Of a stretch of DNA of 64,000 bases, positions 1 through 64,000 are shown one piece after another. How positions within the stretch are numbered: position 1 is the first letter of the stretch; every line of letters starts with the position of its first letter. The stretch is from positions 384,001 through 448,000 of the forward strand of contig CAWIEK010000049.1 of the NCBI GenBank assembly GCA_963835065.1, in the 5' to 3' direction. A model generated the notes under the pieces. It was not told the DNA's origin. It saw nothing but the letters and a program-made list of their open reading frames with translations, and ran no database searches. The position numbers and the translations under genes are program-made. The stretch comes from an uncultured Chthonomonadaceae bacterium (GTDB taxonomy: Bacteria > Armatimonadota > Chthonomonadetes > Chthonomonadales > Chthonomonadaceae).

Positions 1-439
1 CAATCGCGTCCGCCGTCACGATGCCGAGCGGCGTGGAAAACGTTCCCCGGCTCGTATCGTACTGCATGGTCGTGGCCTGCAAAATGCTGTGGATGTTGGC
101 TTTGGCGAGATACGTCACGAGCGCCAGCGTTTCAGGCGAGTTGGTCACAATCTGGCTTTTGGCGACATCGGCCAGCTTGTCGTTTTCCATCGTTTTGGAA
201 GACGCGCCGTTGCCCAGTGTTTTCTGCGGCTTGTAGCCCTTGCCCTCTTTTTCACGGCACTTGCTGTTGAAGAATGTTTCGCTTGCGCCCGCGAACGACT
301 TGCTTTGCCCATTCTCCCCTACCCGCCCCCACTGCGTTTCGCAAGTTTGATCGTCGAACAGGCGGATGTTCCAGAACTTGTTGTTGTTGTTTTCCAGACT
401 GGTCAGAATGTAGCGGGCTTCCTTCACCATTGTTGACAT
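1..439 (-). CDS. WGR-domain protein, probable bacterial PARP-like protein (5' part; runs off window edge)
   Basis: Manual translation from ATG 439 (SD AAGGAGGT): MSTMVKEARYILTSLENNNNKFWNIRLFDDQTCETQWGRVGENGQ...KEGKGY (WGR motif), then ...STPLGIVTADAI resembling the start of a PARP regulatory domain. Not in the ORF track because no stop lies in the window. Confidence 0.7.
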   Translation of the reverse strand, partial: MSTMVKEARYILTSLENNNNKFWNIRLFDDQTCETQWGRVGENGQSKSFAGASETFFNSKCREKEGKGYKPQKTLGNGASSKTMENDKLADVAKSQIVTNSPETLALVTYLAKANIHSILQATTMQYDTSRGTFSTPLGIVTADAI

Positions 440-564
440 TGTTTGTTACCTCCTTGCATTGGCTTGCAGCGAGTGAGAACAGCGTTGTTGAGATTATGCT
501 GTTTCACTACTCGCGCCGCGCCGCAGGAGGAAAGCCCATGTCCACAATTTTGATTTTTTCTTAC

Positions 565-912
565 TCAGTTCGATACGTTCAGCACATTTACCAGCAGTCG
601 AACAACCTCATTTGTTTTATCAGCCTTCAGCCGTCCCAATCTGCGCTTGATGAAAGTTCCGTCCACAGCAAAGGTGTAGGTGGGTCGAATATAACACGTC
701 GCGCTGAGTTTGCCTTCCGCCATATCATTCGGCTCCAACGGCATGATGTACGGGTCTTCTTCGTTTTGCGTCGTGACCAGACAAACCAGATAGTCTGTGC
801 CATTAAAATACGGCCATGAAGCCAAAATGAGCGCAGGCCGTACCTTGTAATCAGCGTCACTGGAGAACGGAAACGGAACCCATACTAAATCTCCTCGGCT
901 ATAGTCCGCCAC
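565..912 (-). CDS. PemK/MazF-family toxin (mRNA interferase)
   Basis: RGDLVWVPFPFSS..KVRPALIL signature; overlaps upstream small gene. Confidence 0.85.
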   Translation of the reverse strand: MADYSRGDLVWVPFPFSSDADYKVRPALILASWPYFNGTDYLVCLVTTQNEEDPYIMPLEPNDMAEGKLSATCYIRPTYTFAVDGTFIKRRLGRLKADKTNEVVRLLVNVLNVSN

Positions 913-1151
913 GCCTGATCCTCCTGCGCATTATCCCAAAACTTACGAAGCGTTGCTTCAGCGGCAAAGGCAGTCATTTTTGCCGGCTCAATGGGGGTAT
1001 CCGCAATCTCGAAAGTTTCACCTTCGGGTGTGGTAATGGTTACAGGTGAGCATGGTTTGAGCAACACTCGCCCATTACTACCCGTCTCCTCATCAACCTG
1101 CTTCGGCTGCCCGTTCTTAAACTCAGCCATATCTACTTTTGCAATAGTCAT
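885..1151 (-). CDS. Putative antitoxin of the PemK/MazF toxin
   Basis: Small gene upstream of and overlapping the toxin; C-terminal AEATLRKFWDNAQEDQAW motif typical of such partners. Confidence 0.65.
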   Translation of the reverse strand: MTIAKVDMAEFKNGQPKQVDEETGSNGRVLLKPCSPVTITTPEGETFEIADTPIEPAKMTAFAAEATLRKFWDNAQEDQAWRTIAEEI

Positions 1152-1272
1152 GTTGCTCTGCCTCTCCAAAATTAACCAACGCCTTTCCGCCTATCACCCT
1201 CCGACAGTCGGCGGAATGTCAAGACGCAAAGGCGTTGCAAAATATCGCTTACCAGTCTCAAATACAGCGATG

Positions 1273-2697
1273 TCAGGCGATTATTTTTGTGGCAACTTCC
1301 CCGGCTACGTCGGTGAGGCGGTAGTCGCGCCCGCCGTAGCGGTACGTTAGACGCTTGTGGTCTATGCCGAGCAGGTGCAGCATCGTGGCGTGAAGGTCGT
1401 GGATGTGCATTTTATCTTCCACCGCGTAATAGCCGTAATCGTCCGTTGCGCCGTAAACAAAGCCGGGTTTCACGCCGCCGCCCGCCATCCAGCAGCAGAA
1501 GCCGTGCGGGTTGTGGTCGCGCCCGTCGTTGCCCTGCGCAGTCGGCGTCCGTCCGAACTCCCCGCCCCACAAAACAAGCGTATCTTCCAGAAGGCCGCGC
1601 TGTTTCAAATCCTGCAGGAGCGCGGCAATGGGTTTGTCCACTTCCCGCGCGTTGTTGGTATGCCCGTTCTTCAAATCGCCGTGCTGATCCCATTTGTAGC
1701 TGTGGGTGCATTGCACGAAGCGAACGCCCTTTTCGCAGAACCGCCGCGCCAGCAGGCATTGCCGCCCGAAGTTGTCCGTTGGCCCCTGATTTATACCGTA
1801 CATATCCAGCGTAGCCTGCAATTCGTGGGAAATATCCATCAGGCTTGGCGCTTCCGTCTGCATACGGAAGGCCAGTTCAAACGATTGGATGCGCCCTTCC
1901 AATTGCGGGTCGCTGCCAAAGTGCTTCAGTTGATCCTCGTTCATACCCTTCAGCATGTCTAACTGCATCCGCTGCAAATCGCTCGTCACGTCGTTATTGC
2001 GGATGTAATTGATAGCGGCGGACTTCGCGGGAATACTGGCGTTGCCGATGGGAGTTCCCTGAAACGCGGCGGGCAAAAACGCGCTCGACCAGTTCTGTAC
2101 GCCGCCGTGTCCGAGCGTGGGGCAGATGGTAATAAAACCGGGCAAATTCTGGTTTTCGCTGCCCAATCCATACGTAATCCACGATCCCATGCTGGGGCGA
2201 ATAAACGTGTCGGAACCCGTGTGCATGGCAAGCAATGCGCCACCATGCGCCGGATTACTGCCATAAAGGGAACGAACCACGCATAAATCATCCACATGCT
2301 GCGCCACATTGGGAAACAAATCGGACACTTCGATGCCCGACTGCCCGTACTTCTTGAACTCCCAGGGCGAGCCGAGCAGATTGCCTGTCTGCGCAAACTG
2401 AACGCGCGGCTTTTCGCCTGGGAAGGGCTTGCCGCTGTCCCGCGTCAGCAAGGGTTTGGGATCAAACGTGTCCACCTGCGACGGCCCGCCGTGCATGAAC
2501 AAATAAATCACGCGCTTGGCGCGGGGCGCAAACATCGGCGCGTGGGGAGCCATCGGGTTCAGCGATTTGCCGGAAACAGCATTTGCGGCCTGTGATTGTT
2601 CGGCCATCAAGCCAAGCAAAGCCGTCAGGCCGAAGCCCGTGCCGCATTGTGCCAGCATTTCCCGGCGTGTTCGTGGCTGTCGTAGATAATGACTCAT
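1273..2697 (-). CDS. DUF1501 family protein (Tat-like leader)
   Basis: TRREML leader, AKRVIYLFMHGGPSQVDTFDPKP, WGGEFGRTP, GRDHNP motifs. Confidence 0.9.
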   Translation of the reverse strand: MSHYLRQPRTRREMLAQCGTGFGLTALLGLMAEQSQAANAVSGKSLNPMAPHAPMFAPRAKRVIYLFMHGGPSQVDTFDPKPLLTRDSGKPFPGEKPRVQFAQTGNLLGSPWEFKKYGQSGIEVSDLFPNVAQHVDDLCVVRSLYGSNPAHGGALLAMHTGSDTFIRPSMGSWITYGLGSENQNLPGFITICPTLGHGGVQNWSSAFLPAAFQGTPIGNASIPAKSAAINYIRNNDVTSDLQRMQLDMLKGMNEDQLKHFGSDPQLEGRIQSFELAFRMQTEAPSLMDISHELQATLDMYGINQGPTDNFGRQCLLARRFCEKGVRFVQCTHSYKWDQHGDLKNGHTNNAREVDKPIAALLQDLKQRGLLEDTLVLWGGEFGRTPTAQGNDGRDHNPHGFCCWMAGGGVKPGFVYGATDDYGYYAVEDKMHIHDLHATMLHLLGIDHKRLTYRYGGRDYRLTDVAGEVATKIIA

Positions 2698-2868
2698 ACC
2701 TGCCAATCCTTCCCCTCTGGTTTCGCCCTGCATCTCGCTGTTTGTGGTTAGTTTCCCTATGGTTGTATTATACAACGCGCAGGCCACAGGATGCCGCCGT
2801 ATTTGTCGGCTTTCTCCTTTTTTGGAGGCACAAAATCATCGGATGTTTCAGCTATTCTGCGTTTCCGC

Positions 2869-3276
2869 TTACAAATGCGCGTCCAGTTCGGCGTGAGCGG
2901 CAGCGACATTGGCCTGATGATGCGCCAGTCCGTCCCGTATCTGCTGAATCGCGATGGTTGGGTCTTCCACTTCGATGACCAGTTTCTTGTAGCGCTCGTC
3001 GTGCAGCGAAATGACAATCGCCTTTGCCTTGTCGCGCACATCCCAGAAGACCCATTCGCCTTCCTGATAGAACGTTCCCGCCCGGAACACGTTGGGAACG
3101 GCTGTGCCGCCCATTTTAAGTCCCTCAAACCAGCCCATCGGCGGGTTCGGTTCGGCCTGCGCGTCGGAAATGTGCGCCAGTGGTATTTCCAGCCGGCTCT
3201 TCAAAGCCCACAGTTTGTCCCATCCCTGTACTTCCAGATGCAGTTTGTCGCCTTCCACGCTGAGTAAAACCATCAT
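2869..3276 (-). CDS. Conserved hypothetical protein
   Basis: Clean ORF with GGAGG SD; GT.VP....AGTF motif; co-directional with neighbours. Confidence 0.65.
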   Translation of the reverse strand: MMVLLSVEGDKLHLEVQGWDKLWALKSRLEIPLAHISDAQAEPNPPMGWFEGLKMGGTAVPNVFRAGTFYQEGEWVFWDVRDKAKAIVISLHDERYKKLVIEVEDPTIAIQQIRDGLAHHQANVAAAHAELDAHL

Positions 3277-3327
3277 AGCCCTCCCGTTCTGATCCCTGTA
3301 GGAATATCCCTCCAAGCATTGACAGCC

Positions 3328-3888
3328 TCAACCCTCTTGTTGTTTCTTCTTCACGAAATCCAGCATCCAGAGACAGGCCAGTTTTGTCGCGCCCAATTCG
3401 TTGAAAATGTGGTTGCGTTGCTCGCTTGACTTCACCGCTGACAGATGCCTTGAATTCATGCCGATAGCGGCTGCGAACGCCTGCTGCGTAACTCCCTGCT
3501 TCTTCAGTTCTTGGAGCAGTTCGTCCAGCGTAACGCCTTCCAGATAAGCCGCCACATCGGGAGTATTCTTTACCTGTTCGCGCGTCCTGGTTTCAACCGC
3601 CACAAAGCTGTCCGGTTCGTTCAGAAACGTAATTGCTAAAGCATGGCAGTGGTAACAGTAGCCGCCCTTGCCGATGTAACAACTGCATGAGGACCGCAGC
3701 CCTCCATCAAGGGCTTCCAGCGTCACCGTATAGGTTCCGTGATTCCCCTCTACTTTCGCTGTGATGTTTTTGCCGCGTCGTTTCCGCTCCCGAAACTGGC
3801 CGACATAGCCCAAAGTTTTGCTGTCCGGCGGCTCCAGCCAACGCAGTTTCACACCTTGCGCCAATAGTTGTATATCTTCTTCCGGCAT
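3328..3888 (-). CDS. SWIM zinc-finger protein with C-terminal HTH-like region
   Basis: CSC...CYHC SWIM pattern; VTQQAFAAAIGMNSRHLS HTH-like segment. Confidence 0.75.
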   Translation of the reverse strand: MPEEDIQLLAQGVKLRWLEPPDSKTLGYVGQFRERKRRGKNITAKVEGNHGTYTVTLEALDGGLRSSCSCYIGKGGYCYHCHALAITFLNEPDSFVAVETRTREQVKNTPDVAAYLEGVTLDELLQELKKQGVTQQAFAAAIGMNSRHLSAVKSSEQRNHIFNELGATKLACLWMLDFVKKKQQEG

Positions 3889-3899
3889 TGTTGTCCTCT

Positions 3900-4493
3900 T
3901 CATGCGTCTGTCTCAGGGGCAGGAACAGGCGGAAATGTCACTTTGTCATAGATTTCAATCAAAGGTATGCGGCATTGAATGGCCGGCAGTTCCAGCGTAG
4001 CGTTCAATCCTCTATATTCCGTCAGCGTCCATTGCTCCCCCTGCCGCGCATAATGCTCCACCAGCGCCTGATGCTGCGCCACCATAATATACTCCTGAAG
4101 CGTTGGTATACGCCGGTAATGCGCGAATTTTCCGCCCCGGTCATAGGCTTCCGTCGTTGGCGAGAGAATTTCAAACAAAATGATGGGATTGAGAAGCGTG
4201 TCCGTATGCGAGTCGGCATACTGCGACGGCCCACAAACTACGCTGACATCCGGGTAAGCGTATTTGCCTGTGTCCTCTATTTGTACGCGCATATCACTCG
4301 TATGCGTTCTACAGGGACGCCCCTTGAGTTGAAAACGCAACTCTGCGCCGATATTTGACGCAATGGAGTCGTGTTCCTCACTTACGCCTGACATCGCGTA
4401 GATTTGCCCGTTGACGTACTCGCTTTTGGTTTCCGCCTTACGCTCCCATTCCAGGTACTGTTCCGGCGTGATGCCCGACAACACAGCAACCAT
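3900..4493 (-). CDS. Uma2 family (DUF820) endonuclease-like protein
   Basis: EYVNGQIYAMSG, YPDVSVVC, EILSPTTEAYDRGGKF motifs. Confidence 0.92.
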   Translation of the reverse strand: MVAVLSGITPEQYLEWERKAETKSEYVNGQIYAMSGVSEEHDSIASNIGAELRFQLKGRPCRTHTSDMRVQIEDTGKYAYPDVSVVCGPSQYADSHTDTLLNPIILFEILSPTTEAYDRGGKFAHYRRIPTLQEYIMVAQHQALVEHYARQGEQWTLTEYRGLNATLELPAIQCRIPLIEIYDKVTFPPVPAPETDA

Positions 4494-4580
4494 ACTCTAG
4501 CCTCCCTGCTTCTGTGTGCTAAGTTCCACTTTCTGTGAGACAAGTTCGACTCCACACCTTATTGTGTCCCAAATTGCCGC

Positions 4581-6293
4581 CTACTTTACAACGCATGAAA
4601 CGACGAGAGGCTGGATTGCCTCTTTCACCGTTACCTGAAATCTCTGACTTGCGGCGTTCGCAGGCCCCAAAACATGAAATTGTAAGCAGGCTGAGGTTTT
4701 AGGCGCATCCTCATTTCTATTCACAGCCTCCTGTTCCACTTTGAGGAAAAATTCTGATGGCGTTTGCTGAGATGCCTTCAAGACCCGACTGTCTGGAGCC
4801 AGGCGGCGCAGGGCCTCCATGAGGCCGGGACTGAACTGGCTTAACGGCAAACCCTCTCCCGCTATCGCTTGATGGTCGCCAACCGTTCCTGCCTTATACA
4901 ATTCCAGAAAGTCGGCAAAGGCGCTCTCGTCAACCTCAAATTCGGCGTCCGGCGCGGTTTGCTGCAGCAAAGTGAGTATCTGAGGGCGCGTGAGAGTTGC
5001 CAGAGCATTGAGCGTTTCCGTTCGCAGTTTCCCGGCGCGTACATCGCCTTCCAACTGCCGTCGTACAGGAAGAGGAGGCTCGCATTGACTCAGCATGTAC
5101 CAGAACTGCTGACGAATACAAATGGCTCCGCTTTGTTCCCACCAGACCCTTTGCCAACGCTTGCAGAGATCATCCAGAAACGTGGGGGCATCCGGCGCTT
5201 TAACTCCTCTGACTCGCCGCTCTGCTTTTTCCCGGTCTGAATCGGGAGGAGTGTAGTAGTCGGTGAATACATTTTTACTCAGGCTGCGCTGGAGAATAGA
5301 AACTATGTCTCCCCATTCCTCCGTTACCTGAACCTCGGCGGTTGTTTTTGATACGTCCGAGAAGGCCATGAAACCGGTGGATTGCCCTTGCGCGTCCTCT
5401 GCTTTTACAGGCGTCCGCCTGTTTCCGGCGGCAAAGGCGTAGGGGCTTACGCGCTGCGGAAAACGCGCCGTTTCGATTCCTAACACAGCCTTAACAGCAT
5501 CAACGCCCATAACGTTTGCTTCTACACGCCCACCCCAGGGAGTTGAACGCGCCCGCAAGACCACAGTGCTTTCTCGAACTTTTTCCGGCGTCAGCGTATC
5601 CAGTTTGGCTTTGTATTCAGGAAGTTCCAGAGCATGAGCCTTCAGACGCGCTTCTACAAAGTGAAACAAGGCGTCTTGCGCAGAAGCGTTTAGCTGCCCG
5701 ATTTTAGCAGCAAGATACCCCTGTTCCAATGCGCCCGCAATCTCAGGAGCGGTAAGCGTGGATAGGAACCGCTCTCCCAATGCGGTGCTGATCAGGAAAA
5801 GGGTATTGGGCGCTTCTTGAAGTTTAGCAAGTGTTGTGTCTGCCTTGCGCCGTAAACCCTCTGCCATTCGGTTGAAAGGCTCCATGCGAAGCTGTTCATC
5901 CAGTGCGCGGGTGCTGCGTTTCGTCTGCATCTGTCGGGCGTGTGGCGTGTGCGCGCTTCCAATTTCTACCCACGTAAACGCAAATAAAGCAGCCACTCCC
6001 TCCAGAAAGGCGCTTGCGCTCCCTCGAAAGGCGATGGCGACGCGCTCATTGGAAATATCCTGCGACACGCTCAACTTCCAAGGGGTGAGTGGACTGACAC
6101 GCGCGACGACTTCTCCTAGAGTTTGTCCATAAGCGCGTACTTCGATGAGAGCAGAAGCAACCGGTTCAGCCACATCCTGGGCCATCGTCTCTCCAATTGA
6201 ATCCAGGCAGAACAAGCCGGCAAATGTGGCTTGGAGCAGGCGCCGCCTTGTTTGCGGAGTATCAGAAAAACATGGCTGCTGTTTTCGTCTCAT
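4581..6293 (-). CDS. Hypothetical exported protein (Tat-like signal)
   Basis: 570-aa ORF, TRRRLL plus hydrophobic stretch; no family recognised. Confidence 0.65.
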   Translation of the reverse strand: MRRKQQPCFSDTPQTRRRLLQATFAGLFCLDSIGETMAQDVAEPVASALIEVRAYGQTLGEVVARVSPLTPWKLSVSQDISNERVAIAFRGSASAFLEGVAALFAFTWVEIGSAHTPHARQMQTKRSTRALDEQLRMEPFNRMAEGLRRKADTTLAKLQEAPNTLFLISTALGERFLSTLTAPEIAGALEQGYLAAKIGQLNASAQDALFHFVEARLKAHALELPEYKAKLDTLTPEKVRESTVVLRARSTPWGGRVEANVMGVDAVKAVLGIETARFPQRVSPYAFAAGNRRTPVKAEDAQGQSTGFMAFSDVSKTTAEVQVTEEWGDIVSILQRSLSKNVFTDYYTPPDSDREKAERRVRGVKAPDAPTFLDDLCKRWQRVWWEQSGAICIRQQFWYMLSQCEPPLPVRRQLEGDVRAGKLRTETLNALATLTRPQILTLLQQTAPDAEFEVDESAFADFLELYKAGTVGDHQAIAGEGLPLSQFSPGLMEALRRLAPDSRVLKASQQTPSEFFLKVEQEAVNRNEDAPKTSACLQFHVLGPANAASQRFQVTVKEAIQPLVVSCVVK

Positions 6294-6329
6294 GCGGATT
6301 GCTCACCCTCCACACCTCGCCATCATAAT

Positions 6330-6710
6330 CTAGCCGTCCAGATGCTGTTTGCCAGGTTCCGTGTTTGACGAAACAAGTTCCACGCGATGCCCGTCCGGGT
6401 CTTCCACAACCGCCCGCCTGCCCCATTCCGAATCCGCAGGTTCCGTAACAATCTTTATGCCCGCAACCATTAATTCTCTTGCCAGGTTGTCAACATCTTT
6501 AACACGAAACCCTAGCCGTACAGAAGCCGTGCTGTCTTTATCACTTCGGCGCGGATATATCTCAAATACACAGCCGTTTGCTTCGCAGGCGTAATGTTCG
6601 GGGCCGTTGCCGTGACGGTGTTTCGTGAATGTCAGGCCGAGTGACCAGTAGAACTGTGCCGAGCGTTCCATATCGTCAGACCAGATTACGATGAGGTTCA
6701 ACTCTGGCAT
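6330..6710 (-). CDS. VOC/glyoxalase family protein
   Basis: DMERSAQFY...WGRRAVVEDPDGHRVEL. Confidence 0.88.
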   Translation of the reverse strand: MPELNLIVIWSDDMERSAQFYWSLGLTFTKHRHGNGPEHYACEANGCVFEIYPRRSDKDSTASVRLGFRVKDVDNLARELMVAGIKIVTEPADSEWGRRAVVEDPDGHRVELVSSNTEPGKQHLDG

Positions 6711-6732
6711 TCCGTTAGTTTCTCGTTTCCAT

Positions 6733-7416
6733 CTACTTTGTACCCAGGCCATTCAGCAGTTGTTGCGCGCGGCTTTGAATATCAGCGTAAACGTCTCCAT
6801 AGGGTGTTGGTTGAGACAGGCTTGCCAGAACCGTCAGCGCTTCCCGGCTTGTCATTACAGTAGGGTTGGCAATCAACAAGTCGGCAGTCTGTGTTCCCTC
6901 CACGCGCTGCGCCACTTTAACCAGCGCTTCTATAGGAACGTCGGGATTGCCTGCAAGAGTGTTCAGATACTGAGAGTAGGAAAAGCCACTCGTTTTCTTT
7001 ATTTTGTCGAACACGCTATCTGCGTACAAACGGATGTCTGAGGCATCGAAGTGGTAACTGTCCTGTCCATACGGCGCCTTACCATAGCTGTAATCAGCAT
7101 TGAATTTCAGGAACCCGATCTTGCTGCCGTTGCGCACACCTGACAAGTAAGAATAGAAGCAGCCGCTCGGGCAATCCTGTCCCGGTCCGTAAGCAACCGT
7201 GAACAATTCGGCGGTTTGCCCGTCGCTCAGTTCTACAATGCGCAATTTCTGCATCTGCGGCAACTGCTGCCCGTTCACGTACCGCGTAATTTGACTCTGC
7301 ACAGAGTTGGGACTGTCGCCGCCCCCACAGCCTGCGAGACAAACAAGCAAAGCCAGGCTGCTGACAGTCATTTTCATGGATGTTGCATGAAATGTTGAAC
7401 GGCGAGATGTGAACAT
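6733..7416 (-). CDS. Putative lipoprotein
   Basis: Lipobox LAGC followed by GGG; GQDCPSGC motif. Confidence 0.65.
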   Translation of the reverse strand: MFTSRRSTFHATSMKMTVSSLALLVCLAGCGGGDSPNSVQSQITRYVNGQQLPQMQKLRIVELSDGQTAELFTVAYGPGQDCPSGCFYSYLSGVRNGSKIGFLKFNADYSYGKAPYGQDSYHFDASDIRLYADSVFDKIKKTSGFSYSQYLNTLAGNPDVPIEALVKVAQRVEGTQTADLLIANPTVMTSREALTVLASLSQPTPYGDVYADIQSRAQQLLNGLGTK

Positions 7417-7477
7417 AAACGATTCTCCCAGGGGGCTGTGAACTATTTGCGACCTATGGGGGTTGACGCCTGAAAGT

Positions 7478-8314
7478 CTAACGCAAGCGAGTGCAGCGCA
7501 AGCCTTCGGCATATCGGACGTGAAGCAGGCTGCCGTATTGTTCCGCGCTATGGGCAACAAAGCCTTCTATGCGCCGCAGTTTTTCGCCGCCGAATTGACT
7601 TTTGTGGAGGGCAAGCAGGTCGCGCTTGGACTGCCATTGATCGGTCACGTCAACAGCGAAGTTGGGGGCGATGGTGGAAAAGCGCAGCAGCCATTTCGCG
7701 CCGGGGGTTTGGCGAACGGCCTGTTCCGTCGCGTCACCCGCGTTGCGATGGTCGCGGTGGCTGAGGCGGGGCGGGTACTCGAAATCGAATGCAAGCACGT
7801 ATTCGGGCTGAACGCGCTGCATAACATTGGCGATACGTTGCACAACATCGGGATTGGCAAACAAGCGCCCATCCGGGTAGGAAAGAAATTCTACGGATTG
7901 CGCTTTCCACGCGGCTGCTGCGTCACGCTGCTCCTGCTGCCGAACCCGGCGGTTGCGCTGCCAGTCCTCAAACGGATAATAGCCCTTGTCGCCGTCCGTG
8001 CAGACAACAATCGTCATTTGCGCCCCGGACGCGGCCAATCGGGTCAGCAGGCCGCCGATATAAAATTCCGCGTCGTCCGGGTGCGCGGTGACAATCAGCA
8101 CCTTTGTACCCGGCTGAAACAGCTTTGCGCTGTCCGGGTCTGTCCAGGGGTTGTTTTGCGGCAATGTGCGGGGAATAAAATCATAGCGTTGTGGCTGATA
8201 CTGGTACAAGCCGACCAACACGCCGCTCAAAACCGCCAGCGTTCCCAGGCTCCAGCGCAGCAGGCGCGCGCCCCGTGAACGCGGCTTGCCGTTCGCGGGG
8301 CGGATATTCGACAT
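7478..8314 (-). CDS. PIG-L family deacetylase, N-terminal TM helix
   Basis: AHPDDAE, TDGDKG, HRDH motifs. Confidence 0.9.
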   Translation of the reverse strand: MSNIRPANGKPRSRGARLLRWSLGTLAVLSGVLVGLYQYQPQRYDFIPRTLPQNNPWTDPDSAKLFQPGTKVLIVTAHPDDAEFYIGGLLTRLAASGAQMTIVVCTDGDKGYYPFEDWQRNRRVRQQEQRDAAAAWKAQSVEFLSYPDGRLFANPDVVQRIANVMQRVQPEYVLAFDFEYPPRLSHRDHRNAGDATEQAVRQTPGAKWLLRFSTIAPNFAVDVTDQWQSKRDLLALHKSQFGGEKLRRIEGFVAHSAEQYGSLLHVRYAEGLRCTRLR

Positions 8315-8585
8315 TCCATCTGCGAGTTCGTTCCCTGCCCCACCAGCCTCTGGTTCCAAATCAACCCTCCTTACTACTCTATCAAGGCAGAACACATAAA
8401 GTCAAGGCAGGGGTTCTGCTTGCTGAACCCTCCTCAAATACGGGCGCAACAGGACTTAAATCAGGACGCTGCTTGCTGCGCCCCAAACTGCCTACTTTGC
8501 TACGTGGGTAGCTTGGGCTGGCACACTTTCGTCATTATCCTGTGGCGCAATAATCTCGTGGCGTTGAACAGACAGTCTTAGATCA

Positions 8586-8903
8586 TCAGCCGCGTCGGAT
8601 ACCATTGGATACGGGCTTGCGTCTTCCAGGTTCTCTTCTGGCCCCTAATGTCCATGTTATCAGAATAATTGCGCCATACAGGAGGCCAAGACCTATCTGG
8701 TTCCCGTCCCATAGATTGGCTTTAGCAACGGCAGCGCGGCCATAGATGCTTTGCAGATACATAAAGGCGCAAATGATGAGGGCGAGTGTGCCAATCAGAA
8801 ATGTAGCAAAAACAGATAGGAACGTGAGCGCGTTGCCACGCGCATTCTCCAGCTTGGGAGCAGACATACTCAATTTCTCATGATTGCTTGCCTGATTTAT
8901 CAT
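8586..8903 (-). CDS. Small membrane protein
   Basis: Two hydrophobic segments; overlaps upstream ORF. Confidence 0.45.
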   Translation of the reverse strand: MINQASNHEKLSMSAPKLENARGNALTFLSVFATFLIGTLALIICAFMYLQSIYGRAAVAKANLWDGNQIGLGLLYGAIILITWTLGARREPGRRKPVSNGIRRG

Positions 8904-9384
8904 GATCGTCTTCTTTCTTTCCCTTGCCTAAATAGGCCACTGCCGCGTCGCGCGCTTCGGGCGATACACTGGCGAGGCTCAATGCCGACATCACCAACCC
9001 CGGAATAATCCATGCCACGCCGCCTGTCACCGCGCCAAAAACAAGCAGCCCGATCCCTGTTGCCGTACCTACGCCTGACATTGCGGCTTTGAAAACGAAG
9101 GCGCGATTGGCTTCTCTATGTACCTGTTCCGTTGCTTCTTGTGCCTGTTGTTGCTCGGCAAGACTTTGGCGGAACTTCAACAACTCCTGCGGCGATAATT
9201 CCTCAAGCAGGCGTTGGTCTATCTGCGTGAGCAGCGTCTCCTCACGAGGCAGTGGTTCAAGCCTTTCAGCAGGGGCTACAGAAGTGGGTGGCTCCACGAC
9301 TTCAAGAGCATTGTTGCGCTCCTTTAATTGGGCGTTTTCTGCTGCCAGTTGGGCATTTTCTGATGTCAGCCTTGCAAGCTGCAT
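8878..9384 (-). CDS. Coiled-coil membrane protein
   Basis: N-terminal heptad coil, two C-terminal TM helices. Confidence 0.55.
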   Translation of the reverse strand: MQLARLTSENAQLAAENAQLKERNNALEVVEPPTSVAPAERLEPLPREETLLTQIDQRLLEELSPQELLKFRQSLAEQQQAQEATEQVHREANRAFVFKAAMSGVGTATGIGLLVFGAVTGGVAWIIPGLVMSALSLASVSPEARDAAVAYLGKGKKEDDHDKSGKQS

Positions 9385-9509
9385 TTGAAGGGGTTGGGTA
9401 TCGTGTTCTTCTCCCTTCGAATCGTGTTTGCGTCATCAAATCAGTCCTTGCCGTTGCGGAACCCGGCGGCGTTGATCTTGCTCTACGAAATAAACTCCTT
9501 TATTTCTCC

Positions 9510-12500
9510 TCAATTCACATAAATGAACTCGTTCGCCGCCAGCAGCACCTGACACAGAGATTGCCACGCTTTTGTCTGACGCTTGGCGGCATCAGGCGTG
9601 GAAGCCGTCAGCGCATCAGCATACCGGCTCAGGAACGCGGTCGCATTGGCGATTTCGGCGGCGGTTGCCGAACGCGAATAGGCTTTGCGGTAAGCGTGAT
9701 TGATGCGCTCCCCATCCGTACTGCCGGATTTCAGCGCGTCCTGCGCGAACGCCATTGCCTGCTCCTGCACAAACGGGCTGTTCATCACGAACAGCGCTTG
9801 CGGCGACACCGTTGTTGTCGAGCGGCGGGCGTTCACCATCGAAGGATCGCCCATATCGAACGCCTGAAACATATCGAACAGGGCATTGCGGATTATCGGC
9901 AGATAAACGCTGCGGCGCGGCGCGTTGTACTGCGCGGCGTTGCCCGACTGGTCGTTGGTCACATAGTCGTTGTTGCGGGTTGTCAGCAGCGAACCGCCCG
10001 GTTTCAGGTCCAGCTTGCCCGCCACAAACAGCAGGCTGTCCCGGAACGGCTCGGCTTCCAGACGCCTGCGGGTGAAATGCGACAGCAGCTTGTTGTCCGG
10101 GTCGGCAAGCGCGGCTTTCGGGTCGGTATCGGTACTCATCTGGTATGCGCTCGACAGCATAATGATGCGGTGCATCTGCTTGATAGACCAGCCCTTTTCC
10201 ACAAACGTCGCCGCCAGCCAGTCCAGCAGTTCGGGATGCGTGGGCTTTTCGCTCAACAATCCGAAGTTTTCCGGGGTGCGAACGATGCCCTGCCCGAAAT
10301 GCTCCTGCCATACGCGGTTGATTTCCACGCGGCTAGTCAGGGGGTTGTCGGGGCGGGTAATCCATTGCGCCAGTTCCAATCTTCCGCTGCGCTTGTCGTC
10401 TACAATCTGCTTGTCGCCGTCTAATACCACGCTCAAAAAGTGGCGCGGAACCTCATCGCCCAGGGTTTGCGTGTTGCCGCGCAGATGAACCCGGCAGTTT
10501 TCGATTTTGCCTTCTTCCACCGCCAGCGCCTTCGGAACCTCCGTCATGGTCGCTTTCGCGTCGTCAACGGCCTTCTGCTTGTCGTTGAGGTTTTTGGCTA
10601 CGCTCGTGGGATGAAATGTATACGGGTTGGCGGGGATCGCCAGCAGGCCGTTTTTGGTTGTCAGCGCGGTATTCAGCGCGGCCAGTTGATTGCCGTTTGC
10701 TTTTTCCGCGCCCGCAAAAACTTCCTGATACTTCGCGGCTACCTGCTCCAAATTGGCGGGCGCGAATCCGGCGAACGCCTGTATGATCGCAGGGTCTGCG
10801 TGGGCATCCGCCAGTTGACCCGCAATCATGGGCGCGTTTTGGGCAAAGCGGTCAACAGGGATGTGGGCGTAGCGGACGAACGCGCCCAGTATCGGGTCAT
10901 TCTGCGCCACGCGCAGCCGCCCCGCCCACACCCGAACCAGAGCCGGGTTGAGATGGCCGGCCTGCGCGATCTGATCCAGACTGCGAACAGGTTTGCCACC
11001 CCGCCCATTTTCGGTTTCCGCCAGGACGAGCATCAGCTTGTCAATGTGGGGAATGTCGCCGTTGTTTTCGATGCGGATGGTGTTTTTGCCCGCCGCCAGC
11101 GAATACACGCCCTGCACTTCCCATTTCTGGCCGTCCGGGAACCAGCTTCCCGTCACGCTGCCTGCCGCGCGCTCATTGGCGACCTTGCCGTTCAGCAGCA
11201 GCTTGATGGGCCGCGACTGCATGGCCGCGTAGCGCATTTCTATCTGATAATTGCCGGCTTTTTTGACGTTGATGTCCCATTCGGCAAACGTCGGCACGAC
11301 AACCGTATGGATAATCGCCGATGCCCTTGCCATACCCGTCGAAATCGCGGTTGGCGTTGCCCCGGTCAAATTTTTCCGCTTCCACGAACAGCCGCGTATC
11401 GTTGGGCTGCGCGGGCAGTTCCGCCAGCGATTGGACACCGGGCTGCTGCGCCACTTCCCATCCCGCCAGCAGGTATTTGGCAAGATTGGCGCGCTGATCG
11501 GCAATCAAGTCCCGGTTCGCTTTCACGGTTTCGCGCTTCAGGTCGTCTTCCAGCGCCTTTACCTTGCGCTGCTGTTCTTCCGCCTGCGCTTTGGCAGCCT
11601 CGCTGACAAGAGGCCGCTCATTGCAGCGGGCAACCGTGTTCAGCGTTTCCATCGTGCGCGTACTCTTGAAAATACCGGCAAGCGCGTAATAATCTTTGGT
11701 GGGAATGGGATCGAATTTGTGGTCATGGCAGCGGGCGCAGGCAACCGTCAGGCCCAAAAACGCCTTGCTCGTGACTTCGATCTGCTCGTCCACGATGTCC
11801 ATGACCATTTTCGGCTTGTCGGGTTCGGCAAGCACTTTCGGGGCCGAGGGAGAGAAAGCCGGTCGCCGTCAAATGCTCGTTGCGCTCCTCGTCCGTGCTT
11901 GCGGGCAACAGGTCGCCGGCAAGCTGTTCGCGTATCAGTTGGTCATAAGGCTTGTCTTTGTTGAAGGCGTTGATGATGTAATCGCGGTAGCGAAAAGCAT
12001 TGCCGAAGGCGGTATTTTCGTCCAGCCCGTTGCTGTCGGCGTAGCGGGCCACGTCCAGCCAGTGCCGCCCCCACCGCTCGCCATACTGCGGACTCGCAAG
12101 CAGCCTGTCCACCACTTTGGCAAAAGCATTGGGCGATTTGTCGGCAAGAAAAGCGTCCACATCGGCGGGCGTCGGCGGCAGGCCGATAAGATCGAAATAA
12201 GCGCGGCGAATCAAGTCTTTTTTGGCAGCGGGAAGCGCAGGCTTCAGCCCCTTCGCTTCCATCCCGGCAAGAATAAACCTGTCAATCGGAGACTGACACC
12301 ACGCGCTGTTCTTCACGGCAGGCAACGCAGGCTTCCCAAACGGCTTGAAAGGCCACGTGTTCTTGTCCTTCGCCGAAACAATCTTCTCCGGCTTTCCACC
12401 AGTCACGCCACTGTTCCCTGTTCCCTGTTCCCTGTTCCCTTCCTTCGGCCAGGGTGCGCCCATCTTAACCCACGCGGTCAGGGCGGCGATTTCTTCCGCG

Positions 12501-12856
12501 CGCAATTTGCCCGCCGGGGGCATTTTCACTTTGCCGTCGTAGCTGAGAACATGCAGGAGGACGCTTTTTTCGGGGTCGCCGGGAACCAGCGCGGGGCCAT
12601 GCGCGTTGCCTTTGAGCAGGCCGTCCAGCGAGTCGAGGCTGAGGTCGGCGCGGGCTTTACTGCCGCTGTGGCAGCTATAGCAGTTGTTGACCAGAACCGG
12701 CCGCACCTTGCTTTCAAAGAACAACGCCTGCTGCGGCGTAATGGAAGTTGCCAGTGCCGGTTTTTCCTGCCGCGCCTGTACGCCCGTCACTCCCAACGCC
12801 ACCAACGCGCCCATGCTCCCGATGCCGATACCTGCCGTTCGTCGTATGCCTGTCAT
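9510..12856 (-). CDS. Planctomycete cytochrome c / DUF1549 / DUF1553 (PSD1) protein with CBM-like insert; split by two +1 frameshifts (~11840, ~11317)
   Basis: [56 protein letters not shown] are distributed over three overlapping frames. Confidence 0.85.
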
Positions 12857-12984
12857 GCCTTCTCCCGCCAACTGTAATCGCGCCCAAATCGTTGCTAATA
12901 CTATACCATGCGACACAATTTTACGCCGATTGTTACCGGAAAGATGAAGGAGGACAACCGCAAAACACGCAAAACAAACGAAAA
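12835..12984. repeat. Direct repeat copy A (~150 bp; promoter region plus first codons of the DUF1553 gene)
   Basis: CCGTTCGTCGTATGCCTGTCATGCCTTCTCCCGCCAACT...CAAAACAAACGAAAA recurs at 13827. Confidence 0.9.
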
Positions 12985-13100
12985 GAAGACATCCACTCCC
13001 TTCGTTGTACTGGCAACAAACACCCCTCCAACAAGTTGGAGGGGTGTTTGGATGGGAAGATAAAGGACGTTTTCTTTCGTTCGGCAGAAGCGACTTGGCG

Positions 13101-13511
13101 TCAGGGAACGACTTCAAAAGCGCCGGTCAGATGGATACGATAGGCGCGGAAATGATGGTCTATCGTGAACACGCGCGACAGGTTCAGGCTCTCCGCAACG
13201 GCGACAAGCGAAGCATCCGCTAAATCCATCGGTGTATCCTGGTATTGCTGCATGAGTGCGTCCATACGGTCGGCTCCCGCACTGGTGAGTTCATGCACAA
13301 CAACAATTCCTTTGCGCCGCAGTTGCCAAAGCGATTCCTGGGCACGATAGCCACCTTCTCTGTGTAGTAGGTACATGGCTTCGGTAAAACAAGGCCAGGT
13401 GGTGAGCAGCGGCGACTTGGGCAGCGTTTTAGCGGCGGCAACACAGCGGAGATGGTCGGGGTCATTTTTATCCGCAATGGCAACGAGCGGGCCGGTGTCC
13501 GTCAGGTTCAC
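13101..13511 (-). CDS. PIN-domain (VapC-like) toxin
   Basis: LTDTGPLVA...MDLADASLVAVAE...FTIDHHF. Confidence 0.9.
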   Translation of the reverse strand: MNLTDTGPLVAIADKNDPDHLRCVAAAKTLPKSPLLTTWPCFTEAMYLLHREGGYRAQESLWQLRRKGIVVVHELTSAGADRMDALMQQYQDTPMDLADASLVAVAESLNLSRVFTIDHHFRAYRIHLTGAFEVVP

Positions 13512-13777
13512 AAGGTTCCCTCACTGTGTTTCTTCACAACGTGTTCCGCGAAGAGTTCACTGACTCGCGCAGCATTGTTTGCGCCGCTGCCTTCCACACA
13601 GCCGACGTAATCCCCCAATAGATCGTAGAGCGATCCCGTTTCGAGCGCGTTGACATTCGGCTCGTTCTCTGTATCTGTTACAGGCAGGGGAATGAGCCGG
13701 AAACGCTCTGACGGAAACTGTTCGAGAAGACGTTTAAGTTCCTCGCCTGTTCCTTCTAATATCTGAGATTGTGCCAT
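13508..13777 (-). CDS. Putative antitoxin
   Basis: Small gene upstream with 4-bp overlap to the PIN gene. Confidence 0.7.
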   Translation of the reverse strand: MAQSQILEGTGEELKRLLEQFPSERFRLIPLPVTDTENEPNVNALETGSLYDLLGDYVGCVEGSGANNAARVSELFAEHVVKKHSEGTL

Positions 13778-13826
13778 TGTTGTCCTTACCTCCGGCTTTC
13801 CCATTCGCATACGCTACTTACGCGCA

Positions 13827-13978
13827 CCGTTCGTCGTATGCCTGTCATGCCTTCTCCCGCCAACTCGTAATCGCGCCCAATCGTTACTTACTACTATACC
13901 ATGCGACACAATTTCACGCCGATTGTTACCGCAAACATGAGGAATGCCAAACCGCAAAACACACAAAACAAACGAAAA
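13827..13978. repeat. Direct repeat copy B (~150 bp)
   Basis: Diverged copy of 12835-12984. Confidence 0.9.
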
Positions 13979-14009
13979 ATGACAGCAATCTGCTTCTTGC
14001 CAGTTCTTT

Positions 14010-14680
14010 CAACCTATTTCAACATAGTCTTTGAATTCCAATCGAGATTGGCAGGCATTGCACGTTCCAGAGCCGCCATACGCCTCCCGGTAAAATCGTC
14101 AACGTCCATATAGACGTCCTCACTGAGACAAAACGGACAATATGTTTTCAGGTAGGCATATGGTTCAGAAACACAATTCCAGGTAAAATCTCTCTCAACA
14201 AAACTCCTCTGTTCAATGCAAGAGAATGTATTTACCGCAGACTAATAGACCCGTTCATCCAGTTTCTGCACCACAGCCTCCAATTGCGCCGCGTCGCTCC
14301 AGGCGGCGTAGGCACAGCGTACGCCGCGCTGTAACTGTCATAGGCTTTGTATGTATCGTCCGCAAGGTTTCACCCACATGGTCAATTGCATCACATTGCC
14401 AGCCAAAGCGAATGGGCATTCTCTTACGAAACATATCAATAATCTGAGTAAGAACCTTCTCAGGATGGGTCGGCAGAAACGTAAACCACTCGTCACCCCC
14501 ATATCTTTCGACAAGTTCACTGTTGCCGATACATTGTCGCAATAAAGCATCGAACTCAGTAATTTCCTGATCTCCTCGCAGATGTCCAAGAAACACATTA
14601 CGCCGTTTCAAATCCGCCAGATCAAAGAAAGCGAGATAGCCCGGCATCAAAGATGCCCATTTCAGGATAGATAAAGACAT
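14010..14680 (-). pseudogene. Degenerate GGDEF-like protein with C-terminal CxxC pair; frameshift and internal stop
   Basis: FFDLADLKRRNVFLGHLRGD...ERYGGDEW; continues in another frame (RCAYAAW...ERVY*...YCPFC). Confidence 0.5.
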
Positions 14681-14919
14681 TACCTTACCTTACCTCGAGA
14701 GAACAAGTGACGTGTTGTTCAATAACAACAATTCTGTTTTTACAATAATTTATTTAGCCAAAATTTTTTCTCAATGAATTGTATTAATACTATCCATTTT
14801 CGCGCTTCCTATTTGCTTACTCGAAGCGCTTTCTGACCGATGCTCTTTCCGCTTCTTCGTCGGTTGAGTATCGTTCTCGCCATAAATCTACGAGATCAGG
14901 TAGACAAACGCTATCGCCA

Positions 14920-15264
14920 TCAATACCTCCCGAATGTATAGACAGCAGGCGTAATCGTATAGCTGGAATGGACAGAATGACGTTGAGAGGCCAAACAAGG
15001 ATTCTGCCGACGATTTTTCAGAAATGTGTGTTCTGCTGCTTTTACGCCAGCCGGACAATCTTTGGTCAAAATCGTTCCGTCTTGTCGTCTGTAAAAGCGT
15101 ACACACATATGACCTTCATGCTCTTCAACTAGTTTTACGGCATCTCGTCGGCTCATCTCAGAAAGATTATAGACATTCAAATTGCATTTTCGGCAATGAT
15201 GTATGCGGTCACCTTCTACTTTTCGCATGTTATTCCATAACTCACGGCAGGGCTTCGCAGACAC
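14920..15264 (-). CDS. Cys-rich hypothetical protein (possibly truncated)
   Basis: PC..W..M......HCRKCNLNVYNLSEM...CVRFYRRQDGTILTKDC motif typical of N-termini of some exported proteins. Confidence 0.5.
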   Translation of the reverse strand: MSAKPCRELWNNMRKVEGDRIHHCRKCNLNVYNLSEMSRRDAVKLVEEHEGHMCVRFYRRQDGTILTKDCPAGVKAAEHTFLKNRRQNPCLASQRHSVHSSYTITPAVYTFGRY

Positions 15265-15571
15265 GGATACTATTGAGGTCCGTAAACTTAATATCTTCAG
15301 CCATTTCCCTTTTCCTGTCTCCTATGCGAGAACGCACGTTCCATAACCTCTCCACACCATTTAAGTAAGATCAGAGTATGCGGGTAGGAAAGTTTCATAC
15401 GAGTCGTTCTTACGCCAGATGCGTTTTCACTGCCGTAGGAGGAGGCGTGGTCTGCGGCAATGCCGGCAGTTTCATGTAAAGACTGCTGCCCTCGTCGCGC
15501 AGATCATACCCTGCATCGAAGGGATCGCCCTCAATAGTATAGTCTCACATCACAACGCCATAGTTTCGGGT

Positions 15572-16790
15572 TCACAAAGTATGAACGTCCCATAATTCTA
15601 CAGCACAGAAATAGCAAACAGCTATTTTTCGGCCATCGGGCGTAAAACACATCTGCTTGGGACCGCAGAAACCCTCATTGCTTGTACGGGTTTCAGTCCG
15701 CCAACGAGCAATCTGCCTGCCCGAACTCACATCCCACAGACAAAGCAGAGTTTCCAATGGACTACCAAACAGATGGTTTTGCCACTCCACGCTCACCGTT
15801 CCAGAATGCGACTGTTCGGCGAGAAGGTGTAGCAGAAGTCACTTTTCGATGATTGGGACGGGGGTGTATAGTTCTATTTGCGCCTTTAACCGCCCAGAAG
15901 CCACATCCCACAGCCGCATCACATAGGTCTCCGATGTAGCAGGATCAAGAACATCATCCACCGTGATCAATGTCCGACTGTCTGGGGAAAAGGTAAGTTT
16001 TCTCAATAAACTCTGGTGTCCACCACACTGATGCTGCAAATTCCATACACACAGCCCGTTCTCTTCCTCCATTTCCCAGAGATGGACCTGAGTGCTGGCA
16101 GTCGCAAGCCACTTGCCATCCCCCGAAACCTCCAGATTCTCGATATACTCTTCTTTGGTGACTTCGGGTGGATTGCCGATAAACGTAGCCAGTTTAGCGC
16201 CTGTGCGCAGATTCCCAGATGTAAACCCGATCCCTTTCATCATACACATAACTGACACCGGCCAATCGTTGATCACCGGGCAGGAATTGAACGGAGAAAA
16301 CCTCACGAAAATGATGGCTTCTAATGCTACCATCTTCGTAACGGAATTCTTCCGCTTCATCATCTTTTCGCAACACTATCAAGGGTTACTCGGTTGCGAG
16401 ATCTACGACAACTCCAACGCCCCCATCAGAGCGGACTAACCGCTGACTGACGGCCAACCTCTTTCCCTGGGTATCGAATGCAAGTCCATAGTAATAGGGA
16501 GTGTTACCACCGGAAATGTTGTGTAGAAGTGTCTGCTTTCGTTCTCCCGTATAAGCGTCCCACAAACACACGTAATCTCCATGAGTTGTAGCAAGGGTCG
16601 GTTCTATTGGAGAGAAGGTAAAGTTATATAGGAAAGGTTCCTCAATCTGTACTTGTAGTTGACCGGTATCTGCATTCCAAGTCAGAAGTTGCTCTCCCTT
16701 GGTGGCAAGTAGACAACTATCAGCAGAGAAAGTCGCCTCAATGTATGTATTCGGATGAGGAAGTACAATCGGTTCAGGGAGGTTGTTCAT
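15572..16790 (-). pseudogene. Fragmented WD40-repeat protein
   Basis: FSPD/LWD WD40 repeats split over three ORFs in different frames. Confidence 0.65.
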
Positions 16791-17077
16791 AGGTAGAGCC
16801 GGAGTGTCATTTCAGCGACATTTATAATCCATAAGGGGCGCAAGTTTATCTGGTTGCTGCGATTGCTGAACATTATACCTATCACGTCAGTACAAAATTC
16901 ACTATTGCCTGCTCGTCTCTTACTAAGACTGATGTAATGTTCGCCTGCCTTTAAGTTATTGAGAACGGCCATTCTCATAACCTGATTCATAAGAGTTGTA
17001 TCTGCATCTCTGCTCACTTCGACAAGAACTACTCTAGACAGGCCAGCAGATTTCAAGCGACTTTGCTCCTACAGCAG

Positions 17078-17296
17078 TTAGAAAGCATCTAATGTAGAAG
17101 GCGACACGGGTGGCTGTAATGCTATGAGTTTCATGTACAAACTGCTGCCCTCGTCACGTAGATCATCGTCTTCAGGATGATTGCGCAGGCAGTCCCTCAA
17201 CAACACATTCACGGTTTCACATTCCTTCAGTGTATGCGCTTCACATATCGCTTCGCTGACTTGATCTCGCGTCATGTTTCGAGCCTCCCGCGCCAC
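17078..17296 (-). CDS. Small hypothetical protein
   Basis: 72-aa ORF; its DLRDEGSSLYMKL segment has a remnant copy near 15470-15507. Confidence 0.5.
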   Translation of the reverse strand: MAREARNMTRDQVSEAICEAHTLKECETVNVLLRDCLRNHPEDDDLRDEGSSLYMKLIALQPPVSPSTLDAF

Positions 17297-17309
17297 ATTG
17301 CTTTTAGGG

Positions 17310-17663
17310 CTACAACGGCGAAGCAGGCTGTGCCGGTTTTCCCTGATGCTCCAAGCGGGCTACCGTCGCATCAAGTTCTGCAACCACCAGGAATTCGAGT
17401 TCCTGACGCTCCTGCTGAGTCAGTATTGCGCGGCGAACAAGCAATTCCTGCATACGATCCTGCTGCGCTTGCGAAAAGAAGGCGTCCGGGCCGAAACGCT
17501 GAATCAGGATGGCGGTTTCGCGCATTTCCTCGCCCCAATCTGCTGTCAAGGCGTCAAGCGCCTCTCCCATCGTACGCCCAACCGCCTCCTTCTCTCCCGC
17601 TGTGGCGCGGAAGCGAGGAACATCCAGCGGCAAACAATCGCGGCGAATGGATACAGCCGTCAT
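17310..17663 (-). CDS. Hypothetical protein (antitoxin-like helical C-terminus)
   Basis: QAQQDRMQELL...LTQQERQELEFLV; upstream TTGCGC-17-TATAAT promoter. Confidence 0.6.
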   Translation of the reverse strand: MTAVSIRRDCLPLDVPRFRATAGEKEAVGRTMGEALDALTADWGEEMRETAILIQRFGPDAFFSQAQQDRMQELLVRRAILTQQERQELEFLVVAELDATVARLEHQGKPAQPASPL

Positions 17664-17849
17664 AATCTTTTTCTTTCTTCGATGGAGATGCATTTCTCAA
17701 GTTACGGAATCACAAATGTACCACCGGCATTATAGCAAAATTAAACGTATCGCGCAATAGTCAATGGACGAGCCTGTTTTGAATCGGAATAGTTTGGTAT
17801 ACTCTACATAGCGGTTCGGCAGCGTGTCGGCGCAGGCAAAGGAGGTTGC

Positions 17850-18101
17850 ATGAAAGTTCTCAAACGTCCGCATCGTTCCGGTTCTGTAAGAATAACTCCC
17901 AACAAGTCCTCCCCGGCGTCCGCTCCTCAATCGGAGGAAATCGCCGCAACTTTGCTGCCTCCTGCAAGTACGGCAAAGGCGACGAAATCGCACCCCTTAT
18001 CGGATGTCCTCGGAACGTTCGGGGGAGAAGCGTGGGAAGAACACCGCGCCATGCTCCTGAAACTGCGTCAGGCGGATGCGGAAGACGAAACCCTGGAATA
18101 A
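17850..18101 (+). CDS. Putative antitoxin
   Basis: AAGGAGG SD; immediately upstream of the PIN gene. Confidence 0.6.
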   Translation: MKVLKRPHRSGSVRITPNKSSPASAPQSEEIAATLLPPASTAKATKSHPLSDVLGTFGGEAWEEHRAMLLKLRQADAEDETLE

Positions 18102-18105
18102 CGGC

Positions 18106-18558
18106 ATGTATCTCCTGGACACAGACAGTGTGACGAACGGCTTCGATATACGACGCTCACAGCCTTACCTTCGAGCGCGGACCGAAGCCGAACCAATCAC
18201 AAATTTACATGTCAGCATGATAACGCTTGGAGAGATTTGTCGCGGTTGGCTGGCGCTGCTCAACGAAGCGCGTAAACACCCTCGTAAGGGCGCGAAAGTT
18301 GTCGAGTATTACACCCTGTTTCAGCGCGAGATCGAGAGTATACAGCGTTATCGCCTGCTCCCTTACAATGACGCGGCAGAGACTGCTTACAATGCTCTGC
18401 CTGCCGAAATCAGAAGACAGCACCCGCTTGATTGCCATATAGCCGCCATTGCATTGACAAATGACTTGATTGTTGTCACGGGCAACTTGCAGCACTTCCA
18501 AAAAATTCCCGGCCTCAAATGCGTAGATTGGACATTGGCTCCAAACATTTCTGAGTAG
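18106..18558 (+). CDS. PIN-domain (VapC-like) toxin
   Basis: MYLLDTD...ITLGEI...DCHIAAIAL...VTGNLQHFQKIPGL. Confidence 0.9.
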   Translation: MYLLDTDSVTNGFDIRRSQPYLRARTEAEPITNLHVSMITLGEICRGWLALLNEARKHPRKGAKVVEYYTLFQREIESIQRYRLLPYNDAAETAYNALPAEIRRQHPLDCHIAAIALTNDLIVVTGNLQHFQKIPGLKCVDWTLAPNISE

Positions 18559-18709
18559 ATTTGCAGAACACCTGTCAAGTATCGCAGGCATTACGCCAAT
18601 TGGTCCTCAGTTCTTCCATGCGTTGCTGCTGCATGATCGCGCAAATTCAAATTTTGAGTATCGCGCAAATAGTCAATGGACGGCCTATATGAAAGAAACA
18701 GAAAAAAGC

Positions 18710-18990
18710 AAAATAACGCCAAAACAGTGAACCTTTTGCCCCATTCCCCTGTCTAAATAGTACAAGTGTCTACTATACAGACCGGAAGGTTGAACGCTGG
18801 CAGTTCCTCATCAACTATCAACTATCAACTATCAACTAAGAAGGGAGGTGCAAAGCCTATGTTTCACCCCTCTCGTTCGCCCTGACGCTTACGAGGTCAC
18901 GACGCCTCTCTCCTACAACTTGACACAATGAGACATCGGGCTGGAAGCGCTGTATTGCCAAGATTTCGACGATCTCTCTACATATCCTTT
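18710..18990 (+). ncRNA. Candidate small RNA / minigene element, copy 1 (ECF-type promoter, SD, ORF MFHPSRSP)
   Basis: Highly similar to the reverse complement of 45398-45676; GAACC-17-GTCTAA; AAGGGAGGTG-8nt-ATG. Confidence 0.5.
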
Positions 18991-19275
18991 TTTCTTTCTC
19001 TGCCTATTTTCATCCTTCATCCTTCATCCTTTGCTTGCGAAGGAGGTTGTAGGAAAGTTCTCAGTTGCCTGTTTTCTCTTGGTGTTCCTGGCGTCTTGGT
19101 GGTGAAAAGTTACTCACATTCTATTCTGCCCGGTCTGCTTTCCGTATTCGGACACGCTGTTCCTGCCTGCGTGACACACATTCTCTCGTTTTGGGACACG
19201 CTTTCGGACACAAGCCCTGCCGTAAACTGGCTGTAGGTCTCGAAACCGCATTACGCTTTACGGGAGGTGTCCCTG

Positions 19276-21411
19276 ATGTTCCGATTGTTCCGCCGCGTGG
19301 CGCTTCTTTTGCTTTGTCTTATCGCCTTGTTCTGTGCGATGGACGCCCGAACGCAGGTGACGCTCAAACCCAACGGGCGCAATGCGGTTCCCCTGCGCGC
19401 CAAAGCGATACAGGCCAACATTGCCATTGAAGGCCAGTACGCCGTCAACAAACTCGCGCTCGTCTTCCAAAACGAAACGTCCGAGCGGATTGAGGCGGAT
19501 TTTATCTATACGCTGCCTCCCAACACGCTTGTTACCGCCTTCGCCTACTGGTACGGAAACGAAAAAGTCATTGCCCATGTGGTCGAGAAGCAGGAAGCGG
19601 CGGCGATCTACCGGCACATTACCACGCGGATGCGGGACCCCGCCCTTGTGGAAATGGTCGGCAAGAACTCGTTTCGCGCCCGCATTTTCCCGGTCATGCC
19701 CAACAGCGATTTGAAAGTGGAAATGACGCTGGTACAAACGCTGCCTTCCGACGCGCAGGGCGCGAGTTACACGTTTCCGCTGCAAACGCCGCGCGGGAGC
19801 GCTTTGGATTCGGTTGATGTGAATGTACACGTCACGTCCGGCGGAGAAATAACGCGCGTCACCAATGCCAACGGTCTGCCCGTTTCGCGCAGTTCGCGCG
19901 GCTACGACATTCGGCTGCATGGAACCAATTATCGCCCGCAGCAGGATTTACAAGTCCGCCTGCATCGTTCCCCGGCTGCCCTGCGCGCTGTCTTATACGC
20001 CGCCCCGTCCACGCGGGGCAAGGATGGCTTTTTCGCGCTCGCCCTGACCCCCAACCGCCCGCTTGCCAATCCTCGCGTCCGTATTCAGGGCGTCACCATT
20101 TATCAGGCCGTGCCGGACGACAAAGCCGCGATACAGGCCAATCAGGTTTACATGCTGACAGGGCGCTACAAGGGGAGTGGCAAAGCCAGAGTTATACTGA
20201 CCGGTACGACGGCAGCCGGCGAAGTCATGCTGACGCAAAAACTGCTTTTCCCCGCGCGCAACATTCCGAACAATCTTGCTACCAAACTGTGGGCAGCGGC
20301 TTACATGAACACCTTGAGCGCCGACAAGCGCAACCGCGCGACGGTTATCGCACTGAGCAAGCGTTTTGGGATGCCGAGCCGCTTCACGTCCTGGCTTGCC
20401 GTGCCAGCCATGGAAATGCAGCGTTACGAAAAAGAGATTTCAGAAGCGAAGCGCGAACCGATCACGCGCCGGCTTGCCGAAGAAGTCCTGAACAACCGGC
20501 CCGATAGCCCCACAGCGCGGAAACTGCGGGAGCAACTGCGCCTGCTGTGCCGCAAAGTCGGCCAGGACCCCGCTGCCGCACTGGACAACTACTTTGAATA
20601 CCGCTTCAACCACGTCGGCGAAACCCTGTCGGACCTGTACATCCGCCATGCCGAAAACACGTCCGAAGCGCGCAAACTGCGGCTGGAACTGGAGCGGATC
20701 GAGCAATACAAACACCATGACGGCGAATTTACCAATTTTGTCGCGTTCTGGGTGGTGAACCAGAAGCTGCAGGCGCTCGGCGAGGAAATCGCTTCGCGGG
20801 GAGAGGCCACTCCCGAAGCCACCCAAATCCATCAGGAAATGGAGCGCCTTGCCCGGCTGACCGGCCTGAACGCGCAGGATTACATCCATCCGGGAATGAG
20901 CGCGCGGCACGGCGACCCGCTTCTCAGCATCCAGGCGCCACAGGACGCGCAGCAGGTAATCGCCATTCTGCCCGGTGGAGAAATCAAGCGGCTGGCGTAC
21001 AATGCCGCGTCCCGCCACTGGGAAGCCCGTTTCGACATTCCCACGTATGCGGCGGAGGGCGCGTACAGCATCAAGATCGTGATTGTGCTTGCCGACGGGA
21101 CGCGCAAAATGCAGGTGTTCCATTATCGCGTGGATATTACGCCGCCTACGGGTTCCGGCCACGCGCAGGCCATTGTGTCCGCGCATCCGGCCCTGCGCCT
21201 TGAACTGGAAGCAAGCGCGGACACCGCCCGCGTCAAGGCGCTGCTTCCCTGGGGCGAACAGGTGAATTTGCAGCCCGGCGCGCAGCCCCACCACTTCTTC
21301 GCCCTCGTTCCCCTGCCATCTCATCTAATGGCTGCCAAAGGCGCTGTCACCTACATTCTCACGGACAGCGCCCACAACCGAACGACCTTTACAATAGATA
21401 TGGAGCAGTAA
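19276..21411 (+). CDS. Secreted VIT (vault inter-alpha-trypsin) domain protein
   Basis: Signal peptide; IEADFIYTLP...AHVVEKQEAAAIY...RDPALVE VIT signature; no obvious vWA MIDAS motif. Confidence 0.8.
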   Translation: MFRLFRRVALLLLCLIALFCAMDARTQVTLKPNGRNAVPLRAKAIQANIAIEGQYAVNKLALVFQNETSERIEADFIYTLPPNTLVTAFAYWYGNEKVIAHVVEKQEAAAIYRHITTRMRDPALVEMVGKNSFRARIFPVMPNSDLKVEMTLVQTLPSDAQGASYTFPLQTPRGSALDSVDVNVHVTSGGEITRVTNANGLPVSRSSRGYDIRLHGTNYRPQQDLQVRLHRSPAALRAVLYAAPSTRGKDGFFALALTPNRPLANPRVRIQGVTIYQAVPDDKAAIQANQVYMLTGRYKGSGKARVILTGTTAAGEVMLTQKLLFPARNIPNNLATKLWAAAYMNTLSADKRNRATVIALSKRFGMPSRFTSWLAVPAMEMQRYEKEISEAKREPITRRLAEEVLNNRPDSPTARKLREQLRLLCRKVGQDPAAALDNYFEYRFNHVGETLSDLYIRHAENTSEARKLRLELERIEQYKHHDGEFTNFVAFWVVNQKLQALGEEIASRGEATPEATQIHQEMERLARLTGLNAQDYIHPGMSARHGDPLLSIQAPQDAQQVIAILPGGEIKRLAYNAASRHWEARFDIPTYAAEGAYSIKIVIVLADGTRKMQVFHYRVDITPPTGSGHAQAIVSAHPALRLELEASADTARVKALLPWGEQVNLQPGAQPHHFFALVPLPSHLMAAKGAVTYILTDSAHNRTTFTIDMEQ

Positions 21412-21415
21412 GCCA

Positions 21416-23134
21416 ATGGGATTCCTGCGCCGTCTACTTCGCGCGGGCGCGCGGCGATGCGCTGAAGCGCTTCGCTGTATGGCCTGCGGCCCGGTGTCCT
21501 GCGGACACAATCTGCTGCGCAAAAATTCGCGTGGGCAGGCGTTAAAATCAGGAGTGACATTGTTCGTTTGCGCTTTGCTGCTTATTGGAGGCTGGCGGCA
21601 TTGGAACGCGCCGCGTCCTGCGTTGCCATCGGTCACGCCCGTTGCGGACGCCGTGTTCACCAGTACGCGCTACACGACCTGCCTGCTGCTGACGCCTGCC
21701 GGGGAGGTATGGGCGGGAACGCTTGGCGGCGTTTTGCGGCGGAATTCTGAGGGAACCTGGCAAAAATTCACGCGGCAGGATGGCTTGCCCTCGCAGGAAA
21801 CCCGACGTTTGGAATGGCGCAACGGCGCGGTCATCGCCACTTTCCCAACCGGCGCAATGGCATGGCAAAACGGCTGCTGGCAATCGGGAACACCGGAAAC
21901 AACACAAACTGAAACGCGGCAAGAAACAGGGCAAATCCTGCCTTTGCTTCCTGACCAGATTTGCGCTGCGACATGGCAGGGACGCCACTATGCGGCAGCG
22001 CTTGACGGCCTTTACACGCTGGAAAAAGGCAAATGGCAATCCCTGCCGCAGCCGCCGTCCAACGGTACGCACATCAGCGCATTGCTGTCCGAAGATGCCG
22101 CGCTGTTTGCCGCTGTGTTCGGGGACGGATTGTGGGCATGGAATAATCGGCAATGGGCGCGGGTCAACATAGATTTGCCGACTGAAGCGCGCGAAATTAC
22201 AACACTGGCGGGCAGTCTGGAGCATCTATGGCTTGGAACGCGGCGGGCAGGCGTTTGGGAGTATGCGGCAGGACGCTGGATAGCGCATCAACTGCCCCAC
22301 GAACCCATAAACCACAACTGTCAGGCATTGCGCATGGTGGGCGATTCGCTGTGGGTCAGTACACTCGAAGACGGTATGGCCGTTCGCGCGCCCACAGGCT
22401 GGGGTCATTACAATGCGGGCGCAATCTCCTCCAACGCGCCGCGCCAGATGGTGATGTTCGGCAGCGCCCTGTATTTACGGCACGGCAACGGCAAGGTGGA
22501 TCGGCTTCGAGGCGGCAAATGGGAGCGTAACGTTTGTGGCGCATTGCCGCGCCGGGAAGTGTCGGCGCTGGCCGCAGACGAACACCACTTATACGCGGCG
22601 CAATGGGGCGGTTGGAGCGAGTTCGACGGGCAGGCGTGGACGCATCATCTCGATCTGCCGGAGTTGCAGGGGCTTCCTATCACCGCCCTCTGCCCACAGT
22701 CCGACAAACTCTGGATCGGCACACAGGGGCGCGGACTGGCGGAATTTTCGCGCCCTTCCCACACCCTGCGCTGGCACGACGAGCGCAATGGACTGACCGA
22801 CGATTGGATCACAACCCTTGCCTGCGTCAACGGCAAAATCTACGCGGGAACCTTCGTCGGCGGGCTGTCTGAGTGGAACGGCGCAACGTGGACTTCCCCG
22901 ACAGCGTTAAAAGGCGAAAACATCACCGCGCTGGAACCCGACAACAGCGGCGGCCTTTATATCGCCACAAGGCATGATGTGTGGCGAGAAACACAGGACG
23001 GCTTACCGCATTCGCTTCGCCCTGCCTTCCCCGCGATATGTTCGGAAGCGCAGGCGCTTTGCCGCGTACCCGGCGGCTTGTGGATTGGAACCCGCACTGG
23101 ATTGGTATTTTGTACAGACGATACGTTACGTTGA
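21416..23134 (+). CDS. Beta-propeller (two-component regulator propeller-like) protein
   Basis: Repeated LW(L/I)GT..G and DGLP/NGL motifs. Confidence 0.75.
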   Translation: MGFLRRLLRAGARRCAEALRCMACGPVSCGHNLLRKNSRGQALKSGVTLFVCALLLIGGWRHWNAPRPALPSVTPVADAVFTSTRYTTCLLLTPAGEVWAGTLGGVLRRNSEGTWQKFTRQDGLPSQETRRLEWRNGAVIATFPTGAMAWQNGCWQSGTPETTQTETRQETGQILPLLPDQICAATWQGRHYAAALDGLYTLEKGKWQSLPQPPSNGTHISALLSEDAALFAAVFGDGLWAWNNRQWARVNIDLPTEAREITTLAGSLEHLWLGTRRAGVWEYAAGRWIAHQLPHEPINHNCQALRMVGDSLWVSTLEDGMAVRAPTGWGHYNAGAISSNAPRQMVMFGSALYLRHGNGKVDRLRGGKWERNVCGALPRREVSALAADEHHLYAAQWGGWSEFDGQAWTHHLDLPELQGLPITALCPQSDKLWIGTQGRGLAEFSRPSHTLRWHDERNGLTDDWITTLACVNGKIYAGTFVGGLSEWNGATWTSPTALKGENITALEPDNSGGLYIATRHDVWRETQDGLPHSLRPAFPAICSEAQALCRVPGGLWIGTRTGLVFCTDDTLR

Positions 23135-23235
23135 TTGTCTTGAACCATGATTTATGTGATTATTAGGATTAACATGATGAGACGTGCCACAATCATGGTA
23201 ATCATCTAAATCACATAAATCATGGTTCAAGACAA
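23135..23235. repeat. Long intergenic palindrome between convergent genes (REP-like / bidirectional terminator)
   Basis: Perfect 27-bp inverted repeat TTGTCTTGAACCATGATTTATGTGATT / AATCACATAAATCATGGTTCAAGACAA. Confidence 0.8.
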
Positions 23236-23236
23236 A

Positions 23237-25863
23237 TCAATGCAGCACAATCGTCAGTTCCTGCCCCTCCATAATAACGGCGAGATTGCTGAAGCGTAGG
23301 CGCGTTCCTTCCGCGTCCGCTTCAAGGGAACATTCAATGTCGGAGCCGTTTATTTGTGCCGTCACGCTTGTCGCTCCTGTTGCCGGAAGCGTCAAAACAG
23401 CAAGTTGCATTGTGCCCCATGCGACATGCAATTGCGCCGTAAGCGTCTTTTCCGTTCGGGTCAGGGTTGCGGTTCCCCAGCCTGTCGCCGTGATGCAGAA
23501 CGCGCGAAACTCGCTGTCCATCAGGCGCGGCTTGATAGTTAATTCGTGTGTGGAAGCGTCGTATTGATAGCCACAGGCCGCGTCCAGCAAGGCCCAACTC
23601 GACAGGGCGCGAATATAATGGTCGCCGCACTCCACATCGTTCCACGGGCTGCGCCGCTGCGCCATTATAGCGCTGCCGGACGGCGCGTAAAATCGCCAAA
23701 CCTTCCGCTGTCATGCCTTCGTACAAGCACAGGGCGGCTACTTCGTATTCAATGCCCGTCCAGATTTCATCGGAGTACAGCGTCGGCACGGGCGGGCGTC
23801 CGCCATTGCGGCCACGAGCAGATTAACACGCCCGGTTCATCGTCGCAGGCGTACACGCGCGGTATCTGCTTATGTCCAACAAAATTCTGGCGGAAATTGT
23901 ACTTGACGATGCTTTGCGCGGCCTGCTTAACACGCTCAGGCGGCAGAACGTGTCCCAATCCCAACGTATGCGCCCACCATTGCCCGAACAAATGATCCGA
24001 ATGGCAGCCCGCGCCGTAGTTTTGTTCCGGGTTTGTTTCGGGGTCATAAATTTGTATCCAGTATTCCCCGTTCCAAAGCAGGTCATTGTATCCCATCCGG
24101 CCTTTTTCAAAGCGTTCGCGGTATGCCTGCGCCAGTTCGCTCTCACCCTGCAATTTCGCCATTTCTTCCGACGCGCGCAGCGCCGCGAGGTACAGCGTCC
24201 CGATAAACGTGTTCGGGCCGAAAATGGAAATATCGTAGGTGTTGGGCTGCTCGCCCCGAATAACGCCGTCTTGTTCCGCATCGTGGACGGTCATAACATG
24301 CCGCATGGCCTGTGTGATTTTGGGCCACGCGCTTTTCAGCCAGTCCGGGTCAGGATTGCGCCGATGTTCCCGGTAGGTTTTCAGAACCATGCTCAACAGG
24401 CCGTCAAGAGCAGGCTTTTCCGGCCCGCCAATCGCCCGTTCCCACGGACGCGGCAGGTACAGCGGCAGGGTGACGCGGTGTGGCAGATACCCGCTCGGAT
24501 GCAGTTGGTGAAACAATTCCGTTTCGCGCATGGCGCGTTCCAGATCGGGAAACAGCGCGGACAGGCTCATCTCGTACGCGAACACATGGGTACAATTCAT
24601 GGGACAGCAGCCGCCCGATGCTTGCCAGTTCGTGCTTGCCCCACAGCAGCCTTCAAACCCGAAAAAACGCCCGTCTTCCGTCCACAAACACGTCGGGGTA
24701 CGAATAATGGACATTTGCGAACCAACAACATCCAAAATTTCATACGGCAGGGTGCTGTCATAAAACGTGTCTCGGAATCGGCGCGTGACGGCATCCAGCC
24801 GTTCAAAGTTGTCGCGAATATGCTCCACAACGGCTGCCGCCCCGCCAAATCGCTTGTTGTACGCATTGCCCTGCCAGAACAGGCTTTTGCGGTCTTCCAC
24901 GCCGCTGAACCCCTGTCCCCAATCCACATAGCGATTGGGAAAATGCCAGGCAAGCGCGAACGTCACGGTTTTAGTTTCGCCCGGTTCCAGCCGGAGGGGA
25001 ACGGAAAGAGCGCCGTTCACGGTTCTGCCGTCAGGCGTTGGCGAGGGGGCAGGAACATTCGCCAGCGCGGGCGCATTGCGCGTAAAATCGTTCCAGAACG
25101 TAAGCGGGTCGCTCCACGCGGCGCAGGCGTTGGCGTTGTCACTCAGCGCGGCAAGGCACAGCGAACCGTTACGCGAATGATTGGCCGACAGCTTGACGTT
25201 TTCCATAACAACGGCTGTCAAGCCGCGCAGTTTAAGAATGTGGTTCAGATTGCCGCCGTACCCCGCACATTCTACGCCCGCAATGTTCTGTAGGCCGTCC
25301 CACCCGACAAAGTTTTGCAGCGTGGCCGCGAAATGAACGTTTGCAGGCCGTTGGGCAGGATTATGCGCCTTAAACTGAAACACGACGGCAGGCAGCCCCG
25401 ATGTTTCCGCATCAAGTGGGCAAAACGGCGAATACGCGGTCAGCGAAATGTCAATGGGCAGCGCCTCGTCAATATACGTCACTTCGGCAAGGGGATACTC
25501 GCCCACAAACTCCGTTGCCTGTACGCCGGGCAGGGCTTCCAGCAGTTTCCTGCACTCATCAGGAACCACGTAATCGTTAACAGAGGGTATCGGCGCGAAC
25601 TCCTCTTTGTAAAGCGCCCCGGATTGCAAAACGCGACTGACTGCCGCCTGCCCCTCCCGCTGCGCCCGGACGGCAAAAAAACTATGCGGCACAAACGCCA
25701 GATGGTTGACCGCATTGTTCAATTGCCACTGCCGCAAACTGCCATCCCCGCACAGGGCTATGCTGCCCGTTCCAATGCCGCCAAGTGGCATCGCCACCGC
25801 CCGCAATCGTTCCCCCGCATAGCGCGGCGCAGCCGTTTTCCTATTTACATTTGAATCATCCAA
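23237..25863 (-). CDS. GH116 family (non-lysosomal glucosylceramidase-like) glycosidase; two +1 frameshifts (~23808, ~23659)
   Basis: MPLGGIGTGSI, GFEGC, QPNTYDI, EIWTGIEYEVAA, PWNDVECGDHYIRALSSW. Confidence 0.85.
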
Positions 25864-25953
25864 TTTTCGCTCCCCTGCCCTAAAATCAAAACACGCCTTT
25901 TCCACACCAACAAGAAGGATACAGGCATCGGCCTGTCGAAAAATCGCTCAACT

Positions 25954-26850
25954 ATGACCAACGCTACTTTCAACACACTGGACAACACAATTACCACTGA
26001 GGAACGTACCGACGCATGGCTGACGGAGCGGGTGCGTCTTTTGCGCGAGAATCACTTTGCGGACGTGCCACAGGGCTACCCGATTGTGACGCGGTTTTCC
26101 ACGCGGGCCAAATACCGGCTTGGCTGCATCTGCGCCCGTAACAGCACCGCGCTGATTCAGGTGAACCGCCTGTACGCCGATCCGTTCGTGCCCGTGTATG
26201 TCGTGGATGGCACTCTGGCGCACGAGTTGGCGCACTACGCGCACGGCTTCGGGTCGGGACTGCCGCAAAAGTACAAACACGCGCACCGGGGCGGCGTTGT
26301 GGATAAGGAATTGCAGCAGCGCGGTTTGGGGGAGTTGTATACTCGTTCGGAGCAGTGGCGCAAGCTGCATTGGGATACTTTTTATCAATCCCGGTGCGGC
26401 GACCTGATTGCGAAGCAAAACGCGCAGCAGGGCGTGGAAACCGCCATTTGGGAATTGTTTCTGCGCGCGCCCAACCGCCGCACACAAGCGGAATTACAGG
26501 CGCGTTACGCCCGTATCGCCACCCGCCTCGCCCTGCACACGCCCCGCGTTCCCCTGTTCACCGTGGAATGGCTTCATGCCACATCCCGGCAAGCCTATCC
26601 CTCCTACTGGTACGCCCAAACCCGCGTTCTGCGCCTGCATGGCCTCTTGGCGGACAAGCGCGTTCCCGACAATGTGGTGGATTTTGAAATCACCTACTGG
26701 CTGGCGCGTCAAGCGGTCGGCGAAGCGTGGCCGCGCATCCATGCCCTGCTGTGCAGCGCTGGTCTTCAGGAGGAAGCCGCTGCCGCCCTCGACTGGCGCA
26801 AGAAGCGCTGGAAAGCGTTTTGCGGGAAGAATCATCCACTGTGGAGGTAG
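25954..26850 (+). CDS. SprT-like zinc metalloprotease with degenerate second domain
   Basis: TLAHELAHYAHG...H; C-half repeats the VP..VVD fold without HExxH. Confidence 0.7.
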   Translation: MTNATFNTLDNTITTEERTDAWLTERVRLLRENHFADVPQGYPIVTRFSTRAKYRLGCICARNSTALIQVNRLYADPFVPVYVVDGTLAHELAHYAHGFGSGLPQKYKHAHRGGVVDKELQQRGLGELYTRSEQWRKLHWDTFYQSRCGDLIAKQNAQQGVETAIWELFLRAPNRRTQAELQARYARIATRLALHTPRVPLFTVEWLHATSRQAYPSYWYAQTRVLRLHGLLADKRVPDNVVDFEITYWLARQAVGEAWPRIHALLCSAGLQEEAAAALDWRKKRWKAFCGKNHPLWR

Positions 26851-26943
26851 ACAGTAGACAGTAGTCAGTAGAAATGCTCACTTAACCAACGCTTTGCTGC
26901 ATAGTACGCAGTTTACAAGAGGAGGTTTTCTACTGACTACTGA

Positions 26944-28095
26944 CTACTGTCTTCTGACTACTTCCTCATACACCCCCAGCACTCCCCGCGCCATGGCTTC
27001 GGGAGTATACGCCCTTCCCGCCACTTGCCCGGCCTGCCCCCATGTTTGCCGCAGTTCTGGGTTCCGCATCAGTTCCTCGACGGCATCCGCGAACGCTTCC
27101 ACTTCAAAGGGAACCAGCCGGCCAGTGCGCCCGTTTTGAACCACTTCGGTCGGCCCGCCCCTGTTGACGGCGACGCACGGCAGTCCCGCCTGCATCGCTT
27201 CGACGAGCGCCAATCCTTGCGTTTCATGGGGCGAGGCGAGTATGAACACGTCGGAAGCGGCGTACCAGTCGGCGATTTCCTCATGCGGCAATCGTCCTGT
27301 AAACACCACTTGCTGCCGCAATCCCATTTCTTCCGCCTGCTGCTCCACGTCAGCGCGTATTTGCCCATCCCCCACAATCGCCAGGCGGAAATCGTTCAGG
27401 GGCGGCGGCAGGTTACGTTCGCGCAGGGCTACGCACACGCGCAGCAGCAGATCGAGCCGCTTTTCGGGCGCAACCCGGCCCAGATACAGCAGCATGGGCG
27501 TGTCTTCACCCATACCCAAACACTGCCGGATGCGGACACGTCCTCCCGGTGTCGGGTAGATGGGCGGAACGCCGGTGGGCACGGTGACAAAGCGGGCATT
27601 TACGCCGTCCGCGATTAACGATTGGCGCGTATGCTGCGTGGGCACGATCACGGCCTGCGCGCGGGCGCAAAACCGGCGCACAACCCCTCGCGCATACGGC
27701 TGCCCCACAGCCCGCACCACGCGCAATTTGGAATTGGAAGCCATCAGATCGTACAGGGAGTGCGCCGTATAGACCATCGGCAGGCCGTGCTTGCGGGCGG
27801 TTTCCGCGCCCAGCCGGCCGACCGTAAAGGGGTGCTGGCAATGCACAACGTCAATATCTAAGGATGCAAACTCGGCGGGCAGGCGGGGAAAGGGACGCGC
27901 AGGCTGAAAGGGATAGCGGGGAAACGGCAAATCGGGCAGGCGGAACACGTCTTCCTCGCCTGGCTGCGGCGTACCGGGCGCAAAAACGTACACGCGATGC
28001 CCCCATGCGCGCAGCGTGTCGCGCAAAGTGACAACGGACGTGACGACCCCATTGGTGACGGGAGTATAACATTCTGTAAAAACGGCAATTCGCAT
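26944..28095 (-). CDS. GT4 glycosyltransferase (diacylglycerol glucosyltransferase-like)
   Basis: MRIAVFTECYTPVTNGVVTS, GRVAPEK, ETQGLALVEAM. Confidence 0.9.
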   Translation of the reverse strand: MRIAVFTECYTPVTNGVVTSVVTLRDTLRAWGHRVYVFAPGTPQPGEEDVFRLPDLPFPRYPFQPARPFPRLPAEFASLDIDVVHCQHPFTVGRLGAETARKHGLPMVYTAHSLYDLMASNSKLRVVRAVGQPYARGVVRRFCARAQAVIVPTQHTRQSLIADGVNARFVTVPTGVPPIYPTPGGRVRIRQCLGMGEDTPMLLYLGRVAPEKRLDLLLRVCVALRERNLPPPLNDFRLAIVGDGQIRADVEQQAEEMGLRQQVVFTGRLPHEEIADWYAASDVFILASPHETQGLALVEAMQAGLPCVAVNRGGPTEVVQNGRTGRLVPFEVEAFADAVEELMRNPELRQTWGQAGQVAGRAYTPEAMARGVLGVYEEVVRRQ

Positions 28096-28270
28096 ACGCA
28101 GGGATGTTCCAAATCTATGCGGGCGCAGCCGTTTTCCTCGTAGCCAACGCGCCACAAGGAAACTGCCCCGCGCTTAGCCGCAAATCACAATGCGGTATCG
28201 AACATCCCATTATATATGCGGAAGCCGCCTGCTGTCAACTTTGCAGCAGTACCTTCTCTTTCAGCCCTGC

Positions 28271-29143
28271 TTACCGAACGGCAAAGCCGCAGCGCACAAT
28301 AGCCGTTTGTCCGGTTCCTTTATCCGTGCCGGAAGTCAGCGTATTGGAAGATGCTGAGGCCGGGGAAGTATTGAGCGCATCGGGCAGGCCGCAGTACGCG
28401 GTTTCCAGCGTGTTTACATCGCGGACGGAAAGCGAAGTCCGCGAGTACACTTGCGCTGTGCTGCTCATCACGTCATTGGGATCGCCGCTGTGCCCGCCAA
28501 TGCCAAGCGCATGGCCGAACTCGTGCGCGGCAACCGGCGTAATGTCGGCAACATCCGTCAGATACGTCATATTAAAGGTTATTGTGGCGTCCACCAGTTC
28601 ACTCTTGCTGTTGGCGTGGTACTCCGTCACCGCGCCGTAGTGCGTGTCGCCCCGCGTTTCGTACTGCACCACGATAGTGGCGGACGCGGCGGTTCCCACT
28701 TCCTGAAACCGTACCGCAGAATTGGTCGCCTGAACCCACCAGTTAAAACCGGCAAGCGCCTGCGCCTTCCGCTCTGGTGTTACAAACGCGCCGGGCACAA
28801 AGTAGACGCGGGTGGGAAACGCGGCCCAATGGCGCAGTTGGTTGGGCATTCCGGTCGAAGCGTCTACTTCAGTGGCGAAGTTAGGCACGAAACTTGTCGC
28901 GCTGCATCCCGTCGAAGCCGGCGACGACGCAGTAGTTGTCGTCGTGGCAACCGCCGAGGTTTGGGAACCCGCCGCCGCGCTTTGCAGGGCTTGAGAACTG
29001 CCGCCCCCACTCCCGCACCCGCTCAAACCGCTTCCCACAATAATACCCATCAGCAAGCGCCGCATGCGCCCACCCATCCGCCCCGCCCGTGCATATCGTG
29101 CCATTCCCATTCCTGCTCCCCTCCCCTGCATTGTCTGCGACAA
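28271..29143 (-). CDS. Matrixin family metalloprotease lipoprotein
   Basis: LSGC lipobox; HEFGHALGIGGHS plus Met-turn DVM. Confidence 0.88.
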   Translation of the reverse strand: MSQTMQGRGAGMGMARYARAGRMGGRMRRLLMGIIVGSGLSGCGSGGGSSQALQSAAAGSQTSAVATTTTTASSPASTGCSATSFVPNFATEVDASTGMPNQLRHWAAFPTRVYFVPGAFVTPERKAQALAGFNWWVQATNSAVRFQEVGTAASATIVVQYETRGDTHYGAVTEYHANSKSELVDATITFNMTYLTDVADITPVAAHEFGHALGIGGHSGDPNDVMSSTAQVYSRTSLSVRDVNTLETAYCGLPDALNTSPASASSNTLTSGTDKGTGQTAIVRCGFAVR

Positions 29144-29270
29144 ACCGATGTTTTCTCCTGTTTATCATCGGCAAACGCCCGCAAAACTACAGAGGAAAGG
29201 CAGAAGAGGAGAGGGGGAGAAAAGAAGAAGAGAAGACAGAAGCCTAATACCTGAACACCTGAACACCTGC

Positions 29271-30260
29271 TCAATATGTCAGCGCCATTGCGCCGATAGA
29301 TAAGCCTGCGCCTGTGCCGGCGAGCAGGAGGTGGTGGCCGCGTTGGAGCCGGCCTGATTGTACGGCTTCCGCAAGCGCGAGGGGGATGGAAGCGGCGACG
29401 CAGTTGCCGCGTATGGGCAGATTGATGACGATTTGCTCCTTTGCAAACCCTAAACGCTCCCATAGCAGGCGCAGGCCGTAACTGCTGGCCTGATGCGGCA
29501 CAACGGCGTGAATGTCGGCTTTATCAAACGGCAACCGGGCGAAAAAAGCGTTGAAGAACGGCGGCAGGGCGCGGGCAGACATGCGGAATACCTGCGGGCC
29601 GCACATGGAAAACAGATTGTGCGCGGGCGTTGTAGCCGGGTCGTTGGGATGGTGCAGGCTGCCGCCGCCCAACACCTGCGTCAGTTCCGCGCCCCGGCTG
29701 TCGGTTTGAAACGCGGCATGCCACAAACACGATGGCTCACCGGCTTCGGCAGGCGTCAGCACCGCCGCCGCCGCCGCATCGCCGAACAAAACCATACTTT
29801 CCGGTTCGTGTGGATTGCGCGAGTACATGGAAATCTCGCTGCTGACGATCAGCACGCGCTTGTACGCGCCACCGGAAACCAGATGCGCTGCGGTATGTAG
29901 CGCAAACAGAAAACTCAGACACGTCGCGTCCACGTCGAAACAGGGACAGCCACTTGCGGCAAGGCCAAGTTCGCGCTGCAAAAACGCGGCGGTACAGGGT
30001 ACGGCCTGCTGCGGAGCGGCGGACGCGCTGATGATGCAGTCAATGTCGGTAAGATTTATTCCGGCGTTTTCAATTGCCTGCCGGGCCGCGTTCGCGCCCA
30101 TGCCGACCGTTGTTTCCGTCGTTACATAGCGCCGTTCCTGTATGCCCGTCACGCGCTCGATCCATCCCGAAGAAAGGTTCAGTTGCGCCTCTAAGTCCGC
30201 GTTCAACACGCGATGAACGGGCAGGCAGCATCCCAAACCCGCAATTCTGACTTTCAGCAT
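29271..30260 (-). CDS. 3-oxoacyl-ACP synthase III (FabH-like) family protein
   Basis: DATCLSF, LFGDAAAA, VPHQAS, GNCVAASIP. Confidence 0.88.
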   Translation of the reverse strand: MLKVRIAGLGCCLPVHRVLNADLEAQLNLSSGWIERVTGIQERRYVTTETTVGMGANAARQAIENAGINLTDIDCIISASAAPQQAVPCTAAFLQRELGLAASGCPCFDVDATCLSFLFALHTAAHLVSGGAYKRVLIVSSEISMYSRNPHEPESMVLFGDAAAAAVLTPAEAGEPSCLWHAAFQTDSRGAELTQVLGGGSLHHPNDPATTPAHNLFSMCGPQVFRMSARALPPFFNAFFARLPFDKADIHAVVPHQASSYGLRLLWERLGFAKEQIVINLPIRGNCVAASIPLALAEAVQSGRLQRGHHLLLAGTGAGLSIGAMALTY

Positions 30261-30398
30261 TTTCCCGCTCCTTGAAGTTTATGAACGTTTATGGCATTGG
30301 CGACTTAAGTATCCCGGTCGCAGACCGGCTGGCGGAACGCCCTGTAGACAGGTCGTTCACGACTCGGCTCATGGAGCAGTTTGATCTTTGAGCGTTCC

Positions 30399-31862
30399 TT
30401 AAACGTACATCGTATTGCTTTTAGATAGATTGCGTACCCATTGCCGTTTGACGTTCGGCGGCTCCGGGTTCACGTCCCGCGCGATTTGCAGTTCCTCGCA
30501 CCGGCAGCCCAAATAGTTCATTTGGAATTCTATGGAAGCGCGAAGCCAGGCGGATGCCGCCACAAAACATTCAGGCGGAACGTCCAGGTGAATCCGCAAA
30601 TGCCCAACCCGTTCCTGAACCGCCCGGTAATTTTGGATGTGACGAGTCGCAGAAGCATCCGGCGGCACAGGCAATTCTATCAATGAGAAATCCGAAGCGA
30701 CAGCCGCCGTTTCAGGATAAACAAAGGCGTGTACCTGATCGGGAAAAACGGCTCGGCGGACGGACGGAGCCTCCAAAGAGGGGAAATAGAGAATATCCTC
30801 CACCCTTCCTAAAACGCGCTTGATAACGCGAAACGCCGACCCGCACGGACACGGCTTATTTTCCATAATCCAGATGTCGCCCAACGCATAACGGAGAATA
30901 GGCTGCGTTGCCCGCCACAAATCGGTGACAATGGGCGTTACATACCGGGGCTGCGCGGCGTCAAGAGGCGAAAACTGCACCCCGACCACATCCTCCTGAA
31001 CGTGCAGCGAACTGCAAGAGCAGGTTACGCCGATCAGCCCCTCCGTTGCCTGATAAATTTCGCCAACCGAACTTCCAAATTCCTCCTGAAACTGCCCGCG
31101 TTCCTCCACGCCCAACACTTCCGCAACGGCAATCACCATTTCAGGAGAAACGTTTCCCTTTCCTTCTGAAATGCCACCTACAGAAGTTCCGCCACTTGAA
31201 AGTTCACCGTTTGAAATGTCTCCGGTGTGACAATTTGCCAGTCGCGCTAAATGCGAGGGCGGCGCGACCAGAATATCCGGCTGGTAGGCCGCAAGCTGCG
31301 CCGCCGCTTCTGCTACGGGCTGCATCAAGTCGAAATAGCGAAATGTTATCAGCCTGCTGCCTACCTGCTCATACAGGTTGCTGTTGGAGCGCAGGAACAG
31401 GGCGACGCGCCACCCCTGCCGCCGAATACGGGGCAGAACCCGCGCCAGCAGCGTTCCCGCCCATGCCGCCTGCTCCTCTGCGCTGACCACGAACAGCCCG
31501 CGATGCCCCGACGTGCCCGAAGATAGCCCGACCGTATAGCCGTTTATGGTGGGCGCGAAATCCCGGCTTTGTTCCGCCCGCAGCGCCACCGCAAGCGCTT
31601 CCTCCCGCCCCACTCCAACCGTGTTGAATGTATCGAAATTCGCCATCATCAACGCTTTATTCACAAGCGGCAAATTCTGCCAATCATTGAGATCGCATCC
31701 CTGCCAATGTTCCCGGTAAAACGGAGAGCGCGACACCGCAACCTGAACCATCGCCCTTGCCCGCCGCGCCTGATACGCTTGCAGACGCGGCCCGCGCAAA
31801 TGCTGAAAATTCCATTTCGCCCGCGCGTAGTGCCGAACGATTTGCAGTTTTGCCACGCTCAC
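30399..31862 (-). CDS. F390 synthetase-like adenylate-forming enzyme
   Basis: VGLSSGTSGHRGLF, FLRSNSNLY, IYQATEG, ILRYALGD. Confidence 0.88.
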   Translation of the reverse strand: MSVAKLQIVRHYARAKWNFQHLRGPRLQAYQARRARAMVQVAVSRSPFYREHWQGCDLNDWQNLPLVNKALMMANFDTFNTVGVGREEALAVALRAEQSRDFAPTINGYTVGLSSGTSGHRGLFVVSAEEQAAWAGTLLARVLPRIRRQGWRVALFLRSNSNLYEQVGSRLITFRYFDLMQPVAEAAAQLAAYQPDILVAPPSHLARLANCHTGDISNGELSSGGTSVGGISEGKGNVSPEMVIAVAEVLGVEERGQFQEEFGSSVGEIYQATEGLIGVTCSCSSLHVQEDVVGVQFSPLDAAQPRYVTPIVTDLWRATQPILRYALGDIWIMENKPCPCGSAFRVIKRVLGRVEDILYFPSLEAPSVRRAVFPDQVHAFVYPETAAVASDFSLIELPVPPDASATRHIQNYRAVQERVGHLRIHLDVPPECFVAASAWLRASIEFQMNYLGCRCEELQIARDVNPEPPNVKRQWVRNLSKSNTMYV

Positions 31863-32950
31863 AATTTGCCCCCAATAAACTCCCGGTACGTTTCCGGGCA
31901 GTGCGTGGGAACAATGATTACGTCAGGATTTTGCAGCGCGAACGCATGCAGCCGCGCAATCGTCGGCGCAATCTCTGCCGCCTGATCCGCAATCAACACC
32001 GTCAGACGCCCCGGCAATACGCCCATCCGCGCCGAATCCCGATGCATACAACTGTCAGCGACGAATAAGTAGGTTGATAGTTGATAGTTGATAGTTGATA
32101 GCGCAGCCATTGCTTCTGTCTTCTGTCTTCTTTCTTCTGTCTTCTCTCCTTCTGTTCCCTTTTCCCTTTTCCCTTCTTCCTCGACTGTTGCCAGCAATCC
32201 CAATTGGCCGCGCGCGTGGCCGGGAAGGGGGAACAGGCGCAGGGAACCGTCCTGAAACAGATCATGCGTGGCTCCTAACGGGCCGAGCGGCGCATCCTTA
32301 AAGTCGTCAACGAACAGGGCGCGTTCGGCGAAATCAGGCGGGAACAGGGCAGGAAGCAGGGCGCGGCGTACCGCTTGAAAGCCCCGGCGCGATTGGGCAT
32401 CTGTCCAGGCGCTCCGGGAAACGACAAGTCGCGCGTTGGGAAAGTCGCGCAGTCCGGCAGCGTGATCGCCGTGCAGGTGTGAAAGAATCACGTATTTGAT
32501 GTCGTCGGGCTTCAAGCCGAAGCGCGGCAACTGCGCCGCAATCGCCAGTTCCGGCTGAATGTGGAGGGGCGTCACCCATCGGTAAAAACGCCAGGGGAAG
32601 GAATGGGTTGCGGCCACAATGCGGGGCGCGTAGCCGGTGTCCCATAGTATCCAGCCGTGCCGGGGATGCTGCATCAGGGCAACAAGGCAATGGCAGTGGA
32701 TCGGCTTCCAGGGCAGGCCGCGTTTCAGCGCCGCCGCCAAAGTGTGACAATAGCCGGTATCCAGAATATGGCATTGCAGCAATTCAGTGGCGTTTACGCT
32801 CTCATCTACAGCAGACGCTTTGCTTTCATCTCTTAAAGACGCTTCGCTCTCGCCTTCCGAAGCCGCTTTCATTATTATCGCAAATCCGTCTGCCGCGCCG
32901 ACTTCCTCTGCCGCGTCTGCTTTCCCGGTTCCATCAACACGGCTTGTCAT
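31859..32950 (-). CDS. Metallo-beta-lactamase fold hydrolase
   Basis: SHLHGDHAAGL, LPGHARGQ, PTHCPE; contains a repeat-derived insert. Confidence 0.88.
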   Translation of the reverse strand: MTSRVDGTGKADAAEEVGAADGFAIIMKAASEGESEASLRDESKASAVDESVNATELLQCHILDTGYCHTLAAALKRGLPWKPIHCHCLVALMQHPRHGWILWDTGYAPRIVAATHSFPWRFYRWVTPLHIQPELAIAAQLPRFGLKPDDIKYVILSHLHGDHAAGLRDFPNARLVVSRSAWTDAQSRRGFQAVRRALLPALFPPDFAERALFVDDFKDAPLGPLGATHDLFQDGSLRLFPLPGHARGQLGLLATVEEEGKREKGTEGEKTEERRQKTEAMAALSTINYQLSTYLFVADSCMHRDSARMGVLPGRLTVLIADQAAEIAPTIARLHAFALQNPDVIIVPTHCPETYREFIGGKL

Positions 32951-33954
32951 GCTTCCGCCCATTCCTTCCACCAGGGCAATTGCACAATTGCCGCAAAGGT
33001 CATATCCGCGTAAGTTCTTCCATCCGGCAGAAAATGCGCGTTGTCAAGGTAGCTGTACGCGCCGTAATGCCCGTGCGGCCCGATCTCGTACACAGCCATG
33101 CGGCCTTCTTTCAAGGCGCGGGCGCAGGTTGACATTGACAGCCGGCGCCCCGGAAACAGCCATGCGCCCACTTTGCTCCAGCCGTCCTTTTCCCCGGTTA
33201 ATTGCGCAAAGCGAACGACGGCCTTGAAACCTTGCGGCGAGCCGAACGCGCCTCCCAACGCCACAACGTAAATCGGTTCATAGCCCTGTTCGCGCAGCGC
33301 GGGGGCGCAGGCAAGCGCCACTTGTGCCCCCGCGCTGCCGCAAACAAACAGCACAGGACTGCCCGACGGAACGCCCGCCAACCGCAAACGCTCAACAGCA
33401 ATCCGCGCCACATCCTTGCCATACGACCCTTCGCAAACCGCAGCAAGGGCAAACTGCCAGAAGTTGTGCAAGCCCCAAACCCAAAGCGGCGGGCGCGTCC
33501 ATCCCATCAGCCGCCATATATCCGCCCTGCGAAACCGCCTGTCCGTTTCCCCATTTACGGGCAGGTTCCCCTTCACAACCACACTGCCCGGACATTCCGC
33601 CGCCAGTCGCTCGACAAACGCCTGCTGTTCCGGCAGCCACTCGGAGTCGCCATAATCACTCACGCCCGAAAGCCACACAATCGCTCTGCGCAAAGTTTCC
33701 TTGCCGGCATACGGCAATGTAACTGCCCCGGCAGTTCCTGCGTCTATGGGACAATTGGCCGAAGGCCTAGCTAACCGGGTTTTTATAACCCGGTTTTCGC
33801 CTACGGTCTTGCGCCCATACGCGACATTTGTAGACGGACGCCGCCATAATCGCCACCAATGCAGCGTTTCGCCAAGCGTCAGCAGCAGGCCACCAACCGC
33901 CAATCCGCCGCCCGCCATTGCCGCCCACTTTAACAAGCGTTTCCAGCGTTTCAT
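32947..33954 (-). CDS. Membrane-anchored alpha/beta-hydrolase-like protein
   Basis: ATGA-coupled start MKRWKRLL; TM helix; CGSAG elbow, GEKD, GHYG candidate triad. Confidence 0.6.
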   Translation of the reverse strand: MKRWKRLLKWAAMAGGGLAVGGLLLTLGETLHWWRLWRRPSTNVAYGRKTVGENRVIKTRLARPSANCPIDAGTAGAVTLPYAGKETLRRAIVWLSGVSDYGDSEWLPEQQAFVERLAAECPGSVVVKGNLPVNGETDRRFRRADIWRLMGWTRPPLWVWGLHNFWQFALAAVCEGSYGKDVARIAVERLRLAGVPSGSPVLFVCGSAGAQVALACAPALREQGYEPIYVVALGGAFGSPQGFKAVVRFAQLTGEKDGWSKVGAWLFPGRRLSMSTCARALKEGRMAVYEIGPHGHYGAYSYLDNAHFLPDGRTYADMTFAAIVQLPWWKEWAEA

Positions 33955-35210
33955 GGCTGCGGCTTTTCCGTCCGGCGGCGCACAAAGCGGAACGTGCCGC
34001 CCGGTTCGATCTGCATCACATGCCCGCGCCAAACAATACGCTGCGGCGACAGCAGCGCGACAAGCAATTGCAGGGGCAATAGCATCTGAATGACGGGAAC
34101 CCACCACGAAAAGCGCCAGGGCGTGGAATGACGCAGATAGGACATATTGAAATGCGCGAAAATCAGGTAACTGTAGCCAAGATAAACGCCTTCCACGCCC
34201 CACATCCAGGCGCGGGGATGCGCCAGAGTCAGGATGAGCCACAGCAAGGGAAACAACGCGGCAGCCAGTCCCACGCCGAACGCGACCAGGCGCTCACGAA
34301 ACGGCAGCGCCTTCATAATGGTTTCACGCGGAAAGATGAACCAGCGCTGTATCAGGCTCATGTAATGACGCATGTCCTTTACGTCTGTAGCGATGCCGTG
34401 CAGAACCGGCGTTTGCGCCAACTTCCACCCGGCCTGCCGAAATCGCTGCGCAACCGCAAAATCATCCATCAGGCTTGTTTCCAGCCCGTCGAAACCGCCC
34501 ACTTTATTCAGCGTGTCGCGCTGAACCACGTAAAACATGCCGTTGATAGTGAAGGGTTCCATCAGGTAGGTGTACGGAATGTAGGTGAGCAGGCTGTGAC
34601 TGTTGACAAAGCAGGCGACAAGGCGCGACCAGATGTTGCCGAAGCAAACGTAACACGGCAGCCCAAACGCAAGGCCAACGCCCGGTTCCCGCAGATACTC
34701 CAGGCACACTTCCAATGCGTCATCGGGCAGCATGGTGTCATCATCCAGTACACAGATAACATCCCCGCTCGCCTGTTTCGCTCCTTCAATCAGCTTCACC
34801 ATTTTCGGACTGTGCCGGTCTTCGGGAGGAGGCAATAGAACGATACGAATGTTCCTGTCAGCATATTCCGTTTCCAATGCCGCGCAAATCCGCCGCCCTT
34901 CCCCGTCCTCCGCATCCAACAGCCACACATACTCCAATTCATGCGCCGACTGTATCTCTAAATTGTGCTTCAGGCAAGTCGGCAATGTCACATCGCCGCT
35001 CAGAATGGGCTGAAGGATGGAGATTTTCGATTGACGATTTTCGATTGCCGATTGCCGATTGTGGATTACACTTTCCTGCTCTGTCTTCTGTCTTCTGTCT
35101 TCTGTCTTCTTCGAGAAAAAGTGAACGACGCAGGCGTGTTTCCAAACGCGCTCTATCAGCGCCAGGGCTGCCAACGCCAGCAGGAATATGTTCAGAAAAG
35201 AGGAGGGCAT
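33951..35210 (-). CDS. GT2/GT21 ceramide glucosyltransferase (HpnI-like)
   Basis: SILQPILSGD, SPKMVKL, LDDDT, DDF, QRW. Confidence 0.85.
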   Translation of the reverse strand: MPSSFLNIFLLALAALALIERVWKHACVVHFFSKKTEDRRQKTEQESVIHNRQSAIENRQSKISILQPILSGDVTLPTCLKHNLEIQSAHELEYVWLLDAEDGEGRRICAALETEYADRNIRIVLLPPPEDRHSPKMVKLIEGAKQASGDVICVLDDDTMLPDDALEVCLEYLREPGVGLAFGLPCYVCFGNIWSRLVACFVNSHSLLTYIPYTYLMEPFTINGMFYVVQRDTLNKVGGFDGLETSLMDDFAVAQRFRQAGWKLAQTPVLHGIATDVKDMRHYMSLIQRWFIFPRETIMKALPFRERLVAFGVGLAAALFPLLWLILTLAHPRAWMWGVEGVYLGYSYLIFAHFNMSYLRHSTPWRFSWWVPVIQMLLPLQLLVALLSPQRIVWRGHVMQIEPGGTFRFVRRRTEKPQP

Positions 35211-36448
35211 CAGGGCAGTACCTCATACGTGCCGTCCTTGAACACGCGAATATGCTGCCCGCGCCAACCCACTTTGCTGCCGGCAAGCATCGTTAAAAGC
35301 GCCTGCCAGGGCGTTGCCAGAATCACCCACAGCAGCAGGGGCCAGCGATGCAGCGGAGGACGCCGCGACAGGAAGCGTGACGCGCAAACGCCCGCCATGA
35401 CCGCAGCGACAATCAGCGCGGCGGACAAACACAACAGCGTTTCCAACGAATGAACCCTCAGCATGAGCAGCAGCAAACAGGCCGGGAACAGGTTCGCCAG
35501 GCTGAATAGGGACGATACCAGGCGTTCATACCCGCTTGTCATCGGCCACAACATGCGCCCCGTAAACACGAACCAGCGGTGTATTTGCCGATGAAACGCC
35601 GCTATCGTGGGCAGGTCGTTGTTGACATCATAAATGGCAGGCGTCTGCACAAGCCGCAAGCCCAGTGACCGAACGCGGCGAGCGATTTCATGGTCGTCAT
35701 TCAGCAAGCCTTCCATGTTATCAAGCCCGCCCGAACGCGCGAACACGTCCCGGCGCAATCCGAAGAAATGCCCTGTTAGAGTGTAGGGATCGCATACATA
35801 CGTCAGGGGAATGTAGCTCGGCAGGGCGTTGGCATTAACAAACCAGCTCATCAGGCTCGATCCGATGTTGTCCCAATTTGTATAGCAGGGCAGGCCGAAC
35901 ACGCCCCCCGCGCTCCTTACATGCAGATGCCGTACAAAGGCAGTCAGATTGTCGGGGCGCGGCGCAATATCGTCGTCTATGAAGCACAAAATGTCACCCG
36001 CCGCCTGCGCCGCGCCCGCCTGCATCTTTGCCACCTTGCTCGCCGGATTTGCGGCAATGGAAGCGTGTGGCGGCGTGTCATGGCCTTGCGTTTCCGGCTC
36101 ACCCGCTTGTGCCGGAATGATTTGCGCGTCCAAATTAGGCCACGCTTCCCGCCAGGCGCGGCAAACCGCCTGCGTTTCCTCATCCCAAGCATCGCACACC
36201 AGCAGATGCTGCACCCTGCCCGGATAATTCAGCAGGGCGCGGGCAGTCAAGTTATGCGCCAGCCCGCTTGCGCCCCGTGTTATGGGTTGTATCAGAGACA
36301 CGCGGGGCCATGCTTCCGGCGCTTGCGGCTCCGCGCGCCGGAAAAAGCGCCAGATACAGACTAGTTTCCAGCCCCTGTCCAGCGTGAACAGCGTCAGCAG
36401 TATTTGCGCGGCAACATTGCCTGTTAAATTATTCGTCAAAAAGAACAT
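35210..36448 (-). CDS. GT2/GT21 ceramide glucosyltransferase (HpnI-like), paralog
   Basis: VSLIQPI, SKVAKM, IDDDI, DDHEI, QIHRW. Confidence 0.85.
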   Translation of the reverse strand: MFFLTNNLTGNVAAQILLTLFTLDRGWKLVCIWRFFRRAEPQAPEAWPRVSLIQPITRGASGLAHNLTARALLNYPGRVQHLLVCDAWDEETQAVCRAWREAWPNLDAQIIPAQAGEPETQGHDTPPHASIAANPASKVAKMQAGAAQAAGDILCFIDDDIAPRPDNLTAFVRHLHVRSAGGVFGLPCYTNWDNIGSSLMSWFVNANALPSYIPLTYVCDPYTLTGHFFGLRRDVFARSGGLDNMEGLLNDDHEIARRVRSLGLRLVQTPAIYDVNNDLPTIAAFHRQIHRWFVFTGRMLWPMTSGYERLVSSLFSLANLFPACLLLLMLRVHSLETLLCLSAALIVAAVMAGVCASRFLSRRPPLHRWPLLLWVILATPWQALLTMLAGSKVGWRGQHIRVFKDGTYEVLP

Positions 36449-36645
36449 GGCGTGAACTGATTATAACAATGCTTGAACAGATTATAACAATTTACTCCCT
36501 GCGTGTCAACTGTCGTTCTTCCTAATTACCTACAAAGATTACGGGACATTCTGCCATAATTCTTAACAGCGCTTCTTATCATTCGACGCGAATGTTTCCT
36601 GAGCGCCTGCCATCATTCTTAGGACACCTAATCTGGAGAAAATGT

Positions 36646-38058
36646 ATGTTTGACGGAGAAGCAGAGGATGGGACGGCTTCGCAGATCGTTTACTCGCTGG
36701 CAGGAATCCTGTCCGCGTTGAGCCATGCGCTGGATTTGACGAGCGGCCATTCCATCGGCCATGCGCAGCGTACATGCCTGATCGGAATGCGGATTGCCCG
36801 CGTCAGTGGTTTGGACAGCGATTTGCAACATTCTTTGTACCATGCGCTGTTGATGAAGGATGCGGGCTGTTCCAGTAATGCCGCGCGCATGTACGAGATT
36901 TTCGGCACGGACGATATTGCGCTCAAGCAGCAGGCGCGTATTACCGACTGGTCGAACCTGATGGAAGCGACAAAGTATGCCGCAGCCAACGTCCTGCCGC
37001 ATGGCCCACTGCTCGAACGCGCCCGCCGTATCCTCAAAATCGCTGTCAATCCCACCGGAACAACGACGGCGTTTTCTCATTCCCGGTGTGACCGAGGCGC
37101 ACAGATCGCGCTGGCGATTGGGTTAGGCGAAGACGCCGCGCTTTGTATCCGGCAGTTGGAAGAGCATTGGGACGGGCACGGCGCTCCCCTGCATTTGAAG
37201 GGTGACGCCATTTCCCTGCTCGCCCGAATTGCGACACTTTCGCAAACGCTGGAAGTGTTTGCCACCACCTTCGATGTACAAACAGCGTATGACGTGCTGC
37301 ACAAGCGAGCAGGGAAATGGTTCGATCCCGAACTGGTACGCGCCGCCGATTCCTTTGCTAAGGACGCTTTTTTCTGGCATGCCGTGCAGACCGATCCGCG
37401 CCACGCCCTGCTCACGATGGAATCGCGGGCGGCTGTCGAAGTCGCTACGGAGCAGCGCATTGACGCTATTTGTGACGCCTTCGCTCAGATCATTGACGCC
37501 AAATCGCCGTTCACGGCGGAACACTCTTCCCGTGTCCGTGATTTCAGCGTGGAAATGGCGCAGGCGATGGGGTTTGCGCCCGCCCGCCTGACTGTTTTAC
37601 GCCGCGCCGCCCTGCTGCACGATGTGGGCAAACTGGGCGTGTCCAACGCCATCCTCGACAAGCCCGGCAAGCCGGATAACGACGAATGGGCCGCAATCCG
37701 CAAGCATCCGCAGTTCACGCAGCAAATTCTCAGCCACATTCACGGTTTTTCGCGCCTGACCGAGATTGCCGCCGCGCACCACGAGCGTTTGGACGGCAAA
37801 GGCTATTTTCGCGGATTGGGCGCGGAACATCTTGATTTGGACATGCGTATCCTCGCGGTTGCCGACGTATTCGACGCGCTTTCCGCCCAGCGGCCTTACC
37901 GCGACGCCCTGCCCCTGCCGCAAGTTTTCGCCATTCTGGACAAGGACGCGGGCACGGCATTGGATGCGGAATGTATCGGCACTCTGAAGGAAATCTACCG
38001 AGACGGCGATCTGCGCGCTCCCGCGCGCGTTGCGCCGCCACTTGTATTCGCGGCCTAA
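36646..38058 (+). CDS. Tandem HD / HD-GYP domain phosphodiesterase
   Basis: HSSRV, LLHDVGKLG, HHERLDGKGY, VADVFDAL...RPYR. Confidence 0.9.
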   Translation: MFDGEAEDGTASQIVYSLAGILSALSHALDLTSGHSIGHAQRTCLIGMRIARVSGLDSDLQHSLYHALLMKDAGCSSNAARMYEIFGTDDIALKQQARITDWSNLMEATKYAAANVLPHGPLLERARRILKIAVNPTGTTTAFSHSRCDRGAQIALAIGLGEDAALCIRQLEEHWDGHGAPLHLKGDAISLLARIATLSQTLEVFATTFDVQTAYDVLHKRAGKWFDPELVRAADSFAKDAFFWHAVQTDPRHALLTMESRAAVEVATEQRIDAICDAFAQIIDAKSPFTAEHSSRVRDFSVEMAQAMGFAPARLTVLRRAALLHDVGKLGVSNAILDKPGKPDNDEWAAIRKHPQFTQQILSHIHGFSRLTEIAAAHHERLDGKGYFRGLGAEHLDLDMRILAVADVFDALSAQRPYRDALPLPQVFAILDKDAGTALDAECIGTLKEIYRDGDLRAPARVAPPLVFAA

Positions 38059-38195
38059 ACTCACTTCATACCAGTACCGAAAACTCGCGCTATGTCATAG
38101 CGCGAGTTTTTCGCTTTATGTGCCGCAATTGGAAGGATATACGCCCCTGTTTATGGAACAGGAACGGCAGCACGGAACAGGAGCAAAGAACTATT

Positions 38196-40529
38196 ATGCG
38201 CGTCTGGTTAGGATGGGGAGCGGTTTTGCTGATGACACTGCTGACGGCGACGGGACGAACACAAGCGCGACAGGAATATACGCGGGATTATGCCGGGGGG
38301 CAATTGCGCGTTCGGCTGGTCACGCCGGAAACCGTTCGCGTATTGTTCGCGCCGAAGGGCGCGAACGAGAATTTTCCGCGCGTTCCGCTTGTTCTGCCGC
38401 AGCCGAAGATGAAGGACGGCTTTACGGCGAAGGAACATGACGATTATACGGAATTGCTGTCCGCCAAACTTAAGGTGTATGTACATTATGACAAGCCCCG
38501 CGTGGATTTTTATACGCGCAACGGCGTTCCTATCAGCATAGATGGGGAGGGTATCGGCAATGTAGGCGGGCAGCAGCAGGATCAGCGCGTCATAAATGTG
38601 GATGAGGAATTTTTCGGGTTCGGGTTGCAGTTCCACAGCATGGCGCAGCGGGGCAAAACCAAAACCCTCAAAGTCAATGCCGATCCGAGTACCGATCTGG
38701 GCAATTCCCATGCCGTTGTGCCGTTTTTCCTCAGCACGGCTGGCTACGGCATCTATCTCGACAGCCACGCTTACACCTATTTCGATATGGGCAAGGCCAA
38801 CCCGGACCGGCTTTCCTTCCAAACTCCCGACCCCGTTCTGGATTATTATTTCTGCTACGGTCCTTCCTTCCATGACCTGCTTTCCCGCTATACGCAGTTG
38901 ACCGGGCGCATGCCCATGCCGCCCAAATGGGGATTGGGCTTCTGGTATCGCATGAAATCGGATTGGAAGCAGGACAAGGCCGAAGAAGTGGCCCGCGCCT
39001 TTCGTTCGCATGACATACCCTGCGACGTGATCGGCCTGGAACCCGCCTGGCAGACACACGCGTATTCCTGCTCCTACCTGTGGAACAAAAACCAGTTTCC
39101 CGACCCCGCCGCCTTTGTGCATACCATGCGCGACCAGCATTTCCACGTCAATCTATGGGAACATGCGTATGTCCATCCCACTTCACCCATCCACGACCCG
39201 CTGCAGCAGGCGAAAGCCGTCGGAGATAAACTCGTTTGGGGCGGCCTGGTTCCCGATTTTACGCGACCCGAAGCCCGAACGCTGTTTGCCGATTTGCACC
39301 AGAAAGAACACATTGACCTGGGCGTGGACGGCTACAAATTGGATGAGTGCGACGGTTCCGATTTCACGGGCGGCTGGTTTTTTCCCGATGATACGCAGTT
39401 TCCGTCCGGCATGACGGGCGCGCAAATGCACAATGTCTTCGGCCTGCTGTACCAGAAAACGTTCCATGAGATTTTCGACAAACAAAACAAGCGCAGTTAC
39501 TTTCTTGTCCGGGGAATGTTCGCGGGCGGGCAAGGGTATCCAAGCGTGATTTACAGCGATTGGTACGGTTTCAAGGAGTACGTGCGGGCGTGTGCCAATT
39601 CCGGTTTCAGCGGCGTTTTGTGGTGCCCCGAAATCCGGCAGACGGCCAGCAGCGAAGAGTTCATCCGGCGTTTCCAGACCGTGTTTTTCAGCCCGCTTGC
39701 CATGATCAACGCCTGGGCGGACGGGGTGACGCCCTGGGAAAAAGGGCCGGAAGTGGAGCGCATTTTCCGCCAGTACGCGGATTTACGGATGCGACTAACG
39801 CCCTACCTGTACAGCGCGTTTCGGCGCATGAACGAGACGGGCCTGCCGGTCGTGCGCGCCCTGGTCATGGACGCGCCGCAGGATCGGAACACGTACAGCA
39901 TTGACGACGAGTTTTTGTACGGCGATGCGTTTCTGGTCGCGCCCGTGTTGAGCGGCAGCGAACGCGGCATCTATCTGCCCATCGGCACGTGGATAGATTG
40001 GGCAACGGGCGAAACCTTCGTCGGCGGGCAGACGATGATGTACAAAGCGCCGCTGGAGCGCCTGCCCCTGTTCGTTCGCGCCGGGAGCATGATTCCCATG
40101 CAGCCGCGTATGCGCTATGCGAATGAAGTTCCCGTAGAAACCCTGACACTGCGCGTATTTCCCGGCAATGTGTTTGAAACCCACCATACGACGCTGTACG
40201 AAGACGACGGCGAAACCCTGGACTACCAGAAAGGTAAGGGCGTCAGTATCGGCCTGTCGTCCATCGCCACGCCAACAGACATTACGCTGCGCGCTGATGC
40301 GCCCAAAGGTGAGTACAAGCCGACATGGAAAACCTTCGCCTGGGAAGTGATGGGCATTACGGCGGAACCCAAGCGCGTCCTGATCGGCAACATTCCCTTA
40401 GAGCGGCTTGCCAGCCCCACACCGGAGGCCATCCATGACGCAAGCGGATATTCTTACGACGCGAACGCGCATATCCTGCGCATCTACGCGCCCTACGGCA
40501 AAGCGCAAATCATTCGCGTATTCAAGTAA
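38196..40529 (+). CDS. GH31 family glycoside hydrolase (alpha-xylosidase/glucosidase-like), secreted
   Basis: YTQLTGRMPMPPKWGLG, GVDGYKLDECD, LPLFVRAGS, LYEDDGET. Confidence 0.9.
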   Translation: MRVWLGWGAVLLMTLLTATGRTQARQEYTRDYAGGQLRVRLVTPETVRVLFAPKGANENFPRVPLVLPQPKMKDGFTAKEHDDYTELLSAKLKVYVHYDKPRVDFYTRNGVPISIDGEGIGNVGGQQQDQRVINVDEEFFGFGLQFHSMAQRGKTKTLKVNADPSTDLGNSHAVVPFFLSTAGYGIYLDSHAYTYFDMGKANPDRLSFQTPDPVLDYYFCYGPSFHDLLSRYTQLTGRMPMPPKWGLGFWYRMKSDWKQDKAEEVARAFRSHDIPCDVIGLEPAWQTHAYSCSYLWNKNQFPDPAAFVHTMRDQHFHVNLWEHAYVHPTSPIHDPLQQAKAVGDKLVWGGLVPDFTRPEARTLFADLHQKEHIDLGVDGYKLDECDGSDFTGGWFFPDDTQFPSGMTGAQMHNVFGLLYQKTFHEIFDKQNKRSYFLVRGMFAGGQGYPSVIYSDWYGFKEYVRACANSGFSGVLWCPEIRQTASSEEFIRRFQTVFFSPLAMINAWADGVTPWEKGPEVERIFRQYADLRMRLTPYLYSAFRRMNETGLPVVRALVMDAPQDRNTYSIDDEFLYGDAFLVAPVLSGSERGIYLPIGTWIDWATGETFVGGQTMMYKAPLERLPLFVRAGSMIPMQPRMRYANEVPVETLTLRVFPGNVFETHHTTLYEDDGETLDYQKGKGVSIGLSSIATPTDITLRADAPKGEYKPTWKTFAWEVMGITAEPKRVLIGNIPLERLASPTPEAIHDASGYSYDANAHILRIYAPYGKAQIIRVFK

Positions 40530-40550
40530 GAAGGTATTCAGCAACTAAAA

Positions 40551-41726
40551 ATGATAGACATCGAACGCGCCCGCCGGGAAACGCCTGGCTGCGAACAAAT
40601 AATCCACTTCAACAACGCGGGAATGTCGCTGACGCCTGCGCCCGTTACCAACGCGGTTCTTCAGCATTTAGCGCGGGAAGGGGTTCGGGGCGGCTATGAG
40701 GCGGAGTTGGAAGCGGAAGCGGCGATAGCGCGTACCTATGATGCCCTTGCCGGCTTGCTGAACTGCGGGATGGACGAAATCGCGGTTGTGGAAAATGCTA
40801 CCCGCGCCTGGGATATGCTGTTTTACTCCATTCCCTTAAAAGCCGGAGACAGAATCCTCACGGCGCAGTGCGAATACGGCAGCAACTTCATCGCCATGCT
40901 GCAGCGCGCCAAACAAACAGGCGCGATTGTGGAAGCGGTTCCCAACGACGAGTACGGCCAGTTCTCTGTCCCGCATTTGCAGCAAATGTTAGACAAGCGC
41001 GTAAAACTGATCGCCATGACGCATGTGCCGACAAACGGCGGGCTGGTCAATCCGGCGGCGGAAGTGGGGAAAGTGGCGAAGCAGGCGGGTGCGTTGTATC
41101 TGCTGGACGCCTGCCAATCTGTCGGGCAGATGCCCCTTGATGTGCAGGCGATTGGCTGCGATATGCTTACGGCAACCGGGCGCAAATTCCTGCGCGGGCC
41201 GCGCGGCACGGGCTTCTTATATGTGAGCCGAACAATTTTGGAAACGCTTGAGCCTCCGTTTCTGGACATGCAGGCGGCGGAATGGACTGCGCCGGACAGT
41301 TACCGCATACGCCCGGACGCCCGCAGATTTGAAACCTGGGAAACCAACATTGCCGCTAAAATCGGCTTAGGCGTCGCGGTAGATTACGCGCAAAGTTGGG
41401 GATTAGAAGCCATTGAACAGCGCGTCACGGGACTTGCCACAACCCTGCGCGAACAGTTGCGGCAGATACCCGGCGTGACCGTCCGCGATCAGGGACGGCG
41501 GCAATGCGGCATCGTCACGTTTACGGTTGACGGCGTGGCTTCCCTGCAAGTCAAGGAGCGTTTGACCGCGAACAATATCAACGTTTGGACTTCCCCGCGC
41601 CGCAGCACCCTGCTGGATATGGAAGCGCGCGGATTGGCCGATGTTGTCCGCGCCTCCGTCCATTACTACAACACCGAAGCGGAAATCGCGCAAGTGTGCC
41701 ACATTCTTTCACAATTTTGCGTGTAA
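40551..41726 (+). CDS. Class V PLP aminotransferase / cysteine desulfurase-like
   Basis: HFNNAG, LDACQSVG, TGRKFLRGPRG, RASVHYYN. Confidence 0.9.
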   Translation: MIDIERARRETPGCEQIIHFNNAGMSLTPAPVTNAVLQHLAREGVRGGYEAELEAEAAIARTYDALAGLLNCGMDEIAVVENATRAWDMLFYSIPLKAGDRILTAQCEYGSNFIAMLQRAKQTGAIVEAVPNDEYGQFSVPHLQQMLDKRVKLIAMTHVPTNGGLVNPAAEVGKVAKQAGALYLLDACQSVGQMPLDVQAIGCDMLTATGRKFLRGPRGTGFLYVSRTILETLEPPFLDMQAAEWTAPDSYRIRPDARRFETWETNIAAKIGLGVAVDYAQSWGLEAIEQRVTGLATTLREQLRQIPGVTVRDQGRRQCGIVTFTVDGVASLQVKERLTANNINVWTSPRRSTLLDMEARGLADVVRASVHYYNTEAEIAQVCHILSQFCV

Positions 41727-41740
41727 ACCTGCTTTTCCCC

Positions 41741-41800
41741 TTGACAATCCTTACAATCCGGTTTATAATACATCCACTGCGGATATATCCGTAGTGGATG
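41741..41800 (+). promoter_or_regulatory. Consensus sigma70 promoter plus 30-bp palindromic operator upstream of padR
   Basis: TTGACA(41741)-17-TATAAT(41764); CATCCACTGCGGATA/TATCCGTAGTGGATG (14/15 symmetric). Confidence 0.8.
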
Positions 41801-41833
41801 TATTGGCAAGTCCCACTTTCACAAGAGGAGAAC

Positions 41834-42235
41834 ATGACGGAATTACCCACACCGGAACAACTTCTGCCGCTCACGCCCGCCGTGCTGCATATCCTGCTGG
41901 CATTGGCGGATGGGGAACGGCACGGGTACGGCATCATGCAGGCGGTTGCCGCGCAAACAGACGGCAGCCTGCGCATGGGGCCGGGAACCCTGTACGGGTC
42001 GCTGAAACGGATGCTGGCAAGCGGTCTGGTGGAAGAGTCCGCCGAGCGTCCCGACAGCGAACAGGCGGATGTCCGCCGTCGCTATTATCGCCTGACTGAG
42101 TTCGGCAGCCGCGTTCTTAAAGCGGAAATGCGGCGCTTGTCCTCTCTTGTCCGCCTGCCCGCCGCGCAGCGGCTGCTTGACAGCGCCCATCTGCTTAACA
42201 ATGCCCGCCTGGAAATGCCGGAAGGGAGCCAATAA
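41834..42235 (+). CDS. PadR family transcriptional regulator
   Basis: ERHGYGIM, GPGTLYGSLKRM, RRRYYRLTEFG. Confidence 0.92.
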   Translation: MTELPTPEQLLPLTPAVLHILLALADGERHGYGIMQAVAAQTDGSLRMGPGTLYGSLKRMLASGLVEESAERPDSEQADVRRRYYRLTEFGSRVLKAEMRRLSSLVRLPAAQRLLDSAHLLNNARLEMPEGSQ

Positions 42236-42236
42236 A

Positions 42237-42803
42237 ATGAAGCGTCAATTTCTGCCTCTTTCATGTGGCCTGTACCGCCGGCTGCTGGCTGCTTATCCTG
42301 CGGATTTCCGCCGCGAATATGGCGACGAGATGCAGCAGGCGTTTTACGATGCCTGCCGACAGGCGCTGCAATCGCGGGGCGCAGCAGGATTGGCGGGGTT
42401 TTGGATACACATAATGAGCGATCTGGCAGCATCCGTCTGCAAGGAGCGTTTTACGACTATGGACAAAAAATCTACCTTCTTCTGCCTGCTGGCCTTCGCG
42501 TTAGGCATCTTGGCTGGCTACCTGGATTTCCACAGCAAGGAAGTTCAGGGGCCGGTGTTGATCCTTCTGGTTTTCACGTTTGTTTTCGGCTTTGCGCTGC
42601 CCTGCCGCGCCTGGCGTTGGGCGCTGATTATCGGTGGCGGCATTCCCCTTTGCCACATCGTCAACGCGCTGCTCCGGCGTCCGCCGCCCTACCCCGTCGA
42701 ACCAAACCTATTTGCCACCTGCCTCGCCTTTTTCCCCGCGTTCATGGGCGCGTACATGGGCGCGATGCTGCGCCGACTTACGCAATGGACATTCACCGCT
42801 TAA
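42237..42803 (+). CDS. PadR-associated membrane protein
   Basis: LYRRLLAAYPADFRREYGDEM N-terminus, several TM helices. Confidence 0.75.
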   Translation: MKRQFLPLSCGLYRRLLAAYPADFRREYGDEMQQAFYDACRQALQSRGAAGLAGFWIHIMSDLAASVCKERFTTMDKKSTFFCLLAFALGILAGYLDFHSKEVQGPVLILLVFTFVFGFALPCRAWRWALIIGGGIPLCHIVNALLRRPPPYPVEPNLFATCLAFFPAFMGAYMGAMLRRLTQWTFTA

Positions 42804-42915
42804 GCCGAACATATCGGAACAGACCGTTGACACGCAGGAGTTGATTTTTAGGAGGAATCGGCGTGGCTTACGGCCAAAACACCACTAATTCTTTATGACA
42901 TTAATGAGGCGGACT

Positions 42916-43587
42916 ATGGACTTGCAGGACGATAAGGCAGTTACGGACAAAGCAAATACGACGCATTGGCAGCAATGGCACGAGAACTACGCGAGTGCCG
43001 ATTCTTCGCTTTCCCGACGCCTGGCGGTGGTTCGCGGGCGTATTGGACAGGCTTTGGAGCAGTGTCCTCTCGGCCCAATTCGCGTAGCAAGTATCTGCGC
43101 CGGGGATGGCCGCGATTTGCTCGGCGTCCTCCCAAACCATCCCCGCGCTAATGACGTTTCGGGGCGGCTGGTGGAGTTGGACCCCGTTCTGGCGGAACAA
43201 GCGCGAAGCCATGCTCCTGCGTCCATCGAAATCGCCTGTCGGGACGCCGGGTACAGCGATGCGTATGAGGGCGCGGTTCCGGCAAACCTGCTGCTGTGCT
43301 GCGGCGTATTCGGCAATGTCAGTGACGCCGATATTCTGACCACCATCCATGCGTGGCCGATGCTGTGCGCGTCCGGGGCAACCGTGATCTGGACACGGGG
43401 CGCTTTCAGTTCCGGCCCTGATTTGCGAGACACTGTGCGGCAGTGGGTACGAGACGAGGGCTTCGAGGAAGTCGCGTATGACGGCCCGCCGGAAAAATAT
43501 GGCGTCGGGGTTGCCAGAATGGTCCGCAGCCCGGAACCGTTTCAAAAAGGCGTACACTTTTTCACGTTTTGTAAAACCAATAAATGA
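42916..43587 (+). CDS. Class I SAM-dependent methyltransferase family protein
   Basis: SICAGDGRD, LVELDP, CGVFGN. Confidence 0.8.
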   Translation: MDLQDDKAVTDKANTTHWQQWHENYASADSSLSRRLAVVRGRIGQALEQCPLGPIRVASICAGDGRDLLGVLPNHPRANDVSGRLVELDPVLAEQARSHAPASIEIACRDAGYSDAYEGAVPANLLLCCGVFGNVSDADILTTIHAWPMLCASGATVIWTRGAFSSGPDLRDTVRQWVRDEGFEEVAYDGPPEKYGVGVARMVRSPEPFQKGVHFFTFCKTNK

Positions 43588-43602
43588 GGAACCTGTTCAA
43601 GA

Positions 43603-45360
43603 ATGAGAAAACCATTGATGCCGGTTTGGTGCGTCCTGAGCGCGGCTGTCCTGAGTATGACAGGCATATCCGCTGTCCCGCAAACACGAGTAAAAACCGG
43701 TGTCGCGTCTATTCCGGTGAAACCCGGTAAATCGGGGGTTGCGTCCGTTCCGCAAACCATGACCTCGCCCCTGGGCCACCAACTTTCTCTCGTATGGCAC
43801 GATGAATTCGATGCTGTTCCCGACAGGGATGGCAAGCCGTATATTGACCGTTCCAAATGGCAGACGACGTTCTGGCAGGGTTCGAGCGAGCGGACGCTGT
43901 TCAGCAACGTCGAGGCGCAGTATTATGTGGACAAAGATTACAACGGCGAAGGCAGTATCCATCCCGAAGCCAACGGCACACTCAATCCTTTCTCCTTTGA
44001 AACGCCGGGTATTCTGACCATCAAGGCGTGGAAAACGCCCGAAGAACTGTGGCGCAAGTTTTACATGGGCGAACAGCGCCCGTTTGCTTCCGGCTTGCTG
44101 ATTTCTGACAGGAGGTTTACGTTCCAGTATGGCTATGTGGAAGGCCGGTTCAAACTGCCGGGCGCGCGCGGCGCGTGGCCGGCCTTCTGGCTGCTGGGCG
44201 ACGATCCGACCAAAGCCACCGAAGTGGAAGCGCACCAATGGGGGCCGGAAGTGGATGTGTTCGAGTTCTTCGGCCATCGCCCGACCAAGCACAGCGCGGG
44301 CATCATTGCCCGCGAAGGCGAGGAACTCCCCTGGAAATTCGGCTATAACGAAGTCGGCGTGGACATTTCCAAAGATTTCCACACCTGGGGGCTGGAATGG
44401 GACCCGGAAAACATGGTGTTCACTTTTGACGGCAAGGTGTGGGCAAGAAGCAAAACCGCGCCCTCCTTTAATCGCCCGATGTACCTGCTCATCAATCTGG
44501 CGGTGGGCGGGCAGTGGTACTCGCAGGAAATGGACGCCAACAAAACCCCCTACAAGCCCTGGCAGGTGGACGAAACTTCTATGCCCTGGAAGATGCAGTG
44601 CGACTATGTGCGTGTGTACCAGTCGAAAGACAACGCCGCGCAAATCGCCGCGTATCGCGCCAGAGACAAAGCGCTCAACAACCACCTGACCCGCGAAGTC
44701 TGGACGGACATACGCGGCAAACGTGTAGCCGATATTCCCCTTGCCGACAAACCCCACACCGTCACCTACCTGCGCGATTTCGAAGCGCCTACGAGCGTTG
44801 GCATCAACTACGGCACGCGCCTGCGCGGGTTTCTGACGGCTCCCATGACGGGAGATTACACCTTCTGGATTGCGGGGGATGACAACTGCGAACTGCGCTT
44901 GAGTACGGACGACAAGCCCGCGAACGCGGTAAAAATCGCAAGCGTCACATCGGGAGACGGCTACACGGGACGGCGCGAATGGAACAAATTACCCGAACAA
45001 AAATCAGCCCTCGTTCGGCTCGTGGCAGGCAAGCGCTACTACATCGAGGCGCTGCAAAAGCAGGATGTGGGTGGCGACAGCCTTTCCGTCGGCTGGCTCA
45101 AACCCGGTCAAACCGGGAATGCGCCGTCTGAAATCATACCCGCGTCCGTCCTTGCGCCCTGGGACAGTCAAACACTGCCAGCAAGACGCCTTAGAGCCTA
45201 TCCCAATAGGCCGGGGATTGAAAATCCCCGGCAGGAAAGTGCAAGCGTCTTTCAGACGCGAATTCGCGCCTATCGGGATAGGCTCTTAGCAGCCTCTTCT
45301 GCTGGTTACTTTCAGTACCAACCCCATTGGTATAGGCTCTCAGGGTTCGTAAATCTATAA
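43603..45360 (+). CDS. GH16 glycoside hydrolase plus PA14 domain, secreted; C-terminal tail reads through a palindromic element
   Basis: WHDEFD, WPAFWLL, EVDVFE catalytic motif; YGTRLRG..TGDYTFWIAGDD PA14. Confidence 0.88.
   Translation: MRKPLMPVWCVLSAAVLSMTGISAVPQTRVKTGVASIPVKPGKSGVASVPQTMTSPLGHQLSLVWHDEFDAVPDRDGKPYIDRSKWQTTFWQGSSERTLFSNVEAQYYVDKDYNGEGSIHPEANGTLNPFSFETPGILTIKAWKTPEELWRKFYMGEQRPFASGLLISDRRFTFQYGYVEGRFKLPGARGAWPAFWLLGDDPTKATEVEAHQWGPEVDVFEFFGHRPTKHSAGIIAREGEELPWKFGYNEVGVDISKDFHTWGLEWDPENMVFTFDGKVWARSKTAPSFNRPMYLLINLAVGGQWYSQEMDANKTPYKPWQVDETSMPWKMQCDYVRVYQSKDNAAQIAAYRARDKALNNHLTREVWTDIRGKRVADIPLADKPHTVTYLRDFEAPTSVGINYGTRLRGFLTAPMTGDYTFWIAGDDNCELRLSTDDKPANAVKIASVTSGDGYTGRREWNKLPEQKSALVRLVAGKRYYIEALQKQDVGGDSLSVGWLKPGQTGNAPSEIIPASVLAPWDSQTLPARRLRAYPNRPGIENPRQESASVFQTRIRAYRDRLLAASSAGYFQYQPHWYRLSGFVNL
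45193..45340. mobile_element. 148-bp MITE/REP-like palindromic element
   Basis: Terminal IR AGAGCCTATCCCAAT / ATTGGTATAGGCTCT (14/15); internal GGGATAGGCTCT copy; internal hairpin GCCGGGGAT..ATCCCCGGC. Confidence 0.55.
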
Positions 45361-45397
45361 CTTGCCGAATGGACGGAAAGCCCAACTGCAAAGGATG

Positions 45398-45676
45398 AAA
45401 AAAGATATGTAGAGGCAGCGTCGAAATCTTGGCAATACAGCGCTTCCAGCCCGATGTCTCGTTGTGTCAAATTGTAGGAGAGAGGCGTCGTGACCTCAGC
45501 AGCGTCAGGGCGAACGGGAGGGGTGAAACATAGGCTTTGCACCTCCCTTCTTAGTTGATAGTGGATAGTTGATAGGAACTACCAGCGTTCAGCCACCTTA
45601 CGTCTGAACAGTAGACGTTTGTACTAATTTTTAGACGGCTATGTAGGGCAAAAGGTTCGTTTATTTCGCGTTATTT
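45398..45676 (-). ncRNA. Candidate small RNA / minigene element, copy 2
   Basis: Inverted homolog of 18710-18990; divergent from the tRNA array leader. Confidence 0.5.
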
Positions 45677-45916
45677 GGGGTTTTTGTGTTCTGCTCAAAG
45701 CGTTTGTTGCTCACAAGGCAACAAACGCTTTTTGGTGTCAATGTCCTTGAATTATTGCCGTATGCAGAGGCGTGAAAAAGAAAAAGAAAAATTCTTTACT
45801 TGCGGTGCAACTAACTGTTGCGCAATCCAATCAATGAGTGTGAAGGACGCGGAATACACAACGATACGAACCAGCCGCGCCCACCAAGCAATTTTCAGAA
45901 ACAAGGCAACCACCTG

Positions 45917-46096
45917 ATGTTTGAAGCGAACCTACAACCGCAGACAACGCGCCGCAACGATTGGCAACCGCAACCCACTTTTCCGAGTTGCGATGGTCAG
46001 ATACGCTTTATTGGCCTATGTCAAAATACTGCCGCCTGCCTGCGCAATAATCGCAATAATCGTAAACGCCCCAATGGGACAGGAGGAAACGCTTAA
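45917..46096 (+). CDS. Putative leader peptide (59 aa) of the tRNA array
   Basis: ATG 45917, weak AAGG SD; ends ...LRNNRNNRKRPNGTGGNA*; last codons form the antiterminator arm. Confidence 0.5.
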   Translation: MFEANLQPQTTRRNDWQPQPTFPSCDGQIRFIGLCQNTAACLRNNRNNRKRPNGTGGNA

Positions 46097-46167
46097 CCCG
46101 TTTCCTCAGCCAGCGAAAACTCTTCGCCCACTGTCCCAACAATAACCGGCGCAGTGGGCTTTTGTAT
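46075..46167 (+). terminator. Attenuator: intrinsic terminator with competing antiterminator
   Basis: Terminator GCCCACTG(46126-33)/CAGTGGGC(46152-59)+TTTTGTAT; alternative helix TGGGACAG(46075-82)/CTGTCCCA(46131-38). Confidence 0.65.
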
Positions 46168-46274
46168 GCCTAAAATGCTCGTTTGTTCGGTGTTATATTG
46201 GTGTTCGGTATTCAGGTGTTCAGGCAATGCCTCTTCTCTAATGCCTAATACCTAATATCTAATGCCTTGTCCCT

Positions 46275-46346
46275 GCGCTCGTGGTGTACCGGTCAACATG
46301 CCTGCCTGTCGAGCAGAAGAAGCGAGTTCAATTCTCGTCGAGCGCG
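46275..46346 (+). tRNA. trnD: tRNA-Asp(GTC)
   Basis: Cloverleaf; acceptor GCGCTCG/CGAGCGC; loop CTGTCGA; G73; no CCA. Confidence 0.85.
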
Positions 46347-46388
46347 TGAAGTTAGTTGATAGTAAATAGTTGATAGTTGATAGGCCAT

Positions 46389-46463
46389 GCCCTTGTAGCT
46401 CAGCGGATTCAGAGCATCGGGTTGCGATCTCGAAGGTCACAGGTTCGATCCCTGTCAGGGGTA
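46389..46463 (+). tRNA. trnR: tRNA-Arg(GCG)
   Basis: Stem TCGGG/CTCGA, loop TTGCGAT; GGTTCGAT T-arm. Confidence 0.85.
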
Positions 46464-46515
46464 TTGGGTTCGTTTTGCACCTTGATAACTGCATAGTGAA
46501 CATTGTGTCTTGTTT

Positions 46516-46588
46516 GCGTCGGTGCCCGAACGGTTAAGGGAGCGGTCTGCAAAGCCGTATTGTGTCGGTTCAACTCCGACCCGGCGCT
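46516..46588 (+). tRNA. trnC: tRNA-Cys(GCA)
   Basis: Loop CTGCAAA; U73. Confidence 0.88.
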
Positions 46589-46672
46589 TGAAGGGAGTTG
46601 ATAGTTTTTAGTTGATAGTTGATAGACACGCGCTTTCCTATCAACTATGGACTATCAACTATCAACTGCTTC

Positions 46673-46745
46673 GGAAGCGTAACTCAACGGTTAGAGTATT
46701 CGCCTTTTAAGCGAAGGGCTGGAGGTTCAAATCCTCTCGCTTCCA
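46673..46745 (+). tRNA. trnK: tRNA-Lys(TTT)
   Basis: Stem TTCGC/GCGAA, loop CTTTTAA. Confidence 0.9.
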
Positions 46746-46867
46746 TGAGGAACGGTGTTCAGGTATTCAGGTGTTCGGTGTTCAGGTTAAATACCTGCTC
46801 AGGCGCGCTAACTTGTAGAAAAGTATTTCCGAACACCTGAATACCCGAATACCTGAATACCGAATGA

Positions 46868-46939
46868 AGGGGTGTAGTTCAACGGGAGAACGATGGCTTC
46901 CAATACCATCTGTTGCGGGTTCAACTCCTGCCGCCCCTG
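46868..46939 (+). tRNA. trnW: tRNA-Trp(CCA)
   Basis: Acceptor AGGGGTG/CGCCCCT, loop TTCCAAT, G73; C31-A39 mismatch. Confidence 0.8.
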
Positions 46940-46964
46940 TTTACGAAAAAGTGAGTTGCACAGC

Positions 46965-47038
46965 GCCGACCTAGCCCAATTGGTAGAGGCCGTTGGTTCA
47001 GAACTAACGGGTTGGGGGTTCGATTCCCCCGGTCGGCA
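46965..47038 (+). tRNA. trnL: tRNA-Leu(CAG) with short variable loop
   Basis: Stem GTTGG/CTAAC, loop TTCAGAA; Leu-type D-arm; 5-nt variable region; A73. Confidence 0.82.
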
Positions 47039-47141
47039 TTAGGAGAGAGGTCAGGATTCAGGGGTCAGGGGTCAGTCACGACTTTCTGCCGGCAGGAACA
47101 CAGACTTTGGAATTGGGAGGGAACAGCAAGTAGGAAAGTAT

Positions 47142-47213
47142 GCCGACGTAGCTCAGTGGGAGAGCAGCTGTTTCGTAAACAGCAGGTCAGCGGTTCGAAT
47201 CCGCTCGTCGGCT
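47142..47213 (+). tRNA. trnT: tRNA-Thr(CGT)
   Basis: Stem GCTGT/ACAGC, loop TTCGTAA. Confidence 0.92.
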
Positions 47214-47225
47214 TGGGCGTACAAA

Positions 47226-47296
47226 CGGGGTGTAGTGAAACGGAATAACGGCTTGCTTGGGACAAGCTATTACAGGTTCAATTCCTGTTACCCCGA
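47226..47296 (+). tRNA. trnP: tRNA-Pro(TGG)
   Basis: C1-G72, A73; stem GCTTG/CAAGC, loop CTTGGGA. Confidence 0.85.
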
Positions 47297-47314
47297 TGAT
47301 TTCGTGTGTGCTGC

Positions 47315-47386
47315 GCGGGGGTCCTCTAACGGTTAGGAGACGTCTCTTTCAAGGACAAAACGCGGGTTCGACTCCCGTCCTCCGTA
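47315..47386 (+). tRNA. trnE: tRNA-Glu(TTC)
   Basis: Loop CTTTCAA; Glu-type D-arm; GGTTCGACT. Confidence 0.8.
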
Positions 47387-47469
47387 TGAGAAGAGGTTGA
47401 GGGTTGAGGGTTGAGAGTACCGGCAACGGCTACTTCTCTCATTCTCCACTCTCCACTTTCACTCAGTTT

Positions 47470-47543
47470 GCGCGAGTAGCTCAATCCGGTGGAGCGAACG
47501 CCTTACAAGCGAGGGGCTGCGGGTTCAAATCCTGCCTTGCGCA
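47470..47543 (+). tRNA. trnV: tRNA-Val(TAC)
   Basis: Loop CTTACAA; weak top of anticodon stem. Confidence 0.8.
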
Positions 47544-47564
47544 TTTAGTATGAGAATATAGTTT

Positions 47565-47637
47565 GCCTCCGAGGTCAATTGGAAAAGGCGTCACGCTTCG
47601 AACGTGGATACAGCAGGTTCGATTCCTGCCGGGGGCA
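47565..47637 (+). tRNA. trnR: tRNA-Arg(TCG)
   Basis: Stem TCACG/CGTGG, loop CTTCGAA; A instead of U at position 8. Confidence 0.78.
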
Positions 47638-47734
47638 TGGGTAGGGAGTAGGATGTGGGGAGTGGGGAGTAGGAAAAACAGGATATTACAGTACAGGTCT
47701 ACTCCCTACTGCCTACTCCCTAACCCCTATATTT

Positions 47735-47807
47735 GCAAGAGTGGCGCAATTGGTAGCGCGTTTCACTGCCGTCGAAATGGTTGCGGGTTCGACTCCCGTC
47801 TCTTGCA
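47735..47807 (+). tRNA. trnG: tRNA-Gly(GCC)
   Basis: Acceptor GCAAGAG/CTCTTGC, loop CTGCCGT; A73. Confidence 0.82.
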
Positions 47808-47846
47808 TGAATTGTGTTGAGCCTTGTGTTTGGATGGTCTGCATTG

Positions 47847-47921
47847 GCCGGGCTAGCTCATGCTGGTTTGAGCGCACTTCTTATAAAGGTGAGGACGTGG
47901 GTTCAATTCCCATGCCCGGTA
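47847..47921 (+). tRNA. trnI: tRNA-Ile(TAT)
   Basis: Stem CACTT/AGGTG, loop CTTATAA; A73. Confidence 0.85.
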
Positions 47922-47952
47922 TGAAGATGCAAAGATGGTACGGCGTTTCTGA

Positions 47953-48024
47953 TCCCCTGTAGCTCAATGGTGGAGCGTTCGGCTGTTAACCGAAGGGTTG
48001 CTGGTTCGAGTCCAGCCGGGGGAG
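47953..48024 (+). tRNA. trnN: tRNA-Asn(GTT)
   Basis: U1-A72, G73; loop CTGTTAA. Confidence 0.92.
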
Positions 48025-48029
48025 TTTGC

Positions 48030-48100
48030 GCACCTGTCGCTTAATGGGAAAGCCCACTCCTGATAAGGGTGTCACGAAGGTTCGATTCCTTCCGGGTGCA
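48030..48100 (+). tRNA. trnI: tRNA-Ile(GAT)
   Basis: Stem CACTC/GGGTG, loop CTGATAA. Confidence 0.85.
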
Positions 48101-48214
48101 TGGGAATAGGGTTTTAAGGTTTTAGGGTTGTATGGTTTCAGGTGTTGGGGAATAAGTATTTGGGGAACGGTGAAGGGCGCGAGTTGTGGTTACGGATAGG
48201 TTTGAAGGGGATGC

Positions 48215-48286
48215 GCCGCAGTAGCTCAGTGGTAGAGCGCCATGCTGAAAACGTGGACGTCGTCCGTTCAACTCGGACTTGCGGCA
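48215..48286 (+). tRNA. trnF: tRNA-Phe(GAA), integration target (contains attL)
   Basis: Stem CCATG/CGTGG, loop CTGAAAA. Confidence 0.9.
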
Positions 48287-48402
48287 TTGTTAGGGTTGTG
48301 CGTAGGTAGAGTACCCGCTCCTACCTGTGCGCGTTGCGGGTTTAAGCCGTGTCTCTACCCCGCCATGTTGCTGTCATTAAGCACTCTGAAAGGACAGCAA
48401 CC

Positions 48403-49398
48403 ATGCTTCTTTACACCCTGATTGGCGACTATCTGCAAGCCCTGCGCGTGGAACAAGGCGCGGCGGCGACCACGCAGAAAGGCTATACCGCCCAAATTCG
48501 CCACTTCCACACCTGGCTGACAGCAAACGGCTACCCGGAACCGATACTTGCCGACTTCAACGCGCCCGTTTGCCGCCGCTTCCTGTACTATTTGAGCGGC
48601 AAAGGTTTGAGGCCGCGCAGCATCCGTTCGTACTTCCACCCCCTCAAAGGCTTCGGCGAATTCCTTATCCGCAACGGCGTTCTTACCGACAATCCGGCAA
48701 AGACTGTCACCCTCCCGAAGAAGGACGCCGCCCTACGCAAGACGATCACGGACGAAGAAATCGCCCTCCTGCTGGACGCCTGCCACCGCAACCGCAACCC
48801 GCGCCGCGTGGCGTTGTGTCGCGCTGTTTTGTCTGTTCTGGTCTATGGAGGCTTGCGCCGCTCGGAACTGTGCGATCTGCGCCTGGAGGATGTGACGCTT
48901 CCCGACCCGAAGGACAACAAGAGCAAGGGCAGCCTACTTGTGCGTTGTGGCAAAGGCAGCAAGAGCCGTCGTATCTACCTGCCCGAGGAAGCCCTAACCG
49001 CGCTGAAAGAATGGCTGGCGCTGCGTCCGAAGAACTGCAAGCATCCCTATCTGTTCGTCTATGACGTGAACCGCCGACTTGGACATACAAGCCTGCAAAT
49101 GCTTGTGGAGGATGTGAAACATCAAGCCGGACTTGCGGGGCATGACAACATCAAGCCCCATTCGATACGTCACTGGCGGGCAACCGACCTGCTACGGAGT
49201 GGCGCCAACATTCGGGACGTGCAGGCGTTTCTAGGCCACAGCAGCCTGACGGTTACGGCTATCTACTGCCATTCGTCGGAGGAGCAACTAAGGAACATCA
49301 GCGAACTGACGAACCTGCACAGCCAAACGCAGTCGCCGCCCGATCCACGCCTCGACCGGCAGGACGCGCGCCCCCGCTTGCGCCGGATTGCCCGCTGA
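48403..49398 (+). CDS. int: Tyrosine recombinase / integrase
   Basis: GGLRRSEL, GKGSKSR, HSIRH, LGHS, TAIY catalytic set; adjacent to attL. Confidence 0.93.
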   Translation: MLLYTLIGDYLQALRVEQGAAATTQKGYTAQIRHFHTWLTANGYPEPILADFNAPVCRRFLYYLSGKGLRPRSIRSYFHPLKGFGEFLIRNGVLTDNPAKTVTLPKKDAALRKTITDEEIALLLDACHRNRNPRRVALCRAVLSVLVYGGLRRSELCDLRLEDVTLPDPKDNKSKGSLLVRCGKGSKSRRIYLPEEALTALKEWLALRPKNCKHPYLFVYDVNRRLGHTSLQMLVEDVKHQAGLAGHDNIKPHSIRHWRATDLLRSGANIRDVQAFLGHSSLTVTAIYCHSSEEQLRNISELTNLHSQTQSPPDPRLDRQDARPRLRRIAR

Positions 49399-49427
49399 AA
49401 AAGCAGACACCCGTATGCTTATTGGGG

Positions 49428-49472
49428 TAAAATAAGGGCAGGGTTCTTTGCGGGAACCCTGCCCTTATTTTA
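49428..49472. terminator. Strong hairpin / bidirectional terminator after the integrase
   Basis: 19-bp IR TAAAATAAGGGCAGGGTTC / GAACCCTGCCCTTATTTTA. Confidence 0.75.
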
Positions 49473-49560
49473 GTGCCGTGTGCAGGCGAATGAAGCGATT
49501 AACACCCTCATTCTACCCGCATCCCGGCGCACTCGTCAACACTCGACGGAGGTTTGCGCT

Positions 49561-50625
49561 ATGTTCTACTCCAAAAAAGCCAAAGCCACTTTGGACCGCA
49601 TCAAGTATTTCCAGACGAAGAAACAGGAAGGCTACGCCCGACGGCAAAAACTGCTTGCACCAGACAGACTACCGACAAGCACACCTGATGCTGTCGCACA
49701 AGCGCACATTGACCAGCGCGGTATTTACTTTGAAAACAGGATTCTTTTTTGGGAATGGTTTATCCAAACGGAAATCCACTTTGATCTGGAAACTGGAACG
49801 TTCACCTGTCCTATCGTTACTCCCCTTTTGGTACATGCTTGCGCGAACGCGGGGGAAATTCTACACATGTCTTATGCAGAGTATCGCGCCTACCGGCAAA
49901 TCGTGGAGGCTCCGCCGCACCATACATTGGCGAAGAAGTTTAACAGAGCGATGAAAGCGGCAATGGATGCCTCCGATGCCGCCAGTGAGCAACTCGTCTT
50001 TCAACAGATGTACGCAATAACCGAAGCCCTGTCTAAGCAGCACCCAGCATACAAGCCGACGCATGAAATCGAACATGACGCCTTAACTGGATGGATTGCG
50101 TCTCAAAAGGAACGATGGCATGTTCCGAGAGTAAACCGCCAACGCCCCGCGAACTTGGAAGCCGAAGTCCTGGAAGAAATGCGGAGCAGTGTCTTCCAGA
50201 TGCAACCGCGCGATCTACCTTTCTTTCCTGTCGCATTTGGTGAACCTTCCTTTATCAACCTGCCTACTCTTGTACGTGGAAGTGTGGCGAAGACTAACCA
50301 ATCAGACGAAGATAAGTGGAAAGATCATAATCCCGCGACACAGGCAAAATTGCGCGAAATGACAGAGCCGGCAGATGAAACGGAAGAAGTTCGGCTCCGT
50401 ATCGGGAACCGTCAAGCGTTTGAGGCTTTGCGGCCTCACGCGAGACTTAATCGGCGTGAGAATGAGTACTTTACCTGTTTGCTGGAAAACCCGGAACTCT
50501 ACTTCAATTCTTATGGCGGCAATCTGGCCGTGTCTAAGCGGTTGGGATGGACACCTGAGAATGTGCGCCGGGTGAAAAGTGATTGCCTTGCCAAACTCAC
50601 TGCCGCCGCGCAAAAGCATCCGTAG
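49561..50625 (+). CDS. Hypothetical protein with C-terminal sigma-region-4-like HTH
   Basis: GGAGG SD; LNRRENEYF...AVSKRLGWTPENVRRVKSDCLAKL. Confidence 0.6.
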   Translation: MFYSKKAKATLDRIKYFQTKKQEGYARRQKLLAPDRLPTSTPDAVAQAHIDQRGIYFENRILFWEWFIQTEIHFDLETGTFTCPIVTPLLVHACANAGEILHMSYAEYRAYRQIVEAPPHHTLAKKFNRAMKAAMDASDAASEQLVFQQMYAITEALSKQHPAYKPTHEIEHDALTGWIASQKERWHVPRVNRQRPANLEAEVLEEMRSSVFQMQPRDLPFFPVAFGEPSFINLPTLVRGSVAKTNQSDEDKWKDHNPATQAKLREMTEPADETEEVRLRIGNRQAFEALRPHARLNRRENEYFTCLLENPELYFNSYGGNLAVSKRLGWTPENVRRVKSDCLAKLTAAAQKHP

Positions 50626-50712
50626 CCGCAACAAACTTTTCCAAATATTTTTTCAGAAAGTTCTCACACTTGCCCCCTCCTCGCCGCCTACTGGTGAAGG
50701 AGGGATTTTTTT

Positions 50713-50913
50713 ATGCCAGCTATGCTACCGACACGCCGACTGGTTTGCATTTACGAGGGCAATCTTATCGGCCAGATGCAGCTTCTCGCAACTTCTTGCG
50801 ACCCGGAACTTATTACCATCGCCATGCAGAAGATGTTGCCCCATACGAACAGGCCAATGCGCAGGCCGCGAACCCGCAAACGCCGAGGCAAAGAAAATGG
50901 CCGGAATTGTTGA
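50713..50913 (+). CDS. Small hypothetical protein
   Basis: GGAGG SD, basic C-terminus, in the rightward operon. Confidence 0.45.
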   Translation: MPAMLPTRRLVCIYEGNLIGQMQLLATSCDPELITIAMQKMLPHTNRPMRRPRTRKRRGKENGRNC

Positions 50914-50989
50914 CAGCAATTCCGGCCAAGCAGAACGGACACAAACACGAGACAAACGGCCTTTGGACAAAGGCAAATTGAGGTGAACC

Positions 50990-51610
50990 ATGAACATTAT
51001 GACTGACAAGTGTGCCCTTGTCAACACGCCCCCGACCCGCAATATACGGCGGGACATTACCACTCCTCCGACGCACGTAGCGAAACCGGAAAGCGTCATT
51101 TTGCAGGCTTCTGCCGCCCATATCGAAACGGCGCGCGTCCTTGCGGGTATGCGTACATCGCTGCACGACGGACGGCGCAAGCCGCATGAAGATTTAGGCG
51201 CGGATGCCAACCGTGAGGCCGATTATGTGGGACTTCTCGCCGAATTGACGATCCTGATCGCGCTCATCGGCGCAGGCTTTCGCCCCACCCAATTTACGCT
51301 GTTGGCAAACCCGACGCCAAGCGGTCCCGACTTCGCTCTGAACGGCAAAACCTTCAATGTCAAGGCGTTGCCGATGGGCAAGCGCTTTCTGTGTGTCAAC
51401 GAACGTCAGCGCATCGATCCGCGCCAGCATAGCGATTTTTACTTGCCCATGCAGTTCTTGACGTCAACAACCTTACGCGTATTGAAGCCAATTGAGGCCG
51501 CTGCTGTTGCCACCTGGCCGTTGCGTGAAATGCACAGCGCCTACCGCTCGACAGACATTGCGGCCCTTTCCGCCTTGCACGATTTGAAGGAGGTGGCGCA
51601 ATGCCGGTAA
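50990..51610 (+). CDS. Hypothetical protein, PD-(D/E)XK-like fold
   Basis: GLLAE...GPDFALNGKTFNVK pattern. Confidence 0.55.
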   Translation: MNIMTDKCALVNTPPTRNIRRDITTPPTHVAKPESVILQASAAHIETARVLAGMRTSLHDGRRKPHEDLGADANREADYVGLLAELTILIALIGAGFRPTQFTLLANPTPSGPDFALNGKTFNVKALPMGKRFLCVNERQRIDPRQHSDFYLPMQFLTSTTLRVLKPIEAAAVATWPLREMHSAYRSTDIAALSALHDLKEVAQCR

Positions 51611-51879
51611 AATTCCCCTTCGGCAAATTCAACGGCGTGGCCGTTGATAACATTCCGTCGTGGTACTTGACGTGGGCACTGAGCAACCTGACTGACCTGG
51701 ACACCGCGCTGCGTGACGACATGCAGCGCGTATTGCAGCAGCGGAAACCAGTACGCAAGCCCGCCCCACAAAAGCCTGTCTCTCGTAAGCCCGTTGGGAA
51801 GCGACAGGGCCAGCCCTCAAAACCAACCCCGGAAGCAATTCAGGCATCCATTCGCTTAATGAAGAAGGGAGGCGCGTAA
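51601..51879 (+). CDS. DUF3820 / ExoX-C-terminal-like small protein
   Basis: FPFGKFNG..VDNIPSWYLTW. Confidence 0.7.
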   Translation: MPVKFPFGKFNGVAVDNIPSWYLTWALSNLTDLDTALRDDMQRVLQQRKPVRKPAPQKPVSRKPVGKRQGQPSKPTPEAIQASIRLMKKGGA

Positions 51880-53544
51880 ATGGCAACCCTCCTTATGGAC
51901 GCCGTGAGCAAGCTGCGCGCTGAACCCGATCCTAATCACCCCGGCGATTTTCTGGCGGACTGCCCGGACTGCTGCCAGCGCGCGCTGCAATTGTGCAAGG
52001 ACGCCGAAAGCAATCTTGCCGCCTACTGCCCGAACTGCGGCAAAGGCGCCGGTCCCAAGTTTCGCAAGATGTTTCCCACAATGCCGTCCCTTCCCAAGCC
52101 CTTACCGCGCTCGACGCCTGACCCGCCACCGGCAGAAGCGGAATTGAACCGAGAACTGGCCGGCCTGCCTACAACCGATATGGGCAATGCCGAGCGACTG
52201 GTGAAACGCTTCGGCGCGGACTTGCGCTTCTGCCATAGTTTCGGAAAGTGGCTGATATGGGACGGCAAGCGCTGGAAGCCCGACGACAGCAGCGCGGCCA
52301 TTCGCCTGGCAAAGCGGACGGTACGCCTGATCCACGCGGAAATTGCCAGCATTGACGTGACGGATACGGACTCGGATAAAGCAATGGTAAAGGCGCTCAC
52401 GGCTCACGCGAAGAAGAGCGAGGCGAAAGAACGGCTGATGGCAATGCTGAAACTGGCGGAAAGCGAGGCGGAAGTTTCTGTCACCAGTGACGCGCTCGAC
52501 GCCGACGAGTGGCTGCTGAATGTCGCCAATGGAACGCTCGACTTGCGCACTGGAACCCTGCACCCGCATGTTCGGGCGGACCTGATTACTAAATGCACTC
52601 CCATCCATTATGCCCCGGTGACGTGTCCCTTGTGGACGAAGTTCTTAACCCGCGTAATCCCCGATGAAGCCGTACGCGACTATGTACAGCGCGCGTGTGG
52701 CTATGCCCTGACAGGGCGCACGTCGGCGCAGTGCGTGTTCTTCTTGTATGGCAACGGCAAGAACGGCAAGTCCGTGTTCACGGGCGTATTAGAACACTTG
52801 CTTGCCGAGTATTGGGGCAAGACGCGGGCAGAAACCTTGATGCAAAAACGCGATCAAGGCAATATCCCTAACGATGTGGCCGCGCTGCGCGGGTTGCGCC
52901 TGTGTACCGTGAGTGAAATCAACAACGGCCAGCGCCTGAACGAAGCCCTGATTAAAGACTTGACCGGCGGCGATACGCTGTCTGCCCGCTTTCTGCATCA
53001 GGAGTTTTTCAACTTCAAACCACAGTTCAAATTGTGGCTATACGGAAACCACAAGCCCGAAGTGAAAGGCACAGACGAAGGTATCTGGCGGCGGCTGCGC
53101 TTGATCCCCTTCAATGTGACCATCAGCGAGGAGGAGAAAGATACGGAACTGCCGGAGAAGCTGCGCGGCGAACTGTCGGGCATTCTTGCCTGGGCGGTAC
53201 GTGGGTGCATGGAGTGGCAGCGCGTGGGACTGGCCGAGCCGGAACCAGTCCGTCAGGCGACGCAAGCCTATCGGCATGAAATGGACAACACCGCGCAATT
53301 TCTGGCAGAGCGCTGCACAGATGCGCCGGACGAATGGGGCTTCTGCGCTGAATTTGGCGGCAATCTGTACGAGGCGTATGAGACGTGGTGCAAGCTAACC
53401 GGCGAACACGCCTGCACCAAACGCGCGTTTGGGGATATGTTGACGAAGAAAGGGTATGCGAAGAAGCGCAACGCCAAAGGGCAGCAGTATACCGGAATCC
53501 GGCTGTTGTCCGAGTCGGAAATGCAGGCAAGCGCCTGTGTATAG
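51880..53544 (+). CDS. P4-family / D5-like SF3 helicase with N-terminal Zn finger
   Basis: TDMGNAERL, LNVANGTLDL, YGNGKNGKS Walker A, IKDLTGGD..ARFL, DEGIWRRL. Confidence 0.93.
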   Translation: MATLLMDAVSKLRAEPDPNHPGDFLADCPDCCQRALQLCKDAESNLAAYCPNCGKGAGPKFRKMFPTMPSLPKPLPRSTPDPPPAEAELNRELAGLPTTDMGNAERLVKRFGADLRFCHSFGKWLIWDGKRWKPDDSSAAIRLAKRTVRLIHAEIASIDVTDTDSDKAMVKALTAHAKKSEAKERLMAMLKLAESEAEVSVTSDALDADEWLLNVANGTLDLRTGTLHPHVRADLITKCTPIHYAPVTCPLWTKFLTRVIPDEAVRDYVQRACGYALTGRTSAQCVFFLYGNGKNGKSVFTGVLEHLLAEYWGKTRAETLMQKRDQGNIPNDVAALRGLRLCTVSEINNGQRLNEALIKDLTGGDTLSARFLHQEFFNFKPQFKLWLYGNHKPEVKGTDEGIWRRLRLIPFNVTISEEEKDTELPEKLRGELSGILAWAVRGCMEWQRVGLAEPEPVRQATQAYRHEMDNTAQFLAERCTDAPDEWGFCAEFGGNLYEAYETWCKLTGEHACTKRAFGDMLTKKGYAKKRNAKGQQYTGIRLLSESEMQASACV

Positions 53545-53644
53545 TCAGGGCGTTGTGTATAGTCGTGTATAGTGTGCGGAGGTTTTTTGTTTCAGCGCGT
53601 CTCGTGAAGTGAAAAACATGCACTAACTATACACGACTATACAC
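53537..53644. repeat. Iteron cluster, putative replication origin
   Basis: GTGTATAGT at 53537, 53555, 53565; inverted ACTATACAC at 53626, 53636 (perfect 19-bp IR). Confidence 0.75.
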
Positions 53645-53772
53645 ACCCTACACAGAACACCGTTCTTTTGGGCAAAGAGAAGGCAGATGCCGCCCATCTA
53701 CAAAACATACGGACGTGGGTACATCAGGCACTTGAGGCCGAACTGATGCAGGGAGAACAAAGCAAATTTAGT

Positions 53773-54348
53773 TTAGCGGATACGGCGGAAATATGACAGC
53801 TCCCTGTTGAACTCTCGCAGGGTAAGTACTTGCCCGTCCGCGCTGACTTCAAAAGGCCAGGCCGTTGTGTCTCTTTCAATAAACTCCGCTTGTTGCACGG
53901 AAGGAGGGCCAACCAGCAGTTTGTCACCGGAGACATGGTACTCCCTTATTATGGTAGTCATACCTATAGGGGGTACAAACTCCTCTTTGCTTTGGACAGG
54001 TTCTTGGTAGGACAAAGTATGCTCATTAAAAGTGAGCATATTGTCAAAGACAAAGTTACTTTGTGACGTACTTATCCATACACCTATCAATCTATTCTGT
54101 GATGAGTGAGAGCGCATGAAGAACCATACCGAACCAATTCCCAGAACCACCAAGAGGACGCATAGTGGCTTTAGAAAACCTATCGCGCGAATGGTGGTTG
54201 GCTGTGTTGGTCTTTGATCGGGCGTTAGCATTTGCGTAGGAGGCGAGGCCGGAGGCGCGGTGAACACCGTTCGGTACTGGTGTCCGCATTGCGCACAGTG
54301 CGGAGCGTCGAGGGGAGCAGGGGTAGCGCAACGGGGACATTGTTTCAT
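53773..54348 (-). CDS. Zinc-ribbon membrane-anchored protein
   Basis: CPRC...CAQC, Pro linker, one TM helix. Confidence 0.7.
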   Translation of the reverse strand: MKQCPRCATPAPLDAPHCAQCGHQYRTVFTAPPASPPTQMLTPDQRPTQPTTIRAIGFLKPLCVLLVVLGIGSVWFFMRSHSSQNRLIGVWISTSQSNFVFDNMLTFNEHTLSYQEPVQSKEEFVPPIGMTTIIREYHVSGDKLLVGPPSVQQAEFIERDTTAWPFEVSADGQVLTLREFNRELSYFRRIR

Positions 54349-54476
54349 GGTTTGCTTCTCCTGATGGGACTAAAAGGGCTTCACCAGATGCTCAAGCCTG
54401 TCTGTAATTGGGTTGGTGGTTCAGATTTCATAAAAGCAGTATAGCACAGGCGTCAAGCCCGACAAACATATACATG

Positions 54477-54496
54477 TGTACACAATCTTGTGTACA
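54477..54496. promoter_or_regulatory. Palindromic operator-like site in a divergent intergenic region
   Basis: TGTACACAA-TC-TTGTGTACA perfect. Confidence 0.55.
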
Positions 54497-54512
54497 GAAA
54501 GCAGGTCACCGA

Positions 54513-54872
54513 ATGGCAGAATACCCCGTTTTTGATGCCGCAGGCTTCCGGCGTTTTGTGGAGCAGGATGGCCCCATCATCCACGACGCCATTCACAACC
54601 TGAACAATGTGGGCGAACAGCTGCAGGCCGCGCTGCAAGCCGCGCCCGCGTTGCTGGAAGGACGAACGCCACAAACGGCGAACCGGTGTGCCGACTATTT
54701 GCAGCAGATCGCCGTGACGTTGGCAGCGATCCAGCACGGATTGCTTGTTCTTGACCGCGACTTGGGCAGCATCGGCCTGGGTGTCAATCACGCGGCATTG
54801 GGACTGAGAAGCGAAGCCTTGCAAGCGGCACAGGCGCAACTACGACAACCGAAAGGACGGAGGACACGCTAA
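54513..54872 (+). CDS. Helical hypothetical protein coupled (TAATG) to the next gene
   Basis: 119 aa, amphipathic helices. Confidence 0.6.
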   Translation: MAEYPVFDAAGFRRFVEQDGPIIHDAIHNLNNVGEQLQAALQAAPALLEGRTPQTANRCADYLQQIAVTLAAIQHGLLVLDRDLGSIGLGVNHAALGLRSEALQAAQAQLRQPKGRRTR

Positions 54873-57142
54873 TGGCAGGCGAGAAAACCATGTTAGGCGT
54901 GGATGTGAATGTCGCGGCTCCCAACGCGCGGGAGTTGTTCGGCGACTTGCTGCGATGGGTGGAACAACTCAAGCAGGCCGCCAATGTGCAGATCAACATT
55001 GGCGTACCGGGCAATGTGGGCGCGGGAACCGGCGCGGGCGGCGCGGCGCAGGCGGTACGCAACTCCACGCAGGCCGGCAGTCCGGGCGGCAGTGGGTGGA
55101 GTCCTGCGGGGATGTACACCGGTGCGCCTGCCGCCATGAACAACAGCCAGCGGGCGTATGATGCGGCAAAGGGCGTAGGCTTTCAGGGCAGTTACAACGA
55201 GTGGAAGCAAGCGGAGTTTGAACAGGGGCAGGGACGGCGGCAATCGGCGGCGGAGCGCGAAAACGAACGTCGGCAGCAGCAGGCAGACTGGGCGCACGAC
55301 AACGGGATCAAGCGCCAGCAGGCGGATGAAGCGTGGCTGCTTAGAGACCGGGATCGTGGTCTCAAGCAAATGGACGCCGACTATGCGTGGCTGGACAAGC
55401 AGGACGCGGTTGCCGCCAAAGCCCGCGTTCCCTTCTCGGACGGACTTGGCAACCGGATGCGGCAGGGCTTCAATGTCCTCAACCCGATGGCCGCCAACAA
55501 CGACCTATACACGCGCGGCCAGCAGCGGTATGCTGCGCAAGCGGTGGTTGGACTCGCTACGCACACTATCGGAGGTGAACTGTCGCTGTATGCCAACAAC
55601 ACGGCCACTGGCGATTACAACCCCATGCAGGCGGCAGGACTGGCCGGCGCCGCCGCCGGTGGCTTTCTCGGACTGGCGGCAGGTGCGATAATCGGCTCCG
55701 TTGCGCCGGTTCCACAGCCAGGACTCGGCGCACTCATTGGGATGCAGGGCGGCATGACGACCGGAAGCGCGTATGCGCAGTCTGTCATGGCTCCCTTTAT
55801 GCGGACGCACAGTATGGCGCTGACGCTCTCGTCGATTGCCGCGCGCGAAGGCCGCAATGTCTACGACATGATCGGCGGGCATCACCACCGGATCGACACG
55901 CAGACCAGCGGATTGCAGCATCTGTCCGAAGAAATCAGTTTTCACGGCAAGACTGACCGTGAAATCTTAGGGATTAAGGCAGGACTCTACACCGGCACGG
56001 ACATTATCAGTGGGCCACAACTGGCGCAAACGTATGCCACGCTTGGCAGTGGCCTGCTGGCGGCGGGCAACGATCCGCGCCGCGCCTACGATTTATCGGC
56101 GAACTTAGCACGAAAGTACGGGCAGGCTGCGCCGCAGATGGCGACAATGGCGGCAGGCGTGATTGCGCAGACCGCGAAGTGGGGTGATAATCGGGGCGAC
56201 CTGATGCTGGCAACAGGACCGGAAGCCTTTGGGGCGTATGCGGACGCGACGGGCAAACCCGACTTCACGAAAGAACAACTGCAAGGCTATGGCGACGTGC
56301 AGCGCGCCGACTACCAGATGCAGGTAGCGGAGACAAACCCGCGCGGGCGGGGACAGGCCAAGCAAATCGTGTACGACGCGAAACTGAAAGCCCTGACGCC
56401 CTTTGGAACGGACACGTTGGCGTATCGGCAGGCGCAACAAGGCCGACGGCAAGCGGTATTGCAGGGCTACGAGGAACGCGACATTACCGCCTACGATATT
56501 CCGATGGCGGGACTGGAAGCCGAAGAACGCATCCATCAGGCCTTACCCTATCAGCCGGGCTACAACTATGGCGCGGCTTTAGAGCGCATGGGACTGCGGG
56601 CGAACCAGTTGAACACCGTCGGCAAGCGGTATCAATCCCTCATGGCAAAGGGACAGCTAAGCGAAGAAGAACAGAAGGCCACGTACAGCCAGTACCAGGG
56701 GATGCGGGTCGCGCAGGCGCAGGACGTGGCGGTTCTGGCGGAAGGCGGCGAAGACCGGGCGATGCTCCTCGCGGCAGGACGGGGTAACAGCCATAACCGC
56801 TACGACAGCGAACAGCAGGCGTCTATGGCGGTCTTCAACATCGGCCACCCAAGAAGAAGTCACGGCGCGATCAATGGGCAGCAACTTGCCATGCAGAACG
56901 CTTTCCTGCACAAGTACGATACGCCCGACTTCGATGCCGCCGGCGCGGCGATGCCGAAGGATAGAATGACAGGGATGGACTCTACGCAGGTCGTGGGCTT
57001 GCTGTCGCGCATTGCCGAAGCCGTCGAAAGCCGGGGCAAAGGCATGGGCAGCAGCGTCAATCCGGGTGAGGCGCGCGGCATGGTGACGGGGGCGCTTGCG
57101 CTCACTGATATTCTTGGTATGCCCCCGAAGAACACGAACTAA
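54872..57142 (+). CDS. Tail tape-measure-like protein
   Basis: 756 aa, Ala/Gly/Gln-rich and helical; GAAAGGFLGLAAGAIIGSVAP..GLGALIG glycine-zipper. Confidence 0.55.
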   Translation: MAGEKTMLGVDVNVAAPNARELFGDLLRWVEQLKQAANVQINIGVPGNVGAGTGAGGAAQAVRNSTQAGSPGGSGWSPAGMYTGAPAAMNNSQRAYDAAKGVGFQGSYNEWKQAEFEQGQGRRQSAAERENERRQQQADWAHDNGIKRQQADEAWLLRDRDRGLKQMDADYAWLDKQDAVAAKARVPFSDGLGNRMRQGFNVLNPMAANNDLYTRGQQRYAAQAVVGLATHTIGGELSLYANNTATGDYNPMQAAGLAGAAAGGFLGLAAGAIIGSVAPVPQPGLGALIGMQGGMTTGSAYAQSVMAPFMRTHSMALTLSSIAAREGRNVYDMIGGHHHRIDTQTSGLQHLSEEISFHGKTDREILGIKAGLYTGTDIISGPQLAQTYATLGSGLLAAGNDPRRAYDLSANLARKYGQAAPQMATMAAGVIAQTAKWGDNRGDLMLATGPEAFGAYADATGKPDFTKEQLQGYGDVQRADYQMQVAETNPRGRGQAKQIVYDAKLKALTPFGTDTLAYRQAQQGRRQAVLQGYEERDITAYDIPMAGLEAEERIHQALPYQPGYNYGAALERMGLRANQLNTVGKRYQSLMAKGQLSEEEQKATYSQYQGMRVAQAQDVAVLAEGGEDRAMLLAAGRGNSHNRYDSEQQASMAVFNIGHPRRSHGAINGQQLAMQNAFLHKYDTPDFDAAGAAMPKDRMTGMDSTQVVGLLSRIAEAVESRGKGMGSSVNPGEARGMVTGALALTDILGMPPKNTN

Positions 57143-57417
57143 TGCAGGGGGAAGCGGGAACCTTGCGGGTTTGTGCGCTTCTCCTGCCATTGCTGTAGGA
57201 GCGCGGCAAATTCGGGAGACTCATACGCCAATGCCTGCGTTGCCAGGTGAATATCCCGAATTTCCATCATCTTGAACACAAGGGCGTCGGAGGCTTCGCG
57301 CCCTTGTATCCTACCTTCGGAAGCGTCCTGCGCCAGTTGTTGAAAGTCATCGTAGAGCGCGACCGTCTGTGCCATCAATTGTTCAAACTTCGCTTTCAGT
57401 TCTCGTTCTAAATCCAT
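57139..57417 (-). CDS. Small helical hypothetical protein
   Basis: GGAGGT SD; 92 aa. Confidence 0.6.
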   Translation of the reverse strand: MDLERELKAKFEQLMAQTVALYDDFQQLAQDASEGRIQGREASDALVFKMMEIRDIHLATQALAYESPEFAALLQQWQEKRTNPQGSRFPLH

Positions 57418-57638
57418 AGCAGCACCTCCGGCTTATGCCAATGTTAGATTTTCGCCCGTCCTGTACAGTCGTATCTTGGCAGGACAGGCAATTTATCGTG
57501 TACTTCTCCCGAGTTTTTGTGCCTTCTGGCACGGTTCGCACGGTTGTCTTTTTCTACACTCCCCGCCGCCACAACGCGCCGGAAACGTCGTATTTCCTCC
57601 CGGCACAACGTTCGGCACAATTTGTGCCAGTTTGGACA

Positions 57639-57944
57639 CTACAACGCTTGACGAAGGGCGCGCAGGGCGGCTTCCACGCGGGCGCGCATAGCGGCGTCGA
57701 GGGTGAGGGCGTCGAGTTGGGGCGTGACCTTGTTCCAAAAGTCGCGCTGTGCGTAGGGGCAGCGGGTGCGCGTGGCCTGGACACTGCCCAGATACTTCAC
57801 GACGCGCTGGCGGGGCTTGCCGTGGACGCGCGTGTTCTGCACCAGCACGGCGGAAAGCGTGTCTTTGCAGCCCTTCTCGCCGTTTGGCGTGGCGGCGCTC
57901 CACGTTTGGCGCGTTCCCTGTCTGTGTTTCCAACGAATGTACAT
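57639..57944 (-). CDS. Hypothetical protein (beta-hairpin GKPRQRVVKYLG)
   Basis: AAGGAG SD; resembles the N-terminal domain of IS1634-type transposases and mobile-element small proteins. Confidence 0.6.
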   Translation of the reverse strand: MYIRWKHRQGTRQTWSAATPNGEKGCKDTLSAVLVQNTRVHGKPRQRVVKYLGSVQATRTRCPYAQRDFWNKVTPQLDALTLDAAMRARVEAALRALRQAL

Positions 57945-58054
57945 GCGGTTTCTCCTTTCTGCTTTGCTACTACGGGCAGGTGGAAAGGAGAGGTAATTGC
58001 CCTGTGAACGGCGTAGAGTCGCGCACAGGGCAACGTGATTCGATTACGGCCTAT

Positions 58055-58414
58055 CTACGCGGCCAGCGTGTCCGCGACGTGGGCCAGCACAAGGGTGCAG
58101 CAGGTGTCACTCGCTACCAGCATCTTGCCGGCCAGCGCGCGCACCTTCGCGGCGAAGTCTTCATTTCCAACATGTGGGGCAGAAACACCGTTTTGTACAG
58201 ATGCAGGGCTTTGCGCCCGCGAACAGTTCACCACGCCGAAGTCCGGGAAGTCTTTGCCAACGGTGAACGGGTTGCCGAAGTAACCATCACAGCGCAGGCG
58301 GTCGTCTCTCCTGCCGACAAAGACGTGATCGCTGTATTCCGGCAACTCCTGCCAGCCGTAGGGCAGGCTGGTGAGGTTTACGACGCGGGTTTGCGGGTTC
58401 GTTGCGGTGTGCAT
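58055..58414 (-). CDS. DUF4326-like protein (degenerate)
   Basis: TRVVNL, VFVGRR, YFGNPF, LAGKML. Confidence 0.65.
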   Translation of the reverse strand: MHTATNPQTRVVNLTSLPYGWQELPEYSDHVFVGRRDDRLRCDGYFGNPFTVGKDFPDFGVVNCSRAQSPASVQNGVSAPHVGNEDFAAKVRALAGKMLVASDTCCTLVLAHVADTLAA

Positions 58415-58486
58415 ACTTCTTCTTCTCCTTGTGCAGTGGGGTGTCAGGCCGGGAATGGGTACGGCTCCCGGCAGGCCGTGCGGGTG

Positions 58487-58882
58487 TCAGCGTCGAGTAC
58501 GCTTGTGCGTCATGTGGCGGATAGGTCGGCCTATGAGCGCGTCGGTAGACACAGCGGCTTGCGTGAGCAGGACGGGCGCGGGCGGCGCGTGGTCTACCAG
58601 CAGAGCCGAAGCGTAGTCCAGAAACTCGGCCTGTCGCTCCAGCATCAGCGCGACGGCCTGCTCCTTGTCGTCCGTGTCCGGCTCGGCGGCTCCGACTTCG
58701 ATGAAGGCGTACCCCAGGCGCATGTACAGGCCGTCAAAGAGTGTGTCGTCTTCCACGCGCTTGACGGGCGCGGGCGTGTCTGGCGGTTTGGGCGCGTCGG
58801 GCGTCGGCAGGCAGGGCGCAACCGGATCGTTCCAGTTCGGCTTGGGCGGGCGCGTCGGGCGGGGCAATTGTTTCGTGTGCAT
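58487..58882 (-). CDS. Hypothetical protein
   Basis: AGGAG SD; Pro-rich N-terminus. Confidence 0.55.
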   Translation of the reverse strand: MHTKQLPRPTRPPKPNWNDPVAPCLPTPDAPKPPDTPAPVKRVEDDTLFDGLYMRLGYAFIEVGAAEPDTDDKEQAVALMLERQAEFLDYASALLVDHAPPAPVLLTQAAVSTDALIGRPIRHMTHKRTRR

Positions 58883-59002
58883 GGTTCTTCTTCTCCTGTG
58901 TTGGTGGTAGAATGGAACCGGCAGGGCGTCTCACTTCTTGCCGGTTCGCAGGGTGTCGGGCGTAGGGAAGTTTGCCGCTTTCCTATGCCCGCTTTGTGTG
59001 TC

Positions 59003-59302
59003 TTACAGCGGCGGGCGGGCGGCGTCCTGTCGGTTTAGAATGGCTTCGCTGAACGGCAAGTCCAGTTCGTGCGTCATTTCCTGTTCCCAATAGCGCGTCA
59101 GGACTTTCAGGGCGCTTTTCAAGTCCTTGTGGCGCGTGACGAGTTGGCTCTTGCCCTTGTTGCCAATCATCTTTTGGGTTTGGCTGTGCAGGGCGAGCAA
59201 TTCCTGCGTGTGGGTAATGTCGAGCGCGCAGCGGGTTTGCAGGGCGTCCAGCACGTCTTTGACCGTGACGGTGGCAGGTCGGGGTGGCGCTTGCGTTTTC
59301 AT
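59003..59302 (-). CDS. Hypothetical protein
   Basis: GGAG SD; in the leftward operon. Confidence 0.55.
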   Translation of the reverse strand: MKTQAPPRPATVTVKDVLDALQTRCALDITHTQELLALHSQTQKMIGNKGKSQLVTRHKDLKSALKVLTRYWEQEMTHELDLPFSEAILNRQDAARPPL

Positions 59303-59383
59303 GTTCCGTATTCTCCGTAGGGTTGGTGTTGTGGCAGGGTAGCGAACTGGATACCCTGCCGGGTTGTCTGGCAATGGTGGCGA

Positions 59384-59605
59384 TTAGCCGCGCGGTTTCA
59401 TGCGGCCTTTGCGCGTCAGGGCTTTGGCGAAGTTGCAGGCCATGTGCCGGCCTGCGCTGTCGGTGCAGTCGTAGCGTTTCACGATGCTTTCAATCGCCGC
59501 GTGAAAGCCTGCCGAACATTCGTCTTTGGTGAACTGGTGGCGGCGGGCGTCGTGTCCGGGCTGGAACGCGCCGGGGTTCGTTTTGCGCGTGGTCTGCATC
59601 AGCAT
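59384..59605 (-). CDS. Small hypothetical protein
   Basis: AAGGA SD; GAFQPGHD..RH.FT..EC..G motif. Confidence 0.55.
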   Translation of the reverse strand: MLMQTTRKTNPGAFQPGHDARRHQFTKDECSAGFHAAIESIVKRYDCTDSAGRHMACNFAKALTRKGRMKPRG

Positions 59606-59715
59606 TGCTTTGGTTCCTTATCGGGTAGAATCGGAACCGGGAGGGCTGGTCAAGTTTTCCCGGTTCCGGGCTTAGGGAGTGTTGACGCACTTCCTAAGCC
59701 CTTCCTTGTTGGTGG

Positions 59716-60384
59716 TTACAGCGTCACCTTGTCGGCGGGCTGTAAGTCCAGACGGTTGCACAGTTCTTTGCCCCAGTATTCGCCAATGACGAGCAGGGCG
59801 GTTTCCAGTTGGCACACGCGCCTATCGCGGCTATCCTTCACGCCGATTTTGTACACGGATGCGAGTTCGCGGGCGGCTTCCAAGTCCTTGACCATGCGAA
59901 CCTGCAAGGCTTCCAGAAGGGCGCGAACCGTCAACACCGTTTCGTCCGGTTCCGGTACGGCGTAGGGCGCGGGCAGGAGACATTCGGGAACGCCTGTCAG
60001 CAAACGTTCGCGTTCGCCGTCCCACTCTTTGCAGTAGGCGTCAAGGGCGGATACTTCTTCTTCAACGGTCAACGTCAACGCCTGCTGCGCGTGTTCGGCC
60101 TGCAAGCGCAGTTCTTCTTTCACCCACAGGATATGCTTGCAAATGTCCCGATGCTTCTGCCAATCTTCACAGGTGCAGCAGGCGGCTTCCACGTTGACCG
60201 TATGAAAGCGATGTTCGGGCGTGTTCACATGGTAGGTATCCGGGAGCGGCGCGTCTTTCAGCGTTGCAACCTCAAAGGTATAGCCCTGCGCGGTCAACTG
60301 CTGCGCTTTTTCCCAACAGCGCGCCAACCTTACAGCCTGCTGCGCGTTGCGCGGTTTGTCGGTGTGCGTGAGTGTGTTCGTCAT
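59716..60384 (-). CDS. SWIM zinc-finger protein
   Basis: CTCEDW......CKHI. Confidence 0.8.
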   Translation of the reverse strand: MTNTLTHTDKPRNAQQAVRLARCWEKAQQLTAQGYTFEVATLKDAPLPDTYHVNTPEHRFHTVNVEAACCTCEDWQKHRDICKHILWVKEELRLQAEHAQQALTLTVEEEVSALDAYCKEWDGERERLLTGVPECLLPAPYAVPEPDETVLTVRALLEALQVRMVKDLEAARELASVYKIGVKDSRDRRVCQLETALLVIGEYWGKELCNRLDLQPADKVTL

Positions 60385-60545
60385 TGTCGTATCCTTTCGG
60401 GTAGTAGAGTGTGCGTCTTCAGAACGTGCGTTGCGTCATGGCGGCTCTTTCACTTCCCGGCGTTCCTGCTTGATAACAGGTCGAGACTTTAACATCATTC
60501 GGGAAGTCTCTGTATGAAGTTTGTCTGCATCGTTCTTATGTCTCT

Positions 60546-60680
60546 ATTATACACCTATTACGCACCTATAACCAGTAGACAAACAGGTAGACACGAAAAC
60601 TTTCTTGACTTTTTTACACCTATCTGCTATCATTTACACTATAATCAGGTGTGCAACGTCTCACATTTAGGTATCTGATA
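60546..60680. promoter_or_regulatory. Divergent promoters with repeated (A/G)CACCTAT boxes
   Basis: + strand TTGACT(60605)-17-TATCAT(60628) with extended TG; - strand TATAAT at 60546-51; boxes at 60551, 60562, 60616 and inverted partial boxes near 60647, 60668. Confidence 0.65.
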
Positions 60681-60692
60681 GGAGTGTGAACT

Positions 60693-60881
60693 ATGCTGAA
60701 AGAGAATGATCCGCGTTACGCTACACATTTCGCTATGTCGCTGCGTCTCAAACCGGGAACGGGGCAACTGCTGGAAGATATGGCGAAGCAAATGGATACC
60801 AGCAAGACGGCGGTTATCACGCGCGCCCTGCGAGAACTGGCACGGCGGGAAGGTATCGAAGTGAAGGAGGAAACGGCATGA
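60693..60881 (+). CDS. Ribbon-helix-helix (CopG-like) regulator
   Basis: MSLRL....QLLEDMAKQMDTSKTAVITRAL. Confidence 0.82.
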   Translation: MLKENDPRYATHFAMSLRLKPGTGQLLEDMAKQMDTSKTAVITRALRELARREGIEVKEETA

Positions 60882-61102
60882 GTGATAAAGACTTCATCGA
60901 ACAGGTACGCCGCAGGGCGATTGACGTAGCCGCCCTGATCGGCGCAAAGCAGTACGACGCGGCAGGCATTGCGGCCTTGACGCTTGCCAGTGACGCCGCC
61001 GCGCACAATGGACAGTACGCCATGCGGCAGGAACAGGCACACAGCGACGCCTACAAGCTGAACACGCTCACCGTACACCTTGACGCCGCCGCGCCGGAGT
61101 AA
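60878..61102 (+). CDS. Small hypothetical protein coupled to the RHH gene
   Basis: ATGA overlap, AGGAGG SD. Confidence 0.6.
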   Translation: MSDKDFIEQVRRRAIDVAALIGAKQYDAAGIAALTLASDAAAHNGQYAMRQEQAHSDAYKLNTLTVHLDAAAPE

Positions 61103-61541
61103 GAACGCAACGCCTGATTAGCCACGCCACGCCGCAAACGCGCTGTACGGGCCACGTGAAGTCACGGCGATGCCTTCGCGTGGGGAATGTCTGATATTAT
61201 CCGAGGGGGTGTCTTCTGCCGAAGCCGAACCCTCCCGAACACCAGAACACAAAAAAAGACGCCGGAACAATATTGTGCGGGCAGACGCACAATCGTTTGG
61301 GGTATCGCAACTGATTACTGTTCCCCTGCTGGTTTGGCCTGTTTGCTTGTGGGAGTACGTAGGAGTGTGTAGAGGCAGGGGAGAAGTCTCATCGTTCCCC
61401 TGTTTCCCAACACGGTGTAAAGACGGCAAGGCTGTCACTCATACGGCGGACGCAACAATGAGAAGATGACTGTGGAATGTCCAAACTGTGGCTACTTCTT
61501 GCAGCCGTAAACCATTGACAAGAACGCAAAGGTGTTGTCAC

Positions 61542-62021
61542 ATGCAATCAGCAAATAAGTTCTTTCCTGTTCTCATAACGGGTATGTTGACGGTCATTGC
61601 GTACTGTCTCTGGCAGTTAGCCTTGCCGCAAGACGTGACGGTTAGCAACCTTCTGGCCGACCCGCTTCGCTACAATGGCAAAAAGGTGCATCTAAAAGCC
61701 TATGTTGTTGCTAGTACGGGAGTTTCGACCATTGCGCTTATAAGCGATCAGAACACAGGCGTTACGGATAACATCGCCATTGTTCCCACACTGCCCGGCT
61801 TTGATTGGATCAAGCGCCCGTATGTAGACCTGACAGGAACCTTCAATGCAGAATCGAAGATACTCCATTTGACAGATGGACGTGTTCTTCAACCCCAAAC
61901 CGTACCTGACCCACCAGCACCTACAGTGCGCGCGCCTTTTGGTTCTGGAACATTTGACGATTTGCCGAAGCATCATTTGGATCAAACCCTACCCATTTAC
62001 ACCACCATTCCTCATCGATAA
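61542..62021 (+). CDS. Membrane-anchored hypothetical protein (OB-fold-like)
   Basis: N-terminal TM; VTVSNLLADPLRYNGKKV..LTGTF. Confidence 0.6.
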   Translation: MQSANKFFPVLITGMLTVIAYCLWQLALPQDVTVSNLLADPLRYNGKKVHLKAYVVASTGVSTIALISDQNTGVTDNIAIVPTLPGFDWIKRPYVDLTGTFNAESKILHLTDGRVLQPQTVPDPPAPTVRAPFGSGTFDDLPKHHLDQTLPIYTTIPHR

Positions 62022-62520
62022 AGAAGCCGTGTACGCGGTCTGTAGGGCGGATTGTTCACATTCGGGGCTATCGTTCGTCTCCGTGACTCTGAGCGGCCTT
62101 TACGGGGCATGGACAGGGCAGGGTAGAGAAACGTCGGCGTACATACGTGCAGGAACAAACGTTCAGGCTTGCGGAGGTGGGGCGGAAGCGTTACAATAGC
62201 CTACACCCGAACCACGGATAGGAGGAGTTTGGCATGGCAATGCGGAATGAAGATCGGCAAGCGTGGCAAGCCGCCTTTGCGCTGGCCTTGCGCCTGACAC
62301 GAAAGGAACCAGCGTCTGTCTGTGCAGGGAACGCACCTGCCGAAGCCGTAGAAGCCGCGCCGCTGCAACCGCCCCAGACGCACCACCGGGAGAATTCGGA
62401 CTAGTCCGGGTTTTGCCAGGTAAAGCCATAGGAAGTAACAGACAACAGCCACAGGCCGCACGTTCGCGGTTCCTGTGGCTGTTGAACTGTGCAGTCTATT
62501 CCCTGCCGTGTGCGTGACTC

Positions 62521-63138
62521 TCAGGCGGCAATACGCGCCTGTTTGGGACGGCGCAGGAAGGCGGCTCCGGTGAGGCTCAGGCCGGTGAGGAGGGCGAGTG
62601 AGCCGGGTTCGGGCACGGCGGCAGGGGTGGTGGAGGAGAACGTCAGGTTAGATTCGATGAAGAAGGTCACGTTACCAAACGAGGTTGTGAAGGTTGATGA
62701 TGATGAAAAAAGCAGGGCTACCGAACTTTGCGGAGCCGTCAACGTGAGCGGCCCCGCCGTCGGTGTAATTCCAAGCACACTGACCACTGTAGTGGGGTCG
62801 GAGAAGCCGGCACTCGCAACAGTGCCTCCCAAATTGTCTATTGCTGCGCCGAAGTTCGCGACGGTACCGGAGTTGCTTCCGAGGACAAGGTTGACCGTAC
62901 CCGCAAAATTGAACTGAAAGCCGAAACCCGTGGTCACGCCGGAAATGGGAGCCGTTTCCGTGAAGGTGAAGGTCTGGTTGTTGAATGGCGTCACTGATAC
63001 GCCAGGCACAAAAACTACGCCTGACGCCGTGCCACTCAGCACATAGGTTAGGTTTTGAGCGTGGGCGGCGTTGGGCGCGGCAAGGCAGGCAAGCGCGGCC
63101 AGAGCAAGGGTGTGACGAACGAGAAAACGGGTGTGCAT
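62521..63138 (-). CDS. PEP-CTERM sorting domain protein (cargo)
   Basis: Signal peptide ...AAHA; VPEPGSLALL-TM-RR tail. Confidence 0.9.
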   Translation of the reverse strand: MHTRFLVRHTLALAALACLAAPNAAHAQNLTYVLSGTASGVVFVPGVSVTPFNNQTFTFTETAPISGVTTGFGFQFNFAGTVNLVLGSNSGTVANFGAAIDNLGGTVASAGFSDPTTVVSVLGITPTAGPLTLTAPQSSVALLFSSSSTFTTSFGNVTFFIESNLTFSSTTPAAVPEPGSLALLTGLSLTGAAFLRRPKQARIAA

Positions 63139-63489
63139 GGGTGAATACTCTTTCTGTGGCGGCAAAGCAGGGAATTAACGGTCTGTAAAAGTGTCCTGTA
63201 AAGGATATTGCAAGATTCATGCCAAACCGCCACATTTGCACAGTTTGCCCGCTTCTTTCTGCAAAACCCCGCATTTCTCCCTTTGAGGCAACCGGAATAG
63301 ACGCTTGTGTACGCACACAAAGGAATGTACAAACATGCGGCTTGTGTCTTTCGCGGGGCAGTGGCTAGAATGGGGAGTGCTAATACACGCGACGTGGAGG
63401 GGTAGAGCCACAAAACCGTCGCTTGCCTATGTAGAGTACAAGACTGTACCGCGCACAGGCCGGACTTAAACCCCTGACGCCGTAAAATG

Positions 63490-63550
63490 CAGTGGTAGAG
63501 CGCCATGCTGAAAACGTGGACGTCGTCCGTTCAACTCGGACCTGCGGCAT
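63490..63550 (+). repeat. attR: 3' 61 bp of tRNA-Phe
   Basis: 60/61 identical to 48227-48287. Confidence 0.95.
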
Positions 63551-63632
63551 AGAACAGGTGATGAACGATGAATGATGAGTGATGAATGAAATTTTGCTCA
63601 TCGTTCATCACTCATCATTCATCATTTTTTCC

Positions 63633-63719
63633 GGGGAGGTGGCCGAGTCCGGCTGATGGCGGCGTGGTGCTAACGCGCAGTACCTTCGGGTATCGCAGGT
63701 TCAAATCCTGTCCTCTCCT
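63633..63719 (+). tRNA. trnS: tRNA-Ser(GCT), last gene of the interrupted array
   Basis: Acceptor GGGGAGG/CCTCTCC, loop GTGCTAA, long variable arm GTACC-TTCG-GGTAT. Confidence 0.82.
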
Positions 63720-64000
63720 TTTGCATTAGTGAAAGTGGAGAGTGAGAGTAGATGCGGATTGGCCTCTCACTCTCACTCTCCACTCTCACTTGATTACCTC
63801 TTCAATCGTCCTACCGCGCTGCTGCGCTGTGAGCGCAAACGTTGGGCGGTAATCCCCATCCCCAGGTCTTGCAGCGGTTCCACGAACTCTTCATACGGCA
63901 GTAACAGAGTTATCATAAGACCGAGCCAGGCGCCGAGCCAGGCTGCGCCTTCCACTCGGCCCCACGCCCCGCCACTGTCATGCAGCGAGATCAGAAACGC

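Follow-up and report, generated by a model that had tools for sequence, protein, structure and literature searches.

A candidate ribosome-coupled attenuator in the leader of a reserve tRNA array of an Armatimonadota bacterium

In the leader-peptide attenuators of the trp, his, leu, and ilv operons, a leader ORF overlaps the antiterminator strand and the alternative hairpins are mutually exclusive. In T-box riboswitches, control by terminator and antiterminator is tied to translation supply. The actinobacterial whiB7 (wblC) attenuator is described as having a long, sequence-variable uORF that senses translation stress broadly, with a compositional bias; efficient translation of this uORF leads to an intrinsic terminator, and stalling or loss of the start leads to antitermination (PMC10274678). 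In the antibiotic-responsive regulators vmlR, mef/mel, and toiL, the uORF is likewise a multi-purpose sensor of ribosome stalling, there controlling protein-coding genes, in the case of toiL via translation attenuation and Rho (PMC12121999).

Long tRNA arrays were long thought to be cryptic, and Anabaena provides one worked-out case, in which translation stress acts via a cyanobacterial repressor (PMC8421152, PMC10272220). In Anabaena, translational stress induces both rtcB and the L-array (PMC8421152), and the trn operon is controlled at the level of initiation by the repressor TrcR on direct repeats over the -10 and the transcription start, TrcR being described as confined to cyanobacteria plus two cyanophages (PMC8421152, PMC10272220). 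In the main texts of these two papers, the strings "attenuat" and "leader" do not occur. Within the literature that we searched (titles and abstract openings of the top matches), no leader-ORF attenuator for tRNA genes was found.

The leader described herein has a short ORF that overlaps one strand of an antiterminator, and this antiterminator and an intrinsic terminator are mutually exclusive, as in the trp, his, leu, and ilv leaders. Unlike those, it has no conserved run of codons for one amino acid, is about 60 codons long, precedes tRNA genes, and pairs the end of its ORF directly with the terminator arm, across a hairpin that holds the stop codon. With whiB7, it shares the long and variable uORF and, as proposed here, a broad sensing of translation stress; the output, however, is non-coding tRNA instead of a transcription factor, and the bias is toward ATA, AAT, and CGC instead of Ala, with five Ala in 59 codons; no homology is claimed (PMC10274678). 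The T-box also differs, as the switch here is overlapped by an ORF and Rfam returned only tRNA matches at the gathering threshold in the window, with no match to its cis-regulatory models, riboswitch or T-box. The tRNA genes resemble the Anabaena trn operon in that they form a long array without periodicity that adds supernumerary tRNAs, and they may likewise have a patchy distribution owing to horizontal transfer; the proposed control is attenuation instead of repression of initiation (PMC8421152, PMC10272220). This likeness also draws on an HNH-like ORF in a related array (motif recognized by eye) and on related leaders upstream of RNA-repair and SPFH genes. We consider the leader to be probably a ribosome-coupled transcription attenuator of the whiB7/trp type that gates reserve tRNAs.

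The leader and the array

The window is the whole stretch of DNA analysed, 64,000 nt in length (positions 384001-448000 of contig C49 of the source genome, G000). By sequence check, every element of the leader named in an earlier note on this DNA was present where it had been placed (Table 1).

Table 1. Features of the leader, the tRNA array, and its surroundings, in window coordinates
Feature	Position	Strand	Remarks
Putative ECF-type promoter, TGCAAC-N18-ATCAA	45806..45834	+	Block conserved in G000, G001, and G002
Conserved 15-nt block at inferred transcription start	45838..45852	+	Identical in three genomes
Leader ORF (uORF)	45917..46096	+	59 codons plus TAA; no Pfam match
ATA-CGC codon pair, candidate sensing site	46001..46006	+	ATA at same codon in G002
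Arg-Asn-Asn run, CGC-AAT-AAT-CGC-AAT-AAT-CGT-AAA-CGC	46043..46069	+	Specific to G000; not in G001 or G002
Antiterminator helix P1	46075..46138	+	TGGGACAG (46075-82) with CTGTCCCA (46131-38); encloses P2 and P3
P2, stop-codon hairpin	46083-46107	+	Inside P1; stop (46094-96) in loop
P3, second hairpin	46113-46127	+	Inside P1
Intrinsic terminator	46126..46163	+	Stem 46126-33/46152-59, TTTT 46160-63; mutually exclusive with P1
Conserved box right after terminator, boxA-like	46174..46185	+	Kept in three genomes
Array of 16 tRNA genes (Asp to Phe)	46274..48286	+	ARAGORN, Rfam
tRNA-Ile(UAU)	47847-47921	+	Inside array
Integrated element, about 15 kb, at tRNA-Phe	48349..63549	+	Tyrosine integrase, D5-like primase (Pfam); splits array
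tRNA-Ser(GCU), displaced array tail	63633..63719	+	Follows Phe in G001 and G002 too

The Shine-Dalgarno sequence of the leader ORF is weak, and its rare codons are one ATA (46001-46003) and two CTA. P1 and the terminator have positions 46131-33 and beyond in common. The terminator has a loop of 18 nt and a short U-tract of four contiguous U, and a consensus scan of the window made no terminator call there; the first tRNA of the array (Asp) begins at 46274. We take the conserved box after the terminator to be boxA-like, as we do a motif at 46477-46493, between tRNA-Arg and tRNA-Cys. The latter motif also occurs in G002, and was not found in G001.

The array itself is a long, non-periodic, same-strand set of supernumerary tRNAs, as in the description of L-arrays (PMC8421152). 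Its earlier description as a reserve set fits, since G000 has a further, scattered copy for 16 of the 17 anticodons of the array, Ile(UAU) being the sole one without another copy in the assembly. Among the 41 genomes searched, the same array occurred only in two genomes of the same genus, G001 and G002, although tRNA arrays often fail to assemble. The order of the genes is the same in G002 and, apart from one extra Glu, in G001, whose array has 23 tRNA genes compared with 16 plus one in G000. The 3' part of tRNA-Phe is duplicated at 63479-63549, at the far end of the integrated element, and G002 carries a related integrase and a smaller insert at the same tRNA-Phe. ARAGORN and Rfam place two further tRNAs at 63479-63719.

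Some smaller features were also noticed between the tRNA genes. Tandem repeats of 7-8 nt, arranged in inverted pairs (46200-46270, 46350-46385, 46820-46865, and others), are very common across G000. Within the G001 array lies the HNH-like ORF mentioned above, which encodes 148 aa (L032:4263-4800, minus strand) and has four homologues elsewhere in G000, one of them on contig C11 between tRNA-Arg and tRNA-Ser.

Conservation, folding, and the promoter

When the 900 nt upstream of the array were aligned among G000, G001, and G002, the conserved islands were the promoter-like block (45804-45852), the start of the ORF, and the attenuator core, the leaders otherwise diverging. The ATG, the frame, the stop codon in its loop, P1, and the terminator are kept in all three genomes, with ORFs of 59 (window), 59 (G002), and 56 (G001) codons ending in G-T-G-G-N-A, G-T-G-G-D-A, and G-T-G-D-T-G, respectively, and in each the stop lies 17 nt 3' of the GGAC of the antiterminator strand. 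The other two reading frames of the leader are not conserved. Because open frames this long arise in 6.5-10.6% of shuffles of any single leader, the ORF is convincing only through its conservation. Between the window and G002, 24 codons are identical, 4 differ synonymously, and 31 non-synonymously; the chance that the ORF would stay open under random substitution is 16-22%, which is modest evidence by itself. A functional leader peptide was ruled out: 4 synonymous changes were found compared with 7.7 expected at random, and the peptide is therefore not under selection. The leader is real and conserved, and its elements and their mutual exclusivity are kept without conservation of the peptide.

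Over four aligned cores, 96% of the P1 cells are paired, with a few compensatory changes, and over four aligned sequences 100% of the terminator cells are paired, with one compensatory change. Covariation, which the earlier note had suggested as a check, was not significant, as 52 (P1) and 113 (terminator) of 500 shuffles scored as high. In the minimum free energy structure of 46040-46180, the antiterminator is present together with the two hairpins inside it (z = -3.74; none of 200 shuffles was as stable), and the duplex of the ORF end with the terminator arm has -19.0 kcal, compared with a shuffle mean of -11.5 (p 0.010).

The effect of a ribosome was modeled at equilibrium by beginning the fold 15 nt beyond the codon that it occupies. 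In the window and in G002, the probability of the terminator is 1.0 from codon 50 onward, that is, once the ribosome covers P1. Before codon 50, the probability of the antiterminator is 0.01-0.53 in the window (0.96 with the whole leader free); in G002 it reaches 0.98, and in G001 and G271 it stays close to 0. Without a ribosome, the terminator is favored at equilibrium in the window (0.89-0.99 in the local fold) and in G001, G102, and G271 (1.0). Since equilibrium often favors the terminator even when no ribosome is present, the switch would have to be kinetic. Known attenuators work by an early helix that forms before the 3' arm of the terminator and persists. In all eight leaders compared, a fold of the nascent RNA up to the terminator loop gives P1.

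In the mechanism that we infer, transcription would start at the putative ECF-type promoter at 45806 and the leader ORF would be translated. A ribosome reaching the stop codon would cover the end of the ORF and free the terminator, so that transcription would end near 46163. If the ribosome were stalled or absent, P1 would form first—being complete before the 3' arm of the terminator is made, and having to persist—and RNA polymerase would read into the spare tRNA array. As input, any stalling before about codon 49 would probably do, whether caused by an antibiotic, by tRNA damage, or by starvation. There may be a bias to AUA, which the one unique tRNA of the array decodes. If true, a cis-encoded ribosome sensor would be a second and host-independent solution to the control of such arrays, able to travel with them, its feedback loop would be closed, with poor decoding giving more tRNA, and its signal could be directly tested with a 350-nt reporter.

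The promoter label, which presumably holds for this site, rests on the consensus of such promoters and on the distribution of sites in the genome. TGCAAC-N18-RTCWA has 20 sites in G000, 16 of them outside long ORFs; with five other spacings there are 3-10 sites, of which 3-5 are outside. At 45806 the -10 element begins with A; in the remaining 15 intergenic sites it begins with G. TGCAAC sites lie upstream of an ECF sigma gene and of the Ro60 operons of four relatives, and also upstream of an rpoB-like gene and of a vWA/Ro60-like operon (both recognized by eye, the latter without a Pfam match). G000 has an ECF sigma factor at C49:157109-157678. The promoter block was present in 3 of 42 genomes of the family, and the 15-nt block at the putative transcription start is the only exact match among the 27 sites in G000 with up to 2 mismatches. 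In G102 and G271, sigma-70-like promoters are found instead.

On the 3' side of the terminator, the window has an extended -10-like motif (TGnTATATT, 46191-46199) and G001 a sigma-70-like pair (TTGACT-N16-TACTTT). Together with the conserved box at this place and with the four leaders in which equilibrium favors the terminator, they would suit a leader made as a short RNA of its own that stops at a constitutive terminator, the array having its own promoter after 46167. We consider this unlikely. The two promoter-like motifs are weak and non-conserved, differ from each other, and are both missing in G002, and the consensus scan of the window called none. In five related clusters (G016, G020, G055, G056, and G102), only 13-27 nt separate the terminator from the first tRNA, and a promoter of the array's own would leave P1 and the fixed position of the stop codon unexplained.

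Codon content and the possible signal

The earlier note had pointed out the Arg-Asn-Asn run and suggested Asn/Arg starvation as a check; as a sensor of Asn or Arg, the run would make the leader a trp/his-type attenuator specific for shortage of these amino acids. The run does sit just 5' of P1; the leader ORF has 9 Asn codons, compared with 3.5 expected; and in eight leaders that precede tRNA-Ile(UAU), AAT occurs 20 times (7.3 expected) and CGC 22 times (12.5 expected). However, the run is absent from both homologues, where Asn codons number 1 (G001) and 4 (G002), and at codons 50-51, where the run ends, a ribosome would already cover the antiterminator strand, so that a stall there would favor termination. 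The controlled genes, moreover, are tRNAs that serve many amino acids, not the biosynthesis genes of one. By this codon-run test the leader is not of the trp/his type, and specific sensing of Asn or Arg is quite unlikely. What stood of the earlier proposal is the geometry and logic of an attenuator, conserved in G001 and G002 and recurring in leaders of unrelated sequence; its amino-acid-specific part did not. The leaders may have a looser Asn/Arg/Ile codon bias. A sensor of all amino acids was ruled out as well, as the ORF contains 17 of the 20, no more than expected (P 0.72 when compared with proteome windows, 0.96 with shuffled ORFs).

ATA is present in all eight leaders before tRNA-Ile(UAU) (4.7 expected, P 0.007), 16 times in total, compared with 6.4 expected. 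It makes up 16 of their 26 Ile codons, compared with 12% in the long ORFs of G000, whose codon usage was applied to all eight. With one leader per lineage, P is 0.01, a value that would fail a correction for 61 codons. ATA adjoins CGN 11 times (1.2 expected), an adjacency that was spotted post hoc. In 12 Ro60 leaders, described below, ATA is not enriched (4 compared with 3.1 expected). Feedback through AUA is thus a lead, not a result. If it operates, failure of lysidine-dependent decoding of AUA would stall the ribosome, and a TilS-independent AUA-reading tRNA would then be transcribed; expression of a tRNA gene would thus depend on how well its own codon is decoded, and the rare bacterial tRNA-Ile(UAU) would have a suggested role.

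Regarding the usual decoding of AUA, TilS was found in 5 of the 5 genomes tested, and the idea that G000 is without the TilS route was not supported, TilS being present. No clear candidate for tRNA-Ile2(CAU) was found in the 92%-complete assembly of G000, in which ARAGORN finds only two CAU tRNAs; incomplete assembly may account for its being missing.

The layout at other loci

To search without bias, tRNA-Ile(UAU) was used as the query in 401 Armatimonadota genomes, the attenuator being no part of it. This gave nine matches, one of which is not a tRNA. Of the eight real loci, seven (G000, G001, G020, G055, G056, G102, and G112) have a uORF, P1, and a terminator, often in unrelated sequence. 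The exception is G100, where the arrangement differs. Its stand-alone tRNA-Ile(UAU) (L191:6050-6245; about 578050-578245 of G100:C1) has no preceding terminator; a short ORF containing CGA-ATA extends into the tRNA, whose 5' strand pairs with the leader in a helix that includes the ATA. Ribosome-gated control of tRNA folding or processing is possible there.

Eight leaders (the window, G002, G001, G020, G055, G056, G102, and G271) were compared in detail. In each, the end of the ORF pairs with 8-11 nt of the terminator arm and encloses an inner hairpin; the distance from the stop codon to the terminator is 31-35 nt. With G112 (11 nt paired, 40 nt) and the incomplete leader of G016 (29 nt), this distance ranges over 29-40 nt. 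At least 8 nt of pairing together with a duplex at or below -16 kcal was found in seven of the eight leaders plus G112, compared with 15 of 121 ordinary gene-end terminators of G000 lying 20-50 nt from a stop; among these controls, 44 of 121 pair at least 8 nt with the upstream gene end and 21 of 121 lie at 31-35 nt. A first shuffle test, with a 16-nt arm, was negative (p <= 0.05 in 4 of 31 leaders). With the whole 5' half of the terminator, a choice made after the first result and kept in later tests, p was below 0.05 in 5 of 8 leaders, the others being G020 (0.81), G056 (0.29), and G001 (0.074). By kinship the leaders fall into four lineages (3+3+1+1), and the layout is shared by four families whose leaders differ in sequence and use two types of promoter.

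Two of these loci came from other searches. In G271, from another family, the core follows a sigma-70-like promoter, its ORF has 63 codons, and the next gene is an AAA ATPase fragment (family assigned via a full-length homologue); it was found by a pattern that included P1, and its P1 is circular evidence. In G016, a covariance-model match, the core lies directly before tRNA-Asp, a Cys-like tRNA, tRNA-Ile(UAU), tRNA-Tyr, and a TROVE (Ro60) gene, the contig beginning too late to include the start of the ORF. The three-part attenuator pattern matched 22 of 401 genomes, compared with about 32 for a reversed control, and among the loci inspected only G000, G001, and G271 looked real. The promoter-block pattern gave nine stretches in genome contigs, two of them the same-genus arrays, and ten in metagenome contigs, none with tRNAs. 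The covariance model (R1) found G016 as the one new element in 68 genomes of the order and two weak matches without tRNAs in 151 genomes of the phylum; it found none in 30 Ro60 loci or 16 other AAA-ATPase loci, and nothing better than E 0.87 in twenty viral loci. As matches beyond G016 are this scarce, sequence homology is narrow.

The Ro60 genes were surveyed for the same layout. Of 401 genomes, 90 gave a TROVE match, G000 having no Pfam match to it, and 65 upstream regions were examined (56 + 9; three under 250 nt). In 26 of the 65, a terminator precedes the first non-coding RNA mark by at most 700 nt, the other 39 having none by the rule used. In 15 of these 26 leaders, an ATG ORF of 30-70 codons ends 20-50 nt before the terminator, and 12 of the 15 belong to one family. 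When five pre-chosen cases were added, such a uORF was present in 19 of 31 leaders, compared with 2.7 expected from shuffles. On average, pairing with the cognate terminator is strongest 0-12 nt upstream of the stop codon, at -16.5 kcal compared with -10.8 for the terminators of other families; of the 15, two leaders outside the main family, those of G112 and G123, pair weakly. Whether uORF attenuators gate non-coding RNA across the phylum, both reserve tRNA arrays and Ro60/Y-RNA repair operons, with AUA-beside-Arg codons as a feedback sensor before tRNA-Ile(UAU), is a broader idea that we put forward tentatively, as one that may well prove wrong; if true, attenuation would extend to non-coding outputs.

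The peptide without selection, the weak ribosome-binding site, and the two motifs taken for boxA, after the terminator and at 46477, could also be read as a real switch governed by a protein or ligand, or by a processive antitermination complex, with the ORF incidental to it. Leaders of unrelated sequence nevertheless keep an ORF whose stop lies at a fixed distance, uORFs occur far above chance, and no Rfam riboswitch or T-box model matched; we regard an incidental ORF as very unlikely. A reading in which nothing is regulated, and the pairing merely follows from GC-rich hairpins and recent shared ancestry, would agree with the frequent pairing of ordinary terminators and the non-significant covariation, but is highly improbable given that only 15 of the 121 controls combine pairing and duplex strength and that the layout spans four families, different sequences, and two promoter types.

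A few further observations concern RNA repair. The rtcB leaders of G000, G001, G016, G020, and G271 showed no such attenuator by eye. In G000, the rtcB matches are in two pieces (C7:25776-28023; L103, L104) around a 265-aa ORF, possibly an intron-borne endonuclease, and rtcB of G001 is interrupted as well. At L216 (G000:C45:50400-52800, minus strand), a TGCAAC promoter is followed by a small ORF, by apparently circularly permuted tRNA-like RNAs, and by a 484-aa vWA/Ro60-like protein, recognized by eye and without a Pfam match. Family f29 has a conserved uORF of 36-53 codons with a good Shine-Dalgarno sequence, mostly ending around D-G-G and paired to the terminator before Ro60/Y-RNA-like operons (L147, L148, L132, L157, L159, L160, L169, L171, L172, L174, L196, L204, L206, and L208). 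In the upstream regions L125-L154, the Ro60 genes are preceded by several tRNA-like and short RNAs with a common GGGCCG...GGTTATC motif.

Follow-up and report, generated by a model that had tools for sequence, protein, structure and literature searches.

The closest described counterparts of the locus analysed here are the trn operon and L-arrays of Anabaena (the operon of strain PCC 7120 reportedly has TrcR as its repressor, PMC10272220), a transferred mycobacterial tRNA cluster and the whiB7/wblC attenuators. The tRNAs of the Anabaena L-array are induced and charged, its anticodons did not match the codon use of stress genes, and the role of such tRNAs in survival was stated to be unresolved (PMC8421152). 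The trn operon of Anabaena PCC 7120 is repressed at direct repeats lying over a sigma70 promoter; as far as its main text goes, that paper makes no mention of UAU, lysidine or attenuation (PMC8421152). The transferred cluster of Mycobacterium mucogenicum/phocaicum combines Ile(TAT) with Arg(TCG) and a short-armed tRNA-Leu in a TilS-positive host. It is expressed, more highly in stationary phase, and its advantage was given as unknown (PMC6582537). A UAU gene alongside tilS is also known from Cyanothece, Ferrimonas and Lactobacillus casei (PMC3575796), and why TilS-positive bacteria keep tRNA-Ile(UAU) was stated as an open question (PMC6582537, PMC3575796). The whiB7/wblC uORFs are leaders of 50-90 codons, in which completed translation leads to the terminator and stalling to the antiterminator (PMC10274678, PMC7157823), with the codon content of the whiB7 uORF setting the signal that is sensed (PMC10274678). 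Control of six tRNA genes by WblC is described as indirect only (PMC7157823).

Here we analysed a window of 64,000 nucleotides (positions 384,001 to 448,000 of contig CAWIEK010000049.1, assembly GCA_963835065.1) from an uncultured Chthonomonadaceae bacterium; coordinates refer to this window, and all features given with them lie on its plus strand. On balance, the sequence favours an L-array in which Arg(GCG) and Arg(UCG) repeat housekeeping tRNAs, Ile(UAU) is a predicted second reader of AUA, and transcription is likely to be gated by a leader.

Gene content of the array and its anticodons

The host genome (G000) is 92% complete, and G001 and G002 are its congeners. An array of 16 tRNA genes (Asp, Arg, Cys, Lys, Trp, Leu, Thr, Pro, Glu, Val, Arg, Gly, Ile, Asn, Ile, Phe), called by ARAGORN and Rfam and syntenic in both congeners, occupies 46274..48286. 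It includes tRNA-Arg(GCG) at 46389..46462 (anticodon 46424-46426; Rfam 61 bits), tRNA-Arg(UCG) at 47565..47637 (anticodon 47598-47600; 53 bits) and tRNA-Ile(UAU) at 47847..47921 (anticodon 47882-47884; 54 bits), with the Rfam gathering threshold for tRNA calls at 29 bits. The anticodon loops claimed for these genes in the initial annotation (TT-GCG-AT, CT-TCG-AA and CT-TAT-AA) were confirmed by ARAGORN, Rfam and the sequence itself. The tRNA-Leu(CAG) at 46965..47038 has a short variable arm (the gene measures 74 nt, compared to 85 nt for the housekeeping gene).

The last array gene, tRNA-Ser(GCT) at 63633..63719, has been displaced by an element of ~15 kb inserted in the array tRNA-Phe; in G001, which is without the element, it directly follows Phe. 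The element encodes a tyrosine integrase (48349..49398; Pfam Phage_integrase) and is bounded by a 52-bp direct repeat (48227-48278 and 63490-63541); after the element, a Phe remnant and Ser(GCT) are found at 63479-63719. The insertion site in tRNA-Phe is the same in G002. The array thus totals 17 tRNAs, 16 within 2.0 kb and the displaced Ser, compared to 22-23 in G001. For 16 of the 17 anticodons the genome also contains a housekeeping twin outside the array, the sole exception being Ile(UAU).

The array is a long, close-packed run on one strand, is supernumerary to a full housekeeping set and is patchy among kin: a synteny search recovered it in 2 of 60 relatives (G001 and G002), with other arrays in G019, G033 and G375. 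We are close to certain that it is of the L-array kind, with Arg tRNAs of the host type. Compared with plasmids and phages by BLAST, the array gave single-tRNA matches only, at ≤7% coverage. Its neighbours here are a GH16/PA14 protein and the integrase, and its flanks differ between G001 and G000/G002.

Because indel errors occur in other parts of this assembly (the ileS gene, for one, runs over two frames), the anticodons were checked independently in congeners and in contigs from separate runs. GCG, TCG and TAT occupy identical array slots in G000, G001 and G002, and they are constant even where the tRNA body has been replaced, as in Ile(TAT) of G002 and in Arg(GCG) of G001 and G002, whose bodies differ from that of G000. 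A contig of run X2 is identical to 46384-46591 (0 differences), which covers the GCG gene. The TAT anticodon is covered by contigs of runs X3, X4, X6 and X7 and the TCG anticodon by contigs of X3, X4 and X6, both unchanged among the differences listed. The anticodon stem of Ile(UAU) shows paired changes between run contigs, for example at 47876/47890. An origin of the three anticodons in read errors was rejected on the basis of the congener slots and the independent run contigs.

These comparisons also bear on whether the array could be passive cargo of a mobile element, with anticodons and leader as leftovers. Its patchy occurrence, the integrative element inside it and the different flanking genes in G001 would fit such an origin. 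We nevertheless consider it very improbable, since the anticodons were retained while tRNA bodies were exchanged, the stems carry paired changes, and the leader geometry described below is conserved across families.

Arginine and isoleucine decoding in the host

The initial annotation read the three anticodons as a set that bypasses both TilS and TadA. For TadA this did not hold. The housekeeping Arg tRNAs of the host already have the anticodons GCG (contig C11), TCG (contig C30) and CCG (contig C7), and Arg(ACG) is absent from the host tRNA set. No tadA scored over the cut-off in the host, where the best hits were a RibD-like protein of 369 aa and two other deaminases, all below the cut-off, nor in any of the 68 genomes of the order. 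The search was able to detect the gene, as 23 of the 201 phylum genomes were positive. A housekeeping-type Arg(GCG) was present in 25/34 genomes, among the matches listed (hand count). Arg tRNAs were held by 11 of the 15 loci fetched from the order, ACG by none; exact matches to the ACG pattern in the order numbered two among the matches listed (G042 and G028), and the G042 locus contained no tRNA. As the order has no tadA and GCG and UCG are already housekeeping anticodons, the array Arg genes bypass nothing.

Lineages without tadA are known to read the CGN box with G34 and U34 (and C34) tRNAs, tadA and ACG having been lost together; TadA-independent lineages with GCG and UCG include Thermotoga, Borrelia, Helicobacter and some Mollicutes (PMC3711424, PMC6063277). 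The host order is one more such lineage and shows no difference from them. In favour of a set designed to escape both enzymes, all three anticodons are genuine and are found together in G000, G001 and G002, and the G019 and G375 arrays also combine UAU with GCG. However, the order has no TadA to escape, and a metagenomic array (L185) combines UAU with Arg(ACG). We give a designed set virtually no credence, and for this host it is refuted. The anticodon set alone is of known kinds and is ordinary.

For isoleucine the outcome was mixed. The host has an intact tilS (532 aa, with PP-loop, TilS and TilS_C domains) and a tRNA-Ile2(CAU) at C37:50062-50414, in which a group I intron follows U33 (Rfam Intron_gpI, 70 bits). 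ARAGORN mislabelled this intron-split gene as Leu(CAA), so that a plain ARAGORN run suggested UAU as the sole AUA reader of the host, which the split Ile2(CAU) rules out. With tilS intact and Ile2(CAU) present, Ile(UAU) is supernumerary and a second route to AUA. The proposed TilS bypass therefore stands as a potential second route, predicted to be lysidine-independent. Among 11 UAU-bearing genomes tested, tilS scored over the cut-off in 10, the exception being G019, which is 75% complete.

An argument against the charging of Ile(UAU) is that the host IleRS has Trp at the site of E. coli W905. This Trp, in a CxRCW motif (KCARCW in the host), was present in all five zinc-finger-type IleRS examined (G000, G001, G020, G112 and G375). 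For E. coli IleRS, which has the same Trp, the efficiency with UAU is 360-fold below that with LAU, and B. subtilis IleRS has Arg at the equivalent site (PMC3575796). In B. subtilis, a UAU tRNA with unmodified U34 reads AUA and supports growth without tilS (PMC3919564). A further point against is that the UAU bodies of G000 and G001 have G4-C69 and not C4-G69, an Ile identity element in E. coli. The body of G002 does have C4-G69, and in a set of 119 metagenomic UAU loci the acceptor stems were highly variable. A second, eukaryote-like IleRS was not found in the host, which has one ileS; of the further hits, on contigs C43, C69, C63 and C49, the one inspected (C43) looked ValRS-like by eye.

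A rival view starts from poor charging by the Trp-type IleRS: Ile(UAU) made under stress might divert anticodon nucleases as a decoy or, once charged and modified at U34, might misread AUG as Ile. The Trp in all five enzymes and the presence of mnmG in the host fit this, UAU tRNA does read AUG on E. coli ribosomes (PMC3575796), and a sponge idea has been raised for Anabaena (PMC8421152). A decoy, however, leaves unexplained the preference for AUA over AUC and AUU in the leaders of UAU units (23/41 Ile codons), and misreading is at odds with B. subtilis, where U34 of the UAU tRNA stayed unmodified and misreading of AUG was low (PMC3919564). We regard either role as improbable, and consider it somewhat more likely than not that Ile(UAU) is charged with Ile and useful.

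A further modification appears to be affected at position 37. TrmD needs G36-G37, and trmD is present in the host. All 12 housekeeping tRNAs with G36 have G37. In contrast, A37 was found in 22 of 33 G36 tRNAs of seven arrays, three of which are close kin. In the window, both Arg tRNAs have A37 where their housekeeping copies have G37, and Leu(CAG) also has A37. Over the arrays, A37 follows G36 in 17/19 Leu and Arg tRNAs, compared to 0/6 housekeeping Leu and Arg tRNAs; array Pro tRNAs kept G37 in 5/6 cases. Nine metagenomic arrays had A37 in 14 of 25 G36 tRNAs. We found no paper on A37 in array tRNAs among open-licence PMC articles and bioRxiv. The presence of mnmG means that U34 of array tRNAs may still be modified. 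The suggestion that the array supplies spare tRNAs light in modification is thus supported at TilS and TrmD, but not at TadA.

The leader of the array and of related Ile(UAU) units

Upstream of the array, a promoter-like motif, GCAACT-N17-RTCAA, lies at 45807..45834. It resembles promoters of the ECF-sigma type, and it also precedes most related tRNA units and a host unit of Ala, Tyr and RNA ligase. It is followed by a leader ORF of 59 codons (MFEANLQ...GTGGNA; 45917..46096), which has 59 codons in G002 and 56 in G001 with the same start motif and stop position, and by a predicted intrinsic terminator at 46126..46165 with a G+C stem, a long loop and a U-run (fold z=-3.7). A compensatory A-U to G-C change in G001 preserves its stem, and motif, ORF and hairpin with U-run are all conserved in G001 and G002. 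A scanner for consensus sigma70 promoters and terminators, with loops of ≤8 nt, called no terminator at this position. The last codons of the leader contain the 5' strand of a predicted antiterminator (46075..46082), which is complementary to the 5' arm of the terminator (pairing with 46131-46138) and has a core that is invariant in the three genomes.

The nascent RNA from 46070 to 46145 folds into the antiterminator helix with z=-6.4, none of 200 shuffles being as stable. The part downstream of the antiterminator strand, folded by itself, forms the terminator (z=-3.7). In free RNA of this locus, including 75 nt of leader gave a terminator probability of 0.0 and including 60 nt gave 0.47, whereas with ~27 nt no fold was more stable than the terminator. 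As the equilibrium outcome varies with the length of leader included, the switch is a prediction and is probably kinetic. From these folding models there is good reason to expect that leader, antiterminator and terminator act as an attenuator of the array.

The leader had been noted to use the codon types read by the array (CGC/CGT and ATA). This is literally true: it has 7 CGC/CGU (2.5 expected, p=0.012) and 1 AUA in 58 codons (0.31 expected). Taken alone the observation is weak, with a single AUA and with CGA and CGG absent. The proposed link to stress pointed in the right direction, in that the leader belongs to a predicted attenuator, but the enrichment in AUA is clear across related units and not here alone.

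The Ile(UAU) pattern was matched in 13 of 401 phylum genomes, and G002 and G019, which are outside those 401, also carry UAU. In 12 of these 15 Armatimonadota genomes the gene lies in a unit with a leader ORF and terminator, behind which there are 2 to 23 tRNAs. The UAU gene stands alone in G110 and G122, and in G019 it is in a second array segment, immediately preceded by a promoter-like motif of its own; the set of 12 UAU leaders does not include these three. Four leaders of units without UAU were used as controls: those of the host Ala, Tyr and RNA-ligase unit, the first segment of G019, G033 and G067a. A distance of 54-76 nt separates the leader stop from the U-run that follows it in 15 of the 16 leaders, none being found for G033. 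UAU units often carry genes for RNA repair (RtcB, Ro60/TROVE, RNA ligases, Tpt1) or SPFH genes, whereas no RNA-repair or homing-endonuclease genes were seen adjoining the array in the window.

Every UAU leader (12/12) has an in-frame AUA, compared to none of the four control leaders; counting the AUA-free leader of G019 as a UAU leader gives 12/13. The UAU leaders contain 23 AUA in 724 codons, where 7.4 are expected from base composition and 3.9 at the host rate of 5.4 per 1000 (from a crude set of long ORFs), and their two other frames together contain 14. AUA makes up 23/41 of their Ile codons, compared to 12% genome-wide. In the control leaders AUA accounts for 0/219 codons and 0/8 Ile codons, with 10 off-frame. 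Taking only the poorest leader from each of six lineages leaves 12 AUA, with 4.2 expected (p=0.0015), and the contrast between lineages is 6/6 UAU vs 0/2 control (p=0.036); the choice of leaders, start codons and lineages was made by eye. The enrichment of AUA in the leaders of UAU units is a correlation in sequence.

Folding gave a more varied picture. In 7 of the 12 UAU leaders the ORF end lowered the terminator probability more than 39-40 of 40 shuffles, although in one of the seven (G017) only slightly, to 0.91. For the leaders of G066, G067b and G020 there was no clear advantage over shuffles (5, 9 and 5 of 40), and at equilibrium the terminator persists in those of G001 and G112 (36 and 33 of 40 shuffles were as low). 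The Ala/Tyr-unit, G019 and G067a leaders keep the terminator in free-RNA folds (0.62-0.88).

Would such leaders respond to AUA, or to any fault in translation? In a general translation-stress sensor, whiB7-like and driven by antibiotics, AUA would matter only as a rare codon whose slow decoding fixes the threshold, and Ile(UAU) would be one spare among many with no special feedback. The large arrays of G000, G001 and G002, which cover almost every amino acid and whose leaders contain just 1-2 AUA each, are consistent with this. Moreover, an untranslated leader is predicted to be read through, so any translation block would induce, and any ribosome-targeting drug induces the Anabaena array (PMC8421152). 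Against it, the control leaders have the same general layout and no in-frame AUA, and the leaders of small units appear to mirror their own tRNAs. For example, 16 of 40 residues are Ala or Tyr in the leader of the host Ala and Tyr unit (hand count); codon matching beyond AUA comes from such hand counts. We consider a purely general sensor unlikely, though it keeps appreciable weight. AUA-specific sensing by the leader, which the codon counts suggest, is in our judgement an even call.

A proposed mechanism and its relation to known systems

If the array is gated as predicted, RNA polymerase would start at the GCAACT-N17-RTCAA motif and a ribosome would follow through the leader. On reaching the last codons the ribosome would cover 46075-46082, the terminator would form and transcription would stop. 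An earlier stall would leave 46075-46082 free to pair with the 5' arm of the terminator, and the tRNAs would be transcribed. Stalls could be triggered by an antibiotic, by cleaved, uncharged or unmodified tRNA, or by a shortage of spliced, lysidinylated Ile2 at AUA. The spare tRNAs have bodies unlike those of the housekeeping set and often require less modification (U34 in place of lysidine, A37 in place of m1G37), and would therefore refill the tRNA pool, AUA decoding included, which would close the loop.

We tentatively propose, with slightly less than even confidence, that Ile(UAU) of the Armatimonadota is an on-demand backup of lysidine-dependent AUA decoding, controlled by an attenuator that times the decoding of AUA. 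On a wider scale, their chromosomal operons of spare tRNAs and RNA-repair genes would be feedback loops, in which a codon-matched leader senses the loss of the downstream tRNAs and these have been rebuilt to need neither TilS nor TrmD. AUA-enriched attenuator leaders before UAU units would offer a concrete answer to why TilS-positive bacteria keep the gene, namely as a regulated backup when the lysidine route fails. With them, bacterial tRNA arrays would have a second mode of control, exerted by the ribosome and not by a repressor. What is new is the predicted codon-matched attenuator gating chromosomal units of spare tRNAs and RNA-repair genes, with AUA enrichment tied to Ile(UAU); a search of open-licence PMC articles and bioRxiv turned up no description of tRNA arrays controlled by an attenuator.

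Among systems with a UAU tRNA, Mycoplasma mobile also has tRNA-Ile(UAU) for AUA but is without tilS, and the wobble site of its IleRS is Arg (PMC3575796), whereas the host keeps tilS, Ile2(CAU) and Trp. In keeping all three beside UAU, the host resembles Cyanothece and Ferrimonas (PMC3575796). The mycobacterial cluster is similar in its Ile(TAT) and Arg(TCG), its short-armed Leu and its TilS-positive host; it differs in that Arg(TCG) is specific to the cluster there and a housekeeping duplicate here, and in that no leader control is described in the available sections of that report (PMC6582537).

Like the Anabaena trn operon and L-arrays, the array is a long, same-strand set of supernumerary isodecoders with a patchy distribution, and units related to it are linked to rtcB and other RNA-repair genes, as L-arrays are. 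The control differs: repression in Anabaena, and here a leader ORF and terminator after a motif unlike the tandem 9-nt repeats over the sigma70 -10 box of the trn operon. The control region is instead closer to the whiB7/wblC attenuators: here too the end of the leader overlaps an antiterminator, in this case a predicted one, that would exclude the terminator, and the predicted terminator lies between the leader and the gated genes. While the whiB7/wblC attenuator gates a transcription factor, the one predicted here would gate the tRNAs that read the codons of its own leader.

An integrative element and inverted-repeat spacers within the array

The tRNA-Phe gene of the supernumerary tRNA array is the insertion site of an integrative element of about 15 kb (window 48349-63541), which separates Ser(GCT) from the rest of the array. 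The element carries a tyrosine integrase, a D5-type primase (51880-53544) and a 756-aa protein without a Pfam match (54872-57142). In the congener G002 the same tRNA-Phe site is occupied by a 4.4 kb element. The array spacers are low-complexity inverted repeats (46350-46380, 46600-46670, 46760-46860, 47390-47465 and 47640-47730) that are found again elsewhere in the host genome, and they may fold into processing or insulating hairpins.

Other tRNA genes of the host

Besides the array, the host genome (G000) has another tRNA unit on the minus strand (L042, C49:61388-62021). This comprises, in order, the promoter-like motif found at the array, a leader, a terminator, tRNA-Ala(TGC), tRNA-Tyr(GTA) and an RNA ligase (PF09414). 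Ten of the 40 leader codons are Ala and six are Tyr. The pattern GCAAC[TC]-N17-RTCAA has 31 raw matches across the whole genome, many of them intergenic, and these may mark out the regulon of an alternative sigma factor.

Atypical tRNA-like genes also lie outside the array (C19:1-333, C49:587868-587941, C42:1858-1953 and C22:76608-76691). They include a contig-end tandem run with similar bodies, called as Glu(TTC) and Cys(GCA), and a short-stem gene called as 'Cys(ACA)'. Another is called as 'Stop(TTA)', and there is a second Ser(TGA) gene.

Isoleucine tRNA genes in the host and in other genomes

The host tRNA-Ile2(CAU) gene (C37:50062-50414) is interrupted after U33 by a group I intron, as confirmed by Rfam, and AUA decoding by this tRNA requires splicing in addition to lysidine. 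The host tRNA-Leu(UAA) gene (C9:116923-117230) also contains an intron.

Elsewhere, Ile(UAU) occurs as a lone gene in G110 (C1:578192) and G122 (C10:211358), both of which have tilS and tadA. The G110 IleRS is longer and possibly of the eukaryote-like type, with no zinc-finger motif in the portion of its sequence that was retrieved. In G019, from a different lineage to the host, an array of about 40 genes in two segments (L121, C60:56000-75500) has a nearly complete anticodon set. Ile(UAU) and Arg(GCG) are among its genes, as are Leu tRNAs with a short arm. In Planctomycetota (Isosphaeraceae and kin; L093, L094, L096, L097 and L100), tRNA-Ile(UAU) lies within the tuf-secE-nusG-ribosomal protein-rpoB cluster, which is a housekeeping position.

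Follow-up and report, generated by a model that had tools for sequence, protein, structure and literature searches.

Organization of the integrated element

The window, that is, the whole analysed stretch of 64,000 nucleotides, belongs to a Chthonomonadaceae bacterium of the phylum Armatimonadota with a genome of 8.0 Mb. It harbours a 15.3-kb integrated mobile element at a tRNA-Phe gene, which is of satellite size and devoid of capsid, terminase and conjugation genes recognisable by profile searches. The features of the element and its surroundings are listed below (a dot denotes no assigned strand).

46274..48286, +, tRNA array on the host side, 16 genes (Asp to Phe), with conserved synteny in congeners G001 and G002 (ARAGORN, Rfam)
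48215..48286, +, tRNA-Phe(GAA), the reconstituted target gene, with a G7-U66 pair (ARAGORN, Rfam)
48227..48287, +, attL identity block; its first base is C13 of the tRNA, in the D arm
48231..48252, +, predicted recombination core, inferred: left half-site 48231-48237 (tRNA 18-24), 7-bp spacer 48238-48244 (tRNA 25-31), right half-site 48245-48252 (tRNA 32-39)
48305..48360,., D-arm-like half-sites in two accessory inverted pairs, starting at 48305 and 48339, between attL and integrase
48403..49398, +, Xer-like tyrosine integrase, 331 aa (Pfam Phage_integrase, E 1e-32), 88% identical to the G002 copy
49428..49472,., hairpin with a 19-bp perfect stem and A/T runs on both sides (z -5.6)
49561..50625, +, sigma-70-like regulator, 354 aa, weak assignment
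50713..50913, +, 66-aa ORF; two family elements have a homologue in the corresponding place
50990..51610, +, PD-(D/E)xK nuclease-fold protein (predicted structure, pLDDT 93.7)
51601..51879, +, 92-aa ORF with a weak QSregVF_b/exonuclease C-terminal-like match
51880..53544, +, replicative helicase of the P4/D5 family (TIGR01613), N-terminal CxxC-CxxC region
53537..53645,., direct and inverted 8-bp repeats immediately behind the helicase gene
53773..54348, -, zinc-ribbon membrane protein, host-like cargo
54513..54872, +, 119-aa orphan ORF at the tail assembly chaperone position
54872..57142, +, tail tape-measure homologue, 756 aa, the only recognisable virion gene
57139..60384, -, about seven small ORFs clustered leftward, with a SWIM zinc-finger protein (59716-60384) at the end
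60605..60881, +, sigma-70-type promoter match (10/12) and 62-aa RHH/CopG-like gene, divergent from the leftward cluster
61542..62021, +, 159-aa membrane-anchored cargo ORF, distant host paralogue
62521..63224, -, host-like cargo gene for a PEP-CTERM surface protein, found in the same place in G002; sigma-54-type -24/-12 motif at 63209-63224
63327..63489, +, element arm preceding attR, with two D-arm-like half-sites (63401, 63431) and a 49-bp block shared unchanged with G002
63490..63550, +, attR identity block, displaced tRNA-Phe fragment with C66 (Rfam)
63633..63719, +, tRNA-Ser(GCT), last gene of the array, displaced by 15.3 kb (ARAGORN, Rfam)

The preliminary description of this DNA had named an integrase, a strong hairpin at 49428, a P4-type helicase, iterons and an RHH gene, all of which are upheld. 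The helicase matches the C-terminal domain of P4-family primases (TIGR01613) with 297 bits against a cut-off of 109, and no primase catalytic domain was detected in its ORF by Pfam or NCBIfam. The iterons correspond to origin-like repeats at 53537-53645, in which GTGTATAG occurs three times and its inverse twice (folding z -7.5) and which likely constitute a replication origin. The RHH gene is recognised through a weak CopG-like PHROG match (E 0.005). The sigma-like HTH protein was sustained in part: by its ESM features it resembles clusters named sigma-70 (0.94), the recognition score lying slightly below the reliability line, but the ORF matched nothing in Pfam, PHROG or NCBIfam. A positional analogue in one relative does match Sigma70_r4. 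The PD-(D/E)xK protein is common to many family elements, in some of which it resides inside primase-helicase ORFs, and a PDB sequence search with the nuclease family gave no match. Among 19 element proteins, PADLOC recognised no defence system.

Boundaries and polarity of the insertion

As the preliminary description had stated, the element is bounded by two 61-bp att repeats (48227-48287 and 63490-63550) with one mismatch, which lies at tRNA position 66, opposite G7 (48221), and reads T at 48279 in the left and C at 63542 in the right copy. In a blast comparison of the element with the whole 8.0-Mb genome, the 61-bp match was confined to these two stretches. The mismatch had been taken to mean that attR holds the original 3' end of the host gene. 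This polarity gains support from the congener G002, where a 4.5-kb relative occupies the same tRNA site, because attR is identical between the two species in 61 of 61 bases and each attL carries one private change, T66 here and T48 in G002. The arm adjoining attR shows just 79% identity between the host genome (G000) and G002.

A relative with an empty site, likewise anticipated, is represented by one metagenome contig in which the trnF-trnS arrangement lacks an insertion and the shorter side comprises 49 bases. The reads stem from a single public run (0.05 share) that contains relatives only, and their sole yield was a relative's empty trnF-trnS junction, with no trace of excision or expression. 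G001 was ruled out as an empty site; its array contains another tRNA-Phe and an HNH gene beside a 5' remnant of the present tRNA-Phe.

The tRNA array as an integration target

ARAGORN places 16 tRNA genes between 46274 and 48286, followed by the attR fragment and tRNA-Ser at 63633-63719, in concordance with Rfam. Hence, the insertion does part tRNA-Ser from the array, as had been noted at the outset. Since second genomic copies of both tRNA-Ser(GCT) and the target tRNA-Phe exist (C15, C68), the insertion probably costs the host little. The array resembles the long tRNA arrays (L-arrays) described in PMC8421152 in its 17 co-oriented, largely redundant tRNA genes and in the HNH gene of the G001 copy, but differs from them in being chromosomal and syntenic in three congeners.

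It had also been suggested that the integrase could be co-induced with the array, in which case the element would be placed so as to have its integrase switched on by stress. The integrase gene indeed runs in the direction of the array and starts 116 bp behind tRNA-Phe; no sigma-70 promoter match occurs in this gap and a strong hairpin follows the gene, and translational stress induces a long array of a cyanobacterium (PMC8421152). On the other hand, the integrase family targets housekeeping tRNA genes, the accessory inverted sites between tRNA and integrase could stop read-through, and the account in PMC8421152 establishes stress regulation of a long array for Anabaena only. Moreover, co-directionality is not a conserved design, since the integrase is inverted at 10 of the 42 family loci. 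Thus, co-induction by transcriptional read-through is possible from the arrangement of the genes, but a placement that serves it appears quite improbable. The tRNA array is one among many tRNA targets of the integrase family and no special partner, and an insertion within a tRNA array, taken alone, is ordinary.

The integrase and its family

The integrase possesses the complete catalytic set R-K-H-R-H-Y, and no arm-binding domain was detected in it. Between G000 and G002, its genes differ by 88 synonymous and 28 non-synonymous codons among 305. The catalytic residues, these codon counts and the attR shared with G002 despite the diverged arm speak for an active element. The hairpin behind the integrase likely acts as a bidirectional terminator. 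The family to which the integrase belongs is one of Armatimonadota, occurring in 28 of 401 genomes, and no close viral relative was found, as none of 51 viral-contig hits exceeded 33% identity. The mapped family elements span 3-22 kb, and those examined contain no head or tail genes according to Pfam and PHROGs. Relatives carry restriction-modification and other defence-type cargo at varying positions, and reduced forms exist in G002 (4.5 kb) and on contig C44 of G000 (3.1 kb, integrase absent). In a quick tree, the orientation of the core relative to the integrase flips at least six times, which is what a symmetric core allows.

The predicted crossover subsite within the tRNA gene

Three crossover subsites of tyrosine integrases in tRNA genes have been published, in the anticodon loop, in the T loop and at the T/acceptor junction (PMC4383910; reviewed in PMC8371274). 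The present family shares with these tRNA-gene islands (Islander, PMC4383910; PMC8371274) that an element-borne fragment restores the target gene and that both 3'- and 5'-fragment forms occur. In contrast to the three published subsites, however, its att blocks start within the D arm and suggest exchange at positions 25-31. All 14 att blocks with a 3' fragment start at positions 12-17, one to six bases before G18, in pairs that cover Phe, Met, Arg, Pro, Lys, Asp, His, Asn and a second CAT-anticodon tRNA, while the four 5'-fragment pairs end at 36, 36, 44 and 46. In the arms of 42 loci, 43 D-arm-like half-sites were found versus 4.7 ± 2.1 after shuffling, with a half-site pattern that had been broadened after inspection of the arms. 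Inverted half-site pairs peak at spacers of 7 bp (12 loci) and 6 bp (8 loci) versus about 0.5 in shuffled arms. Because the blocks begin in the D arm and the half-sites are paired across 6-7 bp, strand exchange is predicted to fall between D stem and anticodon loop, in the stretch of tRNA positions 25-31. The accessory inverted pairs between attL and the integrase gene are likely integrase-binding sites.

Eleven of the 18 att pairs lie on different contigs and were retrieved with patterns spanning positions 18 to about 36, so that the zero mismatches at 25-31 in these pairs arise by construction. The att count omits loci with the whole gene on both sides (G364, G314_C118), the His locus of G011, whose partner is a second full gene, G356, whose partner diverges after position 48, and G002_C6 with its two fragments. 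It also omits 5'-type loci without a fetched partner (G003, G324, L257), loci lacking a found partner, duplicates and five family integrase loci without an adjacent tRNA.

Other locations of the exchange have to be weighed against this prediction. The T-loop/J subsite does not agree with blocks that start at 12-17 and a T loop that differs in 6 of 18 pairs, and a spacer at 12-17 itself was ruled out, as several pairs differ across those positions. Exchange in the D loop, in the seven bases ending at A21 and by way of D-stem symmetry, accommodates a window that is identical in 17 of 18 pairs, as well as the clustering of starts at T12 (9 of 14), which would fit conserved stem bases beside a D-loop spacer. 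Yet the single contradicting pair, G080_C29, has two mismatches within that window, the repeated arm word contains D-loop bases that would be expected to vary freely in a spacer, the AG ends of the inverted arm pairs face the spacer, and all four 5'-fragment blocks extend to position 36 or further. A D-loop crossover is therefore considered unlikely.

An ordinary anticodon-loop (A-site) integrase, for which the D-arm word would be merely accessory, is equally doubtful. It would employ the most frequent of the subsites tabulated in PMC4383910, and positions 32-38 are identical here as well as in 16 of 18 pairs; both failing pairs, which stop at 36, are divergent (42% identity) and cross-contig. 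That a D-loop spacer conflicts with only one of 18 pairs and an anticodon-loop spacer with two weighs against the prediction of 25-31. Against an anticodon-loop enzyme, the two pairs that terminate exactly at position 36 are independent 5'-fragment pairs. Furthermore, the end of an unrelated island of this genome begins at position 27 instead of 12-17, and the arm pairs reproduce the geometry of 18-24 plus 7 bp. Exchange at positions 25-31 hence remains the preferred prediction.

A lone tape-measure gene

The preliminary description had overlooked the tape-measure gene. A profile built from three sequences finds matches in 3 of 401 genomes of the phylum, and the two other matches belong to Armatimonadota prophages, in which they lie directly behind genes at the tail-tube and chaperone positions, on contigs that also hold terminase and portal genes. 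In BLASTP, the prophage homologues match the 756-aa protein with E-values of 8e-32 and 3e-18, and one of them matches the PHROG tape-measure family (E 9e-4). The family of this homologue comprises 135 clusters of variable length, and phrog_167 is matched by 4 of 60 members. In ESM comparisons, the 756-aa protein lies next to tailed-phage and tape-measure clusters, and its structure model is poor (pLDDT 39). No tape-measure homologue was found on viral contigs, none was detectable in the other mapped family elements, and the host genome holds no second convincing match. A 1023-aa ORF of G021 was rejected as a homologue at an HHalign probability of 1.4%; it beat 200 shuffles, yet not significantly. 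The 119-aa ORF in the putative chaperone position has no homologue that could be found.

The absence of recognisable capsid, terminase, relaxase and T4SS genes, which had been claimed before, is borne out for 132 six-frame ORFs with PHROGs, 65 of them with Pfam, and for 29 ORFs with NCBIfam. The terminase, portal, capsid, tail and lysis gene set of an intact prophage is thus lacking, and likewise the relaxase, coupling protein and T4SS of an ICE or IME (Pfam, NCBIfam). Neither a small terminase nor a packaging site was identified by searches that divergent small terminases may escape. As a helper phage, the host genome itself offers only remnants and was dismissed as a source (portal and capsid homologues on C41, a fragmented terminase homologue on C10). 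No self-matching CRISPR spacers occur among matches of at least 24 bases.

These findings could also befit a decayed prophage or mosaic island in which the tape-measure gene survived by chance and which has ceased to be purposefully packaged. Prophages hold the only two genomic homologues of the 756-aa protein, some family relatives are reduced as described above, and a small terminase was not found. However, the 756 codons are uninterrupted, no tail-tube or baseplate remnant adjoins them, and the att sites, integrase, helicase and putative origin are intact. In addition, neither Pfam nor PHROGs revealed head or tail genes in the examined family members, and no near kin of their integrases appeared among the 51 viral-contig hits, which together render such decay improbable.

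Relation to known phage satellites

The element had been placed among P4/PICI-like satellites. It shares with the PICIs and P4-like satellites modelled in SatelliteFinder (PMC10085698) the tyrosine integrase at a tRNA gene, a regulator, a P4-family helicase with an origin and a size of about 15 kb. Membership nevertheless fails, because only two of seven P4 and two of five PICI core genes were found and the PICI model forbids tail genes, one of which is present here. With respect to P4, whose gene list was compiled in part from PMC10085698, the integrase is present and, of the alpha primase-helicase, a P4-family helicase domain but no primase domain was detected, while Psu, Sid, delta, epsilon and AlpA found no match in Pfam, PHROGs or NCBIfam. 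The PICI core is represented by integrase and primase-replicase module; an AlpA, MerR or Stl regulator is replaced by RHH-like and sigma-like genes, and neither a capsid morphogenesis gene nor a small terminase was detected (PHROGs, NCBIfam, Pfam).

A tape-measure gene without a complete tail module is instead a trait of PLE11- and EPIP-type satellites. PLE11 and other PLEs of Vibrio cholerae, as described in PMC12987554, are likewise integrated, satellite-sized and equipped with their own tape-measure protein and an incomplete tail. They also possess a baseplate hub and a chaperone, at whose position the element has the 119-aa orphan ORF, and they differ in their known helper (ICP1) and in their host phylum; no PLE gene family was recognised here. 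The EPIPs of Mycolicibacterium aichiense (PMC12822802) are small satellites with a tape-measure gene as well, but have a serine integrase, a small terminase and a head-tail adaptor and stopper, none of which was found in the element. Given tape-measure homology without capsid, terminase, relaxase or T4SS genes, the element likely works like these satellites, by analogy, and since the tape-measure gene is its sole recognisable virion gene, it likely parasitises a helper phage.

Alternatively, the element might spread by general transduction, vesicles or mobilisation in trans, with the tape-measure gene serving as an anti-phage decoy only. Relatives do carry defence-type cargo including restriction-modification, no packaging gene was found, and the tail-assembly interference of PLE11 is described as defence (PMC12987554). 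Such a role is still rather unlikely, as PADLOC gave no match among the element proteins, no relaxase was found, and the order of integrase, regulator, helicase, origin and virion gene is a satellite layout.

Proposed mechanism and implications

The preferred reading, to which we assign a probability of roughly 55%, is that the element acts as a phage satellite which provides a tail tape-measure protein of its own, and that its integrase exchanges strands at tRNA positions 25-31. It starts from what is established here, namely the att repeats, the genes between them, the homology of the 756-aa protein to tape measures, the integrase family and the D-arm starts of the att blocks. The Xer-like integrase would bind two half-sites, one being the D-loop/D-stem word (tRNA 18-24) and the other the anticodon-loop side (32-39), with a 7-bp spacer between them and the copies of the D-arm word in the element arms as additional binding sites, and integration would put the element's tRNA 3' copy in attL and that of the host in attR. 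Upon infection by a tailed phage of the related Armatimonadota group, the RHH and sigma-like genes may switch on excision, accompanied by helicase-driven replication from the repeat origin. The tape-measure protein would then be incorporated into helper-derived tails or upset helper tail assembly.

A broader and more tentative view, which we hold at somewhat less than even odds, is that a phylum-wide family of small integrases without an arm domain has a fourth tRNA subsite for recombination, formed by a hidden dyad, AG-7 bp-YT, that is located between D stem and anticodon loop. This family would retarget across at least 10 tRNA types via the conserved D-arm word and carry satellites such as this one, which would hijack Armatimonadota phage tails with a lone tape-measure protein.

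The element is a candidate for a tape-measure-only satellite, and a limited literature search found no satellite paper for Armatimonadota. The integrase family, in turn, constitutes a ready test set of compact enzymes with naturally varied spacers, which are candidates for a simple integration tool. If the crossover at 25-31 holds true, the three-subsite rule of tRNA-gene integration would gain a fourth subsite, set by a symmetry other than that of a stem-loop.

Integration into a tRNA array

The ~15.3-kb element resides in the tRNA-Phe(GAA) gene of a tRNA array on which ARAGORN and Rfam agree within the window, and a repeat search of the window delimits it by 61-bp att sites.

46274 to 48286, 16 co-oriented tRNA genes
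48227-48287, attL
48403..49398 (+), integrase
50990..51610 (+), 206-aa ORF
54872..57142 (+), 756-aa ORF
63490-63550, attR
63633 (start), tRNA-Ser, beyond the element

Sequence comparison bears out the preliminary description in that the repeats differ at a single base, tRNA position 66: the left gene carries T, giving a G-U pair with G7, and the right fragment carries C. Of the parts it listed, the integrase, the P4-family helicase, the origin-like repeats, the RHH gene and the hairpin at 49428 are likewise present, and ESM features are the one line pointing to its sigma-like gene. The GC content of the element (57%) is like that of the host, but in tetranucleotide profile it departs from the genome to a degree matched by only 6 of 150 random windows. 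The integrative element is real and was probably active recently.

Several features of the surroundings deserve mention. The array spacers (45551-46862, 47639-47725 and 63564-63790) contain hairpin repeats assembled from short units, and one repeat family is scattered over the genome with well over 100 matches. A stretch near 45805-45850 that is conserved in three congeners is a possible array promoter. The array also includes a short-arm tRNA-Leu(CAG) gene and a tRNA-Ile(TAT) gene (46965-47038 and 47847-47921), both unusual in bacteria. At 63209-63375, a sigma-54-type -24/-12 motif, one of 30 genome-wide, precedes a PEP-CTERM gene, and the same interval holds a 49-bp block identical in the congener G002; this block could serve as an activator site or as an outward promoter facing tRNA-Ser.

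Gene content and the satellite reading

Searches of 132 six-frame ORFs of the element against PHROGs matched only integrase and helicase, and Pfam yielded no further match for 65 of these ORFs. Capsid, terminase, relaxase, T4SS and defence genes were not found by NCBIfam or PADLOC; the HMM searches (PHROGs, Pfam, NCBIfam) agree with the earlier observation that none of the first four is recognisable. The 206-aa ORF is predicted with high confidence to adopt a PD-(D/E)xK nuclease fold. NhoI, Eco15I and Holliday-junction resolvases are the best matches among solved structures, and many phage proteins are structural neighbours. Its homologues recur in other elements of the integrase family, sometimes inside primase-helicase ORFs.

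For the 756-aa ORF, word search gave two homologues and profile search 135 clusters. Among 401 phylum genomes, and equally among 68 class genomes, its profile matched this element and two prophages, whose contigs carry terminase and portal and in which the homologue follows genes in tail-tube and chaperone positions, labels assigned by position rather than by HMM. Since, in addition, one prophage homologue and 4/60 members of the ORF's own family match the PHROG tape-measure family, the ORF is read as a tape-measure protein, the only recognisable virion gene of the element. Of the P4/PICI-like satellite proposed earlier, the satellite part remains likely, in a tape-measure-bearing form, and the element belongs to neither P4 nor PICI. 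Known satellites with a tape-measure gene are PLE11, which forms chimeric tails (PMC12987554), and the EPIPs (PMC12822802).

An intact helper phage was not found in this assembly (92% complete). Prophage remnants occur at G000:C41:11600-18520, where portal, protease-like and capsid genes remain and terminase and tail genes are missing, and at G000:C10:6500-13300, where a terminase homologue lies in pieces. Near another family element (L223:12009-15077, G021:C49), a 1023-aa Ala/Gly/Gln-rich ORF appears tape-measure-like by eye; it was rejected as a homologue, the similarity not being significant.

History of the site in congeners

The array lies at the syntenic place in both congeners, G001 and G002. 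In G002, the same site holds a 4.5-kb element with an integrase 88% identical, an IS-like transposase and a PEP-CTERM gene, in which the helicase is absent. Its attR equals that of the window at 61/61 bases, and its attL has a private T48 together with C66. The arms adjoining the att sites are 78-79% identical between both elements, and array tRNAs differ by 0-21 bases. At arm identity, the chance that positions 40-73 stay unchanged under the drift expected for an inert fragment is 0.79^34 ~ 3e-4. The simplest reading, resting on two mismatches, would be that integration was recent or occurred repeatedly and left the tRNA copy of the element in attL, the polarity proposed in the preliminary description; gene conversion is a conceivable alternative source of the attR identity.

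In one metagenome contig, tRNA-Phe is linked to tRNA-Ser by a stretch of 28 bases, so that the empty arrangement exists in a relative. G001 was rejected as a clean empty site because its array tRNA-Phe is reduced to a 5' remnant, with a different tRNA-Phe and then an HNH endonuclease gene behind it (L022, G001:C2, about 1022170-1022900), an arrangement that suggests the target gene was replaced through homing. Behind tRNA-Ser, G001 has five extra tRNA genes, none of which occur at that place in G000, the genome holding the window, or in G002.

The integrase family and its orientation

The integrase is Xer-like, scores under every NCBIfam cut-off, and revealed no arm-binding domain in Pfam or NCBIfam. 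Its family is present in 28/401 phylum genomes and, at >=40% identity, in 21/79 metagenome loci, while none of 51 integrase matches in viral contigs exceeded 33% identity. In 42 examined loci a tRNA gene or fragment adjoins the integrase, in opposite orientation in 10; five further loci are without an adjacent tRNA. Targets include Phe, Pro, Arg, Val, Met, Asn, Asp, His, Lys, Ala and Gly. Contig L108, from a metagenome, carries two family integrases and two oppositely oriented tRNA-Pro genes within 11 kb. Further insertions lie in the host genome.

G000:C44:125505-128647, integrase-less 3.1-kb island of the same type in tRNA-Lys(TTT), 65-bp att from position 12
G000:C63:27140-46293, tandem islands at tRNA-Lys(CTT), fragment from position 27, then a frameshifted, truncated integrase paralogue (72% identical to that of the window)

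The C44 island has a perfect inverted half-site pair with a 7-bp spacer behind attL and, at its right end, a likely secreted-protein gene matching the region of the PEP-CTERM gene in the window. The integrase in the window could mobilise this island in trans.

Co-induction of the integrase with the array had also been suggested. Stress induction of long tRNA arrays was shown in Anabaena (PMC8421152), and read-through from the array could reach the integrase, behind which the hairpin would end such a transcript. In a quick tree, integrase orientation relative to the tRNA flips at least six times within the family, and any such co-induction is treated as incidental.

Position of the crossover

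In pairs that duplicate the 3' part of the tRNA, identity starts at positions 12-17, 1-6 bases before G18 (14/14); in the four that duplicate the 5' part, it stops at 36, 36, 44 and 46. The interval common to all att pairs is 17-36. The element arms contain 43 copies of the D-arm word, compared with 4.7 ± 2.1 after shuffling, the half-site motif having been broadened after inspection of the arms. Inverted pairs of this word are mostly spaced by 7 bp (12 loci) or 6 bp (8 loci), compared with ~0.5 in shuffles. Projected onto the tRNA, this geometry gives half-sites at 18-24 and 32-39 around a spacer at 25-31, which AG and YT flank symmetrically.

Strand exchange typically requires identity across 7 bp (PMC10111431). 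None of 18 pairs has a mismatch within 25-31; one pair does in the D-loop window, two do in the anticodon loop and six in the T loop. Of these pairs, 11 are cross-contig and were located with anchors spanning 18 to about 36, which leaves their block ends as the informative part. Exchange in the anticodon loop fits the 7 same-contig, anchor-free pairs as well as 25-31 does, and is considered unlikely. For the D loop, a review mentions cleavage extrapolated for pTN3 and archaeal sites that may reach over this loop (PMC8371274); exchange there is considered equally unlikely in this family. Strand exchange at 25-31 is favoured, with a probability of roughly 0.55-0.6.

Islander distinguishes three subsites for integration into tRNA genes (PMC4383910), which the same review repeats. 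A 25-31 crossover was not found described in the literature searched, mostly at title level. This integrase family probably uses a tRNA subsite not described before.
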